Origin: an uncultured Actinomycetes bacterium | GTDB taxonomy: Bacteria; Actinomycetota; Thermoleophilia; Gaiellales; F1-60-MAGs149 | NCBI GenBank assembly: GCA_963779685.1 | Contig: CAVZZG010000001.1 | Coordinates: 411,458-475,457, forward strand | Length of the DNA stretch: 64,000 nucleotides | Reading direction: 5' to 3' | Shown here: positions 1 to 64,000 of the stretch, piece after piece | Numbering within the stretch: position 1 is the first letter of the stretch | How the letters are laid out: every line of letters begins with the position of its first letter | Translations under genes and position numbers: made by a program | The notes under the pieces: model-generated | Seen by the model: the letters and a program-made list of their open reading frames with translations, nothing else | Databases searched by the model: none | Told to the model about the DNA's origin: nothing

Positions 1-1
1 C

Positions 2-79
2 TGGCAGGGCTACTGCTTCCACGAGGACGGCCTGCGCTCCGGTCTCGCCGCTGCGGCCGCCTTCGGAGCGAGCTGGTGA
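2..79 (+). CDS. 3' end of NAD/FAD-dependent (amine-oxidase-like) oxidoreductase; start lies upstream of window
   Basis: Frame open from window edge (...WQGYCFHEDGLRSGLAAAAAFGASW*). TGA 77-79 overlaps GTG 76 of the next gene (GTGA). Family call rests on the short peptide plus the usual position upstream of DUF1365 and CFA-synthase genes. Confidence 0.45.
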   Translation, partial: WQGYCFHEDGLRSGLAAAAAFGASW

Positions 80-810
80 GGTCGGCCCTCTACACCGGCA
101 CCGTGATGCACGCGCGCACGGCGCCGAGCGAGAACGTCTTCCGCTACCGCGTCTGCTTCTACCTGCTCGACCTCGACGAGCTCCCCGAGCTCGATCGGCG
201 CGTGCGGCTCTTCGGCTGGAATCGGCGCGGCCTGGTCAGCCTCCACGACCGCGACCACATGGACGTGCACGCCTACCTGGGCGAGCACGGGATCGAGGCC
301 GACCGGATCCTGCTCCTGACCAACCTGCGCGTGCTCGGCTACGTGTTCAACCCGGTCAGCTTCTTCTACTGCTATCAGGACGGCGAACTCTCCTGCATCA
401 TCGCCGAGGTTGCCAACACCTTCGGCGAGCGGCTCCCCTACCTCCTGTCGCCCGCGAACCAGGAGCGCGGCGAGCGCCGGCTCTCCTACCGTCACGACAA
501 GAGGCTGCACGTCTCGCCGTTCTTCAGCCTCGACCAGAGCTACCAGTGGTGGTTCTCGGAGCCCGGGGAGCAGCTCGACGTTCGGATCGACCTCACCGAG
601 GGCGGCGCGCGGCCGTTCTTCGCCACGCTCAACGGGCGTCGGCGGCCGCTGACCGACGCGACGCTCATCCGCGCCCTGCTCCGCTACCCGCTGATGCCGC
701 TGCAGGTGACGGTCCTGATCCACCTCCAGGCCGCGCGACTCTGGCTGAAGCGCGTGCCGTTCTTCCACAAGCCGCCGTTCGTACCCGGCGAGGGATCGGT
801 GAAGAGATGA
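76..810 (+). CDS. DUF1365 family protein
   Basis: Track ORF 76..810 (GTG). LYTGTVMHARTAPSENVFRYRVCFYLLDLDEL..FGWNRRGLVSLHDRDH is the DUF1365 N-terminal signature as I recall it. 4-nt overlaps with both neighbours. Confidence 0.85.
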   Translation: MRSALYTGTVMHARTAPSENVFRYRVCFYLLDLDELPELDRRVRLFGWNRRGLVSLHDRDHMDVHAYLGEHGIEADRILLLTNLRVLGYVFNPVSFFYCYQDGELSCIIAEVANTFGERLPYLLSPANQERGERRLSYRHDKRLHVSPFFSLDQSYQWWFSEPGEQLDVRIDLTEGGARPFFATLNGRRRPLTDATLIRALLRYPLMPLQVTVLIHLQAARLWLKRVPFFHKPPFVPGEGSVKR

Positions 811-2021
811 CCGGAGTCCTGCGCGACCTTCCCGCCGGCCGCCGGATCGGGGCCGGCCTCGCCGAGCGCGCCGCGATCCGCGCCCTTGGCCGGATCCAGC
901 ACGGCGCGCTCGAGCTCCGGCTTCCGGACGGACGGGTGCACCGGGCCGGGACGGGCGACCCGATCATCGTCACCGTCGTCTCGAACAACGTCTTCCGCCG
1001 GCTCGCGCGCTCTCCCGGTCTCGGCTTCGGCGAGTCGTACGCCGCAGGCGACTGGCACACCGACGACCTGCCCGGCCTGATCGCGCTCGTCGTTCGCAAC
1101 CTCGAGGCGTGGCGCGCCGGCTCGCGCCTCGCGCGGCTCGACCGCCACCGTCCCCACGTCTCCCCGCGACAGGGCCCGCGCAAGGCCCGGGCGAACATCC
1201 AGTACCACTACGACCTCGGCAACGACTTCTACCGGCTCTTCCTCGACGAGTCGATGACCTACTCCTGCGCGCAATGGGAGGAGGGCGACACGCTCGAGCA
1301 GGCGCAGGAGCGGAAGCTGCGGGCGATCTGCGAGAAGCTCGACCTGAACCCCGGCGACCACGTGCTCGAGATCGGCTGCGGCTGGGGCAGCTTCGCGCTG
1401 ATGGCAGCCGGCGAGTACGGGGCGCGGGTGACCGGCGTCACGCTCTCCCAGCAGCAGCACGAGCTCGCGCGCGAGCGCATCGCGGCTGCCGGCCTCGACG
1501 ACCGCGTCGATATCCTCCTCCAGGACTACCGCACGCTCGAGGGGCAGTTCTCGAAGATCGCCTCGATCGAGATGCTCGAGGCGATCGGCTACGCGCAGTA
1601 CCCGACCTTCTTCGCCGCGTGTGACCGCCTGCTCGCTCCCGGCGGCCTGGCTGCCATCCAGGTGATCGGGATGCCCGACCAGCGTTTCGAGCGCTACCGG
1701 CGCAAGGAGGACTGGATCCAGCGCTACATCTTCCCCGGCTCGCTGCTCCCCTCGCTCGAGGCGCTGCAGACGGCGATGAGCCGCGCCTCGGGCCTGATGG
1801 TGGTCGGGCTCGAGGAGATCGGGCCCGACTACGCAGACACGCTGAAGGCGTGGCGCGAGCGGTTCTTCGCGAGTCTCCCCGAGGTGCGCGCGCTCGGCTT
1901 CGACGACCGCTTCGTCCGCACCTGGGACTTCTACCTCGCCTCGTGCGAGGCGCTGTTCAGGACGCGCGCGATCCGCGACATGCAGCTCGTCCTCGGCCGG
2001 CCGTTCGAGGAGCCGGCATGA
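807..2021 (+). CDS. cyclopropane-fatty-acyl-phospholipid synthase family SAM-dependent methyltransferase
   Basis: In-frame ATG 807 inside track ORF 546..2021; the upstream 87 codons are Arg/Ala-rich read-through. Motifs VLEIGCGWG (SAM), FYRLFLDESMTYSCAQW, IQRYIFPGSLLPS. ATGA overlap 807-810. Confidence 0.9.
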   Translation: MTGVLRDLPAGRRIGAGLAERAAIRALGRIQHGALELRLPDGRVHRAGTGDPIIVTVVSNNVFRRLARSPGLGFGESYAAGDWHTDDLPGLIALVVRNLEAWRAGSRLARLDRHRPHVSPRQGPRKARANIQYHYDLGNDFYRLFLDESMTYSCAQWEEGDTLEQAQERKLRAICEKLDLNPGDHVLEIGCGWGSFALMAAGEYGARVTGVTLSQQQHELARERIAAAGLDDRVDILLQDYRTLEGQFSKIASIEMLEAIGYAQYPTFFAACDRLLAPGGLAAIQVIGMPDQRFERYRRKEDWIQRYIFPGSLLPSLEALQTAMSRASGLMVVGLEEIGPDYADTLKAWRERFFASLPEVRALGFDDRFVRTWDFYLASCEALFRTRAIRDMQLVLGRPFEEPA

Positions 2022-2938
2022 CGAGGATCAAGACCGTCCGGGAGCGGACGAGCGTCCCGAGCCAGCTCGCCGGGATCGTTGCCGTCGTCGTGCCGCCGCT
2101 CGGGCTCGTGGCCGCGGTCTGGCTGCTCTGGAACCGCGGCGTGCGCCCGGTCGACCTCGTGCTGCTCGCGTGCTTCTACGTGGCCTGCGGGCTGGGGATC
2201 ACCGTCGGCTTCCACCGGCTCTTCACGCACAGGAGCTTCGAGACGAGCGCGCCGCTGCGTGCGCTGTGGGCGATTCTCGGGAGCATGGCGATGCAGGGGC
2301 CGGTCACCCAGTGGGTCACCGACCACCGCAAGCATCACGCGCTCTCCGACCGACCGGGCGACCCGCACTCGCCGCACGCCGGGCACGGCGACTCGCTGGC
2401 CGAGCACGTGCTCGGGCTGTGGCATTCGCACGTCGGCTGGCTCTTCGCGACGAAGGGCCTCGAGCGCGGGGTCGAGTACGGACGCGACCTGTACGAGGAC
2501 CGGCTCGTGCGGGCGATCGATCGTCTCTACCTGCTGTGGGTCGCGCTCACGCTCGGGCTTCCGTTTCTCGCGGGATACCTTGCCGGCGGGAGCTGGCAAC
2601 GGGGCCTCGAGGCGCTGGTCTGGGCCGGCCTCGTTCGGATCTTCCTGTTCCAGCACGTGACGTTCTCGATCAACTCGATCTGCCACTTCTTCGGCGAGCA
2701 ACCCTTCCGCACCCGCGACGAGAGCCGCAACGTCCGGCTGCTGGCGATCCCGTCGTTCGGCGAGTCGTGGCACAACGGGCACCATGCGTTCCCGGCGTCT
2801 GCAGTCCACGGCCTCGAGCCCGGCCAGCTCGACATCTCGGCGCTCGTGATCCGAGGCATGGAGAAGATCCGCCTCGCGACCGCCGTCAAGCGCCCCGACG
2901 CACGGCAGGTCGAGCGGCGACGCGTCGTGGCCGAATGA
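2018..2938 (+). CDS. membrane acyl-CoA/acyl-lipid desaturase (His-box, DesA3/stearoyl-CoA desaturase type)
   Basis: In-frame ATG 2018 inside track ORF 1850..2938. Three His boxes (HRLFTH, HRKHH, HNGHH) and hydrophobic hairpins. ATGA overlap 2018-2021. Confidence 0.9.
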   Translation: MTRIKTVRERTSVPSQLAGIVAVVVPPLGLVAAVWLLWNRGVRPVDLVLLACFYVACGLGITVGFHRLFTHRSFETSAPLRALWAILGSMAMQGPVTQWVTDHRKHHALSDRPGDPHSPHAGHGDSLAEHVLGLWHSHVGWLFATKGLERGVEYGRDLYEDRLVRAIDRLYLLWVALTLGLPFLAGYLAGGSWQRGLEALVWAGLVRIFLFQHVTFSINSICHFFGEQPFRTRDESRNVRLLAIPSFGESWHNGHHAFPASAVHGLEPGQLDISALVIRGMEKIRLATAVKRPDARQVERRRVVAE

Positions 2939-4578
2939 CGCCGCCGCCAGAACCCGACCCGCCCGCCGGCGAGCCGTTAGCGCAGGACGAGCGCTCGACT
3001 CCCGCAGCGAAGAACCGCAACCGCTGGCTCGCCCTCATCGCGCTGACCATCGGCGTGGCGATGATCATCGTCGACGCGACGATCGTCAATGTCGCGATTC
3101 CGTCGATCATCCGCGACCTCCACATCGGGATCACCCAGGCCGAGTGGGCGAACTCGATCTACTCGCTGGTGTTCGCCGCGCTCCTGATCAGCGTCGGCCG
3201 CATCGGCGACGTGACGGGGCGCCGTCGCGTGTTCATCTGGGGACTCCTGGTCTTCCTCGCCGCGAGCGTGATCACCGCTCTCGCGCCCTCGGGAACCGTC
3301 CTCCTCGCCGGCCGCTTCCTCCAGGGGGTGGGCGGAGCGCTGATCCTCCCATCGACGCTCTCGATCGTGAACGCGACGTTCCGCGGTCGCGAGCGGGCGA
3401 TCGCCTTCGGGATCTGGGGCTCGGTGATCGGCGGGATGGCGGCGCTCGGCCCGCTCGCGGGCGGCTGGTTCGTCACCAACCTGAGCTGGCGCTGGGCCTT
3501 CTACGTCAATCTCCCGATCGGAGCGCTCGCGCTCGCCGGCGCCTTGGTCTACGTCGCCGAGAGCCGCGATCCGGACGCACGGCCCGGGTTCGATCCACCG
3601 GGCGTCGCGCTGTCGACCGCCGGCTTCCTCGGCGTGGTCTTCGGGCTGATCGAGGGGCAGACCTACGGCTGGTGGACCGCCCAGCGCGACTTCCTCGGCG
3701 TTTCTCCCGGTGGGTTGTCGGTGATCCCGTTCGCGTTCGCGCTCGGCGTGCTCTCGCTCGCGGGTTTCGTCCTCGTCGAGCGGCGGCGTGCGCTCGCGGG
3801 ACGTCCGGTGCTCGTCGACTTCGCGCTCTTCCGGATCCCGACCTTCTGCTACGGCAACGTCGCGGTCCTGATCGTCGGGCTCGGCGAGCTCGGGCTGGTC
3901 TTCGTGATCCCGCTCTTCCTGCAGTCGGTGCTCGGGCTCTCGGCCTTCCACACCGGGCTCGTGCTGACCGCTCTCGCCGGGGGCGCGTTCCTCGCGGGCG
4001 GGCTCGCCGCGCCGCTCACCCGCAAGATCGGGCCCCACCGGGTCGTGCAGCTCGGGCTCGCGATCGAGGTCGTCGGCATCGTCGCCGTCGGCCTCACGTT
4101 CTCCGCCGATCGCCCCGCCTGGCAGTTCTGCCCGCAGCTCTTCGTCTACGGGATCGGCGTCGGGTTCGCGACGGCGCAGCTGACGAGCCTCATCCTCGTC
4201 GACGTGCCCAGCGCCCAGTCCGGCGAGGGATCGGGGATCCAGAGCACGTCGAGGCAGGTCGGCTCAGCGCTCGGGATCGCGATCCTCGGCACCGCGCTCG
4301 CGAGCGGGCTCGCCTCCGGCACCAGCGCTCGCCTCGAAGCAGTCCCGTCGATCCCGCCTCCACAGCGCGCGGCCATCACGGCCGCCGTCGAGCGGAGCGG
4401 CGGAGCGGTTCTGCCCGCCTTCCGCCGCTCGCCACAGCTCCAGCCTGCGGTCGCGCCGGTCGAGGAGGCGTTCGTGGCGAGCGCGCGACGAGCCGCCTTC
4501 ATCGCCGCCGCGTTCGTCCTGGTCGGTCTCGTGGCCGCGTTCAGGCTACGGCCCGGCGGACTGGATGGGCCCGAATAG
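2935..4578 (+). CDS. MFS transporter, DHA2 (EmrB/QacA) subfamily
   Basis: In-frame ATG 2935 inside track ORF 2170..4578. WLALIALTIGVAMIIVDATIVNVAIPSI and GRIGDVTGRRRVF motifs, many TM segments. ATGA overlap 2935-2938. Confidence 0.9.
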   Translation: MTPPPEPDPPAGEPLAQDERSTPAAKNRNRWLALIALTIGVAMIIVDATIVNVAIPSIIRDLHIGITQAEWANSIYSLVFAALLISVGRIGDVTGRRRVFIWGLLVFLAASVITALAPSGTVLLAGRFLQGVGGALILPSTLSIVNATFRGRERAIAFGIWGSVIGGMAALGPLAGGWFVTNLSWRWAFYVNLPIGALALAGALVYVAESRDPDARPGFDPPGVALSTAGFLGVVFGLIEGQTYGWWTAQRDFLGVSPGGLSVIPFAFALGVLSLAGFVLVERRRALAGRPVLVDFALFRIPTFCYGNVAVLIVGLGELGLVFVIPLFLQSVLGLSAFHTGLVLTALAGGAFLAGGLAAPLTRKIGPHRVVQLGLAIEVVGIVAVGLTFSADRPAWQFCPQLFVYGIGVGFATAQLTSLILVDVPSAQSGEGSGIQSTSRQVGSALGIAILGTALASGLASGTSARLEAVPSIPPPQRAAITAAVERSGGAVLPAFRRSPQLQPAVAPVEEAFVASARRAAFIAAAFVLVGLVAAFRLRPGGLDGPE

Positions 4579-4649
4579 CCTCACAGCCGCGGGCCTGCGG
4601 CCGCCGCGCTGGCCTGCCCGGGTGGGTGGTGCTGTACATTTCGGCCTCT

Positions 4650-4844
4650 ATGCGTCTCACCTTCGCCTATCTCGACGCCGGCTCGGTCAGCATGTTCCTG
4701 ACGGCGGTCGCGGGCGGGGTCGCGGGCGTCGCCGTCTTCGTCAAGAGCTATGCCCGACGGCTGACGGGCCGGGTGCTGCGACGACCGGTCGACGCCGCCG
4801 AGCTGTCGCCAACGCCCGAGTCGCAGGCGCCCGAGCAGGGGTGA
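4650..4844 (+). CDS. small single-TM protein (hypothetical)
   Basis: ATG 4650 in the tail of track ORF 3144..4844: MRLTFAYLDAGSVSMFLTAVAGGVAGVAVFVKSYARRL.. then a charged tail. Its stop overlaps GTG 4841 of the next gene (GTGA). No family recognised; weak SD. Confidence 0.4.
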   Translation: MRLTFAYLDAGSVSMFLTAVAGGVAGVAVFVKSYARRLTGRVLRRPVDAAELSPTPESQAPEQG

Positions 4845-6247
4845 CCGCGCCGGATCCGGGTTCGTTCCGCGATCCGACGGGCCAGGTAGCCGTCAGCGAC
4901 GGCCGCGTGCTGCGCCTGCTGAGCGAGCGGGGGGCCGCTGACGCTCGTGCCGCCCTTGCGGCGCCGAGCGTGTCGGCCTCGATCGAGCGGGGCGATGTGG
5001 TCGGCACTGCGTGGGTGGAGCCACATGACGGGCCGGCGGAGCTTGCGGATGGTGCGGCGGTCGCGGCGGTGCTCGAGCATCCCCGGCTGCCGTTCGTCTC
5101 CTACCCGTACGAGTGGACGTTCGCGATGCTGCGCGACGCTGCATTGCTGACGTTGCGCCTGCTGCGCGAGACGGCGGCCGACGGCGTCTCGCTCAAGGAC
5201 GCGACCCCGTACAACGTGCAGTTCCGCGGTACGCGGGCGACCTTCATCGACGTCGGCTCCTTCGAGCCCGCGGCGGCGTCGGACCCGTGGTTCGGGCGGG
5301 ATCAGTTCTACCAGCTCTTCCTCTATCCCCTCATGCTCCAGGCCTATGCCGGCGCGGCCTTCCAACCCTGGCTGCGCGGGTCGCTCGAAGGCATCACCGC
5401 GCCGGAGCTCGACGGGATCCTGGCCGGCGCTCACGTCGGCTGGCGCAAGGGGCGGCTCGTGCACGTCAAGGCGACGGCCGCCGCGGCGCGCAAGCTGCGG
5501 ACGCGGACCGAGGCCGTCGAGGTCGAGACGCGCCGGCGCGGCATGTCCCGCGAGCTGCTCGTCGCGCAGTGGAAAGGGATCGAGCGCCTGGTGACGGGGC
5601 TCGAGTGGGAGGAGTCGCGCAGCGTCTGGAGCGAGTACGGCGCTCGCGGCCACTATGCGGACGGCGAGCTCCACGCGAAGGAGTGCTTCGTCGGGCGCGT
5701 GGCCGGCGCGCGGCAGCGGTCACTTGCCTACGACCTCGGCGCCAACGACGGCCGGTTCGCGCGGATCGCGCTCGAGCACAGCGACTACGTCATCGCCGCC
5801 GACGCCGATCGCCTCGTCGTCGACCGGCTGTACCGCGAGCTTCGCGCCCAGGGCGAGGAGCGCATCCAGCCACTGGCGGTCGATCTCGCCGATCCGTCGC
5901 CGGGGCTCGGCTGGGGCGGGGTCGAGCGGACATCGTTCACCGATCGCCAGCGGCCCGACCTGGTGCTCTACCTGGCGGTCGTCCACCACCTTGCGATCGG
6001 CCGTAACGTGCCCGTGGCGATGCAGCTCGACGCGTTGGCCCGGCTGGGCGGCGAGGTCGTGTTCGAGTTCCCGACCGAGGACGACCCCAAGGTGCGCGAG
6101 CTCCTGCTGCAGAAGCGCACCGGCCTGTTCGACGGCTACCGGCTCGACCACGTCGACGCCGCCGTCGCGGAGCGCTTCGAGGTACGGGCTCGTGAGGTGC
6201 TCGACGGCGGAACCCGCGTCCTCTACCACCTGTCCCCGTGGCGCTGA
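4841..6247 (+). CDS. two-domain protein, class I SAM-dependent methyltransferase-like (function unknown)
   Basis: GTG 4841 inside track ORF 4565..6247. N-terminal DPGSFRDPTG..FVSYPYEWTF..LKDATPYNVQF..FIDVGSFE domain plus a C-terminal Rossmann-like part (AYDLGANDGRF). Annotation recalled from similar proteins, not verified. Confidence 0.6.
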   Translation: MTAPDPGSFRDPTGQVAVSDGRVLRLLSERGAADARAALAAPSVSASIERGDVVGTAWVEPHDGPAELADGAAVAAVLEHPRLPFVSYPYEWTFAMLRDAALLTLRLLRETAADGVSLKDATPYNVQFRGTRATFIDVGSFEPAAASDPWFGRDQFYQLFLYPLMLQAYAGAAFQPWLRGSLEGITAPELDGILAGAHVGWRKGRLVHVKATAAAARKLRTRTEAVEVETRRRGMSRELLVAQWKGIERLVTGLEWEESRSVWSEYGARGHYADGELHAKECFVGRVAGARQRSLAYDLGANDGRFARIALEHSDYVIAADADRLVVDRLYRELRAQGEERIQPLAVDLADPSPGLGWGGVERTSFTDRQRPDLVLYLAVVHHLAIGRNVPVAMQLDALARLGGEVVFEFPTEDDPKVRELLLQKRTGLFDGYRLDHVDAAVAERFEVRAREVLDGGTRVLYHLSPWR

Positions 6248-8365
6248 TGGACGGCGGGCGACCACGGCGTATCGGCCTGCGCGAGTTCGGGTTGTCGACC
6301 GCCGGGATCATGGGAGCGGCGACGGCCGGCGTGGCGCAGCCGCTGCTCGACCTGTACGGGAAGAACGCCACCCTGTTCTCCGCGGCCAAGCTGCATGGCC
6401 GGTCGGTCGTGGAGTTCGCGTTGCTGGTGGCCCTCCTGGTGCCCGTCGGGTGGGTCGTTGTGGCCGTGCCGCTGGTGTTCCTGCCGCGGGTGTTCCGGAT
6501 CTGGCGGGCGATCGGAATCGGCATCGGGTTCGGGCTCGCGGCGCTCGTGTTCCTGAACTCGCACGACGTGCTCGCCCGCTACGAACTTCCCGCCGCGGCC
6601 CTGATCGCCATCGCGTCGGCCCTCCTGTACGAACGTCACCGGGCGCTGCGATCGGTCGCCGCGCTCCTGGGTCTGCTCGCTCCGGTGACCGTCGGCCTGT
6701 TCCTCGGCGCGTTCCTCGGTCGCGCACATCGCGTGGTCGGCGTCGGGCCGGAACGTGGCGATCCCGGCCGGCCAGATCAAGCACAAGCCGACCATCGTCT
6801 GGGTCGTGATGGACGAGACGAACCTCGCGATGCTGCTCGACCAGCAGCATCGCATCGACGCGTCGCGGTATCCACATCTCGCCGCGCTGGCGGCGACCTC
6901 GACGTGGTACCGCAACGCCGTCGGGATCGACAGCTTCACGCCGCGGGCGGTGCCCGGTCTGCTGGCCAGCCGCGACGGTGCGGGGTCGGCCTGGCCGACA
7001 CCCGCCGACTACCCGGTGAACCTGTTCTCGTTGCTGGCCGCCGCCTACCGGCTCGACGCCTTCGAGCCGGTGACCGACCTCTGTGCCGCCCCCTCGTGCC
7101 TGCCGAACGCCTTCCACGGCACCCGCTCGCTTCGGGCCTTCCTGCGCGACGCCTCGATCGTCTACGCCACCATGGCGCTGCCGTCGTCGCTCTCATCCCA
7201 CCTCCCGTCCATCACCAACAGCTGGGGCGGGTTCGCATCGACTGGCGCCGCGCCGCAGCAGGGCACCGTTCACCTCGATGCCAACCACATCACCCCGCTC
7301 GCGAAGCTCTTCGCGGCGCCGCACGGCCCGCAGCGGGAGCTCGCGACGGCCGCCGACTTCACCAGCCGGATCCGGCCCGGCGAGGCGCCGACGGTGCACT
7401 TCCTGCACATCCTGCTGCCGCACCGGCCCTGGCGGCTGACGCCAGACTCGTCCGACTACGGCGAGGACCACGGCACGCAGGCGCTGCCGAGGGCTCCGAA
7501 GGACCTCTGGCTGGCGCAGGATGAGGCGGCCCGGTTTGCGCTTCAGGCCGGTGCGGCCGACGCGATGATCGGCCGGCTGGTCGATCGGCTGCGCGCGACG
7601 AAGCTATGGCAGGGCACGTTCCTGGTCGTCACCGCCGATCACGGCATCAACTTCGAGCCCGGGATGACGGCGCGCCAGCCGGCCTCGGACGGCACCCTCG
7701 ACGAGCTGTACCGGGTGCCGTTGATCGTGCATGCGCCCGGGCAGGCGACCGGTGCCGTGTCCGACGCGCCGGCCTCGACCGAGGACATCCTGCCGACGTT
7801 GCTCGGCGTGCTGGGCGCGCCGCCCGTCCCGGGGGCTGCGGGACTGGACCTCGCGCAGCCGGTGCCGGCAGGTCGCAAGCGGCTGGTGTGGTCGGCCGGC
7901 AAGTCGTATCCCTTCCCGCCGGGCACGGCGACGATCGGGTCGCGCGTCGCCACCTATGCGCGGTGGTTTCCCCCCGCGGCCGCCGGGTGGGACCGGATCT
8001 TCGCGCGCGGCCCCTATCGCGGCCTGTTCGGTCGGGCCGTGGCGGCGGGTGCGGGTACCGCCGCCGGCTACCGGGTGCGGGTGCAGTTCCCGAATCCCCG
8101 CAAGCCGGTCGCGGACCAATCGGTCGGCGTCGTGCGGGTGGTCGTCGGCGCGCCGGCCGGCGCGCGTGTTGGGGACGGCACCGTGGTGGTCGCATCGGGT
8201 GGGCGGGTGGTCGGCTTCCTTGGCGGTGCGGGCGGGTCGACCGGCAGCGGCATCACTGTCGAGGGCGTGGTCGACTGGCGTCACGCCGGCGCGCCGGGCG
8301 GGTTGCAGTTCTACCTCGCCAGCGGCCCGGCCTCCGCTCCACTCCTCCAGCGCATCTCCGGGTAG
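6247..8365 (+). pseudogene. membrane-anchored sulfatase / alkaline-phosphatase-fold (LTA-synthase-like) enzyme, frame-broken as assembled
   Basis: Frame 1 (track 6238..7524) encodes hydrophobic helices up to about 6720 and then turns Arg-rich. Frame 2 (track 6755..8365) carries KPTIVWVVMDETN.. and ..VVTADHGINFEPG.. of the sulfatase fold. Frame 2 is closed by TGA 6686-6688, so a frame change between 6689 and about 6757 is needed. ATG 6247 overlaps the previous stop (TGATG). Confidence 0.65.
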
Positions 8366-8373
8366 CGGGACCG

Positions 8374-8748
8374 TCAGGCGGGGTCCTCGCCGAGAAACGT
8401 CTGGTCGAGCGTGCCCCGCTCGTGCGCCGAGACGACGAGCAGGGGCCGGTCGCCGACGTTGCGAAATCCGTGGCGCGTGCCGGGCGGGACGACCAGCAGC
8501 TGCTCGGGTTCGAGCTCGATCACCTCGTCGCCGACCGTCCACCGCCCGTGGCCGTCGAGGAGCACGAACGTCTCGGCGTACGGGTGGACGTGCAGCTCGA
8601 CGAACGCGCCGGGGGGTGTGCGCACCACGAACAGCGACACGTCCACGCCAGCCCGCGGATGGCCCTCGAAGAGCGCGGCCGTCGGACTCACCAGCAGGTC
8701 GGACAGGGCGAGGCGGACGGCACGGGGCGGATCGGGTGGTGTCGGCAT
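8374..8748 (-). CDS. cupin domain protein
   Basis: ATG 8748 inside track ORF 8374..9414, with GGGAGGG upstream. Cupin motifs ..FVELHVHPYAETFVLLDGHG.. and ..PPGTRHGFRN.. Confidence 0.8.
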   Translation of the reverse strand: MPTPPDPPRAVRLALSDLLVSPTAALFEGHPRAGVDVSLFVVRTPPGAFVELHVHPYAETFVLLDGHGRWTVGDEVIELEPEQLLVVPPGTRHGFRNVGDRPLLVVSAHERGTLDQTFLGEDPA

Positions 8749-8801
8749 GGGCCCTCCCAGCGGTCGTCGGTGAGGGACGATCTTAGCCCTGCCGAAACCG
8801 G

Positions 8802-9941
8802 TCACCGGTGGATGAGACGCCAGGCCGCACGCGCGCCGAGGCCGGGGCCGGCGTGGAGGAGGCCGTGCGCGTAGACGTGCCCGGCGAACCGGAAGAGCGC
8901 GTAGATCGAGGCGATCACGAGCACGACTGCGAGCACGTGCTCCCAGAGGGGCACGCCGACGAGCGCGCTGCGGGCCGGCACCACGAGCGGTGCCGTCAGC
9001 GGGAAGACGGTCAGCACCTGCGCGAGCAGTCCATCCGGGTTGGCGGAGACCGCGATGTAGCTGCCGAAGTAGGCGGCGAGGAGCGTGTAGGTCACCGGTT
9101 GCCCGGCCGTATCCGCGTTCTGCTGTCGGGAGGCGAGCGCGCCGGCCGTGGCGTAGGCGAGCGCGTAGAGCCCGAAGCCGAGCGCGAACCACGGCACGAC
9201 CAGCGCGAGGCTGCCGCCGAGGACGGCCGGTGCATCGAAGACACCGGCGGCAAGCAGGCCGGCGGCGAGCCCTGCGACGAGTGCGAGCTGCCCGAGCCCC
9301 AGCAGTCCGATGCCGATCACCTTGCCGGCCAGCAGGTGGCGCGGCCGCACGGTCGACAGGATCAACTCGACGACGCGGTTGTTCTTCTCCTCGACCACGC
9401 CGCTGACGACCCACTGACCGTATACGGCGAGGGACGTGAGCAGGAGCATCGAACCGACGATCGCGACGAGCGTGGCCGCGTCCGTGGCTCCGGCATCGGA
9501 CGGCTCGACCGTCACCGTGGTCAGCTCCGGCGCCGGTGGCAGGTGACGACGGAGCGCGCGGACGGCCGTGTCCGCGACGGCGGCGAGCTGCGGGTCGACG
9601 TTCGCACGGAACACGAGCCGGTCGTCTCCCAGTACCAGGACCGCGTCGGCGTTCTTCGTCCTCAGCGCCTCGCGGCCGGCCGCGGAGGAGGCGACCACAC
9701 GGAGCCGCACCTTCGCGTCGAACGGCACCGCCGCGCGCTGAAGGGCGGCGTCGAGGCCTGCGGGCGCCGGTGCGACGACCGCAACGCGATACGTGGTCTT
9801 CCGCGACAGCACCCCGTTCAGCGCCGTTGACCCGCCTACGAGCAGCAGCAACACGATCGTCGATGCCAGGAACGCGGGGCTGCGCAGTCGCTCGCGGATC
9901 TCGCGTCCAGCGACGAGAGCGATGGCACGCGACCCGGTCAT
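8802..9941 (-). CDS. ABC-2 type transporter permease (NatB-like)
   Basis: ATG 9941 inside track ORF 8802..10214; ATGA overlap with the ATPase stop. N-terminal TM, a large loop, then a TM bundle (..VVEEKNNRVVELILSTVRPRHLLAGKVIG..). Confidence 0.8.
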   Translation of the reverse strand: MTGSRAIALVAGREIRERLRSPAFLASTIVLLLLVGGSTALNGVLSRKTTYRVAVVAPAPAGLDAALQRAAVPFDAKVRLRVVASSAAGREALRTKNADAVLVLGDDRLVFRANVDPQLAAVADTAVRALRRHLPPAPELTTVTVEPSDAGATDAATLVAIVGSMLLLTSLAVYGQWVVSGVVEEKNNRVVELILSTVRPRHLLAGKVIGIGLLGLGQLALVAGLAAGLLAAGVFDAPAVLGGSLALVVPWFALGFGLYALAYATAGALASRQQNADTAGQPVTYTLLAAYFGSYIAVSANPDGLLAQVLTVFPLTAPLVVPARSALVGVPLWEHVLAVVLVIASIYALFRFAGHVYAHGLLHAGPGLGARAAWRLIHR

Positions 9942-10891
9942 CGTTCCACCAGCTCGAGGAACAGCTCCGTCAGCGATGGCGGCCCGTAGCTGAACTCGAC
10001 GACCCGCGCGACCTGCTCGGCCCTTGCGAACACCTGCTTCGGGTCGACGTCGCGGCGGGCGAGGAACCGCAGGTGACCGTCGCCGCGCTCGACGAGCTCG
10101 ACACCGGCGACACCCGGCAGCCATCCCGGTGGCGCGCCGTCGAGCCGCAGCTCGATCCGCCGCTGCGTCGAGGCCGCCCGCAACTCGTCGATGTGGCCCG
10201 TTGCGACGACGCACCCGTGGTCGATGATCGCGACGTCCTCGCAGACCTCCTCGACGAGCTCCAGTTGATGGCTCGAGAAGAGCACGGCGGCCCCCCGGGC
10301 GGCCTCGCCCCGCAGCACCTCGGCCAGCGTGCGAACGGCGCGGGGGTCGAGACCGGCGAAGGGCTCGTCGAGCACGAGCAGCTCGGGCTGGTGCAGGAGG
10401 GCCGCGGCGAGCTGGGCCCGCTGCTGGTTCCCGTGGGAGAGCTCCTCGACCTTCGCGCCGAGGCGATCACCAAGATCGAGCCGTGTAAGCCATTCGGATG
10501 CCCCGATCCGCGCCGCGCTCGTGCTGAGTCCATGGAGCGAGCCGAAGTAGGCGAGCTGGTCGCCGAGCGCCATCCGCGGGTAGAGGCCGCGCTCCTCCGG
10601 CATGTAGCCGAACCGAAGGCGCTCGTCCAGCCCGACCGGCCGACCGGCCCACAGCACCGCACCGGCGTCGAGCTCGACGAGTCCGAAGACGGCCCGCATC
10701 ACCGTCGTCTTACCCGCGCCGTTCGGGCCCAGGAAGCCGAGCATGCGACCGGGCCGGACGCTGAGGGTCACGTCGGTGAGGGCCTCGATGTCACCGTAGC
10801 GCTTCGTCAGGTGCATCAGATCGAGGCCCGCGGCGTCCGCTGGTGCGCCGGAAAGCTGCGGCGAGGGTGCCAGGTGGGCTGGACCGACCAT
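9938..10891 (-). CDS. ABC transporter ATP-binding protein (NatA-like)
   Basis: Walker A GPNGAGKTT, signature SHGNQQR, Walker B LLVLDEP. Start set at ATG 10891 (GGAAGGG 8 nt upstream); 10921 and 10816 are alternatives. Confidence 0.85.
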   Translation of the reverse strand: MVGPAHLAPSPQLSGAPADAAGLDLMHLTKRYGDIEALTDVTLSVRPGRMLGFLGPNGAGKTTVMRAVFGLVELDAGAVLWAGRPVGLDERLRFGYMPEERGLYPRMALGDQLAYFGSLHGLSTSAARIGASEWLTRLDLGDRLGAKVEELSHGNQQRAQLAAALLHQPELLVLDEPFAGLDPRAVRTLAEVLRGEAARGAAVLFSSHQLELVEEVCEDVAIIDHGCVVATGHIDELRAASTQRRIELRLDGAPPGWLPGVAGVELVERGDGHLRFLARRDVDPKQVFARAEQVARVVEFSYGPPSLTELFLELVER

Positions 10892-11024
10892 GAGCGATGC
10901 CCTTCCATGACCATCATCCACCGCGGCGTGCCCGCGGCATCGGGGAGTGCGCGGACCGGTGCTACGGTGAATCGCGCAGTTCCGCCGCCCCTCCGCACGT
11001 GCCCTCTACCGCCGTGGTGAATCC

Positions 11025-12416
11025 ATGCCCCTGAAGCATCCGCAGGCCTCCGAGCGTCGCCAGACGACCATCTCGGTCGCGCCGATGTTCGATCTCGAGT
11101 CCGACCACGTTCCGTCCGACCGGCTGCCGGACGGCGAGATGGCACCGGACGCCGCGTATCAGATCGTCCACGACGAGCTGATGCTCGACGGCAACGCGCG
11201 CATGAACCTGGCCACGTTCGTGTCCACGTGGATGGAGCCGCAGGCCGTGCAGCTCATCGGCGAGTGCCTCGACAAGAACATGATCGACAAGGACGAGTAC
11301 CCGCAGACGGCGGAGCTCGAGAAGCGCTGCGTGACCATGCTCGCCTCGCTCTGGCACGCGCCCGACTCGGCGGAGGCGACAGGGTGCTCGACCACCGGCT
11401 CGAGCGAGGCGGCCATGCTCGGTGGACTGGCGCTCAAGCGCCGCTGGCAGCAGCGCCGGCGCGCGGCCGGCAAGCCGGCCGACCGGCCGAACATCGTCAT
11501 GGGCATCAACGTCCAGATCTGCTGGGAGAAGTTCGCGAACTACTGGGACGTCGAGATGCGCCTCGTGCCGATGGAGGGCGAGCGGTTCATGCTCTCGGCG
11601 CAGGAGGCCGTCGCGCTCTGCGACGAGAACACCATCGGCGTCGTCGCGATCCTCGGTTCGACCTTCGACGGCGCCTACGAGCCGGTCGCCGAGATCTGCG
11701 CTGCGCTCGACGACCTGCAGGCCAGGACGGGTCTCGACGTGCCGGTGCACGTGGACGGCGCATCGGGCGGCTTCGTCGCGCCGTTCCTCGATCCCGATCT
11801 GGTGTGGGACTTCCGGCTGCCGCGGGTGGCCTCGATCAACGCCTCCGGCCACAAGTACGGGCTGGTCTTCCCCGGCGTCGGCTGGGCCGTCTGGCGCGAC
11901 GCCGAGGCGTTGCCGGCGGACCTCATCTTCTGGGTCAACTACCTCGGCGACAACATGCCGACCTTCGCGCTGAACTTCTCCAGGCCGGGTGCCCAGATCG
12001 TCGCCCAGTACTACAACTTCCTGCGCCTGGGCTTTCAGGGCTACCGGTCGGTGCAGGGGTACGCACGGGACGTTGCGACCCGTCTGGCCGGGCAGATCGA
12101 GGAGCTCGGGCCGTTTCGGCTCCTGACTCGCGGCGATGCGCTGCCGGTGTTCGCGTTCACGCTCGCCGACGACGTCGTTAAGTACTCCGTCTTCGACGTG
12201 TCGAGTGCCCTGCGCGAGCGCGGCTGGCAGGTGCCCGCGTACACGTTCCCGAAGAACCGCGAGGACCTCGCCGTGCTGCGCGTGGTGGTGCGGCGCGGGT
12301 TCACCCACGACCTCGCCGACCTCCTGATCGGCGACATGAAGCGCCAGTTGCTGCGGCTCGAGCGCCAGGCGGCGCCGGTCCATGACCCGGCTGAGGAGAC
12401 GGGTTTCAGCCACTGA
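11025..12416 (+). CDS. gadB: glutamate decarboxylase (PLP-dependent)
   Basis: Track ORF. ..NLATFVSTWMEPQA..DKDEYPQTAELEKRCV..INASGHKYGLVFPGVGW.. are typical Gad motifs including the PLP lysine. ATG 11085 is a possible alternative start. Confidence 0.9.
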   Translation: MPLKHPQASERRQTTISVAPMFDLESDHVPSDRLPDGEMAPDAAYQIVHDELMLDGNARMNLATFVSTWMEPQAVQLIGECLDKNMIDKDEYPQTAELEKRCVTMLASLWHAPDSAEATGCSTTGSSEAAMLGGLALKRRWQQRRRAAGKPADRPNIVMGINVQICWEKFANYWDVEMRLVPMEGERFMLSAQEAVALCDENTIGVVAILGSTFDGAYEPVAEICAALDDLQARTGLDVPVHVDGASGGFVAPFLDPDLVWDFRLPRVASINASGHKYGLVFPGVGWAVWRDAEALPADLIFWVNYLGDNMPTFALNFSRPGAQIVAQYYNFLRLGFQGYRSVQGYARDVATRLAGQIEELGPFRLLTRGDALPVFAFTLADDVVKYSVFDVSSALRERGWQVPAYTFPKNREDLAVLRVVVRRGFTHDLADLLIGDMKRQLLRLERQAAPVHDPAEETGFSH

Positions 12417-12430
12417 CCACGACAGGGGGT

Positions 12431-13042
12431 CTGTGGTGGGCGCCGCGGCGGCGACCCTGGTGGATCGCGGTCCTGTTTGCGATCGGTTCGACCTGCTTCC
12501 TGGTCGGGCCGATCCCGGGCGTCGTCGAGCTCGTCGGCTCGGCCGTGGACGCGGCCATCTTCTTCGTCGGCTCGATCTTCTTCACGGTGGCGGCGGCGCT
12601 CCAGGTCCTGGAGACCCGGCGAAGCGGCGGCAGACTCGACCGCTGGAGCAGCGCCGTCCAGTTCGCCGGCACGCTGGCGTTCAACGTCACCACGTACCGG
12701 GCGCTCCATGTTTCCCTGAACGACGTGTCGTACGATCGCCTCGTCTGGGCGCCCGATGCGGTCGGCTCCGTCTGCTTCCTCGTCTCGGGCGTCGTCGCCT
12801 ACCTGGCCGTAGCCGGCGCCACCCTTCGACGGCCGGCCGGGCGGCTTCCGGAATGGCGGATCGCCGTGGTGAATCTCGTCGGCTGCGTCGCGTTCGGGAT
12901 CGCGGCGATCGCGTCCTACGTCGTGCCCGCCAAGGGCAGCGCCCTCGATCTTGCCGCTGCGAACGTGACGACGGCCTTCGGCGGCCTCTGCTTCCTCGTC
13001 GGCTCGGTCCTGCTCCTGCCCGTGCCCGCGACCGAGGGCTGA
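12431..13042 (+). CDS. YrhK-like multi-TM membrane protein (start codon unresolved)
   Basis: Frame 2 is open from 12395. WWIAVLFAIGSTCFLVGP..FFVGSIFFTVAAALQ..GTLAFNVTT..GSVCFLVSG..GCVAFGIAAIA..FGGLCFLVGS are repeated YrhK-type helices. The track ORF starts only at GTG 12545, which would delete the first helix. 12431 is a CTG, and no ATG/GTG/TTG exists in frame between 12395 and 12545. Confidence 0.55.
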   Translation: MWWAPRRRPWWIAVLFAIGSTCFLVGPIPGVVELVGSAVDAAIFFVGSIFFTVAAALQVLETRRSGGRLDRWSSAVQFAGTLAFNVTTYRALHVSLNDVSYDRLVWAPDAVGSVCFLVSGVVAYLAVAGATLRRPAGRLPEWRIAVVNLVGCVAFGIAAIASYVVPAKGSALDLAAANVTTAFGGLCFLVGSVLLLPVPATEG

Positions 13043-13045
13043 GCG

Positions 13046-14281
13046 CTACGGGTCGAGGCCGTCGAGCAGCGGGAAGCGCGCGTCGGCGTCGAGGCAGGCG
13101 GCGAGGAACACCGCGACGCCCGCATCGCCGGTGAAGAGCGGGTGACGACAGCACCCGACGACGCGCCGGGCCTCGGCGCTCTGCCGGGCGGCGTGGAGCG
13201 CGAACGCGCGAGCCCGCGTCAGCCAGCGTTCGTCGCCCGTGCGGTCGAACAGCCGCAGGAACGCGTAGCCGTTGCCTGCCGTGCCGTGGCAGAGGCTCGC
13301 GCTCGCGCGCAGCGGGCCCGCATGCCACGTCAGCTCGCCGCCCGCCACGAGCAACTCGTCGACGGCTGGGTCGGCGGGGAGCAGCCCGCCGAGGGCGATC
13401 ACCATCCCCGGCGCGCCGTGGCACCACTGGGTTCGCCGCACCTGGCCGGACCTGGTGTCGCCCAGGAGGGCGGGCCACTGCACGAGGCCGCCCTCTCGCT
13501 CGGCCTGACGCTCGACGACCCCGGCGGCACGTCGTTCGACCATCGCCGCCACCGCGGGTTCCAGCAGGTGGCGGCCGCGCAGCAGTGCGTGCACATTGCC
13601 GGCGAACCCGTGTCCCGGCCCGACGTATCGCGACCGGCTGCCGTAGAGGTCCTGCTCCCACACCTCGTCGTGCCACTCGGCCACGAGCCACTCGGCCGAC
13701 TCGCGCCACAGCGTCGCCCATCGCTGCTCACGCGTCCGCTCGCCCGCGGCCAGGGCGGCCAGCATCGTCCCGGGCGACCCCCACAGCAGCTCCCGGGCAG
13801 GGTTGCGTGCGTTGGCGGCCACGGCCGCGGCGAGCTGGTCGCGAAGCAGAGGGTCGGGCTGGAGCGCGTCGGCAAGCCCGAGCACCCCGGCTGCGCCGTT
13901 CAACAGGGAGGGTTGCGGCGGCGGGTACAGCGTTTCGAACTCCGGTGCGGCCCGCCACCCATCGGGGAGTCCGGCTGCGAGCGCGGCGAGGTCGAGGCCC
14001 GACGCGGCGTGACCGGTCCGCTCGAGTCGTGCCAGGGCCCAGACGATGCCGCCCGCGCCGAGGTAGAGGGTGCGCATCGGCACGTCGGGATCGCCCTCGA
14101 GGTCATCCGGATGATTGGGCCAGAGCAGGTCCTCGCCGCGGTAGGCGGCGACGAGATCGTCGACGAGGGCCGCGAGCGCCTGGCGGGCGCGGGCGTCGCT
14201 CCAGGGCTCCTCGACGAGCGGTTCGTGGCGTTCGGGCGCGAAGAGGAGCCGGCCGGGCACGGGTTCGCCGGACCCGGTCAT
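13046..14281 (-). CDS. stand-alone LanC-like (lanthionine synthetase C-like) protein
   Basis: ATG 14281 inside track ORF 13046..14335 (ATGA overlap with the upstream GH4 gene). LanC motifs GPGHGFAGNV, QWCHGAPGM, SLCHGTAGNGYAF (Cys/Cys/His zinc ligands). No dehydratase or kinase domain is fused. Confidence 0.8.
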   Translation of the reverse strand: MTGSGEPVPGRLLFAPERHEPLVEEPWSDARARQALAALVDDLVAAYRGEDLLWPNHPDDLEGDPDVPMRTLYLGAGGIVWALARLERTGHAASGLDLAALAAGLPDGWRAAPEFETLYPPPQPSLLNGAAGVLGLADALQPDPLLRDQLAAAVAANARNPARELLWGSPGTMLAALAAGERTREQRWATLWRESAEWLVAEWHDEVWEQDLYGSRSRYVGPGHGFAGNVHALLRGRHLLEPAVAAMVERRAAGVVERQAEREGGLVQWPALLGDTRSGQVRRTQWCHGAPGMVIALGGLLPADPAVDELLVAGGELTWHAGPLRASASLCHGTAGNGYAFLRLFDRTGDERWLTRARAFALHAARQSAEARRVVGCCRHPLFTGDAGVAVFLAACLDADARFPLLDGLDP

Positions 14282-15669
14282 GCCGAGAACTGCGGCAGCC
14301 AGGCCGCCTGCAGGTCGAGAAGGTGATCCATGCACCGCTCGGCCGCGTCGAGCGAGTTGATGAGCGGGTGCGAGACGATCGCCCGCAGCAGGTCCTCGCG
14401 ATCGCCGCTGAGCGCGGCGGTGACAGCCAGCTGCTGGCTGTGCACGAGCGCCGTCTGCATGCCCACCAGCGCATCCGGGAGATCACCGACTGCGTAGGGG
14501 TGGGCGCCGTACCGATCGACCGTGGCCGTCAGCTCGAGGATCGCGTCCGCAGGCAGGTTCGACACGGCACCACGGTTGGGGACGTTGACCGTGAACGTCT
14601 CGCTCCTCTCGCTGGCCATGGTCGCGATCACGCGAACGGCGAGGTCGCCGTGGCCGCCGCCGCCTTCACGGCGGACGGTACTCAGGTGGTGCGAGGCCCG
14701 CGTCAGCCGCTGGTCGAGGTCGGCGAACATGCGCGGCTCGAGGTGCTTGCGGTAGAAGCCGGCCATGGTCACGTAGCTGCCGGATCTCTGCGCCTCGATG
14801 ACGGCGTCCTGGTCGAGCATGTAGCGCCAGTAGTAGCGCGGCCCCGGCAACAGGCCGTGGAGCTGGTACAGCCGCAGGCCGTGGACGAACCCGGCGTGGG
14901 GGACGAACTGCTTGTAGATCTCGTCGTAGTCGAACGTGAGGTCGAACATGTCCATGCGGGCGGGCGCCGCGAACATGCGCTCGAGGTCGTCCCTGGACAG
15001 CTCCGCGAGCCGGCGTTCGAGCAGCGGGTAGCCGTCCTCGCCGTCGACCGTGAAGCGCATCACCCACATCGCGTGGTTGGTGCCGGCGACGTACATCTGG
15101 ATGGCGTCCGGTGCGACGCCGAGCAGGTGCGCGACGCTTTCCTGCATGTCGATGTACCCGTCGCAGAGGCAGATCGTCCGCGGGCCGCCGAGGCGCCGGA
15201 TGGCGTCGCCCACGTACTGGGTCGGATTCGTGTAGTTGATGATCCACGCGTCCGGGCACAGGTCCGAGGCGTCGGCGACGATCTCCCGGAGCGCCGGGAT
15301 CACCCGGCAGGCCATGAAGATGCCGCCGATACCCACCGTCTCGTTGCCCTGCAGTCCGTACTGCGGCGGGATCGTCTCGTCCTGCTCCAGCTCGGCGTGG
15401 GATCCGGGCCGGAAGGTCGTCAGGAGGTAGTCGGCGCCGCGGAACGCCTTCCGGCGATCGGTGGTCGCGGCGAAGGTGATCGCCGCGCCGACGGACTCGG
15501 CCAGCCGCTCGCCGAAGTCGCGCACGACGCCGAGATGGTCGGGACGGGGATCCAGCAGCACTATCTCGGCCCCGGCGAGGAGATCGCGACCGTAGTCGAC
15601 CAGGCTCTCGCAGAGCCCGATCGAGAACTGGGACCCACCGCCGATGACGACGATCCGTGGTTTGGACAC
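14278..15669 (-). CDS. glycoside hydrolase family 4 (NAD+/Mn2+-dependent glycosidase)
   Basis: Track ORF. Rossmann KPRIVVIGGGSQFS and the GH4 signature region PDAWIINYTNPTQYV...ICLCDG. Length is typical for the family. Confidence 0.85.
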   Translation of the reverse strand: MSKPRIVVIGGGSQFSIGLCESLVDYGRDLLAGAEIVLLDPRPDHLGVVRDFGERLAESVGAAITFAATTDRRKAFRGADYLLTTFRPGSHAELEQDETIPPQYGLQGNETVGIGGIFMACRVIPALREIVADASDLCPDAWIINYTNPTQYVGDAIRRLGGPRTICLCDGYIDMQESVAHLLGVAPDAIQMYVAGTNHAMWVMRFTVDGEDGYPLLERRLAELSRDDLERMFAAPARMDMFDLTFDYDEIYKQFVPHAGFVHGLRLYQLHGLLPGPRYYWRYMLDQDAVIEAQRSGSYVTMAGFYRKHLEPRMFADLDQRLTRASHHLSTVRREGGGGHGDLAVRVIATMASERSETFTVNVPNRGAVSNLPADAILELTATVDRYGAHPYAVGDLPDALVGMQTALVHSQQLAVTAALSGDREDLLRAIVSHPLINSLDAAERCMDHLLDLQAAWLPQFSA

Positions 15670-15677
15670 GATCCCCC

Positions 15678-16196
15678 CTACCAGAGCAGAACGTAGAAGC
15701 TCGTGTCGTGCAGACCGGAGGGATCGAGCGTACGGATCGTGAAGTCCGTGCCCGCCGGGCAGTTGACGGTCTGCGTCTGGACCCAGGCCGACGGCGAGTA
15801 GTCGGTCATCTGGTCGAACACCGGCTGCACGACGAGCCCGTGGATGGCGACGCTGCCCCGCTCGACGCAGTACTCGCCGATGCCGACGGGGGCCTTCGTG
15901 ATGTTCACGCCGGCCGGGAGCTTCGTGCCCGCCAGGTCGACCCCGCCGCCCGACAGGACCTTGGCATAGCCGATCGCCGGGTATCCGGCGAGCTTCGCCG
16001 CCACCGAGTTGGCGAGCTCGACCGAACCGAGCGAGTGGTCCTTGATGTCGGCGCCGGTGACCGTGCCGTCCTTGATGTTCCGGCCGGTGATGAGGGTCGC
16101 GGCGGTCGCCGACGTGGCTGCGCTGACGGCGACGCAGACTGCGATGAGAGCCGCGATCCGCGCGGTCGGCGAGAGGGATGTCAGGAGCTTCGGCAT
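15678..16196 (-). CDS. secreted hypothetical protein (paralogue of 48332..48919)
   Basis: Track ORF. Signal peptide ..AALIAVCVAVSAATSATA, then ITGRNIKDGTVTGADIKDHSLGSVEL. No family recognised. Only 8 nt separate it from the GH4 gene start. Confidence 0.7.
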   Translation of the reverse strand: MPKLLTSLSPTARIAALIAVCVAVSAATSATAATLITGRNIKDGTVTGADIKDHSLGSVELANSVAAKLAGYPAIGYAKVLSGGGVDLAGTKLPAGVNITKAPVGIGEYCVERGSVAIHGLVVQPVFDQMTDYSPSAWVQTQTVNCPAGTDFTIRTLDPSGLHDTSFYVLLW

Positions 16197-16225
16197 GGGC
16201 CGAGCCTAGCAGCGCCTGATCTGGG

Positions 16226-16813
16226 CTATGGGGTCGCGCGTGCCACGAGCGCCGCGTACACGGCCAGGACGACGCCGGTCGCGACCACGACCCATGCCGT
16301 GGCCAGGTCGTTCCACTCGCCGATCATGAGCAGCCCGCCGGGGATGCTCGCCGTCACGATCGCCTCCATGATCGCGAGCCAGCCGGCCGCGACGTGAAGG
16401 GCGGACTTCGCCAGCGCGATGACGACGAAGAAGGTGGCGAAGAGCACGGCCCAGAGCAGCCACAGCAGCGCCAGCTTCGTGTCGTCGTGCCGGTATCCCG
16501 CCACGGTTCCGAGGAACAGCGAGGCACCCGTCGCCCACAGGCAGTACCAGCCCAGTCCGTCCGGCGGGTGGCCGGTCCACGCGTTCAGGGCGACCCACAG
16601 GTACGTGATGCCGAACAGGAGGAAGCCGGCGGCCCCCGCCAGCGCCGTCTCGGTCGCGCCGGCCGGCACGGCCAGTCGCGCCGCGATCGCCACGAGCACG
16701 ATGCCGACGAAGGCGTTGACCGGCGCCGCGCTGCGCGGCTCCATCCGGCCCAGCAGCGTCAGGCCGTTGCAGATCAGCACCGCACCGATGAAGAAGAGCC
16801 CGACCGAAGCCAC
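16226..16813 (-). CDS. AmiS/UreI family amide/urea channel
   Basis: GTG 16813 inside track ORF 16226..17116. VGLFFIGAVLICNGLTLLG.. and about six TM helices resemble AmiS/UreI. ATG 16903 is an alternative start. Confidence 0.7.
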   Translation of the reverse strand: MASVGLFFIGAVLICNGLTLLGRMEPRSAAPVNAFVGIVLVAIAARLAVPAGATETALAGAAGFLLFGITYLWVALNAWTGHPPDGLGWYCLWATGASLFLGTVAGYRHDDTKLALLWLLWAVLFATFFVVIALAKSALHVAAGWLAIMEAIVTASIPGGLLMIGEWNDLATAWVVVATGVVLAVYAALVARATP

Positions 16814-16892
16814 CGGCGGCCACAGTAGGGAACCTTCCCGTGGTCTGCAAGGCACCGTCTCACGGCGGGCGAGCACGGAGCGTTCCTGCACC

Positions 16893-17825
16893 GTGCCGGC
16901 CATCCGTTCCGTACCCCCGCCATCCCGCGCGGTGCTCGCCGCGCTCGTCACCGTGCTGCTGTGGTCGTCGGCGTTCGTGGGCATACGGGCCGCCGGCCAC
17001 GGCCTGCACCCCGGGCCGCTCGCGCTGGCGCGGATGCTGATCGCGACGCTCGTGCTCGGCGTCGTGCTGGTGGTCCGCGGGGAGGGCCTGCCGGCGCGCG
17101 CCGACCGTCCCCGCATCGCGCTCGCCGGTGTGCTGTGGTTCGCCGCCTACATGGTCATGCTCAACGCCGCCGAACGACGGCTCGATGCCGGTACGGCGGC
17201 GATGCTCGTCAACATAGGCCCGATCGTGATCGCGCTGCTGGCCGGGGCTGTCCTGCGGGAGGGGTTCCCGCGCCCGCTGCTCGCCGGCTGTGCGATCGCG
17301 TTCTCGGGCGTCGTGGTGATCGGGGGCGGGATCCCGCGCGGTGACGTGGCGGGCGTGGCGCTCGCGCTGGCCGCGGCCCTGGCCTACGCTGTGGCCGTGG
17401 TCGTGCAGAAGCCCGCGCTGGCGCGGTCGTCGTCGATCCAGGTCACCTGGCTGTGCTGCGCCACTGGCGCGGTCGCCTGCCTGCCGTTCGCCGGCGGCCT
17501 CGTGCACGACGTCGGCACGGCCACGGCCGGGCAGCTGGCCTGGACCGTCTACCTCGGGGTCGCGGCCACGGCGGTTGCGTTCCTCACCTGGGGCTATGCG
17601 CTGGCGCGGACGACGGCCGGCCGCATGGGGGCGACGACGTACCTGGTTCCGCCGGTCGTGATCGTGCTCAGCTGGTTGTGGCTGGACGAGACGCCGCCGG
17701 TCGCTGCCATCGTGGGCGGCGCGATCTGCCTGGCCGGCGTGGTCGTGTCGCGCCGCCGGGTAGGCATCGGCCTCAGTCGGACCACGGCCCCGGCGCCATC
17801 GCCATCTGGCCGCCGTCGATCGTGA
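16893..17825 (+). CDS. EamA/DMT family transporter
   Basis: GTG 16893 inside track ORF 16419..17825; the upstream part is antisense to the amiS-like gene. About 10 TM helices, two EamA repeats. GTG 16932 is an alternative start. Confidence 0.8.
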
Positions 17826-18522
17826 TCGTGCACCCCGTGACGTAGGACGCGGCCGGTGAGCACAGCCACGCTACGAGCGCGGCCACCTCGCCCGGCTCGC
17901 CGATCCGCTGCTGGGCATTGAACCAGGCGCGCCCGGCGACGACCTCGGGCGTGATACCCGGCTCCGACATCTGCGTGCGCACCCAGCCGGGGGCGACCGC
18001 GACGGCCCGGATGCCATCGGGCCCGAGCTCGGCGGCCAGCGTCTGCGCGAGGCTGTGAAGGGCGGCCTTCGAGGCGTTGTAGGCAGCCGTGCCCGCCTCC
18101 GTCGCGAGGCCGTTGGCCGAGCCCAGAAGCACGATCGCGCCACCGCCGCCATGTGCCCGCATCGATCGGGCCGCCTCTCGGGCGGCGATGAACGAGCCGA
18201 CGAGGTTGATGTCGACGACCTCCTGGAACGCGGCCGTCGATGTCTCGGTCACCAGTGCGCCGGGTGGATACACGCCGTGGGCCGCGACCAGCGCCGTCAC
18301 CGGGCCTCGCTTCGCGAGCTCGGCGAGCAGGTCGCGGAGCTGGCGCTCATCGCGGACGTCGAGACTGCGGGCCTCGAATGGCCGCCCCGCGAACGCCTCG
18401 CGCGCCGCCTCGACGGTCGAGGCGGAACGAGCGATGGCCGCGACCTCGAAGCCGGCGTCGAGCAGCGCCGCCGAGGTGGCCAGGCCGATCCCCGTCGTCC
18501 CGCCCGTGACGAGGGCGATCAC
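17773..18522 (-). CDS. SDR family oxidoreductase
   Basis: Track ORF (GTG start, GTGA overlap with the upstream gene). TGGTTGIG cofactor motif and YNASKAAL catalytic Tyr/Lys. Confidence 0.9.
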
Positions 18523-19289
18523 TCGGTCCGCCCGGGGTTGCGCAGTGCCTCGGCCGCCCGTGCGGCCGGCGCCGGCGCCACCAGCGGCAGCGTCGCCTGA
18601 CCGAGTACGCGATACAGCACGCCGAGCTCGGGATCGGCCTCGGCGAGCGCCTCCAGATGCCGCGCGATGGTGCCGGCGTCGCCGCGAGCGACCGGCCCGG
18701 TCGGTCGCAGCTCGCCGCCTTCCCGGAAGGCGTTCGCGACGGTCTGCTCGACGAGCGGCTTGAGTGCCACGATTGCATCATCCCGCGCTACGCCGGCTCG
18801 CGCGAGCAGGTCGACGGCCGATGCCACCAGCGTGACGACGTAGTTCGACGCCAGCACGCAGGCCGCGTGCGGCAGCGGCCGCGCCGACTCCGGAAGCGGC
18901 AGCGCCCGGAGGCCGAGCTCTCCGGCGAGTTGCGTCGCGACCCCCAGCGCCTCGGCCGACGCTCCCGTGACGAACGCCGTGACGCCGTCGAGTTGTCCGG
19001 ATCCGCCCTCCGCCGAGAGCGTCTGCGCGGGGTGCAGGACGAACCGGCGCGGCCCCCAGCCGAGCGCGGTCAGGGGCGTCGCTCCCGACAGCATGCCGAG
19101 CCACGGTGAGCCGGGCACGGTGGTCGCCACGTCGGCGATGGCATCGTCGGGCACCGCCAGCACGACGATGTCCGCGCCGGCCGTCGTCTGCGGGTCGCGG
19201 CTCAACGTGCTGGCGATCGCGCGTGCCTCGCAACGCGCCTGGAGCGCGTGGCCTGCCCGTCCCGGGCCGACGATAGCGAGCCTCGTCAT
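18519..19289 (-). CDS. Rossmann-like / DUF2520 domain protein
   Basis: Track ORF. GPGRAG N-terminus; C-terminal ..[24 protein letters not shown] is typical of DUF2520. ATGA overlap with the upstream gene. Confidence 0.75.
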
Positions 19290-21712
19290 CCGCGTAGCCG
19301 GACGTCGTCGGGGTCATGGAGCGAGGGCGGGGTCACGGTCGCCCGGCGACGCTCGCCCAGGATCGCGACCTCCAGCACGTCGCCGTCGCGGGCGTGGGCG
19401 ACCGGGAGGTAGGCCAGCGCGATCGACCGCCCGACCGTATGCCCGTAGCCGCCCGACGCGACGTACGCGATCAGCTCGCCGTCTGCGTAGACGGGCTCGT
19501 ACCCATGTGCGTCGGCGTCGGTGTCCTCGATCACGAGCGTCGCGAGCCGGTGCGTCGACCCCGCCGCCACCTCCGCCGCCACCGCGTCGCGGCCGATGAA
19601 CTCGCCCTTGCCGGGTCGTACGAACCTCCCCATGCCGGCCTGCAGGGGCGACCAGTCCGCGGACATGTCCGCACCCCACAGCCGGTAGCCCTTCTCGAGC
19701 CGCAGCGACTCGAGCGCGCGGTAGCCGAAGTCCCGCAGCCCAAGGTCCGCGCCGGCCTCGACGATGGCCTCGTACAGGTGGCGCTGGTACTCGATCGGAT
19801 GGTGCAGCTCGTAGCCGAGTTCGCCGACGTAGGACAGGCGCAGCGCCCGGACCGGGGCCATCGCGCACTCCAGTTCGCGGCTCGTGAAGAACGGGAAGGC
19901 GGCGTTCGAGACGTCGCTCCGGGTGAGGCGTGCGAGGAGCGCTCGCGCGTTGGGGCCGGCCAGCGTCAGCACCCCCGTCGCGGCCGAGACGTCCTCGAGG
20001 TGCACGGACCCGTCGCCGGGGAGGTGGCGGTCCATCCACTCGAGGTCGTGGGTGGCCGTGCCGGCGGCCGAGATCACGAGGAAACCGTCTGCGGCCGTGC
20101 GGGTGACCGTCAGGTCGCACTCGATGCCCCCTCGCGGGTTCAGCATCTGGGTGAGGCGCAGGCCGCCGACGTGATCGGGCAGCACGTTCGCGCAGAGCCC
20201 GTCGAGATACCGTTCCGCGCCCGGGCCCGAGACGGCGAACTTCGCGAAGCTCGTCTGGTCGAGGACGCCGACCGCGTCGCGGACCGCCCGGCATTCGGCG
20301 GCGACGGCGTCGTGCCAGTTGCTCTCCGCCCGGCGGAACGCGACCACGTCCTCCCGCGGCTGGCCCTCTGCCGCGAACCACGCGGGCCGCTCCCAGCCGT
20401 TGCGGACCGCGAAGACGGCGCCTCTCGCAGCGAGCAGGTCGTAGATCGGGTCGGTCTTCAGCGGCCTGCCAGCCGGCCACTGCTCTTCGGGCCGGTGCAC
20501 GTCGTACTCGCGGACGTACACCTCGACCGCCCGCCGGCCCGTGTACGAGACCCCGGCGTAATCGCCGAACCGCCGGACGTCGACCTCCCACATGGTGTCG
20601 CGCGGCTGCCCGTCGACGATCCACTCCGCCATCGCGCGGCCCGCGCCGCCCGACCACACGATGCCGAAGATCGAGAACCCGCAGAGCACGTGGACATCGC
20701 GAAGGCCCGGCACCGGCCCCATGAGGCAACGTCCGTCCGGCGTGTACCCGTCCGCGCCGCACAGCGTCTTCCGGATTCCCACCTCGGCCAGGCGCGGGAT
20801 GCGGGTCGCGGCGGCCTCGAGCGGCTCGATGATGCGGCGCATGTCCGGCTTGATCAGGCGGTTCGCCCACCCGGACGGGATACCGTCGGGCGCCCACGGC
20901 TCGAGGTGCCGTTCGAACGGGCCCACGATCAGCGCGTCGTGGTCCTGCCGCACGTAGAAGCGCGCGGCCGGGTCGCGCACGATGGTCAGCTCATCGGTGC
21001 GGGCGGCAACCTCGGGCAGCGGCTCGGTGAACACGTAGTGGTGGGGGAGCGCGACCAGGGGGATTCGCGCACCCGCCATCCCGAGCACCTCGCGTGACCA
21101 CATGCCGGCGGCGCACACGACGGTCGCGGCGACGACCTCGCCGTCCGGGATGGTCAGCCGCCAGCCGCCGGCCACGCGTTCGAACGAGGCGACCGGGCTG
21201 TGACGGAGGATCCGCGCCCCGCGTGCCGTGGCGCCCCTGGCGTAGGCGCCGGCCAGGCTGGCCGGGTCGATCCAGCCGTCCGTGGGCAGATATGCGGCTC
21301 CCGCGAGGCCGGCGGGATCGAGCAGCGGGAACAGCTCGACGGCGCGCTCGGGCTCGATCACCTCGAACGGCACGCCCGCCACCTCGGCGACGCCGGCCAC
21401 GTGGCGGATCTCGTCGAGGTGGTCGCGGCTCGGCGCCAGGCGGATCGACCCGGTCGGGTGGAAGCCGACCGGCTGTCCGGTGTCGGCTTCGAGGGCGCCG
21501 TACACCTCGAGGCTGTGCCGCAGCGCCCCCATCAGCGTGGCGCTCGTCGAGTACTGGGTGCAGAGCCCGGCCGCGTGCCAGGTCGTACCGCTCGTCAGCT
21601 CGTGCTGTTCGAGCAGGACGGTGTCCGTGCATCCGAGCAGCGCGAGGTGGTAGAGCGTGCTGAGGCCGGCGACGCCGCCTCCGATGACGGCGACCCGTGC
21701 TTCGTGGCGCAT
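19286..21712 (-). CDS. FAD-dependent oxidoreductase fused to GcvT-fold domain (dimethylglycine/sarcosine dehydrogenase family)
   Basis: Track ORF, 808 aa. VAVIGGGVAGLS FAD motif and a C-terminal aminomethyltransferase-fold region (..LRLEKGYRLWG..). Confidence 0.85.
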   Translation of the reverse strand: MRHEARVAVIGGGVAGLSTLYHLALLGCTDTVLLEQHELTSGTTWHAAGLCTQYSTSATLMGALRHSLEVYGALEADTGQPVGFHPTGSIRLAPSRDHLDEIRHVAGVAEVAGVPFEVIEPERAVELFPLLDPAGLAGAAYLPTDGWIDPASLAGAYARGATARGARILRHSPVASFERVAGGWRLTIPDGEVVAATVVCAAGMWSREVLGMAGARIPLVALPHHYVFTEPLPEVAARTDELTIVRDPAARFYVRQDHDALIVGPFERHLEPWAPDGIPSGWANRLIKPDMRRIIEPLEAAATRIPRLAEVGIRKTLCGADGYTPDGRCLMGPVPGLRDVHVLCGFSIFGIVWSGGAGRAMAEWIVDGQPRDTMWEVDVRRFGDYAGVSYTGRRAVEVYVREYDVHRPEEQWPAGRPLKTDPIYDLLAARGAVFAVRNGWERPAWFAAEGQPREDVVAFRRAESNWHDAVAAECRAVRDAVGVLDQTSFAKFAVSGPGAERYLDGLCANVLPDHVGGLRLTQMLNPRGGIECDLTVTRTAADGFLVISAAGTATHDLEWMDRHLPGDGSVHLEDVSAATGVLTLAGPNARALLARLTRSDVSNAAFPFFTSRELECAMAPVRALRLSYVGELGYELHHPIEYQRHLYEAIVEAGADLGLRDFGYRALESLRLEKGYRLWGADMSADWSPLQAGMGRFVRPGKGEFIGRDAVAAEVAAGSTHRLATLVIEDTDADAHGYEPVYADGELIAYVASGGYGHTVGRSIALAYLPVAHARDGDVLEVAILGERRRATVTPPSLHDPDDVRLRG

Positions 21713-21721
21713 CCCGTGACT

Positions 21722-22741
21722 CTACAACGCCGATCCGTGCAGCTCGCAGACCACCGCGTCCAGATCGCCCAGCTCGCCGTCGGCGAAATGCACCGTCGCG
21801 CGTTCCGCGAGTGCGGCCCGTACCACCTCGTCCAGGTGGTCGGCGAGCGCCTCGCCGTCCACGATCACGCGGGTCGCGCGACCGGCCGTGAGCGCCGCCA
21901 GCACCGGCCGCCGGCCGCGGGCGAAACCGGCCGGGCGGGCCCGTGCGGCCTCAATCAGGCGGGCCGCCTCGGCGTGCCGTACTGCCGCCAGCTCGGGCGC
22001 GACATCGATGGCGACGGCGGCTGCCGACCGCCACGGCGGGAGGTGGCGCTCGAGGACGAAGCTGCCGGTGACTGCGCCGGCGAGCTGGCGGGCGTGGCGA
22101 GGGTCGCCGCCCACGAGCACGCCGTGCCAGCCGCGCCGGCGCGCCGTATCGCCGATGGCACGGGCGGCATCCGCCACCTCGCGGCTGCGGTGCGCCTCGA
22201 CGCGGCGCTCGTACTGGTCGCGCTGGGACGAGCTCTCGTAGCTGCGCTGCGGCTGTGCCCGCGCGGGTCCCCGCATCTCGTGCCAGTCCCCGCGGGTCGC
22301 GAGCGTGATCGGCGCGAGCTCGGTGGCCGTGCCGTCCGCGCACTCGACCGTGCGGATCCCCTCCAGCCCGACGTCGATCAGGCCCAGGGCGCGGCCCGCG
22401 TCGACCGCCCGGGCGATGTCGACCAGCTCGGCCGATCCACCGATCGTGATCACGGTCGCCACCCGCGCCGGCAGGGTGAAGTGGAAGCGATCGCCGCCGC
22501 CGATGCAGGCGACGAACCCGTGCGCCAGGCCCCGCTGGCGGTTGTCGGTGATCGCAGCGGCCTCCTCGACCAGGTTCTCGGGGATCGGGAGGTCACGGCG
22601 GTGCCGGTGGAGCACCGTGCGGATCTCATGGGCGCTGGCGTCGTCGGGGGTGGCCAGCACCGTCAGGACGCCGATCGGATCGGTGAGGCCCGCGAGGTGC
22701 GCCAGGAACGGCGCGTCGAGATGTCGGGCGAGGTGAGCCAT
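21722..22741 (-). CDS. eRF1-like (baeRF / Vms1-type) domain protein
   Basis: ATG 22741 inside track ORF 21722..23206. Pattern ..SYESSSQRDQYERRVEAHRSREVAD..GWHGVLVGGDPRH.. resembles actinobacterial eRF1-like proteins. Recognition is from memory only. Confidence 0.45.
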   Translation of the reverse strand: MAHLARHLDAPFLAHLAGLTDPIGVLTVLATPDDASAHEIRTVLHRHRRDLPIPENLVEEAAAITDNRQRGLAHGFVACIGGGDRFHFTLPARVATVITIGGSAELVDIARAVDAGRALGLIDVGLEGIRTVECADGTATELAPITLATRGDWHEMRGPARAQPQRSYESSSQRDQYERRVEAHRSREVADAARAIGDTARRRGWHGVLVGGDPRHARQLAGAVTGSFVLERHLPPWRSAAAVAIDVAPELAAVRHAEAARLIEAARARPAGFARGRRPVLAALTAGRATRVIVDGEALADHLDEVVRAALAERATVHFADGELGDLDAVVCELHGSAL

Positions 22742-22828
22742 GTCTTCATGATCCGGCGCTGCGTCCCACCGGCCATCGGCGCGCGCACCAACTGCGCGTT
22801 GCGGGAAAGCCGCGCTACGCTTGGCGCC

Positions 22829-23239
22829 GTGGCTCCGATCGGCACGCGGCAGGACCCCTGGCTGCTGAAGACCCCGAGCGGCGAGCTCGGAGTTCCATGG
22901 CCTACCGCGACGAGACGCTCGACCCGCCGGCGCTCGTCGTGCGACGTCGGCAAGACCGAGCTGCGCTACCAGCTGCGCTGCATCGACGACCTGCACGCCA
23001 TGCTCGAAGGCGCACGGCGACTGGATGCCGCTCGGCAGCGCCGACGAGCAGAAGCCCGCCGCCGACGGCACGGTCGAGGCGTGGGCGCGCTCGGCCGACA
23101 ACCCGGTCGGCGGCTGGTACGGGCTCAAGAAGGGCCTGCGCGGCCGCTTCGCGAATGTACGTGCCGCCCGTGCTCGAAGCAGCTCGGGCTGGCCGAGGTC
23201 GAGCACAACCCGCGCAACAACCGCATGCGCGCCCTCTGA
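22829..23239 (+). pseudogene. conserved small protein (C-terminus ..NPVGGWYGLKKGLRGRF..LGLAEVEHNPRNNRMRAL) broken by five frame changes
   Basis: Consecutive peptide segments lie in frames 2,1,2,3,1,2: VAPIGTRQDPWLLKTPSGEL / SSMAYRDETLDPPALVV / CDVGKTELRYQLRCIDDLHAML / KAHGDWMPLGSADEQKPAADGTVEAWARSADNPVGGWYGLKKGLRGRFA / MYVPPVLEA / LGLAEVEHNPRNNRMRAL*. Breaks lie near 22889, 22940, 23006, 23154 and 23182. No other strand or frame is credibly coding here. Confidence 0.7.
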
Positions 23240-23248
23240 CGCCGGCCG

Positions 23249-24058
23249 CTACTCGCCGCCCGGCTCCAGCTCCCCGCCCGACGTCGACTCCCCGGTGGGC
23301 TTCGAGGGTCCACCGGATCTGAGGTGGGTGAGCAGGTCGACCGGGATCGGCACGATGACCGTCGAGGTGCGCTCGGACGACATCTCGATCAGGGTCTGGA
23401 AGTAGCGGAGCTGCACGGACACGGGCTGCGCGGCCAGGACCTCGGCAGCCTCGGCCAGCTTGGCGGAGGCCTGGAACTCGCCCTCGGCGCTGATCACCTT
23501 CGCGCGCCGCTCGCGCTCGGCCTCGGCTTGGCGTGCCATGGCGCGCTGCATCGACGACGGGATCTCGACGTCCTTGATCTCGACGACCGACACCTTGATA
23601 CCCCACGGCGCGGTCTGCTCGTCGATGATCCGCTGGAGGATGGCGTTGATCGCGTCGCGCTCGGACAGCAGCTCGTCGAGCGAGTGCTGACCGAGGGTCG
23701 AGCGCAGGGTCGTCTGGGCGATCTGGCTCGTCGCGACGAGGTACTGCGCGACCTCGACCACCGAGGCAGTCGGCTCGACCACCCGGAAGTAGGCCACCGC
23801 GTTCACGCGCACCGGCACGTTGTCCTTGGTGATGACCTCCTGAGGTGGCACGTTCAGCGTGATCGTCCGCAGGTCGACCCGCACCATCCGGTCGACGATC
23901 GGGATCAGGAAGATCAGGCCCGGGCCCTTCACCGGGGTGATGAGACGGCCGAGCCGGAAGACGACCGCGCGCTCGTACTCCCGGAGCACCTTCAGCGCCC
24001 CGATCAGCACGGCTAGAGCGAACGCGACCAGAATGGCGGCGACGACGACGGCGATCAT
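23249..24058 (-). CDS. SPFH/band 7 (stomatin-like) protein
   Basis: Track ORF. N-terminal TM plus ..[45 protein letters not shown]. Confidence 0.9.
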
Positions 24059-25353
24059 ACGGGCTCCTCGGGAGCGGGATGGACGTGGATGAGCAGGCCT
24101 TCGACGCTGTCGACCACGACCTCATGGCCCTCGTCGAGCGGGCCATCGTCGGTGGTCGCCTGCCAGAGCTCGCCGTGCAGGTACACGAGGCCCTCCGGTT
24201 GAAGGCGGGTGCGGACCTCGGCGCGCTGTCCGACCAGCGTCTGGACGCCCGTTGCCGGTGGTGACAGCCGTACGCGTGCGGTCTTCGAGACGACGAACAC
24301 GAAGAAGGTGCCGACGATGGCGCCCGCGCCGATCGCCAGCGGGATCGAGATGGTGGGTGCGTCCCCGCCCGTGGAGAACAGGAGTAACGCTCCCGCGACC
24401 AGGCATATGACGCCGATGGCTCCGATGGCGCCGTGCCCGATGTGCGCCTCGGCCGCGATCATGGCGATGCCCGCGAACGTCAGGGCCAGCCCGGTCCAGG
24501 TGAACGGGATCACCGACAGGCCGAACAGCGCCAGCACCAGCAGGATCCCGCCCGTCACGCCGGGGATGTAGACGCCCGGGTGGGCGACCTCGAACGCGAG
24601 CAGGGCGATGCCCCCCAGCAGCAGCAGGTAGAGGATGTTCGGGTCGATGATCACGTCCAGGATCTGCATGGTCAGCGGCAGCGTGTGCGTCGACACGGTG
24701 GCGCCGGCCGTGTGGAGGACGAGGCCCTTCGGCTTGGTCGTGCGGCCGTCGGCCTGCTGGAGGAGGCTGTCCATGGTCGGCGCGATGATCTCGATGACGC
24801 CGAGCTTCAGTGCCTCGCTGGCCGGCACGTTCGCGGCCTTCCGGACGGCCTGCTCGGCCCAGTCGGCATTGCGGCCGTGTGCCGTCGCGGTGGCCCGGAT
24901 CTGAGCGACCGCATCGTTGAGGATCTTGGTCTTGAGATCGCCCGCCGGGATGTCGCCGCCGCTCGTTACCGGCGTCGAGGAGCCGATGTTCGTCTGCGGC
25001 GACATGGCCGCGAGATCGGTCGCCATCATCACGAAGACACCGGCCGAGGCCGCGCGAGCGCCTTCCGGCGCGACCCAGCCGATCACCGGCACGGGGGAGG
25101 CGAGTTCCGCCTGCGTGATCTCGCGCATCGAGCTGTCGAGGCCCCCCGGCGTATCGATGCGCAGGACGATCGCCGTGTCGCCCGCGTCCTTCGCGGCGTG
25201 GATCTGCTCGACGACGAACTTCGCGGTCACCGGGTCGATCTCCCGGTCGAGCACGATCTCGCGCACCGTTCCCGCCCGCGCCGGAACCGCGCCCGCTGCG
25301 ATCGTCGCCAGCACGGCCAGCGTGAGCAGCAGGAGGTGCCTTGTTCGCGGCAT
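24055..25353 (-). CDS. NfeD family membrane-bound ClpP-class serine protease
   Basis: ATG 25353 inside track ORF 24055..25392. Signal sequence, ..[10 protein letters not shown].. protease domain, TM bundle, C-terminal OB-like domain. ATGA overlap with the SPFH gene. Confidence 0.85.
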
Positions 25354-25399
25354 CGGTCGCGAAGCAGTATAGATTGCGAAATGGCCGTACACTCGGGCC
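25354..25399. promoter_or_regulatory. putative divergent promoter region (NfeD operon / hydrolase-P450 operon)
   Basis: The only locally AT-enriched stretch here (..gcagtatagattgcgaaatggccgtacact..). TANNNT-like hexamers: TACACT 25388-25393 (6 nt before GTG 25400), TAGATT 25370-25375, and TATACT on the minus strand 25371-25366 (12 nt before ATG 25353). Confidence 0.3.
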
Positions 25400-26167
25400 G
25401 TGATCGAGGTCCATCACCGGGAATCGGGGCCTCGCGACGCGCCCGCGATCGTGCTCTCCAACTCGCTCGGCGCGACCCTCGCGATGTGGGACCGGCAGGC
25501 CCCGGAACTCGCCCAGCGCTACCGGGTGGTGCGCTACGACCTGCGTGGCCATGGCGGGTCGCCCGTCCCGGCCGGCCCGTCGACGATCGCCGACCTGGGC
25601 GAGGACCTGCTCGCGCTGCTCGACCGGCTCGACATCGAGCGGGCCGCGCTGGTGGGCGTGTCGATCGGCGGCATGGTGTCGCTCCATGCGGCCGCCGTGG
25701 CGCCCGAGCGGGTGTGGTCGCTCGTGCCCTGCTTCACGGCGGCGTACCTCGGCCCGGCCGAGACCTGGCGCGAGCGGGCCGGCCTCGTCCGCGCCGAGGG
25801 CACCGAGGCCGTGGCGGATGCGGTCATCGCGCGGTGGTTCACGCCCGCCTTCGCAGCCCGCGAGCCCGCCCTGGTGGCCGCCACCCGCGCCGCCATCGCG
25901 GCAACCGACCGGAACGGCTATGCGAGCCTGTGTCACGTCATCGAGACCATGGACCTGCGTGGGTCGCTGGCCGCCATCTCCGCCCCGACCCTCGTGATCG
26001 CCGGCGCTCTCGACCCGTCGATCCCGCCCGAGCATGGCCGCCTGGTCGCCGACGGCATCGCCGGCGCGCGCTTCGCCGTGCTCGAGGGGGCGGCGCATCT
26101 CGGTAACATCGAGTGCGCAGACGCCTTCAACAGGCTGCTCCGTGACCACCTGGAGGCCACCGCGTGA
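25400..26167 (+). CDS. alpha/beta hydrolase, 3-oxoadipate enol-lactonase-like
   Basis: Track ORF (GTG). GVSIGG nucleophile elbow, ..APTLVIAGALDPSIP.., AAHLGNIE. Overall PcaD-like. Confidence 0.75.
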   Translation: MIEVHHRESGPRDAPAIVLSNSLGATLAMWDRQAPELAQRYRVVRYDLRGHGGSPVPAGPSTIADLGEDLLALLDRLDIERAALVGVSIGGMVSLHAAAVAPERVWSLVPCFTAAYLGPAETWRERAGLVRAEGTEAVADAVIARWFTPAFAAREPALVAATRAAIAATDRNGYASLCHVIETMDLRGSLAAISAPTLVIAGALDPSIPPEHGRLVADGIAGARFAVLEGAAHLGNIECADAFNRLLRDHLEATA

Positions 26168-27322
26168 GCGCGACCGAGGACCTCGCCGCCGGCTTCGACC
26201 ACAACGACCACGAGATGCGCCTGAACTGCGCGCGAGGTCTACGGCCGCCTCCGCGAGACCTGTCCGGTGTTCCACAGCGACGTCTGGGGCGGATTCTGGG
26301 TCGCCAGCCGGTACCAGGACGTGTACGAGGTCGGCCGCGATCCCGACCGCTTCGCCTCGGGCCGGGGCGTGATGCTGCCACCCGTCGGCCACGGGCGTCC
26401 CCTGCGGCCGATGGACTCCGACCCGCCGGAGCACGCGGCCTACCGCGAGCTGATGCTCGCACGTTTCGCGCCCGCCGCCGTCGTCGGGATGGAGGACGAT
26501 GTCCGCGCGCTCGCGGCCTCGTTGCTCGACTCGGTGGCCGGCCAGGGCCACGCCGACCTGTACGAGGTGCTGGCCAAGCCGCTGCCGATGCTCGTCATCA
26601 CCCGGCTGCTCGGCATCGAGCGCGACGACGTGTTCTGGGAGTGGACGGACGTGCTCATCTACGGGCGCGTCGACGGCACCGACCCGGCCCGCATCGTCGA
26701 GGTCGCCGACGCCCTCTACGGCTTTCTCGCCGACCAGGTCGAGGACCGCAGGCGCCATCCCGGAGGCGACCTGATCTCGCTGCTGCTGCAGGGCTCGGTC
26801 GGGGAGCGGTCGTTCACGGCCGAGGAGATCCTCGACCTCTGCTTCTTCCTCCTCATCGCCGGGCTCGAGAACACCGCCTTCGGCATTCGCGCGACGCTGC
26901 GGCATCTGGCCGTCCGGCCCGACCACCGGGCCGCCGTCCTCGCCGACCCGGCGCTGGTGCCGAACGTCGTCGAGCAGTCGCTGCGGCTGTACTCGCCCGT
27001 CACGGCGCTCGCCCGCTGGGCGACGCGCGACACCGAGGTCGCGGGCCGGCGGATCCGCGCCGGCGAGCGGGTGCTGCTGCTGTTCGGCTCGGCCAACCGC
27101 GACGGTGCGGTGTTCGCCGACCCCGACGAGTTCCATCTCGATCGGCGCGACGGCCGGCACGTCGCGTTCGGGATCGGACCGCACCGCTGCGTGGGATCGA
27201 ACCTCGCGCGTCTCGAGCTGCGGGTCGCGGTCGAGGAGACCCTGCGGCGCATCCCGGGCTACCGGCTGGCCGGCGAGGATCCCGGCTGGGGCGTGGCCGG
27301 CCCCCTGGAGGTGGTGTGGTGA
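26164..27322 (+). pseudogene. cytochrome P450, frame-broken near N-terminus as assembled
   Basis: GTG 26164 overlaps the previous stop (GTGA). The first 21 codons (VSATEDLAAGFDHNDHEMRLN) are in frame 1. The rest (AREVYGRLRETCPVFHSDVWGGFW...) is in frame 2, which is closed by TGA 26222-26224 and has its first start only at 26267. Heme loop FGIGPHRCVGSNLA, ExxR (EQSLR), I-helix AGLENT. Confidence 0.85.
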
Positions 27323-27513
27323 AGGTCGCCATCGACCGTTCCATGTGCGTCGGCCACGCCCAGTGCTCGGCCATCTGCCCCAGCGTGTTCGGGAGCGATG
27401 AGCTCGGCTACGCCGTGCTCGTGGACGACGGCGATGTCCCTGCCGAGGACGAGGAGTCGGCGCAGCTCGCCGTCGATTCCTGCCCCGAGCAGGCGATCAC
27501 GGTATCTGGCTGA
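27319..27513 (+). CDS. small ferredoxin (CxxHxxC...CP type, 3Fe-4S/4Fe-4S)
   Basis: GTG 27319 overlaps the P450 stop (GTGA). VKVAIDRSMCVGHAQCSAICPSVF...SCPEQAITV, 64 aa. This is the usual P450 partner position. Confidence 0.85.
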   Translation: MKVAIDRSMCVGHAQCSAICPSVFGSDELGYAVLVDDGDVPAEDEESAQLAVDSCPEQAITVSG

Positions 27514-27580
27514 GGCCGCGCCGGTTCGCGAAGGGCGGCCCGGCGCTTGGGAAGCGGTCGGTCGGTACGCTGCCCGGGCC

Positions 27581-28945
27581 ATGCCCTCCGCACCGCTGCG
27601 AGTCGCCGTCGTCGGATCCGGACCGGCCGGTTTCTACGCCGCCGGGCACCTGCTGGCGGGCGGCGCGGAGGTCGACCTCTTCGAGCGCCTGCCGACGCCG
27701 TGGGGGCTCGTCCGGCTCGGCGTCGCGCCCGATCACCCGAACATCAAGTCCGTGTCGCGCGTGTTCGAGAAGATCGCGGCCCGGCCGGGATTCCGCTTCT
27801 TCGGCAACGTCGAGATCGGTCGGCACCTGTCCCGCGACGACCTCATGCGTCACTACCACGCCGTCGTGTGGAGCGTCGGCGCGCCCGACGACCGGCGGAT
27901 GGGCATCCCCGGCGAGGACCTGCGCGGCTCGCTGTCCGCGACGGCCTTCGTGGCCTGGTACAACGGGCACCCCGACTACCGCGACCAGCCGGTCGACCTC
28001 GACGTCGAGCGGGTGGTGGTGGTGGGCAACGGCAACGTCGCGCTCGACTGCGCGCGCATGCTCGCGCTCACCCGCGACGAGCTCGCGCCGACCGATACGG
28101 TCGATCACGCCATCGAGGCGATCGTCGCATCCCGGCTGCGCGAGATCGTCGTGCTGGGGCGGCGCGGGCCGGCGCAGGCCTCGTTCACCAGCCCGGAGGT
28201 GCAGGAGCTGGGCGAGCTGGCGGGAGCCGACGTGCTCGTCGATCCTGCCGATCTGGACCTCGATCCCGTCAGCGAGGCGAGCCTGCACGACGACGGCTCG
28301 GTGATCCGGCGGCGCAACGTCGAGATCCTGCGCGAGTTCGCCACGCGGGCCCGGTCGGGCCGGCCGAGGACCGTGCAGCTCCGCTTCTTCGCGTCGCCGC
28401 TCGAGGTGCGCGGCCATGGCCGGGTCGAGGAGATCCTCGTCGGCCGGAACCGGCTGGAGCCGGGCCCGGACGGCAGCCTCCGCGCCGTTCCGACCGGCGA
28501 GACCGAGGTGGTGCCGTGCGGCCTCGTGCTGCGCAGCGTGGGCTATCGCGGCACCCCGCTGCCGGGCGTGCCGTTCGACCACGGTCACCACGTCATCCCG
28601 AACGATCGCGGCCGCGTGGTCGACGAAGACGGCCGGCCGATTCCGGGCGAGTACTGCGCCGGCTGGATCAAGCGCGGCCCGAGCGGGGTGATCGGCACCA
28701 ACAAGAAGGACGCCACCGAGTCCGGCGACCTGCTGCTCGCCGACGCCGCCGAGGGACGCCTGCCGGCGCCCGCCGATCCCTCGCCGGAGGGGGTCGAGGA
28801 GCTCGTCGCCCAACGCTGCCCGGATGCGATCGAATACACCGGCTGGCTCGCCATCGACGCCCACGAGCGCGGCCTGGGCGAACCCCACGGCAGGCCTCGC
28901 GTGAAGCTCGCGAGCTGGCCCGAACTGCTCCACCACGGCCGGTGA
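27581..28945 (+). CDS. fprA: NADPH:ferredoxin reductase, adrenodoxin-reductase (FprA) type
   Basis: ATG 27581 inside track ORF 27398..28945. VAVVGSGPAGFYAA, VVVVGNGNVALD, CAGWIKRGPSGVIGTNKKDA. Confidence 0.85.
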   Translation: MPSAPLRVAVVGSGPAGFYAAGHLLAGGAEVDLFERLPTPWGLVRLGVAPDHPNIKSVSRVFEKIAARPGFRFFGNVEIGRHLSRDDLMRHYHAVVWSVGAPDDRRMGIPGEDLRGSLSATAFVAWYNGHPDYRDQPVDLDVERVVVVGNGNVALDCARMLALTRDELAPTDTVDHAIEAIVASRLREIVVLGRRGPAQASFTSPEVQELGELAGADVLVDPADLDLDPVSEASLHDDGSVIRRRNVEILREFATRARSGRPRTVQLRFFASPLEVRGHGRVEEILVGRNRLEPGPDGSLRAVPTGETEVVPCGLVLRSVGYRGTPLPGVPFDHGHHVIPNDRGRVVDEDGRPIPGEYCAGWIKRGPSGVIGTNKKDATESGDLLLADAAEGRLPAPADPSPEGVEELVAQRCPDAIEYTGWLAIDAHERGLGEPHGRPRVKLASWPELLHHGR

Positions 28946-28953
28946 GTGGACCG

Positions 28954-29733
28954 ATGCGAACGCCCTCCGTTCCTGTCCATGCCGTGCCCCACGTCGAGGC
29001 CGCGTTCGATGCCGGACCCGGCGCGCGCGCCTCGCTCGGCCTGATCGCACTCGCCACCGACCGGGCCTGCCCCGGTGACGTCGCCGCCTTCCTGCCCGAC
29101 GACCCGGCGGTCGAGGTGTTCACGCAGCGCATCCCGATGTCGCTCAGCGCCAACCCCGAGACGCTCGGCGCGCAGCACGCCCATCTGGCCGAGGCGGCCG
29201 CGAACCTCGTGCCGGGCAGCCGGCTCGACGTCATCGGGTTCGGGTGCACCTCGGCGGGTGCGGCGATCGGCCTCGACCGGGCGGAGGCGCTGATCGGCGA
29301 GGGCCGGCCCGGCGTGCCGGTCACGACGGCCCTCGGCGCAGCCGGTCGCGGCCTGCGCGCCGTCGGCGCCACCCGCATCGCCTTGCTGACGCCCTACGTG
29401 GACGCGGCGCACGCCCTGGTCGAGGACTACCTCGCCGGCCAGGGGTTCGACATGCTCGTGCGCGCCAGCTTCCACCTCGACGGCGATCCGGACATGAACC
29501 GGGTGTCGCCGGCCTCCCTGATCGAGACCGGTCGGGCGCTCGCCGCGGATGCCGGCGTCGACGCGCTGTTCCTCTCGTGCACGGGCATTCGGACGCGGCA
29601 CGTGATCGCACCGCTCGAGCAATTGCTCGGCATGCCCGTCCTGAGCTCGAACCAGGCGCTGGCGTGGGAGATGCTGCGAGTTGCCGGTTACGACGCTCCG
29701 GTGCCCGGACGCGGGATGCTCCTGCTCCTCTAG
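28954..29733 (+). CDS. Asp/Glu/hydantoin racemase superfamily enzyme (maleate isomerase / arylmalonate decarboxylase-like)
   Basis: ATG 28954 inside track ORF 27547..29733. Two Cys half-sites ..[10 protein letters not shown].. and ..[11 protein letters not shown].. in about 260 aa. Confidence 0.7.
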
Positions 29734-29743
29734 ACTCCCCCCG

Positions 29744-30946
29744 GTGAGCTACGAGGACATCTTCTCGGGCGCGCTCGACCGGCTGCGTGCCGAGGGCCGC
29801 TACCGGACGTTCGCCGAGCTCGAGCAGCTGCCCGAGTCCGGGCCCGAGGCGATCTATCACGGTCCGGACGGCGCGGCGCGGGTGACGGTCTGGTGCTCGA
29901 ACGACTACCTCGGCATGTCGCGGCACCCCGTCGTGGTCGGCGCCTCAGAGGCGGCCGCGCGTCGCGGCGCCGGCAGCGGTGGCACGAGGAACATCTCCGG
30001 AACCACCAGCTACCACGTCGCGCTCGAGCGCGAGATCGCCGACTGGCACGGCAAGGACGCCGCGCTCCTGTTCGCCTGCGGCTACCTGGCGAACCTGACG
30101 GCGCTGTCGACGCTGGGGGCCGCGCTGCCCGGCTGCGTGATCCTGTCCGACGCCCTCAATCACAACTCGATGATCGAGGGCATCCGGCGCAGCGCCGCCG
30201 AGGTGCAGATCTTCCGTCACAACGACGTCGAGCACCTCGATCAGCTGCTGGCGGCGCTCGACCCCGGGCGACCGCGGATCGTGGCGTTCGAGAGCGTGTA
30301 CTCCATGGACGGCGACATCGCGCCCGTGGCTCGCATCGTCGAGGTCGCCCGCCGGCACGGCGCGCTCACCTATCTGGACGAGGTGCACGCCGTCGGCATG
30401 TACGGGCCCGGCGGGGCGGGTGTGGCCGTGGCGGTCGGGGTCGCCGATCAGGTGGACGTGATCCAGGGCACGCTCGCCAAGGCGGTCGGCGCCATGGGCG
30501 GCTACGTCGCCGCGTCCGAGACCGTGATCGACCTGATCCGCTCGTACGGCTCGGGATTCATCTTCACGACCTCGCTCTCGCCGGTCGTCGTCGCCGCGGC
30601 GCTGGCAAGCATCCGCCACCTGAGGGTGTCCGATGGCGAGCGCCAGGCGCTGTTCGCGCGCGCCTCGTCGCTGCGCCAGGCGCTGCTCGCGGAGGGCCTT
30701 CCCGTCATGTCGCGGGAGAGTCACATCCTGCCGCTGCTCGTCGGCGACCCCGACCGCTGCCGTGCGGCGAGCGAGCGCCTGCTCGCGGATCACGCCATCT
30801 ACGTGCAGCCGATCAACTACCCGACGGTGCCGCGCGGGAGCGAACGCCTGCGGGTCACGCCCTCGCCCCTGCACGCCGACGCCGACGCCGACCGCCTCGT
30901 CCGGGCGCTCGCCGACGTCCTCGCGCCGCTCGCCGCCGCGTCGTAG
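29744..30946 (+). CDS. 5-aminolevulinate synthase-type alpha-oxoamine synthase
   Basis: GTG 29744 inside track ORF 29681..30946. [69 protein letters not shown] (PLP Lys), [34 protein letters not shown]. This matches ALAS closely, better than KBL or BioF. Confidence 0.85.
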
Positions 30947-30956
30947 TGCTCTACAT

Positions 30957-32775
30957 CTAGACGGGCTCGGCGACCTCGTCGCGCGCGACGAGCGCCGCGT
31001 AGCGGCCGGCAGCGGCGAGCAACTCGGCGTGCGTGCCGCGCTCGACGATGCGGCCCTGGTCGAGCACGACGATCTGGTCGGCGTCGCGGATGGTCGAGAG
31101 GCGATGCGCGATGGCGATCGTCGTGCGTCCCGCCGACAGCTCGTCGAGGGCCTCCTTGACGGCCCGCTCCGTCTCGGCGTCCAGCGCGCTCGTGGCCTCG
31201 TCCAGCACCAGCACCCGTGGGTTCGCGAGCACCGTGCGGGCGATCGCGAGGCGCTGCTTCTCACCGCCCGAGAACCGGTGGCCGCGCTCGCCGACGACGG
31301 TGTCGTAGCCGTCCGGCAGGCGCGCGATCGTGTCGTGCACCTGCGCCGCGCGGCAGGCCGCCTCGATCTCCGCGTCGGTCGCCTCCGGGCAGGCGAAGCG
31401 GAGGTTCTCGCGGACGGAGGCGTGGAAGAGGTAGGTCTCCTGCGACACGACGCCGACCGTGCCGGCCAGCGAGGCGAACGTCAGGTCGCGCACGTCGACC
31501 CCGTCGATCGACACGCTGCCCTCCGTGACGTCGTACAGGCGGGCGATCAGGTAGCCGAGCGTGGTCTTGCCCGAACCGGTCTCGCCGACGATGGCGATGT
31601 GCGCCCCGGCCGGGGCATCGAGGTCGATGTCCTGGAGCGTCGGGCGCTCGCCGCCCTCGTAGGAGAACTGCACGTCGCGGAGCCGGACCTCCCCGCGCAC
31701 GCTGGCCGGGTCGAGCGTCCTCGCACCCTCGCGCTCGGCGATCTCGACCGGCAGGTCGAGGTACTCGAACACGCGGTCGAACAGGGCGAGCGAGGTCTGC
31801 ACGTCGAGACTCACCGAGAGCAGCTGGCCGACCGGGAAGAACAACCGCGTCTGCAGGGTCGTGAACGCGACCAGGGTGCCGATCGAGATCGCGGAATGCC
31901 CGTTCGACGTCGTCCAGCCGGCGAACCAGTAGACCGCTGCGGGCATGATCGCGAAGGTCATCTGGATGGTCGCCATCACCCACCGGCCGGCCATCCGCTG
32001 CTGTACCTCGAGGCCCGCCAGGCGCTCCGATTCGCCCTCGAAGCGGTTGGCCAGCTCGTCGCCGCGAGCGAACGTCTTGCCGAGCAGGATGCCGCTGACG
32101 GACAGCGACTCCGTCACCAGCGCGGACATGTCGGCCATCGTCCGCTGCCGGGTCGTCGTGATCTCCCGACGCTCGGCGCCGACCCGCCGGGTGAGCAGGA
32201 CGAACACCGGCAGCAGGGCGAACGCGAACAGCGCCAGCCGCCAGTCGAGCACGACCATCGCCACCGCGGTGGCGAGCACGGTCGTCACGTTCGAGGCGAT
32301 CGAGGTGGCCGTGGAGGTGACCACGGTCTGGACGCCGCCGATGTCGTTCGAGATGCGCGACTGCACCTCGCCGGTGCGGGTGCGGGTGAAGAAGGCCAGC
32401 GACAGGCGCTGGAGATGGCGGTAGACGGCCGCCCGGAGATCGTGCATCACTCGCTGGCCGACGATGTTCGAGAGGTAGGTCTGGGCCACGCCCAGCACCC
32501 CGCCGATGACCGCGATCGCGATCATCCCCGCGACGTCGATGTTGAGGCGGGTCATGTTCCTGGGTCGGGATCGCGACGTCGAGCACGTCCCGCAGCAGGA
32601 ACGGCGAGATCATGCTGATCAGGGCGGCCAGCACGATCAACCCCAGCACCAGGGCGAGTCGCAACCGGTAGGCCCGGAACAGCCCGACCACCCGGCGCAG
32701 GTTCTGGCGGCGCACGGTGCGGTCGGCCGGGCGCTCGGGCCGCTCGGGCGGGTTGAAGGTGCCGTGCCTGGACAT
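30957..32775 (-). pseudogene. ABC exporter, fused permease/ATPase (MsbA/MdlB type), frame-broken as assembled
   Basis: The N-terminus and TM1 (MSRHGTF..FRAYRLRLALVLGLIVLAALISMISPFLLRDVLDVAIPTQE) are in the frame starting at ATG 32775. The remainder (MTRLNIDVAGMIAIAV... Walker A GETGSGKTT, FSGGEKQR, VLVLDEAT) is track ORF 30957..32555. The frames differ by one base near 32556-32562. Confidence 0.85.
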
Positions 32776-32804
32776 GACCGGAGCGTATCGGCTACGTTTG
32801 CCGC

Positions 32805-34187
32805 ACGGACGCCGCGGATGTCACCGGCACGAGCGCGACCGCCCTGGCGGCCGCCATCCGGAAGCGCGAGCTTTCCGCCGTCGAGGTGCTGTAAGCCCAT
32901 GTCGCGCGGATCGCGCAGGTCAATCCGGCGCTGAACGCGATCGTGGCCGAGCGCTTCGGGCAGGCCCGGATCGAGGCCGCCGCGGCCGACGCGGCGGTTG
33001 CCGAGGGCGGGGATCTGCCGCCGCTGCTCGGCGTGCCGGTGACGATCAAGGAGGCGATCGCCTGCCAGGGGATGCCGTGGACGTCGGGGTCGCGGCTCCT
33101 CGCCGGCCAGGTCGCGGACCACGATGCGCCGGCGGTCGCCGGACTGCGCCGCGCCGGCGCGATCGTCCTCGGGGTCACGAACACCCCCGAGTTCTGCTGC
33201 TACTACGACACCGACAACCTGGTCTACGGCCGGACGTGCAACCCGCACGATGCGGCCCGCACACCGGGCGGCTCGTCGGGCGGCGAGTCCGCCGCCATCA
33301 GCGCCGGCCTCTCGCCCCTCGGCCTCGGCTCGGATCTCGGCAGCTCCGTTCGGCAGCCGGCAGCCTGGACGGGCATCTTCGGCCTCAAGCCGAGCGCCGG
33401 GCTGGTGTCGCTGCGCGGGCACCGACTGAGCTCGCCGCCCTCGTTCACGCGGTTCGGGTCGATCGGGCCGATGGCCCGGACGGCCGATGACCTCGCCGTC
33501 GCCCTGCGCGCCATCGCCGTGCGCCCGTACTTCGGTCCGACAGCCGAGCGATTCCCGATCGCCGTCTACGAGGATGATGGCCTGCAGCCCGTCGCGGCGA
33601 GCCTGCGTGCTGCGGTACGGCGCGCGGCGGATGCGCTGGCCGACGCCGGCCACGACCCCGCCGACGCGGCGCCGCCGCACGCGGGCGACGTCCGCCGCAT
33701 CTTCGACATCATGCTCCTGACGGAGGGCGCCGTCGCGTTCGCGCCGCAGTGGGCCGGTCGTGGGCACGAGATGTCGCGGTACGGCGCCGGCTTCGCCTCG
33801 GCCCTCGCCGGCTACGAGCCCGATCTCGGCGCGTACCTCGCCGCAGGCATGGAACTGGCCGGAATCGAGGCGGCCGTCGACGCCTTCTTCGAGCGCTATC
33901 CGATTGCCATCTGCCCGGTCGTCCCCGTCACCGCGCCGATCGCGGCCGAAGGGATCACGACCATCGACGGACGACCGGCGAACCCCGGCGGCAAGATGAC
34001 GCTGGCCACGTTCCCGAACGCGGTCGGTCTGCCCGCCGCGAGCGTCCCGGCCGGCCGGGACGCCGACGGCCTGCCGTTGTCGGTGCAGGTGATCGGCCGC
34101 CGTGATCACGACGGCGACGTCATCGCCGTCGCGCGCGTGCTCGAGGCCGCCCTTGGCGGGTGGGTCGAGCCTGCTCGGGCCTGCTAG
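32805..34187 (+). pseudogene. amidase (amidase-signature family), in-frame TAA and no canonical start
   Basis: Frame 3 reads (T)DAADVTGTSATALAAAIRKRELSAVEVL-TAA(32892-32894)-AHVARIAQVNPALNAIVAERFG.., then GVPVTIKEAI, GGSSGGESAA, GSDLGSSVRQPA (Ser-cisSer-Lys). Frame 3 is open only from 32778 and has no ATG/GTG/TTG before the TAA; 32805 is an ACG. The track ORF starts at GTG 32943. Confidence 0.8.
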
Positions 34188-35881
34188 CCGCGCTCGGCGC
34201 TGATCGCCGCGAGCACGCCCTGGGCGTCGTCGTCGCCGGGCAGGTCCTCGACCGCCAGCGGCAGCCGCACGCGCCAGTTCGGGTGCTCGTCCGTCGTCCC
34301 CGGCACGTTCGGCTGCACCGTCGCGCCGGTCACGTCGTCGAGGGCGGCGCACGCCAGCATCGAGGGCGTCGATGCCACCAGGGCGTGCAGGCGCCTCGTC
34401 TCCGACCGGGTATCGGCCGGTCCGAGGCCGCCGAGCAATCCGGCCACCGTGGGCAGGTCGTGGGTCGTGACCGCCGCCATCGCCAGTCGTGGGTAGTCCT
34501 GCGGCGGCCGGTCCTCGAACCGCGCCACGCGGTAGGAGAGGATGCCGTGGGCGGCGAGCGCCTGGCGCACCCCCGCCTCCACGGTGCCGAGGTCCTCGCC
34601 GATCACCAGGCAGCCCGCCCGCCGGCTCTCGAGCGCCAGGACGGCGAGCAGGTCGTGCGCCGGGTAGTGGACGTACGTGCCGGCCGAGGCGGGCATGCCG
34701 GCCGGGATCACGAACAGGCGGAACAGGCCCATCACGTGGTCGATCCGCAGCCCTCCGGCGTAGGCCATGTTCGTGCGCAGCAGCCGTGCGAACAGGCGGT
34801 AGCCGTCCCCGGCCAGCGCCGTCGGGTGGAAGGCCGGCACGCCCCAGTCCTGGCCCTGCGGTCCCAGCGGGTCGGGCGGCGCGCCGACTCGCACGCCCGG
34901 CAGGAGCGCGTCGCGATAGGCCCAGGTGTCGAAGCCGCTCGGCGCCGTCCCGACCGCGAGGTCCGTGACGAGGCCGACCCGCATGGCCGGAAGGGCCGCC
35001 AGCTGGTCGGTGACGAGCATCTGCAGGTAGGCGTGGTAGAGAGCTTCGTCACGGTCGCCGCGCGCCGTCACCCGCGAGCAGAACGCCGCCCAGCGGTCGA
35101 GATCGGGAGTCTCGTGGCGATAGGCCTCGAGCCGGTCGCGCCGGGCCTCCGGGAGCGCAGCGAAACACCGTCTCAGAGCGGCGTCCTTGGCCGCGAGCAC
35201 GGCGTCGCGATCGATCAGGGCGGTGGCCGTCAGGCGCCGGCCGGCGGCGGCCAGGGCCTCGCGATCGGCGACCGCCGCCCACTCGGGCACCCGCTCGACG
35301 GCGATGTGGAGAGGGTTGCGGAAGAACCGGCTGGACGCGAAGTACGGCGATGGCTCGCTGGGCACGGCCGGCGCCGGCGCGTGCAGCGGGCTCGTGAGGA
35401 CGAAGCCGGGTTCGCCGGTGGCGCCGACGAGCGCGGCCAGGTCGCCGAGATCGCCGATGCCCCAGCTGGCTGCGCTGTGGAGGGCGTAGATCTGTACCGC
35501 GAGGCCCCACTCGCGGCCGCCGGCGGCGAGGGCCCGCGGGAGGTGCGCCCGCTCGGGCGCGACGATCAGCGAGATGCGCGAGCGCTCTCGCACGAGCGTG
35601 TGGTATCCCACCGGCAGGTGCCCGGGCAGGGCCTCCGGCAGCGGCACCTCGACGCCGTCCTCGAGTTCCACGGTCGCGCGGCCGCCGCCATCCGGACGCC
35701 ACGGCTCCTGGCCCTCGCGGAACACGTACACCGGCGCCTCGCGGCCCGGCTCCGGCCCGAGCGCCGCGAGCACCGCCCGCAGCGTCTCGACGCCGACCTC
35801 GATCAGCTCGCCCGACATGCGATGGTAGGACGTCGAGACCCCCCGCCGTCCGGCCTCGGCACGCACCTGGTCGTCATGCAT
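34184..35881 (-). CDS. malQ: 4-alpha-glucanotransferase (amylomaltase)
   Basis: ATG 35881 inside track ORF 34184..36058. ..SPYFASSRFFRNPLHI.., ..QDWGVPAF.., ..GGLRIDHVMGLFR.., ..VIGEDLGTV.., ..TTHDLPT.. Confidence 0.9.
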   Translation of the reverse strand: MHDDQVRAEAGRRGVSTSYHRMSGELIEVGVETLRAVLAALGPEPGREAPVYVFREGQEPWRPDGGGRATVELEDGVEVPLPEALPGHLPVGYHTLVRERSRISLIVAPERAHLPRALAAGGREWGLAVQIYALHSAASWGIGDLGDLAALVGATGEPGFVLTSPLHAPAPAVPSEPSPYFASSRFFRNPLHIAVERVPEWAAVADREALAAAGRRLTATALIDRDAVLAAKDAALRRCFAALPEARRDRLEAYRHETPDLDRWAAFCSRVTARGDRDEALYHAYLQMLVTDQLAALPAMRVGLVTDLAVGTAPSGFDTWAYRDALLPGVRVGAPPDPLGPQGQDWGVPAFHPTALAGDGYRLFARLLRTNMAYAGGLRIDHVMGLFRLFVIPAGMPASAGTYVHYPAHDLLAVLALESRRAGCLVIGEDLGTVEAGVRQALAAHGILSYRVARFEDRPPQDYPRLAMAAVTTHDLPTVAGLLGGLGPADTRSETRRLHALVASTPSMLACAALDDVTGATVQPNVPGTTDEHPNWRVRLPLAVEDLPGDDDAQGVLAAISAERG

Positions 35882-35918
35882 TCCCGGGGGCCCTGCCGAT
35901 ACGGTATCCAGGCACTCC

Positions 35919-37880
35919 TTGGCTTCCCTGTCCGACCATGCGACGAGTTCTGCCTTCACCCGGCTGCTTCCGGGCGGTCTCGACCTGGCCGTCTTCTCGC
36001 ACGCCGCCACCGGGGTCGACCTCTGCCTGCCCGACCCCGACGGCCGGGAGCGGCGCATCGCGCTCGAGCGCGATGGCGATCTGTGGCGTGGTCACGTACC
36101 GGGGATCGAGCCGGGCCGGCGCTACGGTCTGCGAGCCTACGGGGCGTATGACCCGGCCCGTGGCGACCGTTTCGATCCGGCACGGATCCTGATCGACCCC
36201 CATGCCCGGGCGGTGGCCGGCGTCTGGAGCGTCGCACTGGCCGATTCCCCGGGCGACACCGGCCCCCGGCCGCGGCGGCCGTGGGCGGACACGGTGATCT
36301 ACGAGGCGCACGTCCGCGGACTCACGCGCCTCGACCGCAGGATCCCGGCCTGGCAGCGCGGCACCTACGCGGCGCTCGGGCACCCGGCCGTGATCGCCGA
36401 CCTGCGCGCGCTCGGCGTGACGGCGATCGAGCTGATGCCGGTGGCCGAGTTCCGGAGCGAGGCTTCGCTGGTCGCCCGCGGCCGCACCAACTACTGGGGG
36501 TACAGCCCCGTCGCCTTCCTCGCACCCCACGCCGCGTACGCCGCGTCCGGGCCCTTCGGCGGTCAGGTGGAGGAGTTCCGGGCGGCCGTGCGGTCGCTGC
36601 ACGAGGCGGGGATCGAGGTGCTCGTGGACGTCGTCTTCAACCATACGGGCGAGGGCGGTCCCGACGATCCGGCCTGGTCGCTGCGCGGCCTCGACAACCG
36701 GGCGTACTATCGCGCGGATCCCGGCGACCCGTCGCGCTACCGCGACGTCACGGGTACCGGCAACACGGTCGACGCCGGCCACCCGGCGGTGATCGCGCTC
36801 GTGATGGACGCGCTCCGGCACTGGACGACGGTGCTCGGCGTCGACGGCTTCCGCTTCGACCTCGCGGTCACCCTCGGCAGGGCCGAGGACGGCTTCGACC
36901 CGCGGGCGCCGCTGCTGACCGCCATGGCGACCGACCCGGTGCTCGCGGGCGTGAAGCTGATCGCCGAGCCGTGGGACCTCGGTGGCGGCGGGTATCGCCT
37001 CGGCGGCTTCCCGCCGCCCTTCGCCGAGTGGAATGGCGAGTTCCGCGACCTGACGCGCGAGTTCTGGCGCGGGCGGGCGACCACCGGCGAGCTGGCCCGG
37101 GTCTTCACCGGGTCCTCGGATACCTTCGCGCCCTCCGGCCGCGGCCCGCTCGCGAGCATCAACTTCGTCGCCAGCCACGACGGCTTCACGCTCCGCGACA
37201 TCGTCTCCTACGACCACAAGCACAACCTGGCCAACGGCGAGGACAACCGGGACGGCGACGACCACAACCGGTCCTGGAACTCCGGGCGGGAGGGCGAGAC
37301 CGACGACGCCGCCGTGCTCGAGTTGCGCCGCCGTCGTGTGCGCGGGATGCTCGCGACGGTGCTCCTGTCGACCGGCGTGCCCATGTTCCACGCCGGCGAC
37401 GAGCACGGGCGCACGCAGCATGGCAACAACAACACCTACTGCCAGGACTCCGCGCTGACGTGGCTCGCGCCGGGCGGCGATGACGACCTCCGTGCCCTTG
37501 CCGCGACGCTGATCGAGCTGCGGGCCGCCCACCCGGTACTCCGCCGGGCCCAGTTCTTCACCGGCGACGCCGGGAATGGCGCGGCGACCGACATCCGCTG
37601 GTTCGCGCCCGACGGCCGCGAGATGGGCGAGATGTGGTGGCAGGCGGCAGAGGTACGCACCGTCGCGCTCCACCTCGACGGCGGCGCGGTGGCTGCGCCT
37701 GCGGACACCCTGTTCATCGCCTTCCACGCCGGCGACGATCCGGTCGTCGTGACCCTCCCGGCGTCCCTCGAGGGGTACGAGCTGCTGCTGGACTCGGCCG
37801 ATCCGGGCCGCCTGGAGCCTGAGCTCCACGAGCAGGTGGAGGTCGGACCGTGGTCGGTCGTCATGCTCCGGGCTCGCTGA
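35919..37880 (+). CDS. glgX: glycogen debranching enzyme
   Basis: Track ORF (TTG start; N-terminus uncertain). ..DTVIYEAHVRGLT.., NYWGYSP, VDVVFNHTGEG, GVDGFRFDLA, IAEPWD, FVASHDGFTL. Confidence 0.85.
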   Translation: MASLSDHATSSAFTRLLPGGLDLAVFSHAATGVDLCLPDPDGRERRIALERDGDLWRGHVPGIEPGRRYGLRAYGAYDPARGDRFDPARILIDPHARAVAGVWSVALADSPGDTGPRPRRPWADTVIYEAHVRGLTRLDRRIPAWQRGTYAALGHPAVIADLRALGVTAIELMPVAEFRSEASLVARGRTNYWGYSPVAFLAPHAAYAASGPFGGQVEEFRAAVRSLHEAGIEVLVDVVFNHTGEGGPDDPAWSLRGLDNRAYYRADPGDPSRYRDVTGTGNTVDAGHPAVIALVMDALRHWTTVLGVDGFRFDLAVTLGRAEDGFDPRAPLLTAMATDPVLAGVKLIAEPWDLGGGGYRLGGFPPPFAEWNGEFRDLTREFWRGRATTGELARVFTGSSDTFAPSGRGPLASINFVASHDGFTLRDIVSYDHKHNLANGEDNRDGDDHNRSWNSGREGETDDAAVLELRRRRVRGMLATVLLSTGVPMFHAGDEHGRTQHGNNNTYCQDSALTWLAPGGDDDLRALAATLIELRAAHPVLRRAQFFTGDAGNGAATDIRWFAPDGREMGEMWWQAAEVRTVALHLDGGAVAAPADTLFIAFHAGDDPVVVTLPASLEGYELLLDSADPGRLEPELHEQVEVGPWSVVMLRAR

Positions 37881-38648
37881 ACTCGCGCCTGAATGCGAGC
37901 GTGGGGATCGTGGGGCCGGCCGGGTCGTATTCGAGTCCGATCGCCCCGGTGTAGCCGACGACGTCGAGTGCCGCCACGAGACCGTGGAGATCGGTCGTGC
38001 CGGTTCCCGGCGCTCCCCGGCCGGGGCAGTCCGCGAACTGGACGTGGCCGATCAGCGGCCCGGCTGCGGTGGCCTCTGCGACCGGATCGAGGCCACTCAT
38101 CGCGACGTGGTAGGCGTCGTAGAGCAGGCGCAGCTCCGGCTCGCCGACGCGGGCGAGCACTGCCGCCACGTCGCGTGGCGTGGGCGTGAGGTAGCCGGGC
38201 ACGTCGCGATCGTTGATCGGCTCGACCACGATGGCGATCCCATGCTTCCGGGCCCGCGGTGCAATCTCGGTCAGGCGCTCCACGACGGTCTCCAGCTGCG
38301 ACTGCCGGCCGCGCCCGGCCGGTCACGGCCGACCAGCACGTTGATGCACGACGCGCCGATGCGCGCGCCGAGCTCGAGTGCCTGATCGACCGCCTCGAGC
38401 GCCTCGCTGCGGCGTCCGGGATCGTTCAGGAAGCCGCGTTCGCCGGTCGCGATGTCGCCCCCGTACGCGTTCAGGAGGGCCACGTCGAGACCCTCCTCCA
38501 TGACGCGGTCGCCCCACGCGACGGCCAGGTCGTCCGGCCACCACGACTCGATGTGGGTGAACCCCGCCGCGCGGGCCGCCGCGGGCCGCGCGAGCACGTC
38601 GTACTCGCCGAACAGCATCGACAGGTGCGCCGACCAGACCGGCATCAC
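37861..38648 (-). pseudogene. hydroxypyruvate isomerase-like TIM-barrel (xylose isomerase-like) protein, frame-broken as assembled
   Basis: The N-terminal half is track ORF 38271..38648 (..CINVLVGRDRPGA then nonsense). The C-terminal half is track ORF 37861..38283, preceded in its own frame by GRQSQLETVV ERLTEIAPRARKHGIAIVVEPIN... That frame is closed by TGA 38323-38325, so a frame change must lie between about 38300 and 38322. Confidence 0.75.
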
Positions 38649-41116
38649 GCGCGCACGGCGAGGCCGAACGCCCTGCCGTCGGCCAGGTCGGGATGGGCGG
38701 GCAGGACGCGGATCTCGACCTCGAGCCGTCCGGGCGGCGTGGCGAACGTCGCCCGGAACGGGATGTCGCCCGGCGCCGCGTCGCCCGGGACGAGGTCATG
38801 GATGCTCGCCTCACCCCGACGATGGACGACGGCCTGGACGCTGACCTCGTCCGGGCGCAGGTCTCCGAGCGCCACGGTCGCCTCGACCCGCAGCCGGTCG
38901 CCGTCCGGCTCGGCGCTCGAGGCGACGATCGCCACCCCGGGCCAGGCTGCGGTCGCCCGGACGCGGAATGCTCCGAGCCGGCGGGCGGCCGCGTGGCCAT
39001 CGGCGGCGAGGCGCCGGCTCTCGGTGGCGGCGGGCCGGTAGCGCTGCTCGACGTAGTCGCGCACCATGCGGCTCGCCAGCAGGTCGGGCGCCAGCGTGGC
39101 AAGCGTGTGGCGCACCATCCCGAGCCAGCCCGCCCGGTCGTCGTAGAACCGCGGGGCGACCACCTGCTCCAGCAGATCGTAGAGCGCCGTCGCCTCGAAG
39201 TCGTCGCGGCGCTGCGGCTCGACCGAGCCGTCATCGGCCGAGGGTATCGCCCAGCCATTGGCGCCGTCGTAGCACTCGTCCCACCAGCCGTCGAGGATCG
39301 AGAGGTTCAGGGCGCCGTTGAGCGCGGCCTTCATGCCGCTCGTACCGCAGGCCTCGAATGGCCGCAGCGGGTTGTTCAGCCAGACGTCGACCCCGGCCAC
39401 GAAGCCGCGCGCCACGGCCATGTCGTAGTCGGAGATGAGCGCGATGCGGTGCCGGACCTCGGTGCGAACCGCGAACGCGCCGAGCTCGGCGATCAGCGCC
39501 TTGCCCTCGGCGTCGGCCGGGTGGGCCTTGCCGGCGACCACGAGCTGGATCGGCCGCTCCGGGTGCAGCAGCAGCCGCTCCAGCCGCGCCGGGTCGCGCA
39601 GCATCAGCGTCAGCCGCTTGTACGTCGGAACGCGCCGGGCGAAGCCGATGGTCAGCACGTGGGGATCGAGCGCGTCGTCGATGAATGCGAGCTGGTCGCC
39701 GCGGAGCCCGCGTGCCGTCCAGGCCCGGCGCTTGCGCCGGCGCACCGCCTCCACGAGCCGCGCTCGCGACGCGTCGAGCGCGTCGTTCAGATCCTCGTCC
39801 GAGACATCGCGGAGCGAGGCGAAACCGTGGCCCTGCTGACCGTAACCGTCGCCGAGCCGCTCGCGGTATATGGCCTCCATGTCCGGCCCCACCCAGGTGT
39901 CGGCGTGCACGCCGTTGGTGATGTGGTCGATCGGCACCTCGTCCCGGGCGAGGCCCGGCCAGAGCTCCGCGAACATCCCGCGCGACACGTCGCCGTGCAG
40001 GCGGGAGACCCCGTTCACCCGCGACGCCAGCCGGATGCCCATGACCGCCATGTTGAAGACGGACGGATCGCCGTCCGGCTCGGCGCCGAGCGCGAGCAGC
40101 CGCTCCACGCCGAGCGCGCCGGCCAGGCCCGCGGCACGCGCATACGACGCCACCAGCTCGCGCGGAAACCGGTCGATGCCGGCCGGCACCGGCGTGTGCG
40201 TGGTGAAGACGGTGCCCGCGCGGACGACCTCGATCGCGGCATCGGCATCCAGCCCCTGCTCCTCGGTCAGCGCCCGGATGCGCTCGAGGCCCATGAATCC
40301 CGCGTGGCCCTCGTTGGTGTGGAACACCTCGGGGGCGAACCCGCAGACCGCGAGCGCGCGGACGCCGCCGATGCCGAGCAGGAGCTCCTGTCGCAGCCGG
40401 TGTTCGCGGTCGCCCCCGTACAGCTGGTCGGTGACGCTGCGGTCGGCCGGGGTGTTCTCGGGGACGTCGGCGTCCAGGAGCAGGAGCGGCACGCGGCCGA
40501 CGTCGACGCGCCAGATACGGGCCTGCAGCGTCGCGTCGGGGAGCGCGATCTCGATCCGTGCCGGCTCCCCGCCCGGTGTCGTGGCCGGCTCGACCGGCAG
40601 CGCCGACGGGTCGAGGTCGGCGAACACCTCGCGCTGCTCACCCGAGGCGGTCAGCACCTGGCGGAAGTAGCCCTGCCGGTAGAACAGGCCTACCGCGACG
40701 ACCGGCACACCGAGATCGCTCGCCGCCTTCAGGTGGTCGCCGGCCAGCACGCCGAGTCCGCCCGAATACTGCGGGAGCGCGTTGCCAAGGCCGTACTCGG
40801 GGGAGAAGTACGCGACCGCACGGGGCGTGTCGGCGCCCAGGGTCTCGTACCAGGCGCCGCCCTGGACGCGGGCGGCCACCCGTTGGACTGCCGCATCCAC
40901 CCGGGCGACGAAACCCGCATCGCCGGCCAGGGCGGCGAGCCGGTCGGGCGGCGTCGCCGCGAGCTGCACCAGCGGACCGCCCGGCTCGTCCTGCGAGAGC
41001 TCGGCGAAGATCGATGCGATCTGGCCATCCCAGGAAGCCGACACGTCGCGGGCCAGCGCCGCGAGCGGCGCGAGCGGAGGCGGCAGGTGGGGGAGGATGG
41101 TGAGGCGGCTCGGCAT
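38645..41116 (-). CDS. glgP: alpha-glucan (glycogen/maltodextrin) phosphorylase, actinobacterial type
   Basis: ATG 41116 inside track ORF 38645..41983. YFSPEYG, GGLGVLAGDHLK, HTNEGHAGF, ITNGVH, ACGTSGMKAALNG (PLP Lys). Confidence 0.9.
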   Translation of the reverse strand: MPSRLTILPHLPPPLAPLAALARDVSASWDGQIASIFAELSQDEPGGPLVQLAATPPDRLAALAGDAGFVARVDAAVQRVAARVQGGAWYETLGADTPRAVAYFSPEYGLGNALPQYSGGLGVLAGDHLKAASDLGVPVVAVGLFYRQGYFRQVLTASGEQREVFADLDPSALPVEPATTPGGEPARIEIALPDATLQARIWRVDVGRVPLLLLDADVPENTPADRSVTDQLYGGDREHRLRQELLLGIGGVRALAVCGFAPEVFHTNEGHAGFMGLERIRALTEEQGLDADAAIEVVRAGTVFTTHTPVPAGIDRFPRELVASYARAAGLAGALGVERLLALGAEPDGDPSVFNMAVMGIRLASRVNGVSRLHGDVSRGMFAELWPGLARDEVPIDHITNGVHADTWVGPDMEAIYRERLGDGYGQQGHGFASLRDVSDEDLNDALDASRARLVEAVRRRKRRAWTARGLRGDQLAFIDDALDPHVLTIGFARRVPTYKRLTLMLRDPARLERLLLHPERPIQLVVAGKAHPADAEGKALIAELGAFAVRTEVRHRIALISDYDMAVARGFVAGVDVWLNNPLRPFEACGTSGMKAALNGALNLSILDGWWDECYDGANGWAIPSADDGSVEPQRRDDFEATALYDLLEQVVAPRFYDDRAGWLGMVRHTLATLAPDLLASRMVRDYVEQRYRPAATESRRLAADGHAAARRLGAFRVRATAAWPGVAIVASSAEPDGDRLRVEATVALGDLRPDEVSVQAVVHRRGEASIHDLVPGDAAPGDIPFRATFATPPGRLEVEIRVLPAHPDLADGRAFGLAVRA

Positions 41117-41128
41117 AGTTCGCTGCGG

Positions 41129-43247
41129 ATGAGAGCAGACCGCACGGTACGCGATGATCTCCTGCGACTTACCAGCGGGGCCCATCACGACCCGCATCGC
41201 CTGCTCGGGCCGCACGCGGCCGGCGATCGCCTGACCATCCGCGCATGGCAGCCGGGGGCGACCGCCGTCTCGGTCGTGACGGAGCAGCGGACGCTGCCCA
41301 TGGAGCGCATCGGCGCCGATCTCTGGGCCGTCGTGCTCCGCCGCCGGCGGGTGCCGTCGTACCGGTTCGCCGTCGAGCGGAGCGACGGGATCGAGCTTCT
41401 GGACGACCCGTATCGCTTTCCGCCGTCGGTCGGCGAGCTCGATCTGCACCTGATCGGCGAGGGTCGTCATCTCCGCCTGTGGGAGGCGCTCGGCGCCCGG
41501 CCGGCCGAGGTCGCCGGCGTCGCCGGGGTCGCGTTCGCCGTCTGGGCGCCCTCCGCCACCGGTGCCGCGGTCTTCGGCGACTTCAACGGCTGGGATACCA
41601 CCCGCCACCCGATGCGGTCGCTCGGCTCGTCCGGCGTGTGGGAGCTGTTCGTGCCCGGCGTGGCTCGCGGTCAGCTGTACAAGTTCGCCATCAGGGCCGC
41701 CGACGGCACCGTCAGCCTGCGTGCCGATCCGCTTGCGCGGCGGGCCGAGATGCCACCGGCTACGGCGTCGCGGGTCGAGCGGTCGGACTACCTGTGGGGC
41801 GATGCCGTCTGGCTCGACGGCCGCGGCGAACGCCAGTCGGTACAGGCGCCGATCTCCGTCTACGAGGTGCACCTGGGGTCGTGGCGCCACGGCCTCGACT
41901 ACCGCCGGCTGGCCGAGGAGCTCCCCACCTACGTTGCGAGCCTGGGCTTCACCCACGTCGAGCTGATGCCGGTCATGCAGCACCCGTTCGCCGGTTCGTG
42001 GGGCTATCAGGTGAGCGGGTACTACGCGCCCGACAGCCGGCTCGGCTCACCCGACGACCTCCGCCACCTCATCGACCACCTCCACCGGGCCGGCATCGGC
42101 GTGCTGCTCGACTGGGTGCCCGGGCACTTCCCGCGCGACGAGTTCGCCCTCGCCCGCTTCGACGGTTCCGCGCTCTACGAGCACGAGGATCCCCGGCGCG
42201 GGGCGCATCCCGACTGGGGCACGCTCGTCTTCAACTACGCGCGCAACGAGGTGCGCAACTTCCTGGTGGCGAACGCGCTGTACTGGATCGAGGAGTTCCA
42301 CGCCGACGGGCTTCGCGTCGACGCGGTCGCCTCGATGCTCTACCTCGACTACTCCCGCGCACCCGGCGAGTGGCTGCCGAACGCCTACGGCGGGAACGAG
42401 AACCTCGAGGCGGTCGCGTTCCTGCGGGAGCTGAACGCCGAGGTCTACGGACGTCATCCCGGCGTGATGATGGTGGCCGAGGAGTCCACCGCGTGGCCGG
42501 GCGTGTCGCGCGCGGTGCACGAGGGCGGGCTCGGCTTCGGGTTCAAGTGGAACATGGGCTTCATGCACGACACGCTGTCGTACTTCGGCCGCGACCCGGT
42601 GCACCGCCGGCACCACCACGACGAGCTCACGATGCCGATGATGTACGCCTACAGCGAGAACTTCCTGCTGCCGGTCTCGCACGACGAGGTCGTCCACGGC
42701 AAGGGCTCGCTGTACGCGCGCATGCCCGGCGACGACTGGCAGCGGCGTGCGAACCTCCGTGCGTACCTCGCCTGGATGTGGGCCCACCCGGGCAAGAAGC
42801 TCCTCTTCATGGGGTGCGAGTTCGCGCAGCGGACCGAGTGGGATCACGACGCGGAACTGCCGTGGGCCGAGGCCGATGACGGCGTGCGGCGGCTGGTGGC
42901 CGACCTCAACGGCCTGCTGCGGCGGCACCCGGCGCTGCACGCCGCGGATGCCGAACCGGGCGGTTTCCGGTGGATCGACGTCGGCGGGGCCGACGAGAAC
43001 GTGGCGACCTTCCTGCGTTTCGCCGGCGACGACGTGGTCGCCTGTGCGGCGAACCTGTCGCCCGTGCCGCGCGAGCACGTGCTGCGTCTGCCGTCGGCCC
43101 GGCCCTGGCGCGAGCTGCTCAACACCGACGCCAGGCGTCTACGGCGGCAGCGGTCTGGGGAACGCGGGCGAGGTCGAGGGCGGCTCCGAGGCGCGTCTGT
43201 TGCTGCCGCCGCTGGCGGTCGTCTACCTCGCGCCGAGCCCGGCGTAG
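41129..43247 (+). pseudogene. glgB: 1,4-alpha-glucan branching enzyme, C-terminal frame break as assembled
   Basis: ATG 41129 inside the 1990-codon track ORF. DDLLRLTSGAHHDPHRLLGPH.., GVLLDWVPGHF, ADGLRVDAVASMLY, MVAEEST, SHDEVVHGK. After ..WRELLNTDA (43132) the expected C-terminus GVYGGSGLGNAGEVEG..LLLPPLAVVYLAPSPA* continues in frame 3 to TAG 43245-43247. The original frame instead runs on antisense through glgA. Confidence 0.85.
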
Positions 43248-44551
43248 AGCGCCTCGTACGCCGCCGCGGGGCGATCCCACGAGTTGTCTGCGGCCAGGGC
43301 GGCACGGATCATCGCCTCCCGCCGGGCCGGATCGCGGAAGGCAGCGGCCGCCGCTGCGAGCGCGTCGGCGAGAGCGGCGACCGACGCATCTTCGAACAGG
43401 AATCCGGTCGCCTCGCCGACGGTGTCGGCCAGCCCGCCGGTGCGGCGCACGACCGGCAGGGCCCCGTAGCGCATCGCGATCATCTGCCCCAGACCGCAGG
43501 GCTCGAACCGCGAGGGCATGGCGAACAGGTCGCAGCCGGCGTAGATGCGCTGGGCGAGCGCGGCGTCGAACCCGATCCGCACCGCGATCGCACCGGGCTC
43601 GGCCTCGGCGGCGGCGAGGTACGCCCGTTCGAGTCCGGGGTCGCCCGCGCCCAGCACGACGAGGCCCGCCCCGGCGGCGCGCAGCGCGGGCAGGGCGGCG
43701 ACCAGCAGGTCGAGACCCTTCTGCTCCGTCAGGCGCGACACCACGCCGACCAGAGGCGCGTCGCCGGGGAGCCGCAGGCCGAACTCGTCGCGGAGAGCGC
43801 GGCGACACGCCTCGCGACCGACCGGGTCGTCGGCCGAGAAGCCCGCGGCGATGGCGGGATCGCGTGCCGGGTCGAAGAGGCCCGTGTCGATGCCGTTGGC
43901 GATCCCGGTCACGCCACGCCCCCGCAGCAGGGCATCGAGGCCGCAGCCGTGTTCCGGCGTGAGGATCTCGTGGGCGTAGGTGGGGCTCACCGTGGTGACG
44001 ATCTCGGCGGCGGCGATCCCGCGGCCCAGGAGGCCCACCGCGTCGGCCCGGGTGTCGCCGGGTGCCGGCGGGAGCGCGAGACCGTGGCGCCGGGCGAAGT
44101 CGGGCGACTGGTCGCCGTGGAAGGCGAGATTGTGGATGGTCAGCAGCGACCCCTGTGGCCGCCGCACGCAGGCCAGGGCCGCATGCCAGTCGTGCGCGTG
44201 CAGCACATCGCCGCCGAAGCCCAGCGCGGCCTCGACCAGCGCGGCGAAGCGCTCGCCGTCGTCGGGTTCGCCGTAGACACCCTGCCGGTCGAAGAGCGCC
44301 GGGCAGTCGACCAGGATCGTCTCGACGCCCGCGGCGGTCGCGAGGTGCAGCAGCCTGGCGCGCTCGCCCGCCAGCTCGAGCTCGGCCACGGTGGTGGCAC
44401 CGCTCGCCACGGTGCCGCGGTGCATCGGGGTGACCAGCGTCACGTCGTGACCGCGGGCGGCGAGCGCGGCCGGAAGTGCCGCCGCAACGTCGGCGAGGCC
44501 GCCGACCTTCGAGAACGGCACCGCCTCGGCTGCGACGTGGACGATCCTCAA
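43223..44551 (-). CDS. glgA: glycogen synthase
   Basis: Track ORF (TTG start, TTGA overlap with the glgC stop). SKVGGLADV (KxGGL), HAHDWH, PSRFEPCGLGQM. Confidence 0.9.
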   Translation of the reverse strand: MRIVHVAAEAVPFSKVGGLADVAAALPAALAARGHDVTLVTPMHRGTVASGATTVAELELAGERARLLHLATAAGVETILVDCPALFDRQGVYGEPDDGERFAALVEAALGFGGDVLHAHDWHAALACVRRPQGSLLTIHNLAFHGDQSPDFARRHGLALPPAPGDTRADAVGLLGRGIAAAEIVTTVSPTYAHEILTPEHGCGLDALLRGRGVTGIANGIDTGLFDPARDPAIAAGFSADDPVGREACRRALRDEFGLRLPGDAPLVGVVSRLTEQKGLDLLVAALPALRAAGAGLVVLGAGDPGLERAYLAAAEAEPGAIAVRIGFDAALAQRIYAGCDLFAMPSRFEPCGLGQMIAMRYGALPVVRRTGGLADTVGEATGFLFEDASVAALADALAAAAAAFRDPARREAMIRAALAADNSWDRPAAAYEALYAGLGAR

Positions 44552-45846
44552 TGTTCGGGGATTCGGTGCGGCACGGTCGTCCCGCTCGGCAGGTCGGCGA
44601 GCAGGAAGTCCTCCGGGTCGACGCCGGGATCGATCCGGCAGTTACGGCCGATGCGGACGCCGTAGGGCACCAGGGCCCGTTTCCCGATCAGCGTGATGCC
44701 CGTGTTCAGCCTGCCGGGCTCCGTCTCGTTCGGGGTCGAGTCGTCGCCGTAGCCCACCTGGGCCTCGGCGCTGACCACGGCCTCCTTGTCGATCACGGCC
44801 CGGTCGACGATCGCGTTGGCGCCGATCGCCGAGTCGAACAGGACGATCGAGTCGCGGACGACCGCGCCCTCCTCGATCAGCACGCCGGGCGACAGCACCG
44901 ATCGCTCGACGTGGCCGAACACCCGGCAGCCGTGCGAGATCATCGACTGGCTGACATGCGCGCGCGACCCGATGACGCCGGGCGGCCGCCCTTCGGTCTT
45001 GGTGTGGATCGGCCAGCCACGGTCGGAGAGGTCGAGCAACGGCGGCTCGTCGAGCAGCTCCATGTGCGCCTCCCAGTAGGACTGGATGGTGCCGACATCG
45101 CGCCAGTAGCCGCCGAACCGGTGGCCGAACACGCGGTCGCCGTCGGCGATCATCCGCGGTACCACGTCACCGCCGAAGTCGCGCTTCGATCCGGCCATCT
45201 CGACGTCCTCGATCAGCCGTTCGATGAGCTTCTCGGTGCGGAAGACGTAGAAGCCCAGCGACGCCAGGTTCGACTCCGGGTTGCGCGGCTTCTCCTGCCA
45301 GTCCAGGATCTGGCCGCGGCGATCGGCCGTGGCGATGCCGAAACGGTGCGCGTCCGCCACGGGCACCTCCTGCAATCCGATCGTCACGTCGGCCTTGGAG
45401 CGCAGGTGCTGGGCGATCATCGGGTTGTAGTCCATCGCGTAGATGTGATCGCCCCCGAGGACGACGGTGTGCGCCGGGCGCAGCTCGCGCAGCTCCTGGA
45501 TGTTCTGGTAGACGGCGTCGGCGGTGCCGCGGTACCAGTCGGCGCCGCGCCGGCCCAGGTAGGGCGAGATCATGCGGACGCCGATCGCGTTCTGCCGGTC
45601 GAGGTCCCACGGTTTGCCGGTGCCGATGTGGTCGTGCAGCGAGACCGGGCGGTACTGCGTCAGGACGATCACGTCGTACAGGCCCGAGTTGACGCAGTTC
45701 GAGAGGGCGAAGTCGATGATCCGGTACTTGCCGGCGAAGGGCACGGCCGGCTTCGCCCGGTGGGCCGAGAGGATGCTGAGGCGCTCGCCCTGCCCGCCGG
45801 CCAGGATGATCGCGATCACATCGCGCTTCGGTCGCCAGGGCGCCAT
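44548..45846 (-). CDS. glgC: glucose-1-phosphate adenylyltransferase
   Basis: ATG 45846 inside track ORF 44548..47196. [30 protein letters not shown], and left-handed beta-helix repeats at the C-terminus. Confidence 0.9.
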
Positions 45847-47159
45847 CAGCCGCACAGCCTTCGGGCTGCCAGCGCGATGCCCTGGGCGCAGTGCACGAGG
45901 TCGTCGATCGCGACGTGCTCGCCGACCGTGTGCGCCCAGTCGATGTGGCGAGGGCCGTACATCAGGGCGGGCGTTCCGGTCTCGAGCGCGAACGTGGCGC
46001 CGTCGTACCACGACCCGAGGCCGCCCAGCGTGAGCGGGAGCCCGAGCGCCGCGTTGGCCTCGAGCAGCGCCTCGACCACGGGCGAGCCGGTCGGCGTCTC
46101 CCAGGGGTTCACCTCGGTGTCCCAGACGAACGTCGGCGGGTGCTCGGCGAGCCAGGGGTCGGCATCGCACCACCGGCGCAGGTAGGTCTCCACCTCCCGG
46201 CGGACGTCGCCCGTCCAGCCGGAGGCGTCGGCCTGGCAGGGCAGGATCAGCACCGCCAGGTTCAGCTCGGCGCGGTTGGGGATGGTCACCATCCAGCCCG
46301 CGTCGGCGTGGAACGACGTGCAGACGATGTCCGGCGGTGCCAGCAGCGGATGGTGCGACCACGTGCGGGTCCGCCACTCGGTGCGCAGCCGCTCGGCACC
46401 CGCGAGCAGATGACGCGCCTTGTCGATCGCGTTCACGGCGCCGCCGTCGGCGAAGTGGGCGTGCTCCTGCTCGGCGTGCCCGGACCGACCAGGCACCGTG
46501 ACGGTCGCGTACACCGATCCGCGGCATGCCGGCCAGACCTCCAGCCCGCTCGGCTCCGGCACGATGGCGAAGTCGGCCGCGACCCCGTGGCGGGCGCACG
46601 CCAGCGCCCCGACCCCGCTCGACTCCTCGTCGGTGTTGGTGCACACCACGATATCGCCGCGCAACCCGCCGCTCGCGGCCAGCACCTCGGCGGCCACGAC
46701 CATCGCCGCGATGCCGCCCTTCATGTCGCACGAGCCGCGCCCGTAGATCTCGCCATCCCTGACCTGCGGGTCGAACGGGTCGTGCTCCCAGCCGTCCTCG
46801 ACGCGCGCGGTGACCACGTCGATGTGGCCGTTCAGCAGCAGCGACCGGCCGCCGCCGGAGCCGCGGAACCGGGCCTGAAGCTGCGGCCTGCCGTCGAACC
46901 CGATGCCACCGGGGGGGTTGAGCGGGTGGTCGGCGACGTCGGCCGGCGAGGGCTCCCAGACCTCCACCTCGGCCCCGGCGGCGCGCAGCCGGGCGCCGAG
47001 GAACTGCTGGAGGGCCGCCTCGGCCCGGGCCGGCGAGTCCGGTGCCGGCCGGCTCTGGGTGTCGAACCGGATCAGGTCGCACGCGAGCGCGGCGATGTCT
47101 TCGCGGCGGGCGGCGATGCGATCGGCGAGCGCTCGGTCTTCGGGTGCGAGGTTCGTCAA
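45846..47159 (-). CDS. M20 family metallopeptidase / ArgE-DapE-type deacylase
   Basis: Track ORF (TTG start, TTGA overlap with the upstream gene). [25 protein letters not shown]. Confidence 0.8.
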
Positions 47160-47659
47160 GGAGTGAATTGGAACGTGAACATGCGGTGGGCGTCAATGCG
47201 GGCGTAGGGATTGGTCTCGGCCCACTCGATCCAGTCGGCGCCGTAGCGCGGCGCGTACACCTCGGTCAGGCAGGCCCGGAAGCCGGCCACCGCAGTGTCG
47301 CGCAGATCGACCTCCCGGGCGGTGCCGTGCACGGTGACGGCGAACTCCTCGCCCTCGAGGTGGGTCGCGCTGACCGCCGGCCGCGAGCGGATGTGGCGGA
47401 AGCGCAGCGAGTCCGGGCCGGAGCCGAACCAGAACGCGCCCCGGTAGAACACGCCGTCCACCGGCCCGACGATCGGCCTGCCGTCGGCCGTCGAGGTCGC
47501 CAGCGCCAGCAGCCGCATCCCCTGCAGCCGCCCGGCCAGCGCCGCGGCGCCGACGCGGCGCTCGGGCGTCACGATCCCCCGCAGGTGCGCCCCGGCCACG
47601 TCGTAGCTGGCATCGAGGAGCGCCTGCAGGCGCTCGAGATCATCGGCCGTCTCACGCAC
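47156..47659 (-). CDS. pyridoxamine 5'-phosphate oxidase family protein
   Basis: GTG 47659 inside track ORF 47156..47755; upstream of it the ORF runs into the repeat island. ..LLALATSTADGRPIVGPVDGVFYRGAFWFGS.. Confidence 0.7.
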   Translation of the reverse strand: MRETADDLERLQALLDASYDVAGAHLRGIVTPERRVGAAALAGRLQGMRLLALATSTADGRPIVGPVDGVFYRGAFWFGSGPDSLRFRHIRSRPAVSATHLEGEEFAVTVHGTAREVDLRDTAVAGFRACLTEVYAPRYGADWIEWAETNPYARIDAHRMFTFQFTP

Positions 47660-47676
47660 GCCGCGGCAGCATACGG

Positions 47677-47704
47677 TTTTCGCGGCACGGCACGCCACGT
47701 CGCA
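47677..47704 (+). repeat. hairpin-repeat family, copy 1 (core only, local stem degenerate)
   Basis: Core TTTTCGCGGCACGGCACGCCACGTCGCA. 25/28 identical to copy 2. Followed by a separate 7-bp hairpin, CGCACGC(47701-07)/GCGTGCG(47714-20). Confidence 0.7.
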
Positions 47705-47737
47705 CGCCGGTCCGCGTGCGCCTTCCGTGACACCCCT

Positions 47738-47779
47738 CTGCGGAGTTCGCCGCACGGCACGCCACGTCGCACTCCGCAG
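47738..47779 (+). repeat. hairpin-repeat family, copy 2
   Basis: CTGCGGAG-TTCGCCGCACGGCACGCCACGTCGCA-CTCCGCAG: a perfect 8-bp stem around the conserved core. Confidence 0.8.
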
Positions 47780-47885
47780 TCGGAGGGCGTTCGGTCACGT
47801 CTGGCGCGGCGGCCGTGATCTCCGCTCCAGGTGCGCGCGAGGGGTCTGACCTGGAATCGATCACGTCGAACGCACGCGGGCTCAC

Positions 47886-47920
47886 CTGCGGCGTTGCGTG
47901 CCGTGCCGCGAAATCCGCAG
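47886..47920 (-). repeat. hairpin-repeat family, copy 3 (inverted orientation)
   Basis: The reverse complement reads CTGCGG-ATTTCGCGGCACGGCACGCAACG-CCGCAG: a 6-bp stem. The core is 24/28 identical to copy 2. Confidence 0.8.
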
Positions 47921-47980
47921 CCGACCCCGCGCAGGGCCGACGGGTTCCGCACCGCGTGGTGCCGAAGCCGCGCCGCGGGT

Positions 47981-48021
47981 CGCTTGCGGCGTTGCGTGCC
48001 GTGCCGTGAAATCCGCAAGCG
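47981..48021 (-). repeat. hairpin-repeat family, copy 4 (inverted orientation)
   Basis: The reverse complement reads CGCTTGCGG-ATTTCACGGCACGGCACGCAACG-CCGCAAGCG: a 9-bp stem. The core is 27/28 identical to copy 3. It begins 4 nt after the DUF1918 stop codon. Confidence 0.8.
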
Positions 48022-48025
48022 CCGG

Positions 48026-48232
48026 TTAGTGGTGTTCGACTTCCTGGCGGATGGTGGCGTCGTTGGACGGGTAGTAGATCGACTCGTGCCCGTCGTCCCA
48101 GCGCAGCCTGTAGTGGGCGTGCTCGCCCTCGCCGAGGACTTCCAGGATCTCGGCCGAGCGGCGCTTGTCGTGGAGGTTCCGCCCCTCGATGACGAGGGTG
48201 TCTCCGGGCTTGCCGTCGTGGATCGAGGCCAT
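48026..48232 (-). CDS. DUF1918 domain protein
   Basis: ATG 48232 inside track ORF 48026..48286, with AAGGAG 6 nt upstream. MASIHDGKPGDTLVIEG..RSAEILEVLGEGEHAHYRLRWDDGHESIYYPSNDA matches the DUF1918 pattern. Confidence 0.8.
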   Translation of the reverse strand: MASIHDGKPGDTLVIEGRNLHDKRRSAEILEVLGEGEHAHYRLRWDDGHESIYYPSNDATIRQEVEHH

Positions 48233-48276
48233 GCGCATCTCCTTGCCTTCTGTGCGCATGGTCGCGCCAGGGTGAC

Positions 48277-48313
48277 CCCGCAGCATCGGCGAGAGCCCCG
48301 CCGATGCTGCGGG
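48277..48313 (-). terminator. perfect 15-bp stem hairpin (possible U-tract-less terminator or attenuator)
   Basis: CCCGCAGCATCGGCG (48277-48291), loop AGAGCCC, CGCCGATGCTGCGGG (48299-48313). It lies between the secreted-protein gene stop (48332) and the DUF1918 start (48232). On the minus strand a TTTT run precedes the stem rather than following it. Confidence 0.35.
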
Positions 48314-48331
48314 AAAACCCGATGTGCGGTG

Positions 48332-48919
48332 CTAGTGGGTGACCGCGGTGTTCGTCAGCGATCCGACCTGGATGGCGATGATCTTGCCGTCGCCGGCACG
48401 GATCTGGCTGCCGGCGGGGGTCGCGATCTCCAGGGTCACGTTGCCCGGCGCGGCGAACGTGTGGACGACCTCGTTGTTGCACGGCCACTCCCCGATGCCG
48501 GGCGTGACGACGTACTGGGTGTCGAAGTCGCCGCCGGCGCGCAGGGTGCACTGCGGGGTGTGTGGGCCCGAGATGTCGTCCATGGGCACCTTGCTGAAGA
48601 TCACGTACTTCCCGGCCACCGGGATGTGGAGCGTCATGATCACGTTCGTCGCGTTGGCGGTCAGCACGGGCGGCGAGATCGTGTTGCGGTAGGCCGCGTA
48701 CGCGACGTTCCCCTGGCCCCTGGCCATGTCGGCGGCCTTGAGCGAGTGGTCCTTGACCTTCGCGCTCGTCACCGCGTTGTTCTTCAACTGCTTCGTGCCC
48801 ACGCTGTTGTTCGGCAGGGCGAGGGCCGCGTAGCTCGTGCCGCCGAGGGCGACGAACAGCGCGAGCGTCGCCACCGCACTCGCGTACGAGGGGCGTACGC
48901 GCCGGATCCGGTCCTTCAT
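48332..48919 (-). CDS. secreted hypothetical protein (paralogue of 15678..16196)
   Basis: ATG 48919 inside track ORF 48332..48985, with AGGAGG upstream. Signal peptide ..AVATLALFVALGGTSYA, then LPNNSVGTKQLKNNAVTSAKVKDHSLKAADM. Confidence 0.75.
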   Translation of the reverse strand: MKDRIRRVRPSYASAVATLALFVALGGTSYAALALPNNSVGTKQLKNNAVTSAKVKDHSLKAADMARGQGNVAYAAYRNTISPPVLTANATNVIMTLHIPVAGKYVIFSKVPMDDISGPHTPQCTLRAGGDFDTQYVVTPGIGEWPCNNEVVHTFAAPGNVTLEIATPAGSQIRAGDGKIIAIQVGSLTNTAVTH

Positions 48920-48998
48920 GGAGACCTCCTGTTGGGAGCGGGTCCCGCACAGTACCCGGCGGGTGTCGCGCCACCCGCCGGGCACCGTGTTCCCACCG

Positions 48999-51533
48999 CT
49001 ACCGCTGAACTGCGGGTACGAGCAGCGTCTCGGGCGTCGACGCGGGGTCGTCGAGCGACACCTCGAAGGGCGCCTTGGGATCGAGCGTCCCGTCCAGCGC
49101 GACCGACGCCATCCGGCCGTGCACGACCTGGCCGCGGCCGACCGGCTGGCCGTTCTGGAACACGGTCACCCATGTCCCCCGCATGCTCGGCCCGGAGCTG
49201 CCGCCGCCCTGGCGGCGCGCCGCACGCAGGCCGGCGGCCGCCGGAGCGGTCGTGAACTGCATCGCGAGCCGGCTGCCGCTGAGGGTCAGGCCGCTGACGC
49301 GCACCAGGTAGCTGAGCGGCGAGGCGAGCCGGATCGGCATCGTCGGGTCGCCGAACCAGTGGTACAGGTAGAGCTCGGCTCGGGTGCTCGGGTCGTCCTG
49401 GAAGTCGAGCCCGTTCTGCGTGTTCATGTACCACTTGCCCGCCACGAGCACGTCTCCCATGCGCGTGATCCGCGTGGGCGAGCCGTACGACGGCAGCACG
49501 TTCGGGAAGATCGCGTCGAACATCCCGAGCGCGATGTGGTTGTTGGTGAAGCTCGGGCTGTTGCGCGAGTCGCCCACGACGCCGACGGCGCCGCCGGTTG
49601 GCGTCAGCAGCAGCTGCTCGTCCAGGCTCTGGCCGGGATCGTCGAACTTGCCGCTGGCGCAGTTGATGGCGAACACGACCGGCAGCAGGTTGCCGTTCGT
49701 GAGCGAGCCGATCGTCGAGGTCGAGAAGTCGGGATTGCCCCAGAAGGTCGGAGCGCCGTGATCGCGATGGAACACGATGAAGCGCCCGCCGTTCCAGGCG
49801 TTCACGAGATCGGTGGTCGTGCCGTTCCAGGGGAAGCCGGGCCGCCGCAGCGAGAGCGGCATCGCGGTGCCGTCGTAGTAGGTGGTCGGATTCACGCTCG
49901 CCGAGTCGGCCGTGTAGATGCGGTCGACCGTGCGGCCGTCGGCCTCCATGGCGTTGGCGATGGTCTGGCTGGTCTTGACGAACCCGCGCTCGTCCTGCGG
50001 CCCTGCGCCCTGGAAGTAGCTCGTGAGGGCCGCGTGCGAGTAGAAGCCGAAGTTGATCGGCGGGCTCTGCTCGTACGCGACGATCTTCGCCACCGCCGCG
50101 TTCGCCTCGGCGAGGGTGTTGGCCGGGATCCGGCCGACCGCGAGGTCGGGCAGCAGGTCGGTGTCGTCGGCCTGCGCGTACGGCAGGTCGGTGGCGATCA
50201 TGCCGTCGAACCCGGTCGCCCACGGGCTGGTCACGAGGCTGGTCGGCACCTGCCCGACGTCGCCGACGATCGCGACGTAGGAGGGCCGCATCAGGCAATC
50301 CCGTGCCAGCTCGTGCCGGATGTACGCCTGCACCTGGGCGGCGGTGGTGCCGATCTGGCCGGCGCCGGAGCCGACCTCCACGACGCGCGAGACGAAGCCC
50401 GCCGCCGACCGGGCCGTGGCGAGCGTGTCGGCCGCCGGCCGCAGGCCGGACGAGGTGATGATCAGCAGCTCCTCACCGCAGAACAACCGGCTGATGCCGG
50501 GTCCGAGCTGCGCCGTCACCGTCGACCAGTTCACGAGTGACGAGGCGTAGAGCGACCGCGCGCTGCGCTCCCAGCCGCTTGCGATCTCGGCCGGTCCGAA
50601 GCTGGTCGGCCGGACATCGCCGTTGGGCGCGAACGTCACGCGAAGGTGGAGCGAGCGGTACACGTGCAGCGCGCCGGTCAGCGGCACGTACGTGGCGCCC
50701 GTGGTCTCGACGCCGCCGGCGCTGAGGTCGCGCAGCTTGCCGACGTCACCGGCGGCGGCCGGCGTCGACGGGTACCGCCCGTCCGACTTGTAGGCCTTGC
50801 GATCGATGGCGAACGGCGGGTCGGCGAAGGGGTCGTTCTCGCCGGTCGCGTCCGCGGGCTGATCCTGGTGGGGGAAGAGGGCAACGCCCGGGAGGTCGTA
50901 GCCGGTCGAGTCGAGGACCTCGACCTGGGGGACGGTGCCGGGCGGGATTGCGAAGAAGCTCGTCAGCGACGGCAGCCCCGGCGAGCCGATCGCGCCGCCG
51001 GTGCCGAAGCCGTCCATGGACAGGGCCACGAAGGGCTCGCCGTTGCCCGTGTGGCCCGCGAAGCTGGGCGGCGGCAGGACGATGCGCAGATCGAGCCCGC
51101 CCAGGGACGAGTGCGACACTCGCACGCCGGGCTTGCGTCCGTGACGGTGCCGCTGCCAGGTACCGCCGCAAGCCTTGGCGCCGCGCATGCCGCGCAGCGC
51201 GGTCTCGGCCCGAAGGGCGTCGGCCGCGATCGTCGCGGCGTCGCCAGCCGGCAGACCCGCGCCACCAAGCGCGCCACGCAGCGCATCGAGGCTCCCGATC
51301 GCGTCGCACGGTCGTGCCCCGTCGGCGGCGTCGACGAACGGCTGGAGGACCGCGCCGGCGGCCGGAGGCACGGACGGCGCGCCAAGGTCGAGCGTCAACT
51401 GAGCCAGGACGCCGCCGGCGCCGTGATGGTGGCGGCCGTGGTGGCCCTCGTCGCGGTGGCGGTGGGCCAGGGCGGGAGGTGCAAAGGCCAGGATGGCGGC
51501 GGTCGCGCCCAGGAGCATGTGGTGTGTTTTCAC
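48999..51533 (-). CDS. peptidase family C25 (gingipain-like cysteine protease), secreted
   Basis: GTG 51533 (alternative ATG 51518) inside track ORF 48999..52601. Signal peptide KTHHMLLGATAAILAFAPPALA and a His-rich stretch HRHRDEGHHGRHHHG. C25 core: ELLIITSS, YVAIVGDVGQVP, IATDLPYA, VGRIP, candidate catalytic His in FHRDHGAPTFW and Cys in FAINCASGKFD. Confidence 0.75.
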   Translation of the reverse strand: MKTHHMLLGATAAILAFAPPALAHRHRDEGHHGRHHHGAGGVLAQLTLDLGAPSVPPAAGAVLQPFVDAADGARPCDAIGSLDALRGALGGAGLPAGDAATIAADALRAETALRGMRGAKACGGTWQRHRHGRKPGVRVSHSSLGGLDLRIVLPPPSFAGHTGNGEPFVALSMDGFGTGGAIGSPGLPSLTSFFAIPPGTVPQVEVLDSTGYDLPGVALFPHQDQPADATGENDPFADPPFAIDRKAYKSDGRYPSTPAAAGDVGKLRDLSAGGVETTGATYVPLTGALHVYRSLHLRVTFAPNGDVRPTSFGPAEIASGWERSARSLYASSLVNWSTVTAQLGPGISRLFCGEELLIITSSGLRPAADTLATARSAAGFVSRVVEVGSGAGQIGTTAAQVQAYIRHELARDCLMRPSYVAIVGDVGQVPTSLVTSPWATGFDGMIATDLPYAQADDTDLLPDLAVGRIPANTLAEANAAVAKIVAYEQSPPINFGFYSHAALTSYFQGAGPQDERGFVKTSQTIANAMEADGRTVDRIYTADSASVNPTTYYDGTAMPLSLRRPGFPWNGTTTDLVNAWNGGRFIVFHRDHGAPTFWGNPDFSTSTIGSLTNGNLLPVVFAINCASGKFDDPGQSLDEQLLLTPTGGAVGVVGDSRNSPSFTNNHIALGMFDAIFPNVLPSYGSPTRITRMGDVLVAGKWYMNTQNGLDFQDDPSTRAELYLYHWFGDPTMPIRLASPLSYLVRVSGLTLSGSRLAMQFTTAPAAAGLRAARRQGGGSSGPSMRGTWVTVFQNGQPVGRGQVVHGRMASVALDGTLDPKAPFEVSLDDPASTPETLLVPAVQR

Positions 51534-51611
51534 GCGTCTCACGCTTATGGATACCGCCAGGTTGTGCCCTGCAAAACCATGCAAAGCTACTGATTTCGGG
51601 TTCGTCATCCG

Positions 51612-52622
51612 GTGCTCGATACTTCGGGCATGGCAATCCCTGCGTCGATCCGCGAGCTTCTGCTCGACCCGCCCTCCCTGGTTCCCGCGGTCCGCGATCC
51701 GTACGAGGCCCCGGCGGCCGACGTCGTGCGGCCGGTGTCCGAGGTCGACGACCCGCTCATCAATCTGCTCGGCGTCCCGTTCGATGTCACCATCCTGGGG
51801 CGCAGGGGTGCGAAGGAGGGGCCGGCCGGCGTTCGTCGCGGGTTCCTGACGTGCCTGTCCTACGAGCCCGGGCTCGGTGTCGACCTCTCGACTGCGGCCA
51901 GGATCGCCGACGTCGGCGACGTCGACGTGCTGCACACGAACGTCGACGCGACCTGGGATCGCGTCTCGACCGTGGTCGAGGCGCTGGTTGCGACCGGCGT
52001 GCCGCTGGCCGTCGTCGGCGGCGATCATGGCCTGGCCTTCCCGATCCTCCGCGGGGTGGGCGCGGCCCTGCCGGGCCGGCGCGTCGGCGTGATCTCGGTC
52101 GACGCCCACTTCGACGTGCGCATCTCCCATCACGGCGAGCCCTCGAGCGGCGTGCCGTTCCGGTGGATCCTCGACCGCCACGCCGAGTCGTTCAGCGGCC
52201 GCAACCTCGTCGAGTTCGGTCTGGCCGGGTGGCTCAACACCAAGCGCTACCACGACTACCTGCTCGAGCAGGGTGCGCGGATCGTGACGATGCGTGAGAT
52301 CCGGCGCGGCGACTGGGATGCCCTCGTGCAGGAGGCGCTCGACCGCGCCGCCGACGGCACCGACGCGATCTGGATGACCTTCGACATCGATGCCATCGAG
52401 GGCGCCACGGCCGGCGCCACCAACGTCCCCGCGATCGGCGGGCTCTCGCCGTTTCAGGCGCAGGATCTGGTGTGGGCGTTCGCGAACCATCCGAAGGCGG
52501 TCGGGATGGACGTGATGGAGGTCTCGCCGCCCCTCAACCCGACGGGCCTCACCGAACGTCAGGCCGCCTCGTTGGTGCTGGACTTCGCGGCCGGGATCCA
52601 TGCCTCCCGCAGGTCAGCATGA
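51612..52622 (+). CDS. arginase/agmatinase/formimidoylglutamase family (ureohydrolase) protein
   Basis: Track ORF (GTG; ATG 51630 is an alternative). Metal-binding motifs VVGGDHGLAFP, SVDAHFDV, TFDIDAIE, MEVSPP. Confidence 0.8.
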   Translation: MLDTSGMAIPASIRELLLDPPSLVPAVRDPYEAPAADVVRPVSEVDDPLINLLGVPFDVTILGRRGAKEGPAGVRRGFLTCLSYEPGLGVDLSTAARIADVGDVDVLHTNVDATWDRVSTVVEALVATGVPLAVVGGDHGLAFPILRGVGAALPGRRVGVISVDAHFDVRISHHGEPSSGVPFRWILDRHAESFSGRNLVEFGLAGWLNTKRYHDYLLEQGARIVTMREIRRGDWDALVQEALDRAADGTDAIWMTFDIDAIEGATAGATNVPAIGGLSPFQAQDLVWAFANHPKAVGMDVMEVSPPLNPTGLTERQAASLVLDFAAGIHASRRSA

Positions 52623-52710
52623 CGGCGTCCCCGACCGATCGAGTCCGCGTCCGGCGGATGCCCGAGCACGCGCGCGTGGGCGACCGACTCCTGCATCGCC
52701 CGGACTGAGG

Positions 52711-53841
52711 TCAGCCCACGGAGGCGGCGAGGGCGCGGCTGGCCGCGATCGCGAGCCGGTCGCCGACGGCATCGTCGGGTTCGGGCCACGACGATTGCTT
52801 CGCCACCACGACCCGGGCTACCGGATCGGCGTAGATCAGTTGCCCGTGGATGCCGATCGCCACGGCCACGCCCGCCTCCTGCCGCGGCTGGTACCAGTAG
52901 CTGCGGTAGGCGCCGCCGGGGAGGAAGTCGGCGTAGTCACCGGCTGCCCAGAGGGCCGGGTCGCCGCCCTCGCGCAGGTCGCGGACGAAGCCGGCGTCGA
53001 TGAACCCCGACCCGTCGTCGATCACGGTCTGACCGATCAGCGCCATGTCGCGCGTGGTGGTGTTCAGGCCCCCTGCGGCGCGCGACGCGCCGTAGCGGTC
53101 GACCGTCAGATCGGCGTCGGACGCGGCCCCCATCGGCGTCCAGAGGAAGCGCGTCAGCGCCTCCGGATACGACATGCCGGACGCCCGTTCCAGCGCCCAG
53201 CCGAGCAGGTCGGTGTTCGGGGAGAGGTACCGGAACCGCTCGCCGTGGCGGCCGCCGCCGGGGGTGATCGAGGCCAGGTACCCGTGGAGCCCCTCCGTGG
53301 CGCCGGCGGCCGGGTACCACCCGGTCGACTGCCGGTAGCGGCGGACGTCCTCGCCGGGCGAGTAGTCCTCGACGAAGGCGATCGAGGTCGCCATGTCGAG
53401 CAGGTCACGCACGCTCGCCCCAGCGAAACCCGACGCGGCGATCTCGGGGACGTAGCGCTCGACGCCTGCGTCGAGGTCGAGCAGCCCCGCCGTCGCGAGC
53501 GCACCCGCCAGCAGGCCGGTGACGGATTTCGTGACGCTCATCAGGATGTGCCGATCGCCCGGGTCGACCCCGGGGGCGTACCACTCGAGCGCGACGGCGC
53601 CGTCGTGGAGCACGATCAGCGCGTCCGTGAAGCTCTCGCCGAGGTAGGCCCCGATCCGCCGTTCCACCCCGTCGTCGCCGCGGAACCCGGCATCGAGCAG
53701 ACCGGGCCGGTCAGCCGCCGGCAGCTGCCGGGCGTCGCTGCCGCGGCGGATGCGCGCCGTGGGGATCAACTCGCGGACATGGCGGAACGCCCAGCGGTTT
53801 CCGGGCGGTCGCATCCAGTCGGCGAGCGTCGGGCGGTCCAT
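52711..53841 (-). CDS. serine hydrolase, beta-lactamase/transpeptidase-like
   Basis: Track ORF. SxxK motif in MSVTKSVTG. Class C/esterase-like length. Confidence 0.75.
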   Translation of the reverse strand: MDRPTLADWMRPPGNRWAFRHVRELIPTARIRRGSDARQLPAADRPGLLDAGFRGDDGVERRIGAYLGESFTDALIVLHDGAVALEWYAPGVDPGDRHILMSVTKSVTGLLAGALATAGLLDLDAGVERYVPEIAASGFAGASVRDLLDMATSIAFVEDYSPGEDVRRYRQSTGWYPAAGATEGLHGYLASITPGGGRHGERFRYLSPNTDLLGWALERASGMSYPEALTRFLWTPMGAASDADLTVDRYGASRAAGGLNTTTRDMALIGQTVIDDGSGFIDAGFVRDLREGGDPALWAAGDYADFLPGGAYRSYWYQPRQEAGVAVAIGIHGQLIYADPVARVVVAKQSSWPEPDDAVGDRLAIAASRALAASVG

Positions 53842-53848
53842 GGTCGGT

Positions 53849-54649
53849 CTACGCGGTCGCGACGTCGCGACGCTCGAAGATGATAGTCGCGGCCGCGACC
53901 GCGGCCAGGGTCGCCACCAGCAGGACGCTCAGCCGTGCCGGGTCGACCATCGCCTCGAGAGGGTTGCGCCCGGCGTAGTAGAACGGCGACAGCCACCGGA
54001 AGGGGTCGAGCCACCGCGCGATCTCGTGCAGGGTCGCCACCAGGTAACCGAGCGCAGCCACGGCCGCGGGGATGCCGATTGCCGAGGACCGGTGACGGGT
54101 TGCCGCACCGACCGCCAGCGCCAGCCAGCCGTGGAACAGGCCCAGCAGGGCCAGCGACACGCCGGCCATCAGCAGGCGCCCCGTCACCAGGTCGAAGCCG
54201 ACGATGAGGTCGGCCACGGCCAGTGCGGCGACCACCGCGCCGGCGAAGACGATGCACTCCAGCGCCACCACCGCAGCCCGCGACACCAGGAGCGTGGTCC
54301 GGCTGACGGGGCAGGCAAGCCACACGTCGAGCAGGCCGTGCTCCTCGTCGCCCGCCACCAGGCTCGCCCCGGCGGCGATCGCGACCGTGATCGCGAAGGC
54401 GGGCAGCATGAAGCTGAACAGCTCCGCGTCGACGTATCCCTTGCCGCTGGTGAAGCTGAGGCTGCCGCTCATGCCGAACATCTTCTTGAGCACGTCCGGG
54501 TAGTTGTCGACCAGCTTGTCGAACTCCGGCGATCCGTGGATCGAGGGAAAGACGGCCGCCGTCATGGCGACGTAGAGCACGACCCCGACGCACCACCCGA
54601 TCAGCGAGCGCGAGCGGTCGATCAGGCTGCGGCGGAAGAGCTCAACCAT
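53849..54649 (-). CDS. ABC-2 type transporter permease
   Basis: ATG 54649 inside track ORF 53849..54661. It overlaps the ATPase stop by 8 nt. Six hydrophobic segments. Confidence 0.75.
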   Translation of the reverse strand: MVELFRRSLIDRSRSLIGWCVGVVLYVAMTAAVFPSIHGSPEFDKLVDNYPDVLKKMFGMSGSLSFTSGKGYVDAELFSFMLPAFAITVAIAAGASLVAGDEEHGLLDVWLACPVSRTTLLVSRAAVVALECIVFAGAVVAALAVADLIVGFDLVTGRLLMAGVSLALLGLFHGWLALAVGAATRHRSSAIGIPAAVAALGYLVATLHEIARWLDPFRWLSPFYYAGRNPLEAMVDPARLSVLLVATLAAVAAATIIFERRDVATA

Positions 54650-55541
54650 GATCCGCCGCACGGTAGTAGGACAGGAAGATCTCCTCGAGGTCGGCGTGCT
54701 CGGCCGCCAGGTCCTCCACGCCGAGTGGTGCGATCAGTGCCACCAGCGCATCCATCGGGCCCTCGACCGAAAGCCGGAGGATCTCACCGGGGGCCCGGGA
54801 CTCGACTCGCACGTTCGGGAGGGCGGCGAGCGCGTCGGCCGGCACCGGCCGGCGCGTCCGGATGGTGACGTGGCGAACGGCGCGGCCGCGGAGGTCCTCG
54901 ACGCCTTCGACCGCAACCAGGCGGCCCTCGCGGATGATCGCCACGCGATCGGCGACGTGCTCGACCTCGGCCAGGACATGCGACGAGAGCAGCACGGTCG
55001 CTCCCCCGGCAGCGTGCTCGCGGACGAGCTCGCGGAACTCCTCCTGGGCGATCGGATCGAGGCCGCTGGTCGGCTCGTCGACCACCAGCACCGCCGGGTC
55101 GTGCATGAAGGCCTGGATGAGGCCGATCTTCTGGCGGTTGCCCTTGGACAGGTGGTGCAGCGGCCGGTCGAGCTCGACCTCGAGGCGCGTCGCCAGGCGC
55201 TCCACCGCGGCCCGCCCGGCGCCGCCGCGAAGCCGGGCGAGGCTCTCCAGCACCTCCCGCCCGGACAGCCGCTGCGGCAGGCGGAGATCGCCGGCGAGAT
55301 AGCCGAGCTGCCGATGGACGGCGACCCGATCCCGGCGCACATCGAGACCGAGGATCGCCGCCGAGCCGGCAGTCGGCCGGATCAGGTCGAGCAACGTCCG
55401 GATCAACGTGGTCTTGCCGGCGCCATTCGGTCCCAGCAGGCCGACGACCTCGCCCGGTGCAATGCCGAGCGTCACGCGGTCGAGCGCCCGTACGCCGCCC
55501 GGGAAGGTCTTCGTCAGGTCCTGGATCTCGATGGCGGGCAC
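54642..55541 (-). CDS. ABC transporter ATP-binding protein
   Basis: Track ORF. GPNGAGKTT, LSKGNRQK, VLVVDEPT. Confidence 0.9.
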   Translation of the reverse strand: MPAIEIQDLTKTFPGGVRALDRVTLGIAPGEVVGLLGPNGAGKTTLIRTLLDLIRPTAGSAAILGLDVRRDRVAVHRQLGYLAGDLRLPQRLSGREVLESLARLRGGAGRAAVERLATRLEVELDRPLHHLSKGNRQKIGLIQAFMHDPAVLVVDEPTSGLDPIAQEEFRELVREHAAGGATVLLSSHVLAEVEHVADRVAIIREGRLVAVEGVEDLRGRAVRHVTIRTRRPVPADALAALPNVRVESRAPGEILRLSVEGPMDALVALIAPLGVEDLAAEHADLEEIFLSYYRAADHG

Positions 55542-55608
55542 GTGCGGCTCCCTCGATGCAGAAAGGGGGCGGCTGCCACCGGCAACCGCCCCCTCCTTCG
55601 GACGTGGT

Positions 55609-56235
55609 TCAGGCAGTGACGGTAGTGGTCGAGACTTCCGGCGCCTTGACCGCCGTCTCCTTGGTCGCCCGTGCCAGCAGCCCGCCGCTGATCACGAGGA
55701 ACCCGACTCCGGCGAGCACGAAGCCGACGCCGATCACCATCGCGAACAGGGCCAGCTGGTCGGCCATGTACGACGTGTTGAGGGCGGTGGTGAGTGCCGT
55801 CTCGGTGACCCAGAGGTCGCGTGCCGGGTTGGACATCGGTCCGCCGGCTGCGGTCTTCGTGGCCGCTGCGGCGTCGTTCGTGCCCTTGCCGTCTGCGCTG
55901 GCGAAGCGGGGCATCTGCGCGTACGGCATGCCGCCGCTCGCCTCGAGCGTGTGGATCCGCATGTACTGCGCGAAGCAGCGGGCGCGGTCACCGGAGTTGA
56001 CGTCCAGGCCGGCGACGCTGCAGCTCGGGATCGCGACGTTCTTGAGGCCGGCATCGCTGACGGCCTTCGCGATCAGCGCCGGTGTCATGTCGGCCGAGCC
56101 GACGATCTGCTCCGCCTTCAGACTGTCCGAGACGGTGCCACGACCGCCCCAGCCCATCGCGATGGCGACCACGCCGAACGCGATCAGCACGACACCGGCG
56201 ATGTAGCCGCCGTACCTGAAGAGATTCTTGTTCAT
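55609..56235 (-). CDS. hypothetical membrane protein (TM - extracytoplasmic domain - TM)
   Basis: ATG 56235 inside track ORF 55609..56541, with GGAGGAG 3 nt upstream. MNKNLFRYGGYIAGVVLIAFGVVAIAMG... and a C-terminal TM FAMVIGVGFVLAGVGFLVISGG. Confidence 0.7.
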   Translation of the reverse strand: MNKNLFRYGGYIAGVVLIAFGVVAIAMGWGGRGTVSDSLKAEQIVGSADMTPALIAKAVSDAGLKNVAIPSCSVAGLDVNSGDRARCFAQYMRIHTLEASGGMPYAQMPRFASADGKGTNDAAAATKTAAGGPMSNPARDLWVTETALTTALNTSYMADQLALFAMVIGVGFVLAGVGFLVISGGLLARATKETAVKAPEVSTTTVTA

Positions 56236-56350
56236 GACTCCTCCCGGAGTTCTCGTTTCCTCCAGCGTGGTCGATGAACGGCCGTGCAGCATCCGCGCTA
56301 CGCCACGGTTCGGGACGTAGTTACCCGCACTCCTCTCGAACGTCGAGCAG

Positions 56351-57220
56351 CTATTCGGCGCGGGTTTCCCGCAGCACCGCGGCTTGCCGCTCTGCCTCGT
56401 CTTCCGGGATCGCGAGGGCGACGTGGAGGGTGTTGGCCGACACCTCGGGCTGGTCTCCGGGGCCGCCGAGGTCGACGGGCCACTCGACGACGCGGTTGGA
56501 GAGCCGGGGGAGGCCCTCGATCTCGACCTCGACCAGATCACCCGGTTCCATCGGCCGGCTGTTCGCCGGGGTCCCCGTCAGGATCACGTCGCCGGGCTCG
56601 AGGGTGATGAGGCGCGAGAGGTCGGCGAGCTGGTAGCGATAGTCCCAGATGATGTCGTCCTGATCGCCCTGCTGGACGATGCGGCCGTTGAGATACGTCC
56701 GCAGTGCGAACCCGTCGTCGGGGGCCCACTCGTCGGCGGTGACCATGGCGGGACCGATCGGCAGGAACCCGTCCTGTCCCTTCACGCGCAGCATCGAACC
56801 GCGGTCGGCGTGGCGGAAGTCGTGGAGGCCGACGTCGTTGGCGGGCGCGAAGCCGTACACGTGCCGCCGCACGTCCGCGATGGCGACGCCCTTCATGCGT
56901 TCGCCGACGACGACTGCGATCTCGCCCTCGTAGTTGAGGAAGCGGGCGCCCGACGGCCGCCGCAGGTCGCCCCCGTGGGCGTTCAGGGTCGTCGGGGGCT
57001 TCATGAAGTACGACGGCTCCGAGGGCATCGTCGCCACGCGGTACTCCGTCAGCCGCGACCGGTAGGTGAGATGAACGGCGATGATCTTCGACGGCACCAC
57101 GGGCGGTAGCCACACGACGTCGTCGAGAGCGACCTCGCGGCCGTCGTCGGTGCGGACGAGGCCCGCCTCGAGCGTCCCCGCCGCCGGTACTCCGTCGATC
57201 GCGATCCTGACCCGCAACAA
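56351..57220 (-). CDS. fumarylacetoacetate hydrolase (FAH) family protein
   Basis: Track ORF (TTG start). ..YFMKPPTTL.., NYEGEIAVVVGE, ..VILTGTPA.. Confidence 0.85.
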   Translation of the reverse strand: MLRVRIAIDGVPAAGTLEAGLVRTDDGREVALDDVVWLPPVVPSKIIAVHLTYRSRLTEYRVATMPSEPSYFMKPPTTLNAHGGDLRRPSGARFLNYEGEIAVVVGERMKGVAIADVRRHVYGFAPANDVGLHDFRHADRGSMLRVKGQDGFLPIGPAMVTADEWAPDDGFALRTYLNGRIVQQGDQDDIIWDYRYQLADLSRLITLEPGDVILTGTPANSRPMEPGDLVEVEIEGLPRLSNRVVEWPVDLGGPGDQPEVSANTLHVALAIPEDEAERQAAVLRETRAE

Positions 57221-57265
57221 TCCGTGTGCCTCCCGAGCGTGAGGTGGAACTGTAGAGAACCCGGG

Positions 57266-58207
57266 TCAGCGGGCGGGCTCGTCGTCGTCGAACATCCCGG
57301 AGACCATGGCCTCGCGGGCGGCGAGCGCGAGCGCCGCCAGCGAGGTGGTGAGTGCGGCCGCCGTCGCGATGCGCGCCGAGGTGGGCGCGAGGGAGGAGAG
57401 CGGGACTGCAAGCACCAGCACCTCGACGCTGGCGCTGGCCACCAGGATGCCGACGAGGGCCAGTGCGGCGGCCGTCGCGAGCCGGCTCACCGGCTGTCGG
57501 TAGCGGGCGAGGAGCCACCCGCCGAGCAGGGCCGCCGCCGTCCCTGCGGCGACCGTGACCGGCGTCGAGGCGTTCGCCAGACCGGCGGCGACCACGACGG
57601 CCGCAGTGGCCGACACGGCGGCGGTCACGGCCAGCACCGTCCGGCGCTCTCGTGTGCGCCACCCCAGCGCGGCCAGTGCGATCGCCGCGAGCAACGCGCC
57701 CACCACCCACATCCTGGAGGGTGCCGGCACCAGCGCGGCCTCCCCGAGGATCCGGCCCGCGGTACCCGCCGCATCGATCGGAACCTGCCAGGGGTGCCAG
57801 CCGGGCCCGGCCGACCGCGCCGCCGCCGCGGGCGGTACGGCGCGCTCGTCGTGCCACGCGAACTCCCTGCCGTGGGCGATCACCCGCCAGCCCGTGGCCG
57901 GCGCGTTCTTCGAGACGATCTTGAACACCCGCGCCGAGGGCGACGCCAGCGAGACCTCGACGATGCCGTCGTGAAAGCGCAGCATCGGTTCGCGGGCCAG
58001 GCCGAGGACGACGATCGGTCCTGCTCCCACCCGCAGCCGGATCCGGCCGCGGGCGAGGTCGATGGTGGCGGTGCCCGCCCCGGCCGGGGTGACCGACAGG
58101 ACGTGGCTGTCGACGGCGACCGCGACCAGTCCGGCGCTGTGCGCGGCGGCCGATGCCGGTGCCACCAGGAGCGCCGCGAGAACGATGGCGACCCCGGTCG
58201 GTCTCAC
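57266..58207 (-). CDS. hypothetical protein: signal peptide, beta-rich domain, C-terminal multi-TM region
   Basis: GTG 58207 inside track ORF 57266..58294. VRPTGVAIVLAALLVAPASAAA signal and Ala/Leu-rich TM helices in the last about 150 aa. No family recognised. Confidence 0.55.
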   Translation of the reverse strand: MRPTGVAIVLAALLVAPASAAAHSAGLVAVAVDSHVLSVTPAGAGTATIDLARGRIRLRVGAGPIVVLGLAREPMLRFHDGIVEVSLASPSARVFKIVSKNAPATGWRVIAHGREFAWHDERAVPPAAAARSAGPGWHPWQVPIDAAGTAGRILGEAALVPAPSRMWVVGALLAAIALAALGWRTRERRTVLAVTAAVSATAAVVVAAGLANASTPVTVAAGTAAALLGGWLLARYRQPVSRLATAAALALVGILVASASVEVLVLAVPLSSLAPTSARIATAAALTTSLAALALAAREAMVSGMFDDDEPAR

Positions 58208-58281
58208 GGGAGCAGTATCGCCGGGAAGGGTCCGGGCATCGGTGGCGTTCTCGCCTTCCAAGACCGCTCTTGAGAGGACCA

Positions 58282-58737
58282 GTGCTCGAAACATCCCTTC
58301 CCTGGTACGTCGCAGGGCCGATCGTCGGCCTCGCCATCGTGGTGCTGCTCGGCGCGGCGAACCGGCGCTTCGGGGTCACGGGAGGCCTCGCGGATCTCGT
58401 CGCCGGCGCGTCGTCCGGCCCGCGCCTGCTGAGCTGGCGGGTGTGGATGCTCGCCGGCATGGTGCTCGGAAGCTCCGTCTACGCGATCCTCGCGGGCGCA
58501 CCCGATGCCGGCACCGGCTACGGCTGGCTCACCGAGCATCTCGCGACGGGCGGGGCGGCGGTCGTGGTCTTCGCCGGCGGCACCCTGGTCGGCTTCGGCG
58601 CGCGATGGGCCGGTGGCTGCACGTCGGGCCACGGCCTCACCGGGGTGGCGCTCGGATCGCGGGCGAGCCTGATCGCGATCGCGACGATCATGGCAACGGC
58701 GATCGCGACGTCGCTCCTGTTCGAGGCGGTGGTGTGA
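58282..58737 (+). CDS. YeeE/YedE family (sulfur-compound transport) membrane protein, half 1
   Basis: GTG 58282 inside track ORF 58153..58737. LPWYVAGPIVG.. and the GGCTSGHG motif. Confidence 0.8.
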   Translation: MLETSLPWYVAGPIVGLAIVVLLGAANRRFGVTGGLADLVAGASSGPRLLSWRVWMLAGMVLGSSVYAILAGAPDAGTGYGWLTEHLATGGAAVVVFAGGTLVGFGARWAGGCTSGHGLTGVALGSRASLIAIATIMATAIATSLLFEAVV

Positions 58738-59183
58738 TGCGGCTCCGTCTGCTCGGTCTCGCCGTCGGCACCGTCTGCGGGTTCACGTTCGGCTGGGCGC
58801 GCCTGACCGACCCGGCCACCTTCCACCGCATGCTGACGCTGCAGTCGCCCGACATCTACCTGCTGATGGCGCTCGCCGTCGCTGTCGGCGCCGGCGGGAT
58901 GCTGCTGCTGCGGGGCAGACGCGCGCCGTTGACGGGCGAGCTGATCCTCCCGGACCGCTCGCGGCCGGAGCGCAGGCACGTGCTCGGCGGCGTGGTCTTC
59001 GGCGTCGGCTGGGCGATCGTCGCCTCGTGCCCGGGCCCGCTCGTGGCCCAGGTCGGCTCTGGACGGGTACTCGCGCTGGCCGGCCTCGGCGGCGTGCTCG
59101 CCGGCGTGCTCGTCCGCGAGCGGGTCGTGCTCACGGCGGACGCCGCAGACTCCGCCGCGGAGCCCCTTACCGACGTGGTCTAG
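58737..59183 (+). CDS. YeeE/YedE family membrane protein, half 2
   Basis: ATG 58737 overlaps the TGA of half 1 (TGATG), inside track ORF 58062..59183. ..FGVGWAIVASCPGPL.. Confidence 0.8.
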   Translation: MRLRLLGLAVGTVCGFTFGWARLTDPATFHRMLTLQSPDIYLLMALAVAVGAGGMLLLRGRRAPLTGELILPDRSRPERRHVLGGVVFGVGWAIVASCPGPLVAQVGSGRVLALAGLGGVLAGVLVRERVVLTADAADSAAEPLTDVV

Positions 59184-59644
59184 TGTCCCGCGCGGAGCCG
59201 GCGGGCCAGTTCGCCCAGCATGGCGACGGCGATGGTGGGCTCGTCCTTGAGGAGCTTCGCGAACTTCGTGCGCGCGATCTGCAGCAGCAGGGTCTCCTGC
59301 GTGGCCGTCACGTCCGCCGTCCGCGGGCCGTCGTCGATGAGCGCGAGCTCCCCGAAGTAGCTACCGGGCCCGAGCTCGACGCCGCCGGGGTCGATCCTGA
59401 CGCTCCCGTCCAGCACGACGTAGAACGTGTCGCCGCGATCGTCGCGCTTGACGATGCGCGTGTGCGTGATGACCCGGCGCAGATGGGCGAGCGACGCGAC
59501 GCGCTTGAGGTGGCGCTTGTTGAGATCGGCGAACAGGGGCACGGTCGCGAGCACGGGCACCCAGTCGCCGGCCTGGCGGCGGTCGGTGAGCGTGTCGGCG
59601 GCGACGCCGGCGGGAAGGCGGGTGGAGCCGAAGTCGGAGGACAT
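59180..59644 (-). CDS. cyclic nucleotide-binding domain protein
   Basis: ATG 59644 inside track ORF 59180..59812. ..FYVVLDGSV.., FGELALIDDGPRTADVTA (cNMP phosphate-binding cassette). Confidence 0.8.
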   Translation of the reverse strand: MSSDFGSTRLPAGVAADTLTDRRQAGDWVPVLATVPLFADLNKRHLKRVASLAHLRRVITHTRIVKRDDRGDTFYVVLDGSVRIDPGGVELGPGSYFGELALIDDGPRTADVTATQETLLLQIARTKFAKLLKDEPTIAVAMLGELARRLRAGH

Positions 59645-59697
59645 GAGAGGCGAGTCTACGCGCAGCCGCGACGCAGCGCCAGTAGGATCCCCGGCGG

Positions 59698-60498
59698 ATG
59701 CTTCCCACCACCCTACGCGAGGCAGTGCGGCTCGAGTTCCGGCGCGCCTGGACGGCTCCCTACGAGGTCCCGATCGTGGTGGCGGTGAACGGCCTCCTGC
59801 TGTGCGGCGCATGGTTCCTGCTGCCGACGGCGCTGACCGACTGGCTGTTCGCCTTCCACGGCATCTATGCCTTCCCGGTGGTGCTGTCGTCGTGGATGTA
59901 CGCCGACGTGCCCACCACGAACGTGATCGCGCCCGATCGCGACCGCACCGGCCCGGCGCTGGCGGCGCCGGCGGTGCTCCGCCGCCTGCTCTATGCCAAG
60001 AACATCGTGCTCTGGGTCCTCATCACCCCCATCTGCGCGGCCATCGCGGTGGTGCTCGGCATCTATGACGGTGTGCCCGAGGTCGCCGTGGTGACCGCGC
60101 TGATGATCGCCCTGCCGCCGCTCGGCGCCCTCGCCATCGCCGCCTGGCTGGGCATCTACTACCCCTACCACCCGCGACCGTTGCGGTGGCGCCTCGAACA
60201 TCGCCGCGCGTTCTGGCGCGTCATCGTCCGGTGGCTTGCGCTGGCACTGGCACCGTACGGCCTCGTCCCGGCGCTGACGGTGGTGATGGCCGTGCCCGCG
60301 CTGATCGCCTGGGACGCGGTGGCGCGACACGGCCTCCACGAGCCCCTCTCGGCGTCCGAGCTGCTCACGGGGTTGGTGCTGACCGCGGTCACCACGAGCA
60401 CGGTCTGGGTGGTCGGCCATCGGATCGGGGTCCGGCTGGCCTGCGGCCGCCGCCGCGCCCGGCTCGAGGCCTACCTCGCCAACCCCGACTTGGGTTAG
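59698..60498 (+). CDS. hypothetical multi-TM membrane protein
   Basis: Track ORF (ATG). About 6 hydrophobic helices. No family recognised. Confidence 0.65.
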   Translation: MLPTTLREAVRLEFRRAWTAPYEVPIVVAVNGLLLCGAWFLLPTALTDWLFAFHGIYAFPVVLSSWMYADVPTTNVIAPDRDRTGPALAAPAVLRRLLYAKNIVLWVLITPICAAIAVVLGIYDGVPEVAVVTALMIALPPLGALAIAAWLGIYYPYHPRPLRWRLEHRRAFWRVIVRWLALALAPYGLVPALTVVMAVPALIAWDAVARHGLHEPLSASELLTGLVLTAVTTSTVWVVGHRIGVRLACGRRRARLEAYLANPDLG

Positions 60499-60502
60499 CT
60501 CT

Positions 60503-61251
60503 TTAGGCCCGGCGGTAGAGGAAGACCGCGAGCGGGGCGAAGACGGCGATGAGCGCGCCGCTCCAGAGGAGGGCGACGATCACGTCGTCGTGCACCGGGA
60601 TCCCCAGCATGAGGCGGCGCACGGCGTTGCAGACCTTCGTCACCGGGTTGGCCTCGGCGAAGGTCCGCAGCCAGGGCGGCATGGTCGCCGGGATGGTGAA
60701 GATGGAGCTGGCGAACACGAACGGGAACAGCGGGATGAATCCCGCCGTGGCGGCGGTCTCCGGGTCCTTCACGAGCAGGGCGAGACAGGCGAACATCCAC
60801 GACATCGCGAAGCCGAACACCAGCACCAGGGCGGCGCCGGCGAGGACGCGCCCGCCGCCCCACTCGGGCCGGAAGCCGACCAGCAGGCCCACGGCCATGA
60901 CGACCGTGACGACGAGCACCGCGCGCATGAGGTCGGCCAGGGTGCGACCGGCGAGCATCGCCGAGCGTGCCATGGGAAGCGAGCGGAACCGGTCGACCAT
61001 GCCCTTGCTGAGGTCGTCCGCGAGCCCGATCGCCGTCGACGACGCGCCGAAGGCCGCGGTCTGGACCAGGATCCCCGGCAGCAGGTAGTCGACGTACGAC
61101 ATGCCGGGGATGGGGATCGACCCGCCGAACACGTACGTGAACAGCAGCACGAACATGACTGGCTGGATGGTCGCGAACACCAGGAGCTGCGGCGTCCGCC
61201 TGAACCGGAGGGCGTTGCGGCGGGCGACGACCAGCGCGTCGGTGACCGTCC

Positions 61252-61255
<4 letters not shown>
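60503..61255 (-). CDS. ABC-2 type transporter permease (DrrB-like)
   Basis: GTG 61255 inside track ORF 60503..61501; GTGA overlap with the ATPase stop. ..RRNALRFRRTPQLLVFATIQPVMFVLLFTYVFG.. Confidence 0.85.
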
Positions 61256-62253
<998 letters not shown>

Positions 62254-62269
62254 GGCCGAGAGCGTACCG

Positions 62270-63820
62270 TCAGGCGTGGATCCCCGACGGCTTCTGCAGG
62301 TGCGCGCGCCACGTGGTGGCCCAGCGGGCCGGGTCCTCGATGTGCCGTGGATCGAGCCGGTGGATGGGGTGGTTGTGTGGCGCCGTGCGCACGAGCTCGG
62401 GATCGCTGTAGGCCTCCTCGCAGACGCGGGCGATCACGTCGGCGAAGTTGTCGAGGTCCTCCTTGCCGTACATCTCGCCGGCCTCCGGCGTGAACGGCTC
62501 CGGCACGAGGAACGGGTGGTGGCTCTCCCAGAACGCGTCGACCCCGTAGTCGACCATCCGGTGGGCGACGTCGTGGCAGCCGATCCCGGTGTCCTCGAAC
62601 AGCTGCTGGAGGCTGAAACGCGTCATCTCCATCCGCGCGACGTCGAGCTGCGGGTGCGAGCGCGTGACGCCCCGGATCTGCAGCAGCCGGTGCTCGAGGT
62701 AGTGGTTCGCGAGCACCGACAGGTCGGAGGCCTCGTTGATGCCGTCCGTGCCCATCGCCCGCAGCCAGGCGTAGGCCCGCACGATCACCGGCACGTTGCC
62801 GAGGAACTCGCGGACCTTGCCGACTCCCTGATCGCGATCGCCGGCGAGTACGTAGCGCTGCCCGTCGTGCTCGACCAGGGGGCGGGGGAGGAACGGCGCC
62901 AGCGCCTCGGTGCACCCGTAGGCGCCGGTCGCGGGCCCGCCGCCGGCCTTGGGAGCGCCGAACGTCTTGTGCAGCATGAACATGCACGCGTCGAAGCCCA
63001 GCTCGCGCGCCGACAGCTTCCCCATCACGCCGTTGAAGTTGGCGTGGTCGTAGAAGCACAGGCCGCCCACGCCGTGGACGATGTCGAGCCACTGCCGGAT
63101 CTCGGGGTTGTAGATACCCATGTCGTCCGGATTGCCGACCATCAGCGACGCGGTGCGATCCGAGACGGCCGCTCGCAGCGCCTCCAGCTCCGGGTAGCCG
63201 TTCGGGCCCAGCGGCAGGGTGATGACGTCGAATCCGGCTGCGGCCGCGGTGGCCGCGTTGCACGGATGGGACTGGATCGTGGTGATCACCTCGCGCCGGC
63301 GCTCGAGCTCGCCCCGCGAGGCGTGGTAGGCCCGTGTCACGCAGGCGTGGGTGTACGCGGCGCCGGCGCCGCCACCGGCCTGGAAGACGAACCGCTCCAT
63401 GCCGCACAGCTCGCGCAGCATCAGATCGAGGCCGTGGATGATGGCGAGCACGCCCTGCAGCGTCGCGGGGTGCTGGTAGGGGTGCACTTCGGCGATCTCG
63501 GGCCGCGCGATCAGCGCCTCGGATACGCGCGGGTTGTACTTCATGGTGCAGGTGCCGAACAGGCTCGAGCCCATCATCCCGAGCGTCTCCTGGGACAGGT
63601 GCAGGTAGTGGCGTTGCACCTCGTGCTCGGCCAGTTCGGGCAGGGTAGGTGCCTCGCTGCGGCGCATGGCCTCGGGCACCAGCGCCCGCGCGGGCCCGAC
63701 GGCGGCCGCGATCTCCGGCTCGACCGCCCCGAACACCGTGCCGCGTCGGCCCGGGCTGCCGAGCTCCAGCACGATCGGCTCGTCCCACACGGCCGCGTGG
63801 AATCGTCGTAGCACGGTCAT
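62270..63820 (-). CDS. gcvPB: glycine dehydrogenase (aminomethyl-transferring) subunit 2
   Basis: Track ORF. ..LGSCTMKYNP-like GTCTMKYNP.., ..FMLHKTFGAPKAGGGP.. (PLP Lys). Confidence 0.9.
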   Translation of the reverse strand: MTVLRRFHAAVWDEPIVLELGSPGRRGTVFGAVEPEIAAAVGPARALVPEAMRRSEAPTLPELAEHEVQRHYLHLSQETLGMMGSSLFGTCTMKYNPRVSEALIARPEIAEVHPYQHPATLQGVLAIIHGLDLMLRELCGMERFVFQAGGGAGAAYTHACVTRAYHASRGELERRREVITTIQSHPCNAATAAAAGFDVITLPLGPNGYPELEALRAAVSDRTASLMVGNPDDMGIYNPEIRQWLDIVHGVGGLCFYDHANFNGVMGKLSARELGFDACMFMLHKTFGAPKAGGGPATGAYGCTEALAPFLPRPLVEHDGQRYVLAGDRDQGVGKVREFLGNVPVIVRAYAWLRAMGTDGINEASDLSVLANHYLEHRLLQIRGVTRSHPQLDVARMEMTRFSLQQLFEDTGIGCHDVAHRMVDYGVDAFWESHHPFLVPEPFTPEAGEMYGKEDLDNFADVIARVCEEAYSDPELVRTAPHNHPIHRLDPRHIEDPARWATTWRAHLQKPSGIHA

Positions 63821-64000
63821 CGCCCGATCACCTCCGTCATGGCTCCGACGAGCCGGTCGATGTCCGCCATCGAGTGCACCTCGGTGACGCAGTACAGGGC
63901 ACTCTGCCCGAGCTCCGGGAAGTCGGCCGAGAGGTCCTTGCCGCCGAAGATACCGTGTCGGCGGAGCCCGTCATCGATCTCCGCCACGGTCTTGCCGGTG
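63817..64000 (-). CDS. gcvPA: glycine dehydrogenase subunit 1, C-terminal fragment (gene continues beyond window)
   Basis: Manual translation of the minus strand: ..TGKTVAEIDDGLRRHGIFGGKDLSADFPELGQSALYCVTEVHSMADIDRLVGAMTEVIGR*. ATGA overlap with the gcvPB start. Confidence 0.75.
   Translation of the reverse strand, partial: TGKTVAEIDDGLRRHGIFGGKDLSADFPELGQSALYCVTEVHSMADIDRLVGAMTEVIGR

Follow-up and report, generated by a model that had tools for sequence, protein, structure and literature searches.

Single-base frame breaks in conserved genes of an uncultured Gaiellales genome very probably arose in the assembled consensus

The textbook nanopore error is the deletion of a base within a homopolymer, and frameshift errors in long-read assemblies are reportedly the topic of the proovframe preprint (10.1101/2021.08.23.457338). 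Collapsed alleles generate indel errors, and with them apparent frameshifts, in long-read assemblies (PMC8445201). Indels in nanopore consensus sequences likewise produce frameshifts, and polishing still helps below ~40x coverage (PMC9262707). Modification motifs particular to a lineage give rise to systematic errors in nanopore data, mostly mismatches and not insertions (PMC10687267).

Here we analysed a stretch of 64,000 nucleotides (the window) from an uncultured bacterium of the Gaiellales (assembly GCA_963779685.1, contig CAVZZG010000001.1, positions 411,458 to 475,457), in which an earlier note had listed at least 11 disabling lesions in seven genes. Every lesion on that list is present in the deposited sequence, and the tally now extends to at least 13 lesions across eight conserved genes.

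Frame breaks in the window

Frame switches were located by tblastn with intact relatives, Pfam coordinates and a codon-LLR Viterbi path. The affected genes are as follows.

6706-6712, plus strand: one extra base, frame +1, in a membrane-anchored sulfatase-fold gene (~6247-8365)
12433-12463, plus strand: probable extra base in a YrhK-like gene (to 13042), between a Shine-Dalgarno sequence with GTG start and the conserved domain
22829-23239, plus strand: DUF6855 gene with six extra single bases, net frame restored
26233-26236, plus strand: one extra base in a cytochrome P450 gene (26164-27322), between ..MRLNCA and EVYGRLRETCPVFHS
32553-32565, minus strand: one extra base in an ABC exporter gene (30957-32776), at motif CAGGAACATG
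32892-32894, plus strand: in-frame TAA in an amidase gene (~32808-34187), canonical start also missing
38311-38315, minus strand: one missing base in a hyi-like (hydroxypyruvate-isomerase-like) gene encoding a xylose isomerase-like TIM barrel (37861-38648)
43133-43136, plus strand: one extra base near the 3' end of glgB (~41201-43247)

By type, the lesions comprise 11 extra bases, one missing base and one in-frame TAA, besides the missing amidase start. The earlier impression that most would be cured by removing one base was sound, as extra bases make up 11 of the 12 indels. Orthologues of six of the broken genes are single open frames in relatives.

In the sulfatase-fold gene, homologues from relative G001 align with residues 100-301 on 6100-6705 and with residues 304-851 on 6713-8356 in the next frame (tblastn), leaving 7 nt for 2 residues at 6706-6712. 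The Viterbi path puts the switch at 6717/6718, the Pfam Sulfatase match falls in the downstream piece, and identity to intact relatives is 57%. P450 orthologues (70-80% identity) align over 26161-26232 and then from 26237 in the next frame, with 4 nt covering one residue of a gene that matches Pfam p450; the frame change previously noted is present, at 26233-26236 and not at 26227. Toward the end of glgB, 65-70% identical to intact relatives, the G001 homologue places residues 6-692 on 41090-43132 and residues 694-731 on 43137-43226, the four nucleotides AGGC spanning one residue, and in the main piece the Alpha-amylase_C match breaks off at profile position 55 of 95.

On the minus strand, the homologue of the hyi-like gene in relative G019 matches with residues 24-131 on 38636-38316 and residues 134-264 on 38310-37918, so that 5 nt stand for 2 residues, and Pfam AP_endonuc_2 is split 2-93 / 100-236 over the two pieces. 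The context of this deletion, CCGGGCGCGGCCGGC, is G/C-rich with a GGG run. The earlier statement that no lesion lies in a run is thus not wholly correct, since the missing base of this gene falls in a short G/C run.

The ABC exporter gene, 77% identical to an intact relative, matches its G004 homologue with residues 3-74 on 32781-32566 and residues 79-604 on 32552-30975, 13 nt remaining for 4 residues. The lesion includes AGGAAC at 32556-32561 (minus strand), and in the downstream piece the ABC_membrane match opens at profile position 40. In the neighbouring amidase gene, both defects described earlier, the nonsense TAA and the lost start, are present, with conserved sequence on either side of the TAA. 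Five amidase homologues align straight across the stop codon, which faces Ala or Arg (tblastn), and a codon listing from the upstream stop to the conserved N-terminus contains no ATG, GTG or TTG. The Pfam Amidase match (7-443 of 445, 1e-85) starts just past the TAA, and the rest of the gene is undamaged. Several amidase paralogues occur in the genome.

The suspected start problem of the YrhK-like gene proved real. Pfam YrhK covers residues 24-73 of its stop-to-stop frame, and the earliest in-frame start, 12545, falls within that domain, while a Shine-Dalgarno sequence (AGGGGG) followed by GTG GTG lies in the -1 neighbouring frame. Together, the start inside the domain and the initiation signals in the adjacent frame point to a further extra base near 12440-12463.

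The most heavily affected gene encodes a DUF6855 protein. Its extra bases lie at two sites near 22889 and then at ~22940, 23006, 23154 and 23182, each a 1-nt insertion in the window by DNA alignment against four relatives, and three-frame translation follows the path 1>2>0>1>2>0>1. Five frame changes had been read here; the shifts are present, and there are six extra bases, two of them near 22889. The gene is intact in nine relatives (tblastn), its middle piece shares 82-94% protein identity with relatives from other genera, DNA identity to the nearest relative is 88%, and PF21619 covers positions 2-132 of 132 in a relative's protein. An RNA gene (RNase P, tmRNA) at 22829-23239 was considered and rejected: Rfam and ARAGORN return nothing in the window, and the gene encodes the DUF6855 protein.

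Genome-wide breaks and a recurrent hexamer

The genome-wide lesion rate and the sister-genome comparison proposed in the earlier note were both obtained with one ab initio frame-tracking HMM, run at strict and relaxed settings on all genomes compared. The assembly (four contigs, 4.26 Mb, 72% G+C, completeness estimate 94%) contains 289 (strict) to 508 (relaxed) breaks, or 0.068-0.119 per kb. The same HMM gives 0.010-0.023 breaks per kb in a finished one-contig relative and 0.27-0.52 in a three-contig, 61%-complete relative. At ~0.11 breaks per kb, the window matches its genome's average and does not stand out in lesion density. A completeness of 94% in four contigs is consistent with breaks in a few percent of the marker genes. 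Within the family, several sister genomes with few contigs fare worse, at 0.3-0.5 breaks per kb; the genome studied here is the sole one for its species in the collection and the sole one of its genus in the panel of relatives.

Extra-base and missing-base breaks number 234 and 55 in this genome, 81 and 27 in the 61%-complete relative, and 2 and 2 in the finished relative. The breaks are strongly clumped: the variance-to-mean ratio is 4.2 in 50-kb bins, and 30% of the spacings between neighbouring breaks are shorter than 1 kb, where 6.6% would be expected. Contigs C2 and C3 hold 16 and 19 breaks in their first 50 kb (mean 3.4), positions 750-900 kb of contig C1 form a further hot spot, and 17 of the 18 breaks at 17-41 kb of C3 are of the extra-base type. 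Self-megablast of the assembly, run to look for alternative-haplotype contigs or multi-copy rRNA whose copies could be compared, recovered only ~1-kb repeats, with no long near-identical duplicates or alternative-haplotype contig, and a scan of metagenome contigs for the same species returned only distant relatives (<=63% amino-acid identity).

The search for a shared sequence context, also suggested earlier, revealed a signature. AGGAAC stands at 21-23 of the 234 extra-base junctions (~9%) against a background of 0.13% (p ~1e-31), and its share is 15 of 81 isolated events versus 6 of 153 clustered ones. At these junctions the true codon is GAC, as judged from the conserved motifs 'DFY' in DnaB and 'KDxIISGGENI' in acyl-CoA synthetase. 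The inserted A affects roughly 0.5% of AGGAC sites in the genome. AGGAAC is not enriched at breaks in relative G014, and this absence argues for a genome-specific systematic error. The remaining ~90% of breaks show no common motif.

Two further regularities were set aside. A sense-strand bias of the AGGAAC events, 21 versus 7 in the strict set, fell to ~2:1 and was not significant in a looser, motif-centred strand test with baseline (~22 versus 10 excess events for 4142 versus 3390 targets). CTCG as a common context, seen at four window lesions, occurs at 20-24% of breaks genome-wide versus a 28% background.

The same kind of break cuts indispensable genes elsewhere in the genome. In the single-copy rplS, Pfam L19 is split 2-89 / 88-111 over two frames at one locus. 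For secA, NCBIfam matches place PRK12904 positions 2-440 in one frame and PRK09200 positions 447-780 in the next, and no second copy was found in the genome. The main replicative polymerase gene, dnaE1, has its profile positions split 5-176 / 179-1140, with one other DnaE-type copy (~31% identical) in the genome, and in the single-copy dnaB, TIGR00665 positions 34-434 lie downstream of the break. These four breaks map to C3:76079-76089 (rplS), C3:1109942 (secA), C3:1193528 (dnaE1) and C1:201311 (dnaB).

Origin of the breaks

We conclude with high confidence that the window lesions arose as errors in the assembly's consensus, and are neither features of the organism's DNA nor products of pseudogenisation. 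Since the same single-extra-base breaks cut indispensable genes elsewhere, consensus errors almost certainly account for them, in preference to gene decay. The broken genes are moreover collinear with their intact relatives and keep 57-94% amino-acid identity to them, as the earlier observation of conserved flanking peptides had anticipated, and thus bear no sign of decay. The option ranked first in that note, insertion errors in the consensus of a long-read assembly with low coverage or mixed strains, is accordingly the one that the tests support. With its four contigs, the assembly resembles what long reads yield for metagenomes or unpolished isolates, and we infer a long-read origin. An insertion-dominated, non-homopolymer spectrum is not a textbook one, since nanopore errors are usually homopolymer deletions and modification errors mostly mismatches.

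Two error processes can be distinguished. One is scattered and sequence-specific, adding an A to AG|GAC to give AGGAAC, as in the ABC exporter gene; it may reflect a systematic fault in basecalling or polishing, possibly caused by DNA modification at the motif. The other is clustered: numerous single extra bases accumulate over a few hundred nucleotides, as they do in the DUF6855 gene, mainly in hot regions, two contig starts among them. Low coverage may underlie it, or the joint assembly of two strain variants whose alternative bases were left side by side. The earlier suggestion of collapsed strains is in this respect compatible with the clustered events. A minor class, missing bases in short G/C runs as in the hyi-like gene, would represent ordinary long-read homopolymer error. 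Every insertion in the window could be read as a pair of adjacent alternative bases, in many cases at a synonymous third position; this parse was rejected as a test for strain mixture, being too permissive and nearly always possible by chance.

Very recent genuine pseudogenisation, in which real frameshifts became fixed under relaxed selection, in a mutator background or as the population shrank, would suit the several non-essential genes affected (amidase, P450, hyi-like, DUF6855) and the one lesion that is a nonsense codon and not an indel. It is very unlikely, as the disruption of single-copy dnaB, secA and rplS, together with dnaE1, would be intolerable for a living cell, and the 4:1 insertion bias is opposite to the deletion bias of bacterial mutation that Mira, Ochman and Moran are said to have described in 2001. 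The DUF6855 gene has kept its high protein identity with other genera despite six indels in 400 nt, breaks are concentrated at contig starts, and break density follows assembly quality among relatives, being high where completeness is low. We therefore reject this option, which the earlier note had entertained.

The indel-error model gives no specific account of the amidase TAA and lost start, which may be substitution-type lesions. Neither defect is an indel and both lie within 100 nt, a pattern not expected from the insertion-error processes; this speaks for a mixture, in which artefacts predominate and a few true lesions (the amidase pair, the hyi deletion) sit in dispensable genes. Loss of the amidase could be tolerated given its paralogues, and the residual 0.01-0.02 breaks per kb of the finished relative could include true pseudogenes. 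Against this, the amidase lesions lie <=340 nt from the AGGAAC-type error of the ABC exporter, which indicates a locally error-rich patch, the remainder of the amidase is a full-length Pfam match free of further damage, and a deletion in a G/C run is typical of long-read errors; we regard the mixture as very unlikely.

A correct sequence whose breaks the organism reads through, whether by transcript editing or by a programmed +1 frameshift or hop at (C/G)AG-GAA-C and elsewhere, is the least credible explanation and close to negligible. A recurrent hexamer exactly at ~9% of extra-base junctions, essential genes included, and specific to this genome, is what speaks for it. Yet the reading frame continues unshifted across ~160-230 sense-strand AGGAAC sites, the other ~90% of breaks lack a common motif, orthologues are single-frame at the break positions in every relative examined, no slippery or hungry-codon arrangement like that of prfB is present, and six consecutive shifts within 130 DUF6855 codons are implausible for known recoding mechanisms. 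It is extremely improbable that an efficient +1 shift or hop at (C/G)AG-GAA-C keeps dnaB, dnaE1 and the ABC exporter working in spite of the additional A. In a milder variant, the AGGAAC signature would be an artefact that marks a DNA modification, new for this lineage, at AGGAC.

Consequences and comparison with known systems

With consensus error as the preferred reading, biological interest is low, the genes not being in decay, and practical interest lies in data quality. Scaled from the window, consensus errors probably split ~5-15% of the genome's genes, and unless frameshift-aware methods are applied, these records will give distorted gene calls, pseudogene counts, completeness estimates and metabolic reconstructions. 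The change from AGGAC to AGGAAC is a concrete systematic error; if it stems from DNA modification, it would also expose a methylation motif in a lineage that has not been cultured.

Unlike prfB-type +1 frameshifting, the two-frame arrangement here is not conserved in orthologues, and in contrast to genuine pseudogenes, essential genes are not spared and relaxed constraint is not seen. The AGGAC sites read as AGGAAC resemble modification-mediated errors (PMC10687267) in being a short, genome-specific motif at scattered sites, whereas in published cases nearly every motif site is hit, mainly by mismatches, and here an inserted A affects ~0.5% of the sites. With collapsed-variant artefacts (PMC8445201) the breaks share clustering at places where a high density of variants would be expected, the appearance of frameshifts in genes that are intact, and hot regions that include contig starts, where mixed-strain assemblies tend to break; they differ in that the strain mixture is deduced here, an alternative haplotype contig being absent from the assembly. 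From long-read indel errors, as surveyed by IDEEL-type tests for truncated proteins (PMC9262707), they depart in their 4:1 excess of extra over missing bases, mostly outside homopolymers. The likeness to these errors extends to single-base indels that split conserved genes genome-wide, essential ones included, to missing bases in short G/C runs, and to a density that runs inverse to completeness.

Lesions in the window

We checked each lesion by three-frame translation, Pfam and NCBIfam coordinates, and tblastn with intact homologues taken from relatives. All lesions listed in the earlier note, a reading of the sequence alone, were confirmed and located, and the window holds at least 13 in 8 genes. 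Its statement that most are repaired by deleting one base stands for the 11 of 12 indels that are extra bases, but not for the hyi-like gene, which lacks a base.

Lesions by gene (window coordinates)
6705 to 6707-6713, sulfatase-fold gene: one extra base; in tblastn, homologues from the relative G001 follow one frame to 6705 and the next from 6707-6713
22829-23239, DUF6855 gene: six extra bases, frames 1>2>0>1>2>0>1, each a 1-nt insertion relative to four relatives
26233-26236, P450: one extra base; 4 nt for a single residue between two frames (orthologues ..FDHNDHxMRxxCA/EVY...)
32553-32565, minus strand, ABC exporter: one extra base; 13 nt for 4 residues, the coding strand showing CAGGAACATG
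32892-32894, plus strand, amidase: in-frame TAA, through which five homologues align
38311-38315, hyi-like gene: one base missing; 5 nt for two residues, within CCGGGCGCGGCCGGC
43133-43136, glgB: one extra base; AGGC, 4 nt for one residue
YrhK-like gene: start problem; candidate extra base between an SD sequence with GTG start and the conserved domain

The small gene at 22829-23239, ruled out as an RNA gene, encodes a DUF6855 protein and is unbroken in 9 of 9 relatives examined. The multiple frame changes reported there are present, although they number six rather than five, and the net frame is restored by chance. The copy in the relative G010 carries an extra base of its own (column 62 of the gene's DNA alignment, A1). 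In the hyi-like gene, the Pfam AP_endonuc_2 match is divided over two pieces (2-93 and 100-236). The start problem suspected in the YrhK-like gene is real and looks like one further extra base.

The amidase has no canonical start upstream, as the note had also claimed. Divergent from the ABC exporter, it lacks a usable in-frame start, and at 32774-32777 the exporter's putative minus-strand ATG and a plus-strand ATG overlap as CATG. With three lesions in 340 nt, the short stretch separating the two genes has a local excess of errors, the TAA and missing start lying within 340 nt of the exporter error. The insertion process leaves both unexplained; they may belong to a locally poor patch or reflect genuine damage to a dispensable paralogue. 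A 560-codon ORF at 4565-6247 (plus strand; weak methyltransferase match) shows no own-frame coding signal over its first ~490 nt, and a short stretch (4611-4752) has coding scores in a different frame; its start may contain two more frame errors or encode an N-terminus of low complexity.

Frame breaks across the genome and its relatives

The assembly comprises 4.26 Mb in four contigs (C1, C2 and C3 below) with 71.6% G+C and zero Ns, at an estimated 94.35% completeness and 1.9% contamination; the window occupies C1:411458-475457. Because third-codon-position G+C is ~93%, reading frames are traceable ab initio. A 7-state Viterbi model (non-coding plus six frames), using codon log-odds learned from 591 long ORFs, recovered window switches at 6717/8, 23005/6, 26226/7, 32557/8, 38303/4 and 43132/3. 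A break was a same-strand frame change for which both stops, that of the upstream frame and the preceding one of the downstream frame, lay >=36 nt away; stop distances were clearly bimodal, with normal gene ends at <=24 nt and a second mode at >60 nt.

Frame breaks under strict and relaxed settings
This genome: strict 289 (0.068 per kb); relaxed 405-508 (0.095-0.119 per kb)
G027, finished single contig, 97% complete, 400 kb sampled: strict 4 (0.010 per kb); relaxed 0.015-0.023 per kb
G014, 3 contigs, 61% complete, 400 kb sampled: strict 108 (0.27 per kb); relaxed 0.43-0.52 per kb

This frameshift-aware count, which the earlier note had proposed, places the window (~0.11 breaks per kb, relaxed setting) at the genome average; the pattern described as window-wide is therefore present but genome-wide, not window-specific. 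The proposed sister-genome comparison found orthologues intact, and among relatives the break rate scales with the quality of the assembly. In several genomes of the window's family and order, very few contigs go together with merely 61-72% completeness; G014 (L035-L054), G010, G003, G004 and G028 are such sister genomes, with 3-30 contigs, and the group seems affected as a whole. The window's genome is the sole member of its genus in the panel, and no same-species contig occurred in the collections searched.

Consensus error versus pseudogenisation

The earlier note listed consensus errors first and offered recent pseudogenisation as a competitor. Against gene decay, breaks also occur in rplS, secA, dnaE1 and dnaB, the last three recognised among long split genes and then confirmed by NCBIfam. 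The single rplS locus divides its L19 profile (2-89 and 88-111) over two frames; secA matches PRK12904 at 2-440 in one frame and PRK09200 at 447-780 in the next; dnaE1 is split into profile positions 5-176 and 179-1140; and the downstream piece of dnaB spans 34-434. In this genome, tblastn found no second secA or dnaB copy, and the only other DnaE is a 31%-identical paralogue. Truncation of these four genes is incompatible with cell life. Two missing-base breaks (C3:76647 and C3:76776) occur a little downstream of the split rplS.

The spectrum and distribution of the breaks also oppose pseudogenisation. Bacterial mutation is deletion-biased, so the extra-base-heavy spectrum (extra:missing 234:55 here, 81:27 in G014, 2:2 in the finished genome) is technical. 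Breaks are clustered (variance/mean ratio 4.2; 30% of spacings <1 kb versus 6.6% expected) and dense at contig starts, with 16 and 19 in the first 50 kb of C2 and C3 versus a mean of 3.4; within C3:17-41 kb, 17 of 18 are extra-base. Broken genes are collinear with relatives at 57-94% identity, and their constraint is not relaxed: six real indels should have brought many substitutions, which the DUF6855 gene lacks. We therefore reject pseudogenisation, and the sequence evidence supports consensus errors, possibly with collapsed strains. The pattern is almost certainly not a real biological feature; what it offers is a caution about the quality of this genome and of its sister assemblies, together with a clue to a systematic error motif particular to this genome.

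Repeat copies of ~1.0-1.2 kb, 99.3-99.7% identical, occur at two sets of loci (C1:726388-727548 and C3:1766698-1767858; C1:306726-307772, C1:1078098-1079145 and C3:1720611-1721652). One pair differs at 6 gap positions and just 2 mismatches, a gap excess consistent with indel-type consensus errors.

The AGGAAC motif and a proposed mechanism

The shared sequence context that the note had suggested seeking emerged when k-mers near the 234 extra-base junctions were examined for enrichment. A single overwhelming k-mer, AGGAAC on the coding strand, occurs at 21-23 of them (~9% versus 0.13% background; p ~1e-31), with the Viterbi switch exactly on it. Flanking conserved motifs expose the true codon GAC and an extra A (xAG/GAC to xAG/GAAC), as in DnaB (..P(Q)DFY..) and acyl-CoA synthetase (..DRFKDVIISGGENI...). 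The class includes the window's ABC exporter lesion (32556-32561).

Examples of AGGAAC breaks
C1:201311, dnaB
C3:1193528, dnaE1
C3:805444, UvrD/PcrA-type helicase
C3:1516940, acyl-CoA synthetase

An apparent sense-strand bias in the strict set (21 versus 7 events; targets 4142 versus 3390) fell to ~2:1, not significant, once the test was centred on the motif and given a proper baseline. CTCG recurs at four window lesions but without enrichment. AGGAAC explains 15 of 81 isolated events but just 6 of 153 in clusters, which means that two processes operate, and its absence from G014 makes the signature genome-specific. This is the pattern expected of a systematic error that depends on DNA modification or is specific to the organism in some other way, modification-dependent sequencing error being the comparison case (PMC10687267); the inserted A may be the trace of a DNA modification motif or of a blind spot in the basecaller.

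From the breaks observed, with their rate, bias, clustering, motif and essential-gene matches, we infer a mechanism in which clustered insertions probably reflect low coverage or the collapse of co-assembled strain variants. Misaligned alternative bases would both survive into the consensus, an effect documented for collapsed alleles (PMC8445201). Every window insertion parses as two neighbouring alternative bases, often at a synonymous third position (CTC/CTG, GCG/GCC, GCG/GCA, CGA/CGC), a parse too permissive to serve as evidence. The AGGAC events would represent systematic basecalling or polishing error, and missing bases in G/C runs would be the homopolymer errors ordinary in long-read data (PMC9262707). 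Unlike textbook nanopore errors, however, the spectrum here is insertion-dominated and non-homopolymer.

Follow-up and report, generated by a model that had tools for sequence, protein, structure and literature searches.

The window, that is, the whole stretch of 64,000 nucleotides that we analyzed (G000:C1:411458-475457, 72% GC), belongs to a host genome of 4.26 Mb (G000) that is assembled in 4 contigs and is 94% complete. At positions 22829 to 23239 of its forward strand lies a gene of the DUF6855 family (PF21619), which has a GTG start and a TGA stop and an underlying length of about 134-135 codons, and which carries six surplus single bases as deposited. No single uninterrupted frame covers the deposited gene, which is spread over seven segments in three frames. 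An earlier note, made from the letters of the window, had joined peptide segments from this place into one protein and had matched it to a widespread family of small bacterial proteins. When we translated the three forward frames from 22700 to 23300, all of the segments listed in that note were found, and the joined 135-aa protein matched positions 3-132 of the 132-position Pfam profile PF21619 with 222.3 bits (E 1.9e-66). This score exceeds the gathering cut-off of 27 bits with full-length coverage of the profile, and the central 49-aa segment gave 92 bits by itself. The segments do belong to one family, as the note had it. Intact relatives scored 213-232 bits, and the joined protein, which falls inside this range, has a family signal undiminished compared with theirs.

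DUF6855 is an abundant family of unknown function whose proteins are about 135 aa long. When the best 8000 candidates were scored, at least 7999 homologues were found at E <= 1e-20, and the closest intact proteins among the matches listed were 87-89% identical. The gene is present in one copy in G000, and a full-length, single-frame copy was found in 14 of 30 related genomes. No NCBIfam model matched the joined protein, a literature search found nothing on DUF6855, and a sequence search of the PDB gave no relative of the family. The AlphaFold model of an intact homologue (P0004, mdbfae73f8489; pLDDT 85, pTM 0.83) is confident and shows an alpha/beta fold made up of four N-terminal strands, three helices and a hairpin at the C-terminus. 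A Foldseek search of the PDB with this model gave no significant match, the best having E = 1, and the model suggests that DUF6855 may have a fold without a solved relative.

We compared the window with L018, a JGI metagenome contig of the same species, which is 96.3% identical to positions 20087-33240 of the window over 13,170 bp, with 448 mismatches. The gene order is the same in both: baeRF_family10, DUF6855, Band_7, NfeD, hydrolase, P450, ferredoxin, reductase, racemase, aminotransferase and ABC exporter. The DUF6855 orthologue of L018, at 2640-3152, is in one open frame. Its protein, P0003, is among the closest intact homologues, and it matches the window even in the upstream reading outside the gene. 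Divergent from the DUF6855 gene, on the reverse strand at 21722 to 22741, the list of open reading frames holds an intact eRF1-like gene of baeRF_family10, whose L018 orthologue matches PF18854 and is 95% identical in protein sequence. The baeRF and Band_7 neighbors are common to L018 only and were not found next to DUF6855 in other genera. We considered the neighborhood as a clue to the function of DUF6855 and rejected it, as it is conserved within the species only.

The extra bases at the DUF6855 locus

The sites at which the frame breaks were mapped by aligning the DNA with orthologues from other genera and, using BLASTN, with L018. Both alignments gave six separate +1 insertions in the DUF6855 gene, all described here on the forward strand, and the frame path across the gene runs 2, 0, 1, 2, 0, 1, 2. 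The first extra base is at 22882 (frame 2 to 0), where the window has AGCGG[C]GAGCTCG, with the extra base in brackets, and L018 has GGG AGC TCG; it could equally be placed 1 nt further on (GGC[G] instead of GG[C]G). The second, at 22897 (frame 0 to 1), is in TTCC[A]TGGCC, against TTC CTG GCC in L018 and CAG in other genera. Between these two lies the short segment SSEF, which takes the third frame. The third (frame 1 to 2) is a net gain of one base within a multi-base difference at 22940 to 22945, where the window has GTCGTGCGACGTCGGC and L018 has GTCGCGATCGTCGGC. The fourth, at 23005 (frame 2 to 0), is in ATGCT[C]GAAGGCG, against CTG AAG in L018 and CTC in other relatives, and the fifth, at 23156 (frame 0 to 1), is in GCGAA[T]GTACGTG, against AAC TAC in L018 and ATG TAC in other relatives.

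The sixth extra base (frame 1 to 2) lies at 23175 to 23181, in GTGCT[C]GAAGCAGCTCGGG, and was placed by BLAST at 23175, counting the G of GTGCTCGAAG as 23170. Here GTGCTCGAAGCAGCTCGGG in the window equals the first half of one allele followed by the second half of another, the two meeting in the common word GAAG, whose offset between the alleles is one base. Judged from its letters, the site reads as the start of a 'GTG CTC GAA G..' allele joined to the end of a 'GTG ATG AAG CAG CTC' allele.

The earlier note had the frame breaks right and their number too low: it gave five, and it described a junction near 22889 as having either two surplus bases or one too few. That junction consists of two +1 events, near 22882 and 22897, that are 15 nt apart, which brings the single-base insertions to six. 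Because the net gain is six bases, the first and last segments are in the same frame, and that frame stays open. Indeed, frame 2 is open without a break from 21200 to 23239 (679 codons), and an open off-frame of this kind is unremarkable at 72% GC.

All eight coding indels between the window and L018 are one surplus base in the window, with zero deletions; six of them fall in the DUF6855 gene, and the P450 and ABC exporter genes have one each. L018 has each of these three genes in a single frame. The extra base in the cytochrome P450 gene, at 26233 on the forward strand (TGCGCG[C]GAGG), splits FDHNDHEM.. from ..EVYGRLRETCPVFHS; the P450 assignment comes from a Pfam match of the L018 orthologue, and the codon-usage model described below placed a frame switch at 26227. 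In the ABC exporter gene, which lies on the reverse strand, the extra base at 32557 (CATG[T]TCCTGG, or ACCCAGGA[A]CATGACC on the gene strand), splits ..DVAIPTQ from MTRLNIDVAGM..; the model placed a switch at 32559, and the peptide keeps its sense across the frames. The non-coding indels, at 23246, 27515-27530 and 30943, are all intergenic.

Coding indels relative to L018 numbered six in 294 bp at DUF6855 vs. two in the remaining 12.8 kb or so of the alignment, which agrees with the earlier claim that the local indel density is far above that of the rest of the window. Genome-wide, this density is not exceptional, as G000 holds about 89 similar clusters. The density of mismatches with L018 in the DUF6855 stretch, 23 per 400 bp, is like that of the neighboring stretches, and dN/dS of the gene relative to L018 is 0.36 (26 differences). 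The earlier note had named a single open frame in an independent assembly as the sign of an assembly artefact, and L018 shows essentially that, although, as a 96% relative and a different strain, it documents intact alleles in the species and not intactness in the strain of the window.

Frame switches across the genome

Frame switches were called over the whole genome using a codon-usage HMM trained on 1042 long ORFs with high GC3 and a seven-state Viterbi path (non-coding and six frames). Among same-strand switches without a nearby stop in the upstream frame, the HMM counted 389 '+1' vs. 63 '-1' in 4.26 Mb, counts that contain some false positives at gene starts. Ordinary gene boundaries were biased the other way, with 306 '+1' vs. 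1109 '-1'. At a reduced penalty the counts were 1030 '+1' vs. 379 '-1', and many of the '-1' calls made at this low penalty are two '+1' events close together, as at the DUF6855 locus, while some are false calls at gene starts. All three calls that the HMM made at the high penalty within the 13 kb covered by L018 proved to be true extra bases.

The switches are strongly clustered: 117 gaps between them were shorter than 500 bp, vs. about 18 by chance, and 89 clusters had at least three switches, with a maximum of 18 in 1.6 kb and often in unbroken '+1' runs. The patches measure 0.3-1.7 kb and have 1-2% surplus bases. They fall in unrelated genes, including an aminotransferase with an aldehyde dehydrogenase, alanine racemase, glucose-6-phosphate dehydrogenase (G6PD), MFS, CO-dehydrogenase subunits and a transposase; C1:644977-646640, C1:784656-786083, C1:335512-336313 and C3:2448550-2449724 are examples, each with mostly '+1' switches. 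When other clusters were translated along the Viterbi path, real proteins were obtained whose Pfam matches span the breaks: Ala_racemase_N (profile 1-220 of 220), G6PD_N plus G6PD_C (the latter at 2-294 of 296 with 272 bits), Aminotran_3 (178 bits), MFS_1 (100 bits) and Ro60 vWA plus TROVE (200 bits for Ro60 vWA). The DUF6855 locus is therefore a modest member of a genome-wide class, and this one-sided recurrence in unrelated genes throughout the genome is what an artefact would be expected to give.

Two further places in the window, both on the forward strand, have the look of such breaks. Near 43132, at the C-terminus of a glycogen branching enzyme (GlgB-like) and beyond the coverage of L018, there is a +1 change between ..WRELLNTD and GVYGGSGLGNAG. 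Near 6716, a probable +1 break leads from a membrane domain (..LFLGAF) to a sulfatase-like domain (SVAHIAW..KPTIVWVVMDE), and neither a stop nor an obvious start codon is present at the junction. Separately, the 6-mer AGGAAC/GTTCCT was 4.5-fold enriched within 25 nt of the '+1' switches called by the HMM (45 of 389 vs. 10 expected). It may mark a systematic error context, or RBS-like gene starts that the HMM scored wrongly; the enrichment is unconnected with CCWGG.

Sister genomes in the family were also considered. Four of them (G003, G004, G010 and G014) have 3-30 contigs and are 61-67% complete, compared with 4 contigs and 94% for G000, suggesting that they are the same kind of long-read assembly rich in indels; contig count and completeness fit long-read genomes that are still rich in indel errors. 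One of them, G010, has a DUF6855 copy with an extra C near the N-terminus, at about 1501-1530 of L009 (G010:C9). In another public assembly, a DUF6855 protein of 185 aa (P0001) has an internal, partly out-of-frame duplication (..LHAMLARTGIGCRWAVPTSRSRRLDPPALVVQVG..), which is probably one more product of faulty assembly rather than a real variant.

Relatives' reads and the origin of the extra bases

Among the public runs searched, none was found to hold the strain of the window. The largest share of sampled words in any run was 0.11 for the stretch 22300-23900 and 0.17 for the 10 kb next to it; of a 101-base query spanning sites 1-3, at most 2 of 7 sampled words (0.29) occurred in one run; and reads of the exact strain over the six sites were not seen. 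Illumina contigs of relatives, from sediment and soil metagenomes, were one base shorter than the window at four of the six sites, namely 22943, 23005-23007, 23152/23157 and 23175/23181. One base was left out at 22943 (site 3) in an X4 contig and at 23005-23007 (site 4) in contigs of X1-X5. At site 5, where one base was left out at 23152/23157, the loose ends were GCATGTACGTGCCG. At a fifth place the alignments ended at 22899, including that of a unitig from the X3 relative. A 151-nt Illumina unitig of X3, a 96.4% relative, runs in frame over site 6 as CCGCCCGTGAT|GAAGCAG..., that is, GTG ATG AAG CAG CTC GGG, and at that place further unitigs of X3 have ..CTCGAAG|AGCTC and ..CTCGAAGC|GCTC (CTC GAA GAG CTC and CTC GAA GCG CTC). 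A second cluster, in the alanine racemase gene (L019), gave the same picture: Illumina contigs of 92-95% relatives had one base left out six times and a base put in zero times. An artefact is expected to be absent from independent assemblies and short reads of the same or related organisms, and all eight surplus bases are absent from L018.

The same pattern of one extra base in dozens of unrelated genes, together with its absence from a nearly identical relative, argues for assembly error. Taken together, we put at about 0.9 the probability that the six extra bases are an artefact of assembly or consensus and no biological feature, and that the DUF6855 gene is intact and ordinary, an estimate drawn from the deposited genome and from contigs and reads of relatives. 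Frameshifting, recoding or pseudogenisation is unnecessary as an explanation.

We propose that the extra bases were introduced during the assembly or polishing of this long, highly contiguous metagenome-derived genome, in which reads of two slightly differing sequences would have been fused into one consensus. The second sequence could have come from a strain living alongside, or reads from other members of the community could have been cross-mapped on a very conserved gene. At positions where the two sequences differ, the consensus would retain the bases of both and gain one base each time, and the outcome would be patches of +1 errors, 300-1700 bp long, in dozens of places across the genome. 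The insertions seem to fall on polymorphic positions. Two alleles standing side by side can be read at four of the six DUF6855 sites (GG[C][G], C[A][T]G, CT[C][G] and the GAAG-shifted chimera of site 6) and also at 26233 (GC[G][C]) and, on the gene strand, at 32557 (GA[A][C]), a kind of reading that chance easily yields. Both alleles of site 6 were seen in reads of relatives, and the second allele was never observed in the strain of the window. In public metagenomes, foreign reads of at least 93% likeness stack on 22944-23239 and none do so in the flanks, showing that the DUF6855 gene is prone to cross-mapping. At the L019 cluster, the depth of foreign reads had no local peak over the cluster. 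Cross-mapping as the only cause, which fits the DUF6855 locus and is unsupported at L019, was thus rejected.

A variant of the artefact reading needs no second strain, and would have the locus be a generic patch of uncorrected long-read errors left by low coverage or missing polishing. Clusters of 0.3-1.7 kb with 1-2% surplus bases are in keeping with such a patch, and long-read assemblies and metagenome-derived genomes classically retain indel frameshifts as residual errors (PMC9262707; bioRxiv 10.1101/2021.08.23.457338). However, homopolymers account for most of the errors that remain in long-read sequence (PMC9262707, PMC8812927), whereas only one of the eight sites extends a homopolymer; three of the eight insertions, at sites 3, 5 and 6, are part of differences from L018 that span several bases, and site 6 joins two alleles in a clean chimera. 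Judged by these sites, a merge of two sequences would fit better than the usual error in homopolymer length, and we rank it, by inference, above a plain unpolished patch of low coverage, which we regard as possible but doubtful.

Among the biological readings, a real and very recent pseudogene would require six true +1 insertions here and hundreds elsewhere, all made by insertion-biased mutation. The deposited sequence does contain the insertions, and no read of the exact strain contradicts them. On the other hand, at least 390 insertion-only events would be needed, clustered in patches and affecting core genes, alanine racemase and G6PD among them, and the same-species contig is intact at all eight sites. 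Bacterial pseudogene decay is normally deletion-biased and leaves lesions of mixed types. Instead of the mixed lesions, dN/dS near 1 and eroded score of neutral decay, we found insertions only, a dN/dS of 0.36 and a family score equal to that of intact relatives. The earlier remark that many indels with little substitution damage are unlike slow neutral pseudogenisation therefore holds, and we consider a recent pseudogene very unlikely. It is likewise very unlikely that the extra bases are real, whether through rapid, patchy, insertion-only (+1) mutagenesis at hundreds of sites that include core genes or through tolerance by novel decoding in this uncultured high-GC actinobacterium. If the insertions were true, they would point to a novel insertion-biased mutational process, and nothing supports that.

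Two further readings would have the deposited sequence itself decoded. Programmed +1 frameshifting or four-base codons at six sites would account for shifts that share one direction, and sites 4 and 6 have CTCGAAG in common. But this word is limited to those two sites, no motif is common to all eight, and the place is read in a single frame in L018, in the listed homologues and in the 14 full-length orthologues of related genomes, so that neither the conserved shift site nor the common motif of a programmed or quadruplet system was found. Moreover, six such events within 300 nt would destroy the yield, and identical shifts occur at hundreds of unrelated places, which makes recoding extremely improbable. 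Compensated frameshifts that yield a genuine new protein of 137 aa, with two out-of-frame stretches, have in their favor that frame 2 is open through the whole gene and reaches 58 bits against PF21619. Open off-frames are, however, common at 72% GC, and this one extends over 679 codons. Such a protein would also lose the invariant core NPVGGWYGLKKGLRGRF, and codon usage tracks the ancestral frames and not frame 2; a protein of this kind is equally hard to credit.

With an assembly or consensus artefact as the preferred reading, the main value of the locus is as a warning that G000, and apparently several sister genomes too, hold hundreds of +1 errors in patches. Calls of 'pseudogene', 'frameshift', 'split gene' or 'recoding' in G000 are suspect pending inspection of the reads, and the whole assembly is in need of re-polishing. 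A gene caller would yield here a protein of at least 137 aa with a scrambled conserved core, which would pollute protein databases.

Comparison with known error and decay patterns

The gene in the window has all the blocks of the Pfam family DUF6855, namely PW.LKTP, VGKTELRY, DDLHAML, GDW.PLG.ADEQKP, NPVGGWYGLKKGLRGRF and PRNNRMRA. It differs from the orthologues of the family, which are in a single frame, in that the deposited sequence is readable only through six frame changes. With bacterial pseudogenes in neutral decay it shares a frame interrupted by indels. Unlike them, it is free of deletions and of premature-stop substitutions, and its family score is not visibly lower. The species also has an intact allele, and core genes throughout the genome show this pattern too.

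The indel errors of long-read and hybrid assemblies, which IDEEL and proovframe target (PMC9262707, bioRxiv 10.1101/2021.08.23.457338), likewise split conserved genes and leave the sense of the peptide intact. They too occur genome-wide, are missing from independent short-read data and accompany a contiguous assembly with reduced marker completeness. Unlike the usual errors of this kind, those in the window are nearly all insertions, lie mostly outside homopolymers and form dense patches, and these three features would point to the merging of divergent reads rather than to errors in homopolymer length.

Follow-up and report, generated by a model that had tools for sequence, protein, structure and literature searches.

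The window, a 64,000-nt (64 kb) stretch of DNA from an uncultured soil actinobacterium, contains a gap of 366 nt (47660-48025) that extends from the stop codon of a DUF1918 gene to the start of a PNPOx-like gene. Both genes are encoded on the minus strand, and the PNPOx-like gene is followed by genes for an M20 peptidase, glgC and glgA; as the flanking genes are co-oriented, read-through would transcribe the gap. The first-pass annotation had described it as the only long non-coding gap in the window, and this is correct: 47660-48025 is the window's longest stretch without coding periodicity, and a second candidate at 4201-5040 is accounted for by a small ORF. On the sister contig, too, no other gap between JGI gene calls comes near it in size. 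The gap holds an island of four copies of a 33-nt unit, two in plus and two in minus orientation (order > > < <), that spans 47672-48017. The island begins 5 nt past the DUF1918 stop codon and occupies the space from there to the likely -10 box of the PNPOx-like gene. Along the gene strand, the features are:

48026-48232, minus strand: DUF1918 gene (PF08940), upstream neighbour; stop codon at 48026-48028; protein P0121 is identical
47985-48017, minus strand: unit c4; core 47990-48010, one mismatch at 48007; 54.4 bits
47940-47971, minus strand: hairpin Ha in the c4-c3 spacer; two pairs compensated between strains
47922-47939, minus strand: hairpin Hb in the c4-c3 spacer; two pairs compensated between strains, plus G-U to G-C at 47924
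47887-47919, minus strand: unit c3; core 47892-47912; 55.7 bits
47859-47886, no strand: conserved block adjoining c3 ('tail 3'); 2 strain differences in 28 nt
47780-47858, no strand: central filler between the inverted pairs; 16 of 78 positions differ between strains over 47781-47858
47739-47771, plus strand: unit c2; core 47746-47766, one mismatch (G to C) at 47751; 49.8 bits
47705-47737, no strand: c1-c2 spacer ('tail 1'); 2 strain differences in 33 nt
47672-47704, plus strand: unit c1; core 47679-47699; 56 bits in the profile search; also present in L032 and L033
47668-47673, minus strand: TATGCT, candidate -10 box read from the sequence, 8 nt before the GTG at 47659-47657
47156-47659, minus strand: PNPOx-like gene (PF01243), downstream neighbour; GTG start at 47659; protein P0129, 167 aa

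The consensus of the unit is T[GA]CGG[AT][TG]TTC[GA]C[GC]GCACGGCACGC[CA]ACG[TC]CGC[AG], which contains a near-invariant core of 21 nt. The first-pass annotation had reported a core of 28 nt with identities of 24-27 of 28. The copies and their core are real, the conserved unit is however longer (33 nt), and the pairwise identities of the 28-mers are 23-27 of 28. The positions and the + + - - order of the cores were confirmed with the 22-nt pattern TTCGCGGCACGGCACGC: with up to three mismatches on either strand it matches the window four times, exactly at the four cores, while 0.04 matches are expected and none of 100 shuffles gives four. All four copies have an identical, invariant 5-bp stem (TGCGG/CCGCA) that encloses a 23-nt loop, and differences are confined to the stem extensions; the 5' end of unit c1 is TACGG where the others have TGCGG. 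Two positions are specific to the arm and common to both copies of an arm (C/T in c1 and c2, A/C in c3 and c4). The local stem of c4 (47982-48021) begins 5 nt beyond the DUF1918 stop codon.

The units form two nested inverted doublets: the inner one (c2/c3) is 183 nt long with a 115-nt spacer and arms of 34 nt that are 88% complementary, the outer one (c1/c4) is 352 nt long with arms of 39 nt that are 82% complementary. These inverted-repeat pairs (I3, I4) are the terminal inverted repeats of the island. Both outer tips are flanked by AGC[A/G] (3-4 nt). The similarity of the tails is a mosaic and does not follow the left/right grouping: the tail of c1 resembles that of c3, with CCGCGTGCG..TTC..CGTGA common to tail 1 and the block adjoining c3. 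CACGTC occurs four times on the plus strand (47695, 47762, 47796 and 47862), as noted before, and two of the four sites are lost in the sister strain. A fifth, decayed unit was considered for the c4-c3 spacer and rejected: its alignment score, matched by 84 of 1000 shuffles, lacks significance.

No fifth copy was found in the window by a profile search with filters off: the four units score 50-56 bits and the next match 11.5 bits, in agreement with the earlier statement that the window has no second site. No other copy is present in ~69 kb of the species (the 64-kb window and a further 4.7 kb), in the other loci fetched, which total 1.5 Mb, in Rfam, plasmids, phages and IMG/VR, or in 185,579 GTDB species genomes. 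The host species is not among these genomes: the histidine kinase beside the window has no match there above 38% identity, which also rules out that the source genome was merely masked in the set. BLAST searches of plasmids and phages with the island returned nothing relevant. Exact-pattern scans of GTDB species genomes, JGI metagenomes and IMG/VR gave single partial matches of at most 28.6 bits in unrelated phyla; the four inspected comprise one duplicated gene, one antitoxin-like N-terminus, sequence next to the start of a gene and a different repeat of Myxococcales. The island is absent from the GTDB relatives, the PNPOx locus of relatives has no analogous island, and a relative with 81% identity has GT2/PMT/GtrA genes at this position with a gap of 50 nt; the island sits at a synteny breakpoint. 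A strain-specific insertion of 662 nt lies 300 nt away. Judged from these comparisons, the island appears to be specific to this species, and its motif, although of a known kind, forms a sequence family of its own that is new. Other intergenic hairpin repeats, unrelated to the motif of the island, occur in related and neighbouring lineages (L010, L027).

The island is non-coding. A six-frame query found no protein match at E<=10 among 5.8 billion sequences, which rejects a decayed gene; the differences in the strain alignment are spread over the three codon phases as 11/9/12, with no 3-nt periodicity, and there is no GC3 periodicity. Judged by the refuting conditions that the first-pass annotation had set, the outcome is mixed: the core is unique to this locus in all sequence searched, the region aligns to no coding sequence, and conserved structure is present but lies outside the unit stems (see below). 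Rfam has no match in the island at E<=10, consistent with the earlier failure to recognise a described family, and across the whole window all families stay below their gathering scores; weak miRNA-like matches at 48266-48322 come from an unrelated 15-bp hairpin. A CRISPR array is rejected by the two plus two opposed copies, by spacers that are orthologous across strains with point changes only and by the lack of cas genes in the neighbourhood and on the fetched sister contig. A consensus scan of 47400-48400 found no canonical intrinsic terminator (GC-rich hairpin with U tract). The GC skew over 64 kb is uninformative with no cumulative maximum and provides no case for a replication terminus. 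In the same genome, a U-less 15-bp hairpin follows the preceding gene (48277-48313).

A sister strain (L033), 96-97% identical, carries the same island. Comparison of the two strains shows 2 differences in the 84 core positions and 40 in the remaining 282 of the island (14%; Fisher p=0.001). Spacers differ at 14-22% of positions; in the two gaps of these genomes that are under least constraint, the figure is 20-26%. There is a single indel in 366 nt, and the unit spacings of 67 and 98 nt are fixed in both strains. The promoter-proximal half is the more conserved, with 8 of 121 positions different versus 16 of 78 in the centre. Both core changes are departures from the consensus in the lineage of the window; all four cores are intact in L033. 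The filler between the copies has mutated freely. The strains have thus retained the sequence of 21-33 nt as such, whichever way it is oriented, and not the local hairpin. A parallel A/T change is seen in c2 and c3.

The first-pass annotation had proposed that the copies consist of a conserved loop closed by a variable stem that changes in a compensatory manner. This is not borne out: the stem TGCGG/CCGCA is invariant, and covariation in the local stems (8 copies, 2 strains) is not above shuffles (score 0.188 versus 0.170, equalled or exceeded in 133 of 500). In the window, only c2 and c3 have a significant local hairpin (z -3.0 and -3.8), and in the sister strain no unit has one; the local stem of c2 (47738-47779, inverted repeat I16) is found in the window only, and strain differences within the local unit stems are disruptive. 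The nested pairing of copy 2 with copy 3 and of copy 1 with copy 4, also proposed earlier, is strongly predicted: for c4:c1 plus c3:c2, z-scores are -4.1 and -4.4 in the window and -8.0 and -7.8 in L033, with both strands folding equally well and hence no strand preference. Conservation of structure is evident in the two spacer hairpins and in one long-range pair, and is absent from the unit stems. The five compensated pairs are G-C to C-G at 47968/47943 and U-A to C-G at 47965/47946 in Ha, 47939/47922 and 47936/47925 in Hb, and 47914/47744 in the c3:c2 helix. The four in Ha and Hb are reached by one of 300 column shuffles, and all 13 substitutions in these two hairpins are compatible with the structure. 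The central filler has neither indels nor compensated pairs between strains, and the two arm-specific positions form A.G and C.A mismatches that both strains retain.

At the downstream end, TATGCT is the sole TANNNT on the gene strand of the island, is identical in L032 and L033 and is followed by N8-GTG, while relatives have TANNNT-N6-GTG. It is likely that TATGCT is the -10 box of a leaderless-type PNPOx promoter; the core of c1 begins 5 nt upstream. Inspection by eye found no convincing match to a sigma-54 or ECF-type promoter or to known actinobacterial operator motifs in the island. An invertible promoter is rejected: the central segment has no TA dinucleotide and therefore no TANNNT, the orientation is the same in both strains and there is no recombinase nearby. 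A link of the island to DUF1918 is likewise rejected, as downstream of other DUF1918 genes there is a convergent response regulator and no island; the literature has no nucleic-acid role for DUF1918. The Pfam-matched genes in the 10 kb to each side of the island, and those on the remainder of the fetched sister contig, include no transposase (PF01797-like or other), RAYT or recombinase domain, and the same 10-kb flanks yielded no regulator gene.

Earlier, a REP/MITE-like element recognised as a DNA hairpin or a structured RNA had been proposed. The hairpin-loop model fails, and a REP/MITE-like origin is still the single most likely class. Our tentatively favoured interpretation is a REP/REPIN-like compound palindromic repeat, the cores of which would be read by a sequence-specific protein and which possibly also acts as a hairpin-cluster terminator or insulator. 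With the units arranged > > < <, a long nested hairpin is expected to form in single-stranded DNA or in a transcript that reads through: c4:c1 would enclose c3:c2, and two small hairpins would branch off at the side. The protein would recognise the near-invariant 21-nt cores, and the filler would need to retain only its length and its capacity to pair. Lying between the DUF1918 stop and the PNPOx-like -10 box, the putatively mobile element probably also serves the host as a hairpin-cluster 3' end or insulator, and it would supply the -35 zone of the PNPOx-like promoter.

In REPIN systems, the protein that recognises the cores is the RAYT transposase (HUH/Y1 type), the gene of which is present once per genome and usually has REPINs at its flanks, while the REPINs themselves number tens to hundreds of copies scattered through the extragenic space. 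To our knowledge, such systems are described mainly in Proteobacteria, and no RAYT is known for this clade. REPINs are extragenic and consist of two conserved sequences of ~21 bp, inverted around a less conserved spacer, for which length and hairpin capacity are critical and compensatory changes common (PMC3116915; bioRxiv 10.1101/2021.07.10.451892). The island matches this description: it has inverted conserved pairs around a variable spacer, cores that differ at 2 of 84 positions versus 40 of 282 in the rest, a single indel, a predicted long hairpin (z -4 to -8) and five compensated pairs. Like the repeats of Pseudomonas fluorescens and the BIMEs of E. coli, it is an extragenic, species-specific sequence family with inverted ~21-nt cores, a spacer of fixed length, compensatory changes and a long predicted hairpin in ssDNA or mRNA; its location at a synteny breakpoint, 300 nt from the 662-nt insertion, and the other hairpin repeats in neighbouring lineages (L010, L027) also favour this reading. 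There are differences too. REPIN doublets are ~100 nt long with REPs less than 130 bp apart, and clusters are tandem arrays of doublets (PMC3116915); the island has doublets of 183 and 352 nt that are nested, with > > < < instead of > < > <. Its unit has no compact palindrome of ~14 bp, and the sister strain has not retained the local hairpin of 5-bp stem and 23-nt loop. Were the family a dense one, a second locus should have turned up in the ~69 kb of the species, and none did; nor is there a transposase, RAYT or recombinase domain in the 10-kb flanks or on the fetched sister contig. In addition, for cores to stay conserved at an orthologous locus, selection must act in the host and not on the element alone, a pattern that a locus-specific function accommodates at least as well.

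Bacterial MITEs (Correia, ERIC/IRU, RUP, BOX) fold into long hairpins in transcripts and can supply promoters or sites for RNA processing or stability. The island resembles them in being intergenic, of 100-400 bp, flanked by terminal inverted repeats and positioned between co-directional genes; unlike them, it has two subterminal repeats per end, and the sequence searched revealed no target-site duplication, other copies or parent IS. Clusters of U-less hairpins at up to ~80 nt from stop codons were reported to act as terminators (PMC8355165, Gupta and Pal 2021). The island, starting 5 nt after a stop codon with 3-4 adjoining GC-rich hairpins (c4, Ha, Hb, c3), is consistent with such a role, as are the structures of Ha and Hb kept by compensated changes and the U-less hairpin at 48277-48313 in the same genome. 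The invariant 21-nt loops and the mirror-image half by the downstream promoter are not explained by termination, and the consensus scan for terminators was empty.

The fact that sequence rather than local structure is kept, and in both orientations, is also what a locus-specific array of protein-binding sites in double-stranded DNA would produce, with a putative sequence-specific protein at four sites overlapping the PNPOx promoter; we regard this as possible, if doubtful. Unit c1 may overlap the -35 zone of the leaderless-type PNPOx/M20/glgC promoter, the distal inverted sites may allow cooperative binding or DNA looping for repression, activation or insulation from DUF1918 read-through, and Ha and Hb may be the DUF1918 terminator. 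The fixed spacing, the intact cores of L033 with both changes in the lineage of the window, the conserved promoter-proximal half, the position of c1 5 nt upstream of TATGCT-N8-GTG (TANNNT-N6-GTG in relatives) and the uniqueness of the motif in all sequence searched all fit. Non-palindromic sites of 33 nt are however unusual for transcription factors, there is no regulator gene within 10 kb, the compensated hairpins want a separate explanation and, with the island absent from all relatives of the regulated operon, the regulation would have to be very young. In an unlikely variant, the island is a selected device of a single locus and not a dispersed family, with four docking sites for a putative DNA-binding protein of Thermoleophilia/Gaiellales that forms a looped or cruciform complex, insulates DUF1918 from the leaderless promoter of the PNPOx/M20/glycogen operon and controls this promoter; even a polar barrier in the manner of inverted Ter sites is conceivable. 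Opposed groups of non-palindromic protein sites are known from operator and iteron arrays with DNA looping and from the inverted Ter sites of B. subtilis and R6K. As in these, the island is a single-locus cluster of two opposed groups beside a promoter; unlike these, it has no known cognate protein, and the GC skew across the 64 kb does not point to a terminus. The compensated pairs in Ha, Hb and the c3:c2 helix, the 13 of 13 substitutions that fit the structure, the very low folding z-scores and the read-through expected from co-oriented genes speak for a structured RNA, either the DUF1918 3' UTR, a leader or a separate sRNA. The c4 and c3 loops could pair with the complementary c2 and c1 loops in long helices and form an RNase III or stability element or a switch that covers or uncovers the PNPOx start region. 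We consider this rather unlikely: neither strand folds better than the other, Rfam has no match, the four cores are identical instead of covarying pairwise, the A.G and C.A mismatches are kept, the central domain lacks compensation, the PNPOx-like gene apparently has its own leaderless-type promoter inside c1, and covariation from two genomes is thin.

The order > > < < is also canonical for transposons with several transposase sites per end, such as Tn7, Mu and Tn402, where sites are direct within an end and inverted between ends. A miniature two-ended transposon of this type, or a MITE inserted into another copy of itself, would explain the arm-specific bases common to both copies per arm, the AGC[A/G] at both outer tips and the unit start 5'-TGCGG, by which the tip of c4 reads ...CCGCA-3' and fits 5'-TG...CA-3'; the units likewise resemble the non-palindromic 20-30-bp sites for TnsB and MuA. 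It is very improbable nevertheless. The tip of c1 is TA and not TG, there is no convincing 5-bp target-site duplication (an ACCCC near the inner pair is offset and not retained in L033), the tails ignore the left/right grouping, with c1 resembling c3, and there is neither cargo nor a nearby transposase gene. Plasmids, phages, IMG/VR and GTDB genomes contain no related ends, and a dead element would not retain its cores under selection. Least of all do we expect that the island has no function and arose neutrally, from tandem and inverted duplications of local sequence where a rearrangement joined, with the likeness of the copies held by gene conversion. The locus is a rearrangement hot spot, the tails are a mosaic and gene conversion could account for the parallel A/T change in c2 and c3. 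However, 2 of 84 core positions differ, as against 14% of positions elsewhere in the island and 20-26% for the two least constrained gaps, and even if the four copies are treated as one evolving family, zero fixed core changes are still unlikely (p about 0.01-0.05, an estimate). Moreover, the arm-specific differences imply that conversion between arms is rare, and the compensated hairpins argue for selection.

If the island is REPIN-like, hairpin-repeat "replicators" extend to a deep uncultured actinobacterial lineage and gain a nested layout with a long, non-palindromic recognition core. If it is specific to the locus, it marks a putative DNA- or RNA-binding factor that controls a leaderless promoter before glycogen-metabolism genes. 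The practical value is modest either way. The island is a clean two-strain case of a constrained core sequence within near-neutral filler, with small hairpins that evolve by compensation, and its analysis supplies a ready profile of the 33-nt unit for the full MAG.

Two minus-strand genes, DUF1918 and PNPOx-like, flank the island at 47660-48025, which holds four copies of one motif, two per strand:

47156-47659, minus strand: PNPOx-like gene (PF01243) flanking the island; GTG start, 167 aa, as in homologues
47672-47704, plus strand: repeat copy 1
47739-47771, plus strand: repeat copy 2
47887-47919, minus strand: repeat copy 3
47985-48017, minus strand: repeat copy 4
48026-48232, minus strand: DUF1918 gene (PF08940) flanking the island

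The first-pass annotation had described a long non-coding gap, and indeed no other stretch of the window lacks codon periodicity over such a length. The four copies are also where they had been placed: a 22-nt pattern (up to three mismatches) matches exactly four times, with 0.04 matches expected by chance and none of 100 shuffles reaching four; the four-copy observation is real and chance is excluded. The 28-mers proposed as cores have the high identity that had been claimed, with a slightly wider pairwise range (23-27 of 28 positions instead of 24-27). Alignment of eight copies, four from the window and four orthologous ones from a sister strain, defined a 33-nt unit, T[GA]CGG[AT][TG]TTC[GA]C[GC]GCACGGCACGC[CA]ACG[TC]CGC[AG], with a near-invariant core of 21 nt inside. 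A sequence profile of this unit scores the four window copies at 50-56 bits and the next-best site at 11.5 bits or less (filters off in both cases), in agreement with the claim that the window has no second site.

The same locus is present on two JGI metagenome contigs, one of which (L032) begins within copy 1. The other (L033/L048, 47.9 kb) matches the window at 96-97% identity across 20 kb and has all four copies in unchanged order, with the same spacings of 67 and 98 nt.

Differences between the window and L033 (two genomes only)
21-nt cores: 2/84
33-nt units: 7/132
Island outside cores: 40/282
Half with copies 1 and 2, adjoining the promoter: 8/121
Central filler: 16/78
Spacer between copies 4 and 3: 14/65
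Third codon positions, flanking genes: 5-10%
Gap between convergent genes: 26%
20-nt gap: 20%

The cores differ less than the rest of the island (Fisher p=0.001), both core changes are departures of the window lineage from the consensus, and the only indel falls on the island's outer margin. We conclude from these two genomes that purifying selection probably acts on the cores and, less strongly, on the promoter-proximal half, with the filler near-neutral. A decayed gene is ruled out: substitutions between the window and L033 have no codon periodicity, and translating the island in all six frames gives no relative among proteins.

The proposal of a conserved loop closed by variable, compensating stems fails, as covariation over the eight copies is not above that of shuffles. 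All copies share an invariant 5-bp stem (TGCGG/CCGCA) and variation is limited to stem extensions. Local hairpins reach significance only at copies 2 and 3 in the window, and in L033 all four fall short of it; strain differences disrupt local stems in copy 4 (A>C), copy 3 (G>T) and copy 2 (AG>TT), and a T insertion in L033 extends the stem of copy 4. The nested long-range pairing of copy 4 with copy 1 and copy 3 with copy 2, also suggested previously, is strongly predicted on both strands (z-scores -4.1 and -4.4 in the window, -8.0 and -7.8 in L033), and the structure can therefore not be assigned to a strand. Between the two strains, RNAalifold identified five pairs that are changed on both sides with pairing kept. 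Four of these are in two small hairpins of the spacer between copies 4 and 3 (47940-47971 and 47922-47939), where 13 of 13 substitutions are structure-compatible; four compensated pairs were reached in 1/300 trials of a column-shuffle null. The fifth pair, in the helix of copies 3 and 2 (47914/47744), switched from A-U to U-A, a change that could equally have arisen by gene conversion between the inverted copies. The central filler has no compensated pairs between window and L033. Mismatches of the long helices, caused by two arm-specific positions (C/T in copies 1 and 2, A/C in copies 3 and 4), persist in both strains, indicating that perfect pairing is not the selected feature.

The stem of copy 4 starts 5 nt past the DUF1918 stop codon. 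At the other end, the gene strand of the island has a single TANNNT, TATGCT (47673-47668); it is unchanged in all three assemblies, and the core of copy 1 begins 5 nt upstream of it, within the -35 zone. In related MAGs (L009-L018, some 30 nt ahead of position 6001), PNPOx genes have TANNNT-N6-GTG straight behind the stop codon of the upstream gene, a leaderless-type promoter layout judged by sequence; the window counterpart is TATGCT-N8-GTG, with 8 nt ahead of the PNPOx start. Consensus scans of the island region identified neither a sigma-70-type promoter nor a U-tract terminator; U-less hairpin clusters near stop codons are reported to be terminators (PMC8355165).

Judged by the proteins encoded on either side of the island, the window comes from an uncultured Gaiellales/Thermoleophilia-like actinobacterium. 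Among 185,579 GTDB species genomes, the closest PNPOx relative is 78% identical, and PNPOx relatives have neither a DUF1918 neighbour nor the motif. An 81%-identical relative retains PNPOx-M20-glgC-glgA, with a divergent glycosyltransferase upstream and a gap of only 50 nt; at other DUF1918 genes, the next gene is a convergent response regulator, and the island is missing. As the island is absent from these relatives and the neighbours differ, it is species-specific and located at a synteny breakpoint. Exact-pattern scans (GTDB genomes twice, JGI metagenomes, IMG/VR) returned only single, partial, chance-level matches, two of them caused by a duplicated Dehalococcoidia gene (inverted, near-identical coding segments at L002 5083-5104 and L004 7562-7583, on one contig); the GTDB collection lacks the source species and these scans are silent on the rest of its genome. 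BLAST against plasmids and phages returned nothing relevant, the unit profile had no match in the other loci retrieved (1.5 Mb) and Rfam none to the island. In the ~69 kb readable from the source species, the island is the sole locus with the motif.

What can be inferred robustly is recognition of the 21-33-nt motif by a sequence-specific factor, together with a need for the DNA or RNA around it to keep its length and some hairpins. REPINs, as described by Bertels and Rainey, have conserved inverted cores, a fixed-length variable spacer, hairpin capacity and compensatory changes (PMC3116915; bioRxiv 10.1101/2021.07.10.451892). The island shares all four, and because these features together fit that description, we tentatively rank a REP/REPIN/MITE-like compound repeat first. 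Such a repeat would probably also serve the host as terminator or insulator, and as -35 context. Four features argue against membership: the nested order, the large size, a unit without compact palindrome and the fact that 69 kb of the species hold no second locus. A locus-specific operator array with looping, a possible but more doubtful reading, better explains why the island is unique, why orthologous copies are under selection and why copy 1 overlaps the promoter. The compensated pairs support a structured RNA, an unlikely reading that is weakened by the missing strand signal and the four identical cores. A miniature two-ended transposon is improbable, and a neutral duplication relic is the least probable origin. 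The element is outside every described sequence family; its general kind, an intergenic palindromic repeat cluster, is known.

Unrelated repeats were observed at other loci. A Thermomicrobiales MAG has a REP-like cluster upstream of its PNPOx homologue (L027 5630-5843; GGTCGACACATCGGGCGACCCCTACGG), with 32-nt inverted copies, 94% identical and 150 nt apart, and a third variant. In a MAG labelled 'uncultured Actinomycetes' (PNPOx gene 77% identical to that of the window), a 20-nt hairpin unit follows a gene and is repeated head to tail about five times, with one copy irregularly spaced (L010 1859-1990; GGGGCCTGGCCCCGGTTCTT). A Myxococcales MAG contig has at least six copies of a dispersed repeat (L003 1630-2800; GGCATGCCGTGCCGAGAGGACCTGCCTGTG) that shares CGTGCCGTGCC with the island core, apparently by chance.

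Between the DUF1918 gene and the preceding gene, a perfect 15-bp GC-rich hairpin (CCCGCAGCATCGGCG-N7-CGCCGATGCTGCGGG, 48277-48313) is probably a U-less terminator and is the cause of weak miRNA-like Rfam matches; L033 has the same stems, with the difference confined to the loop. About 300 nt from the island, a gene-sized segment of 662 nt (48335-48996) is missing from L033. It holds a hypothetical minus-strand gene (48332-48919, 195 aa, no Pfam match), whose product has an N-terminal hydrophobic stretch resembling, by eye, a membrane anchor, and the junctions of the indel are TAGCG and TAGCA.
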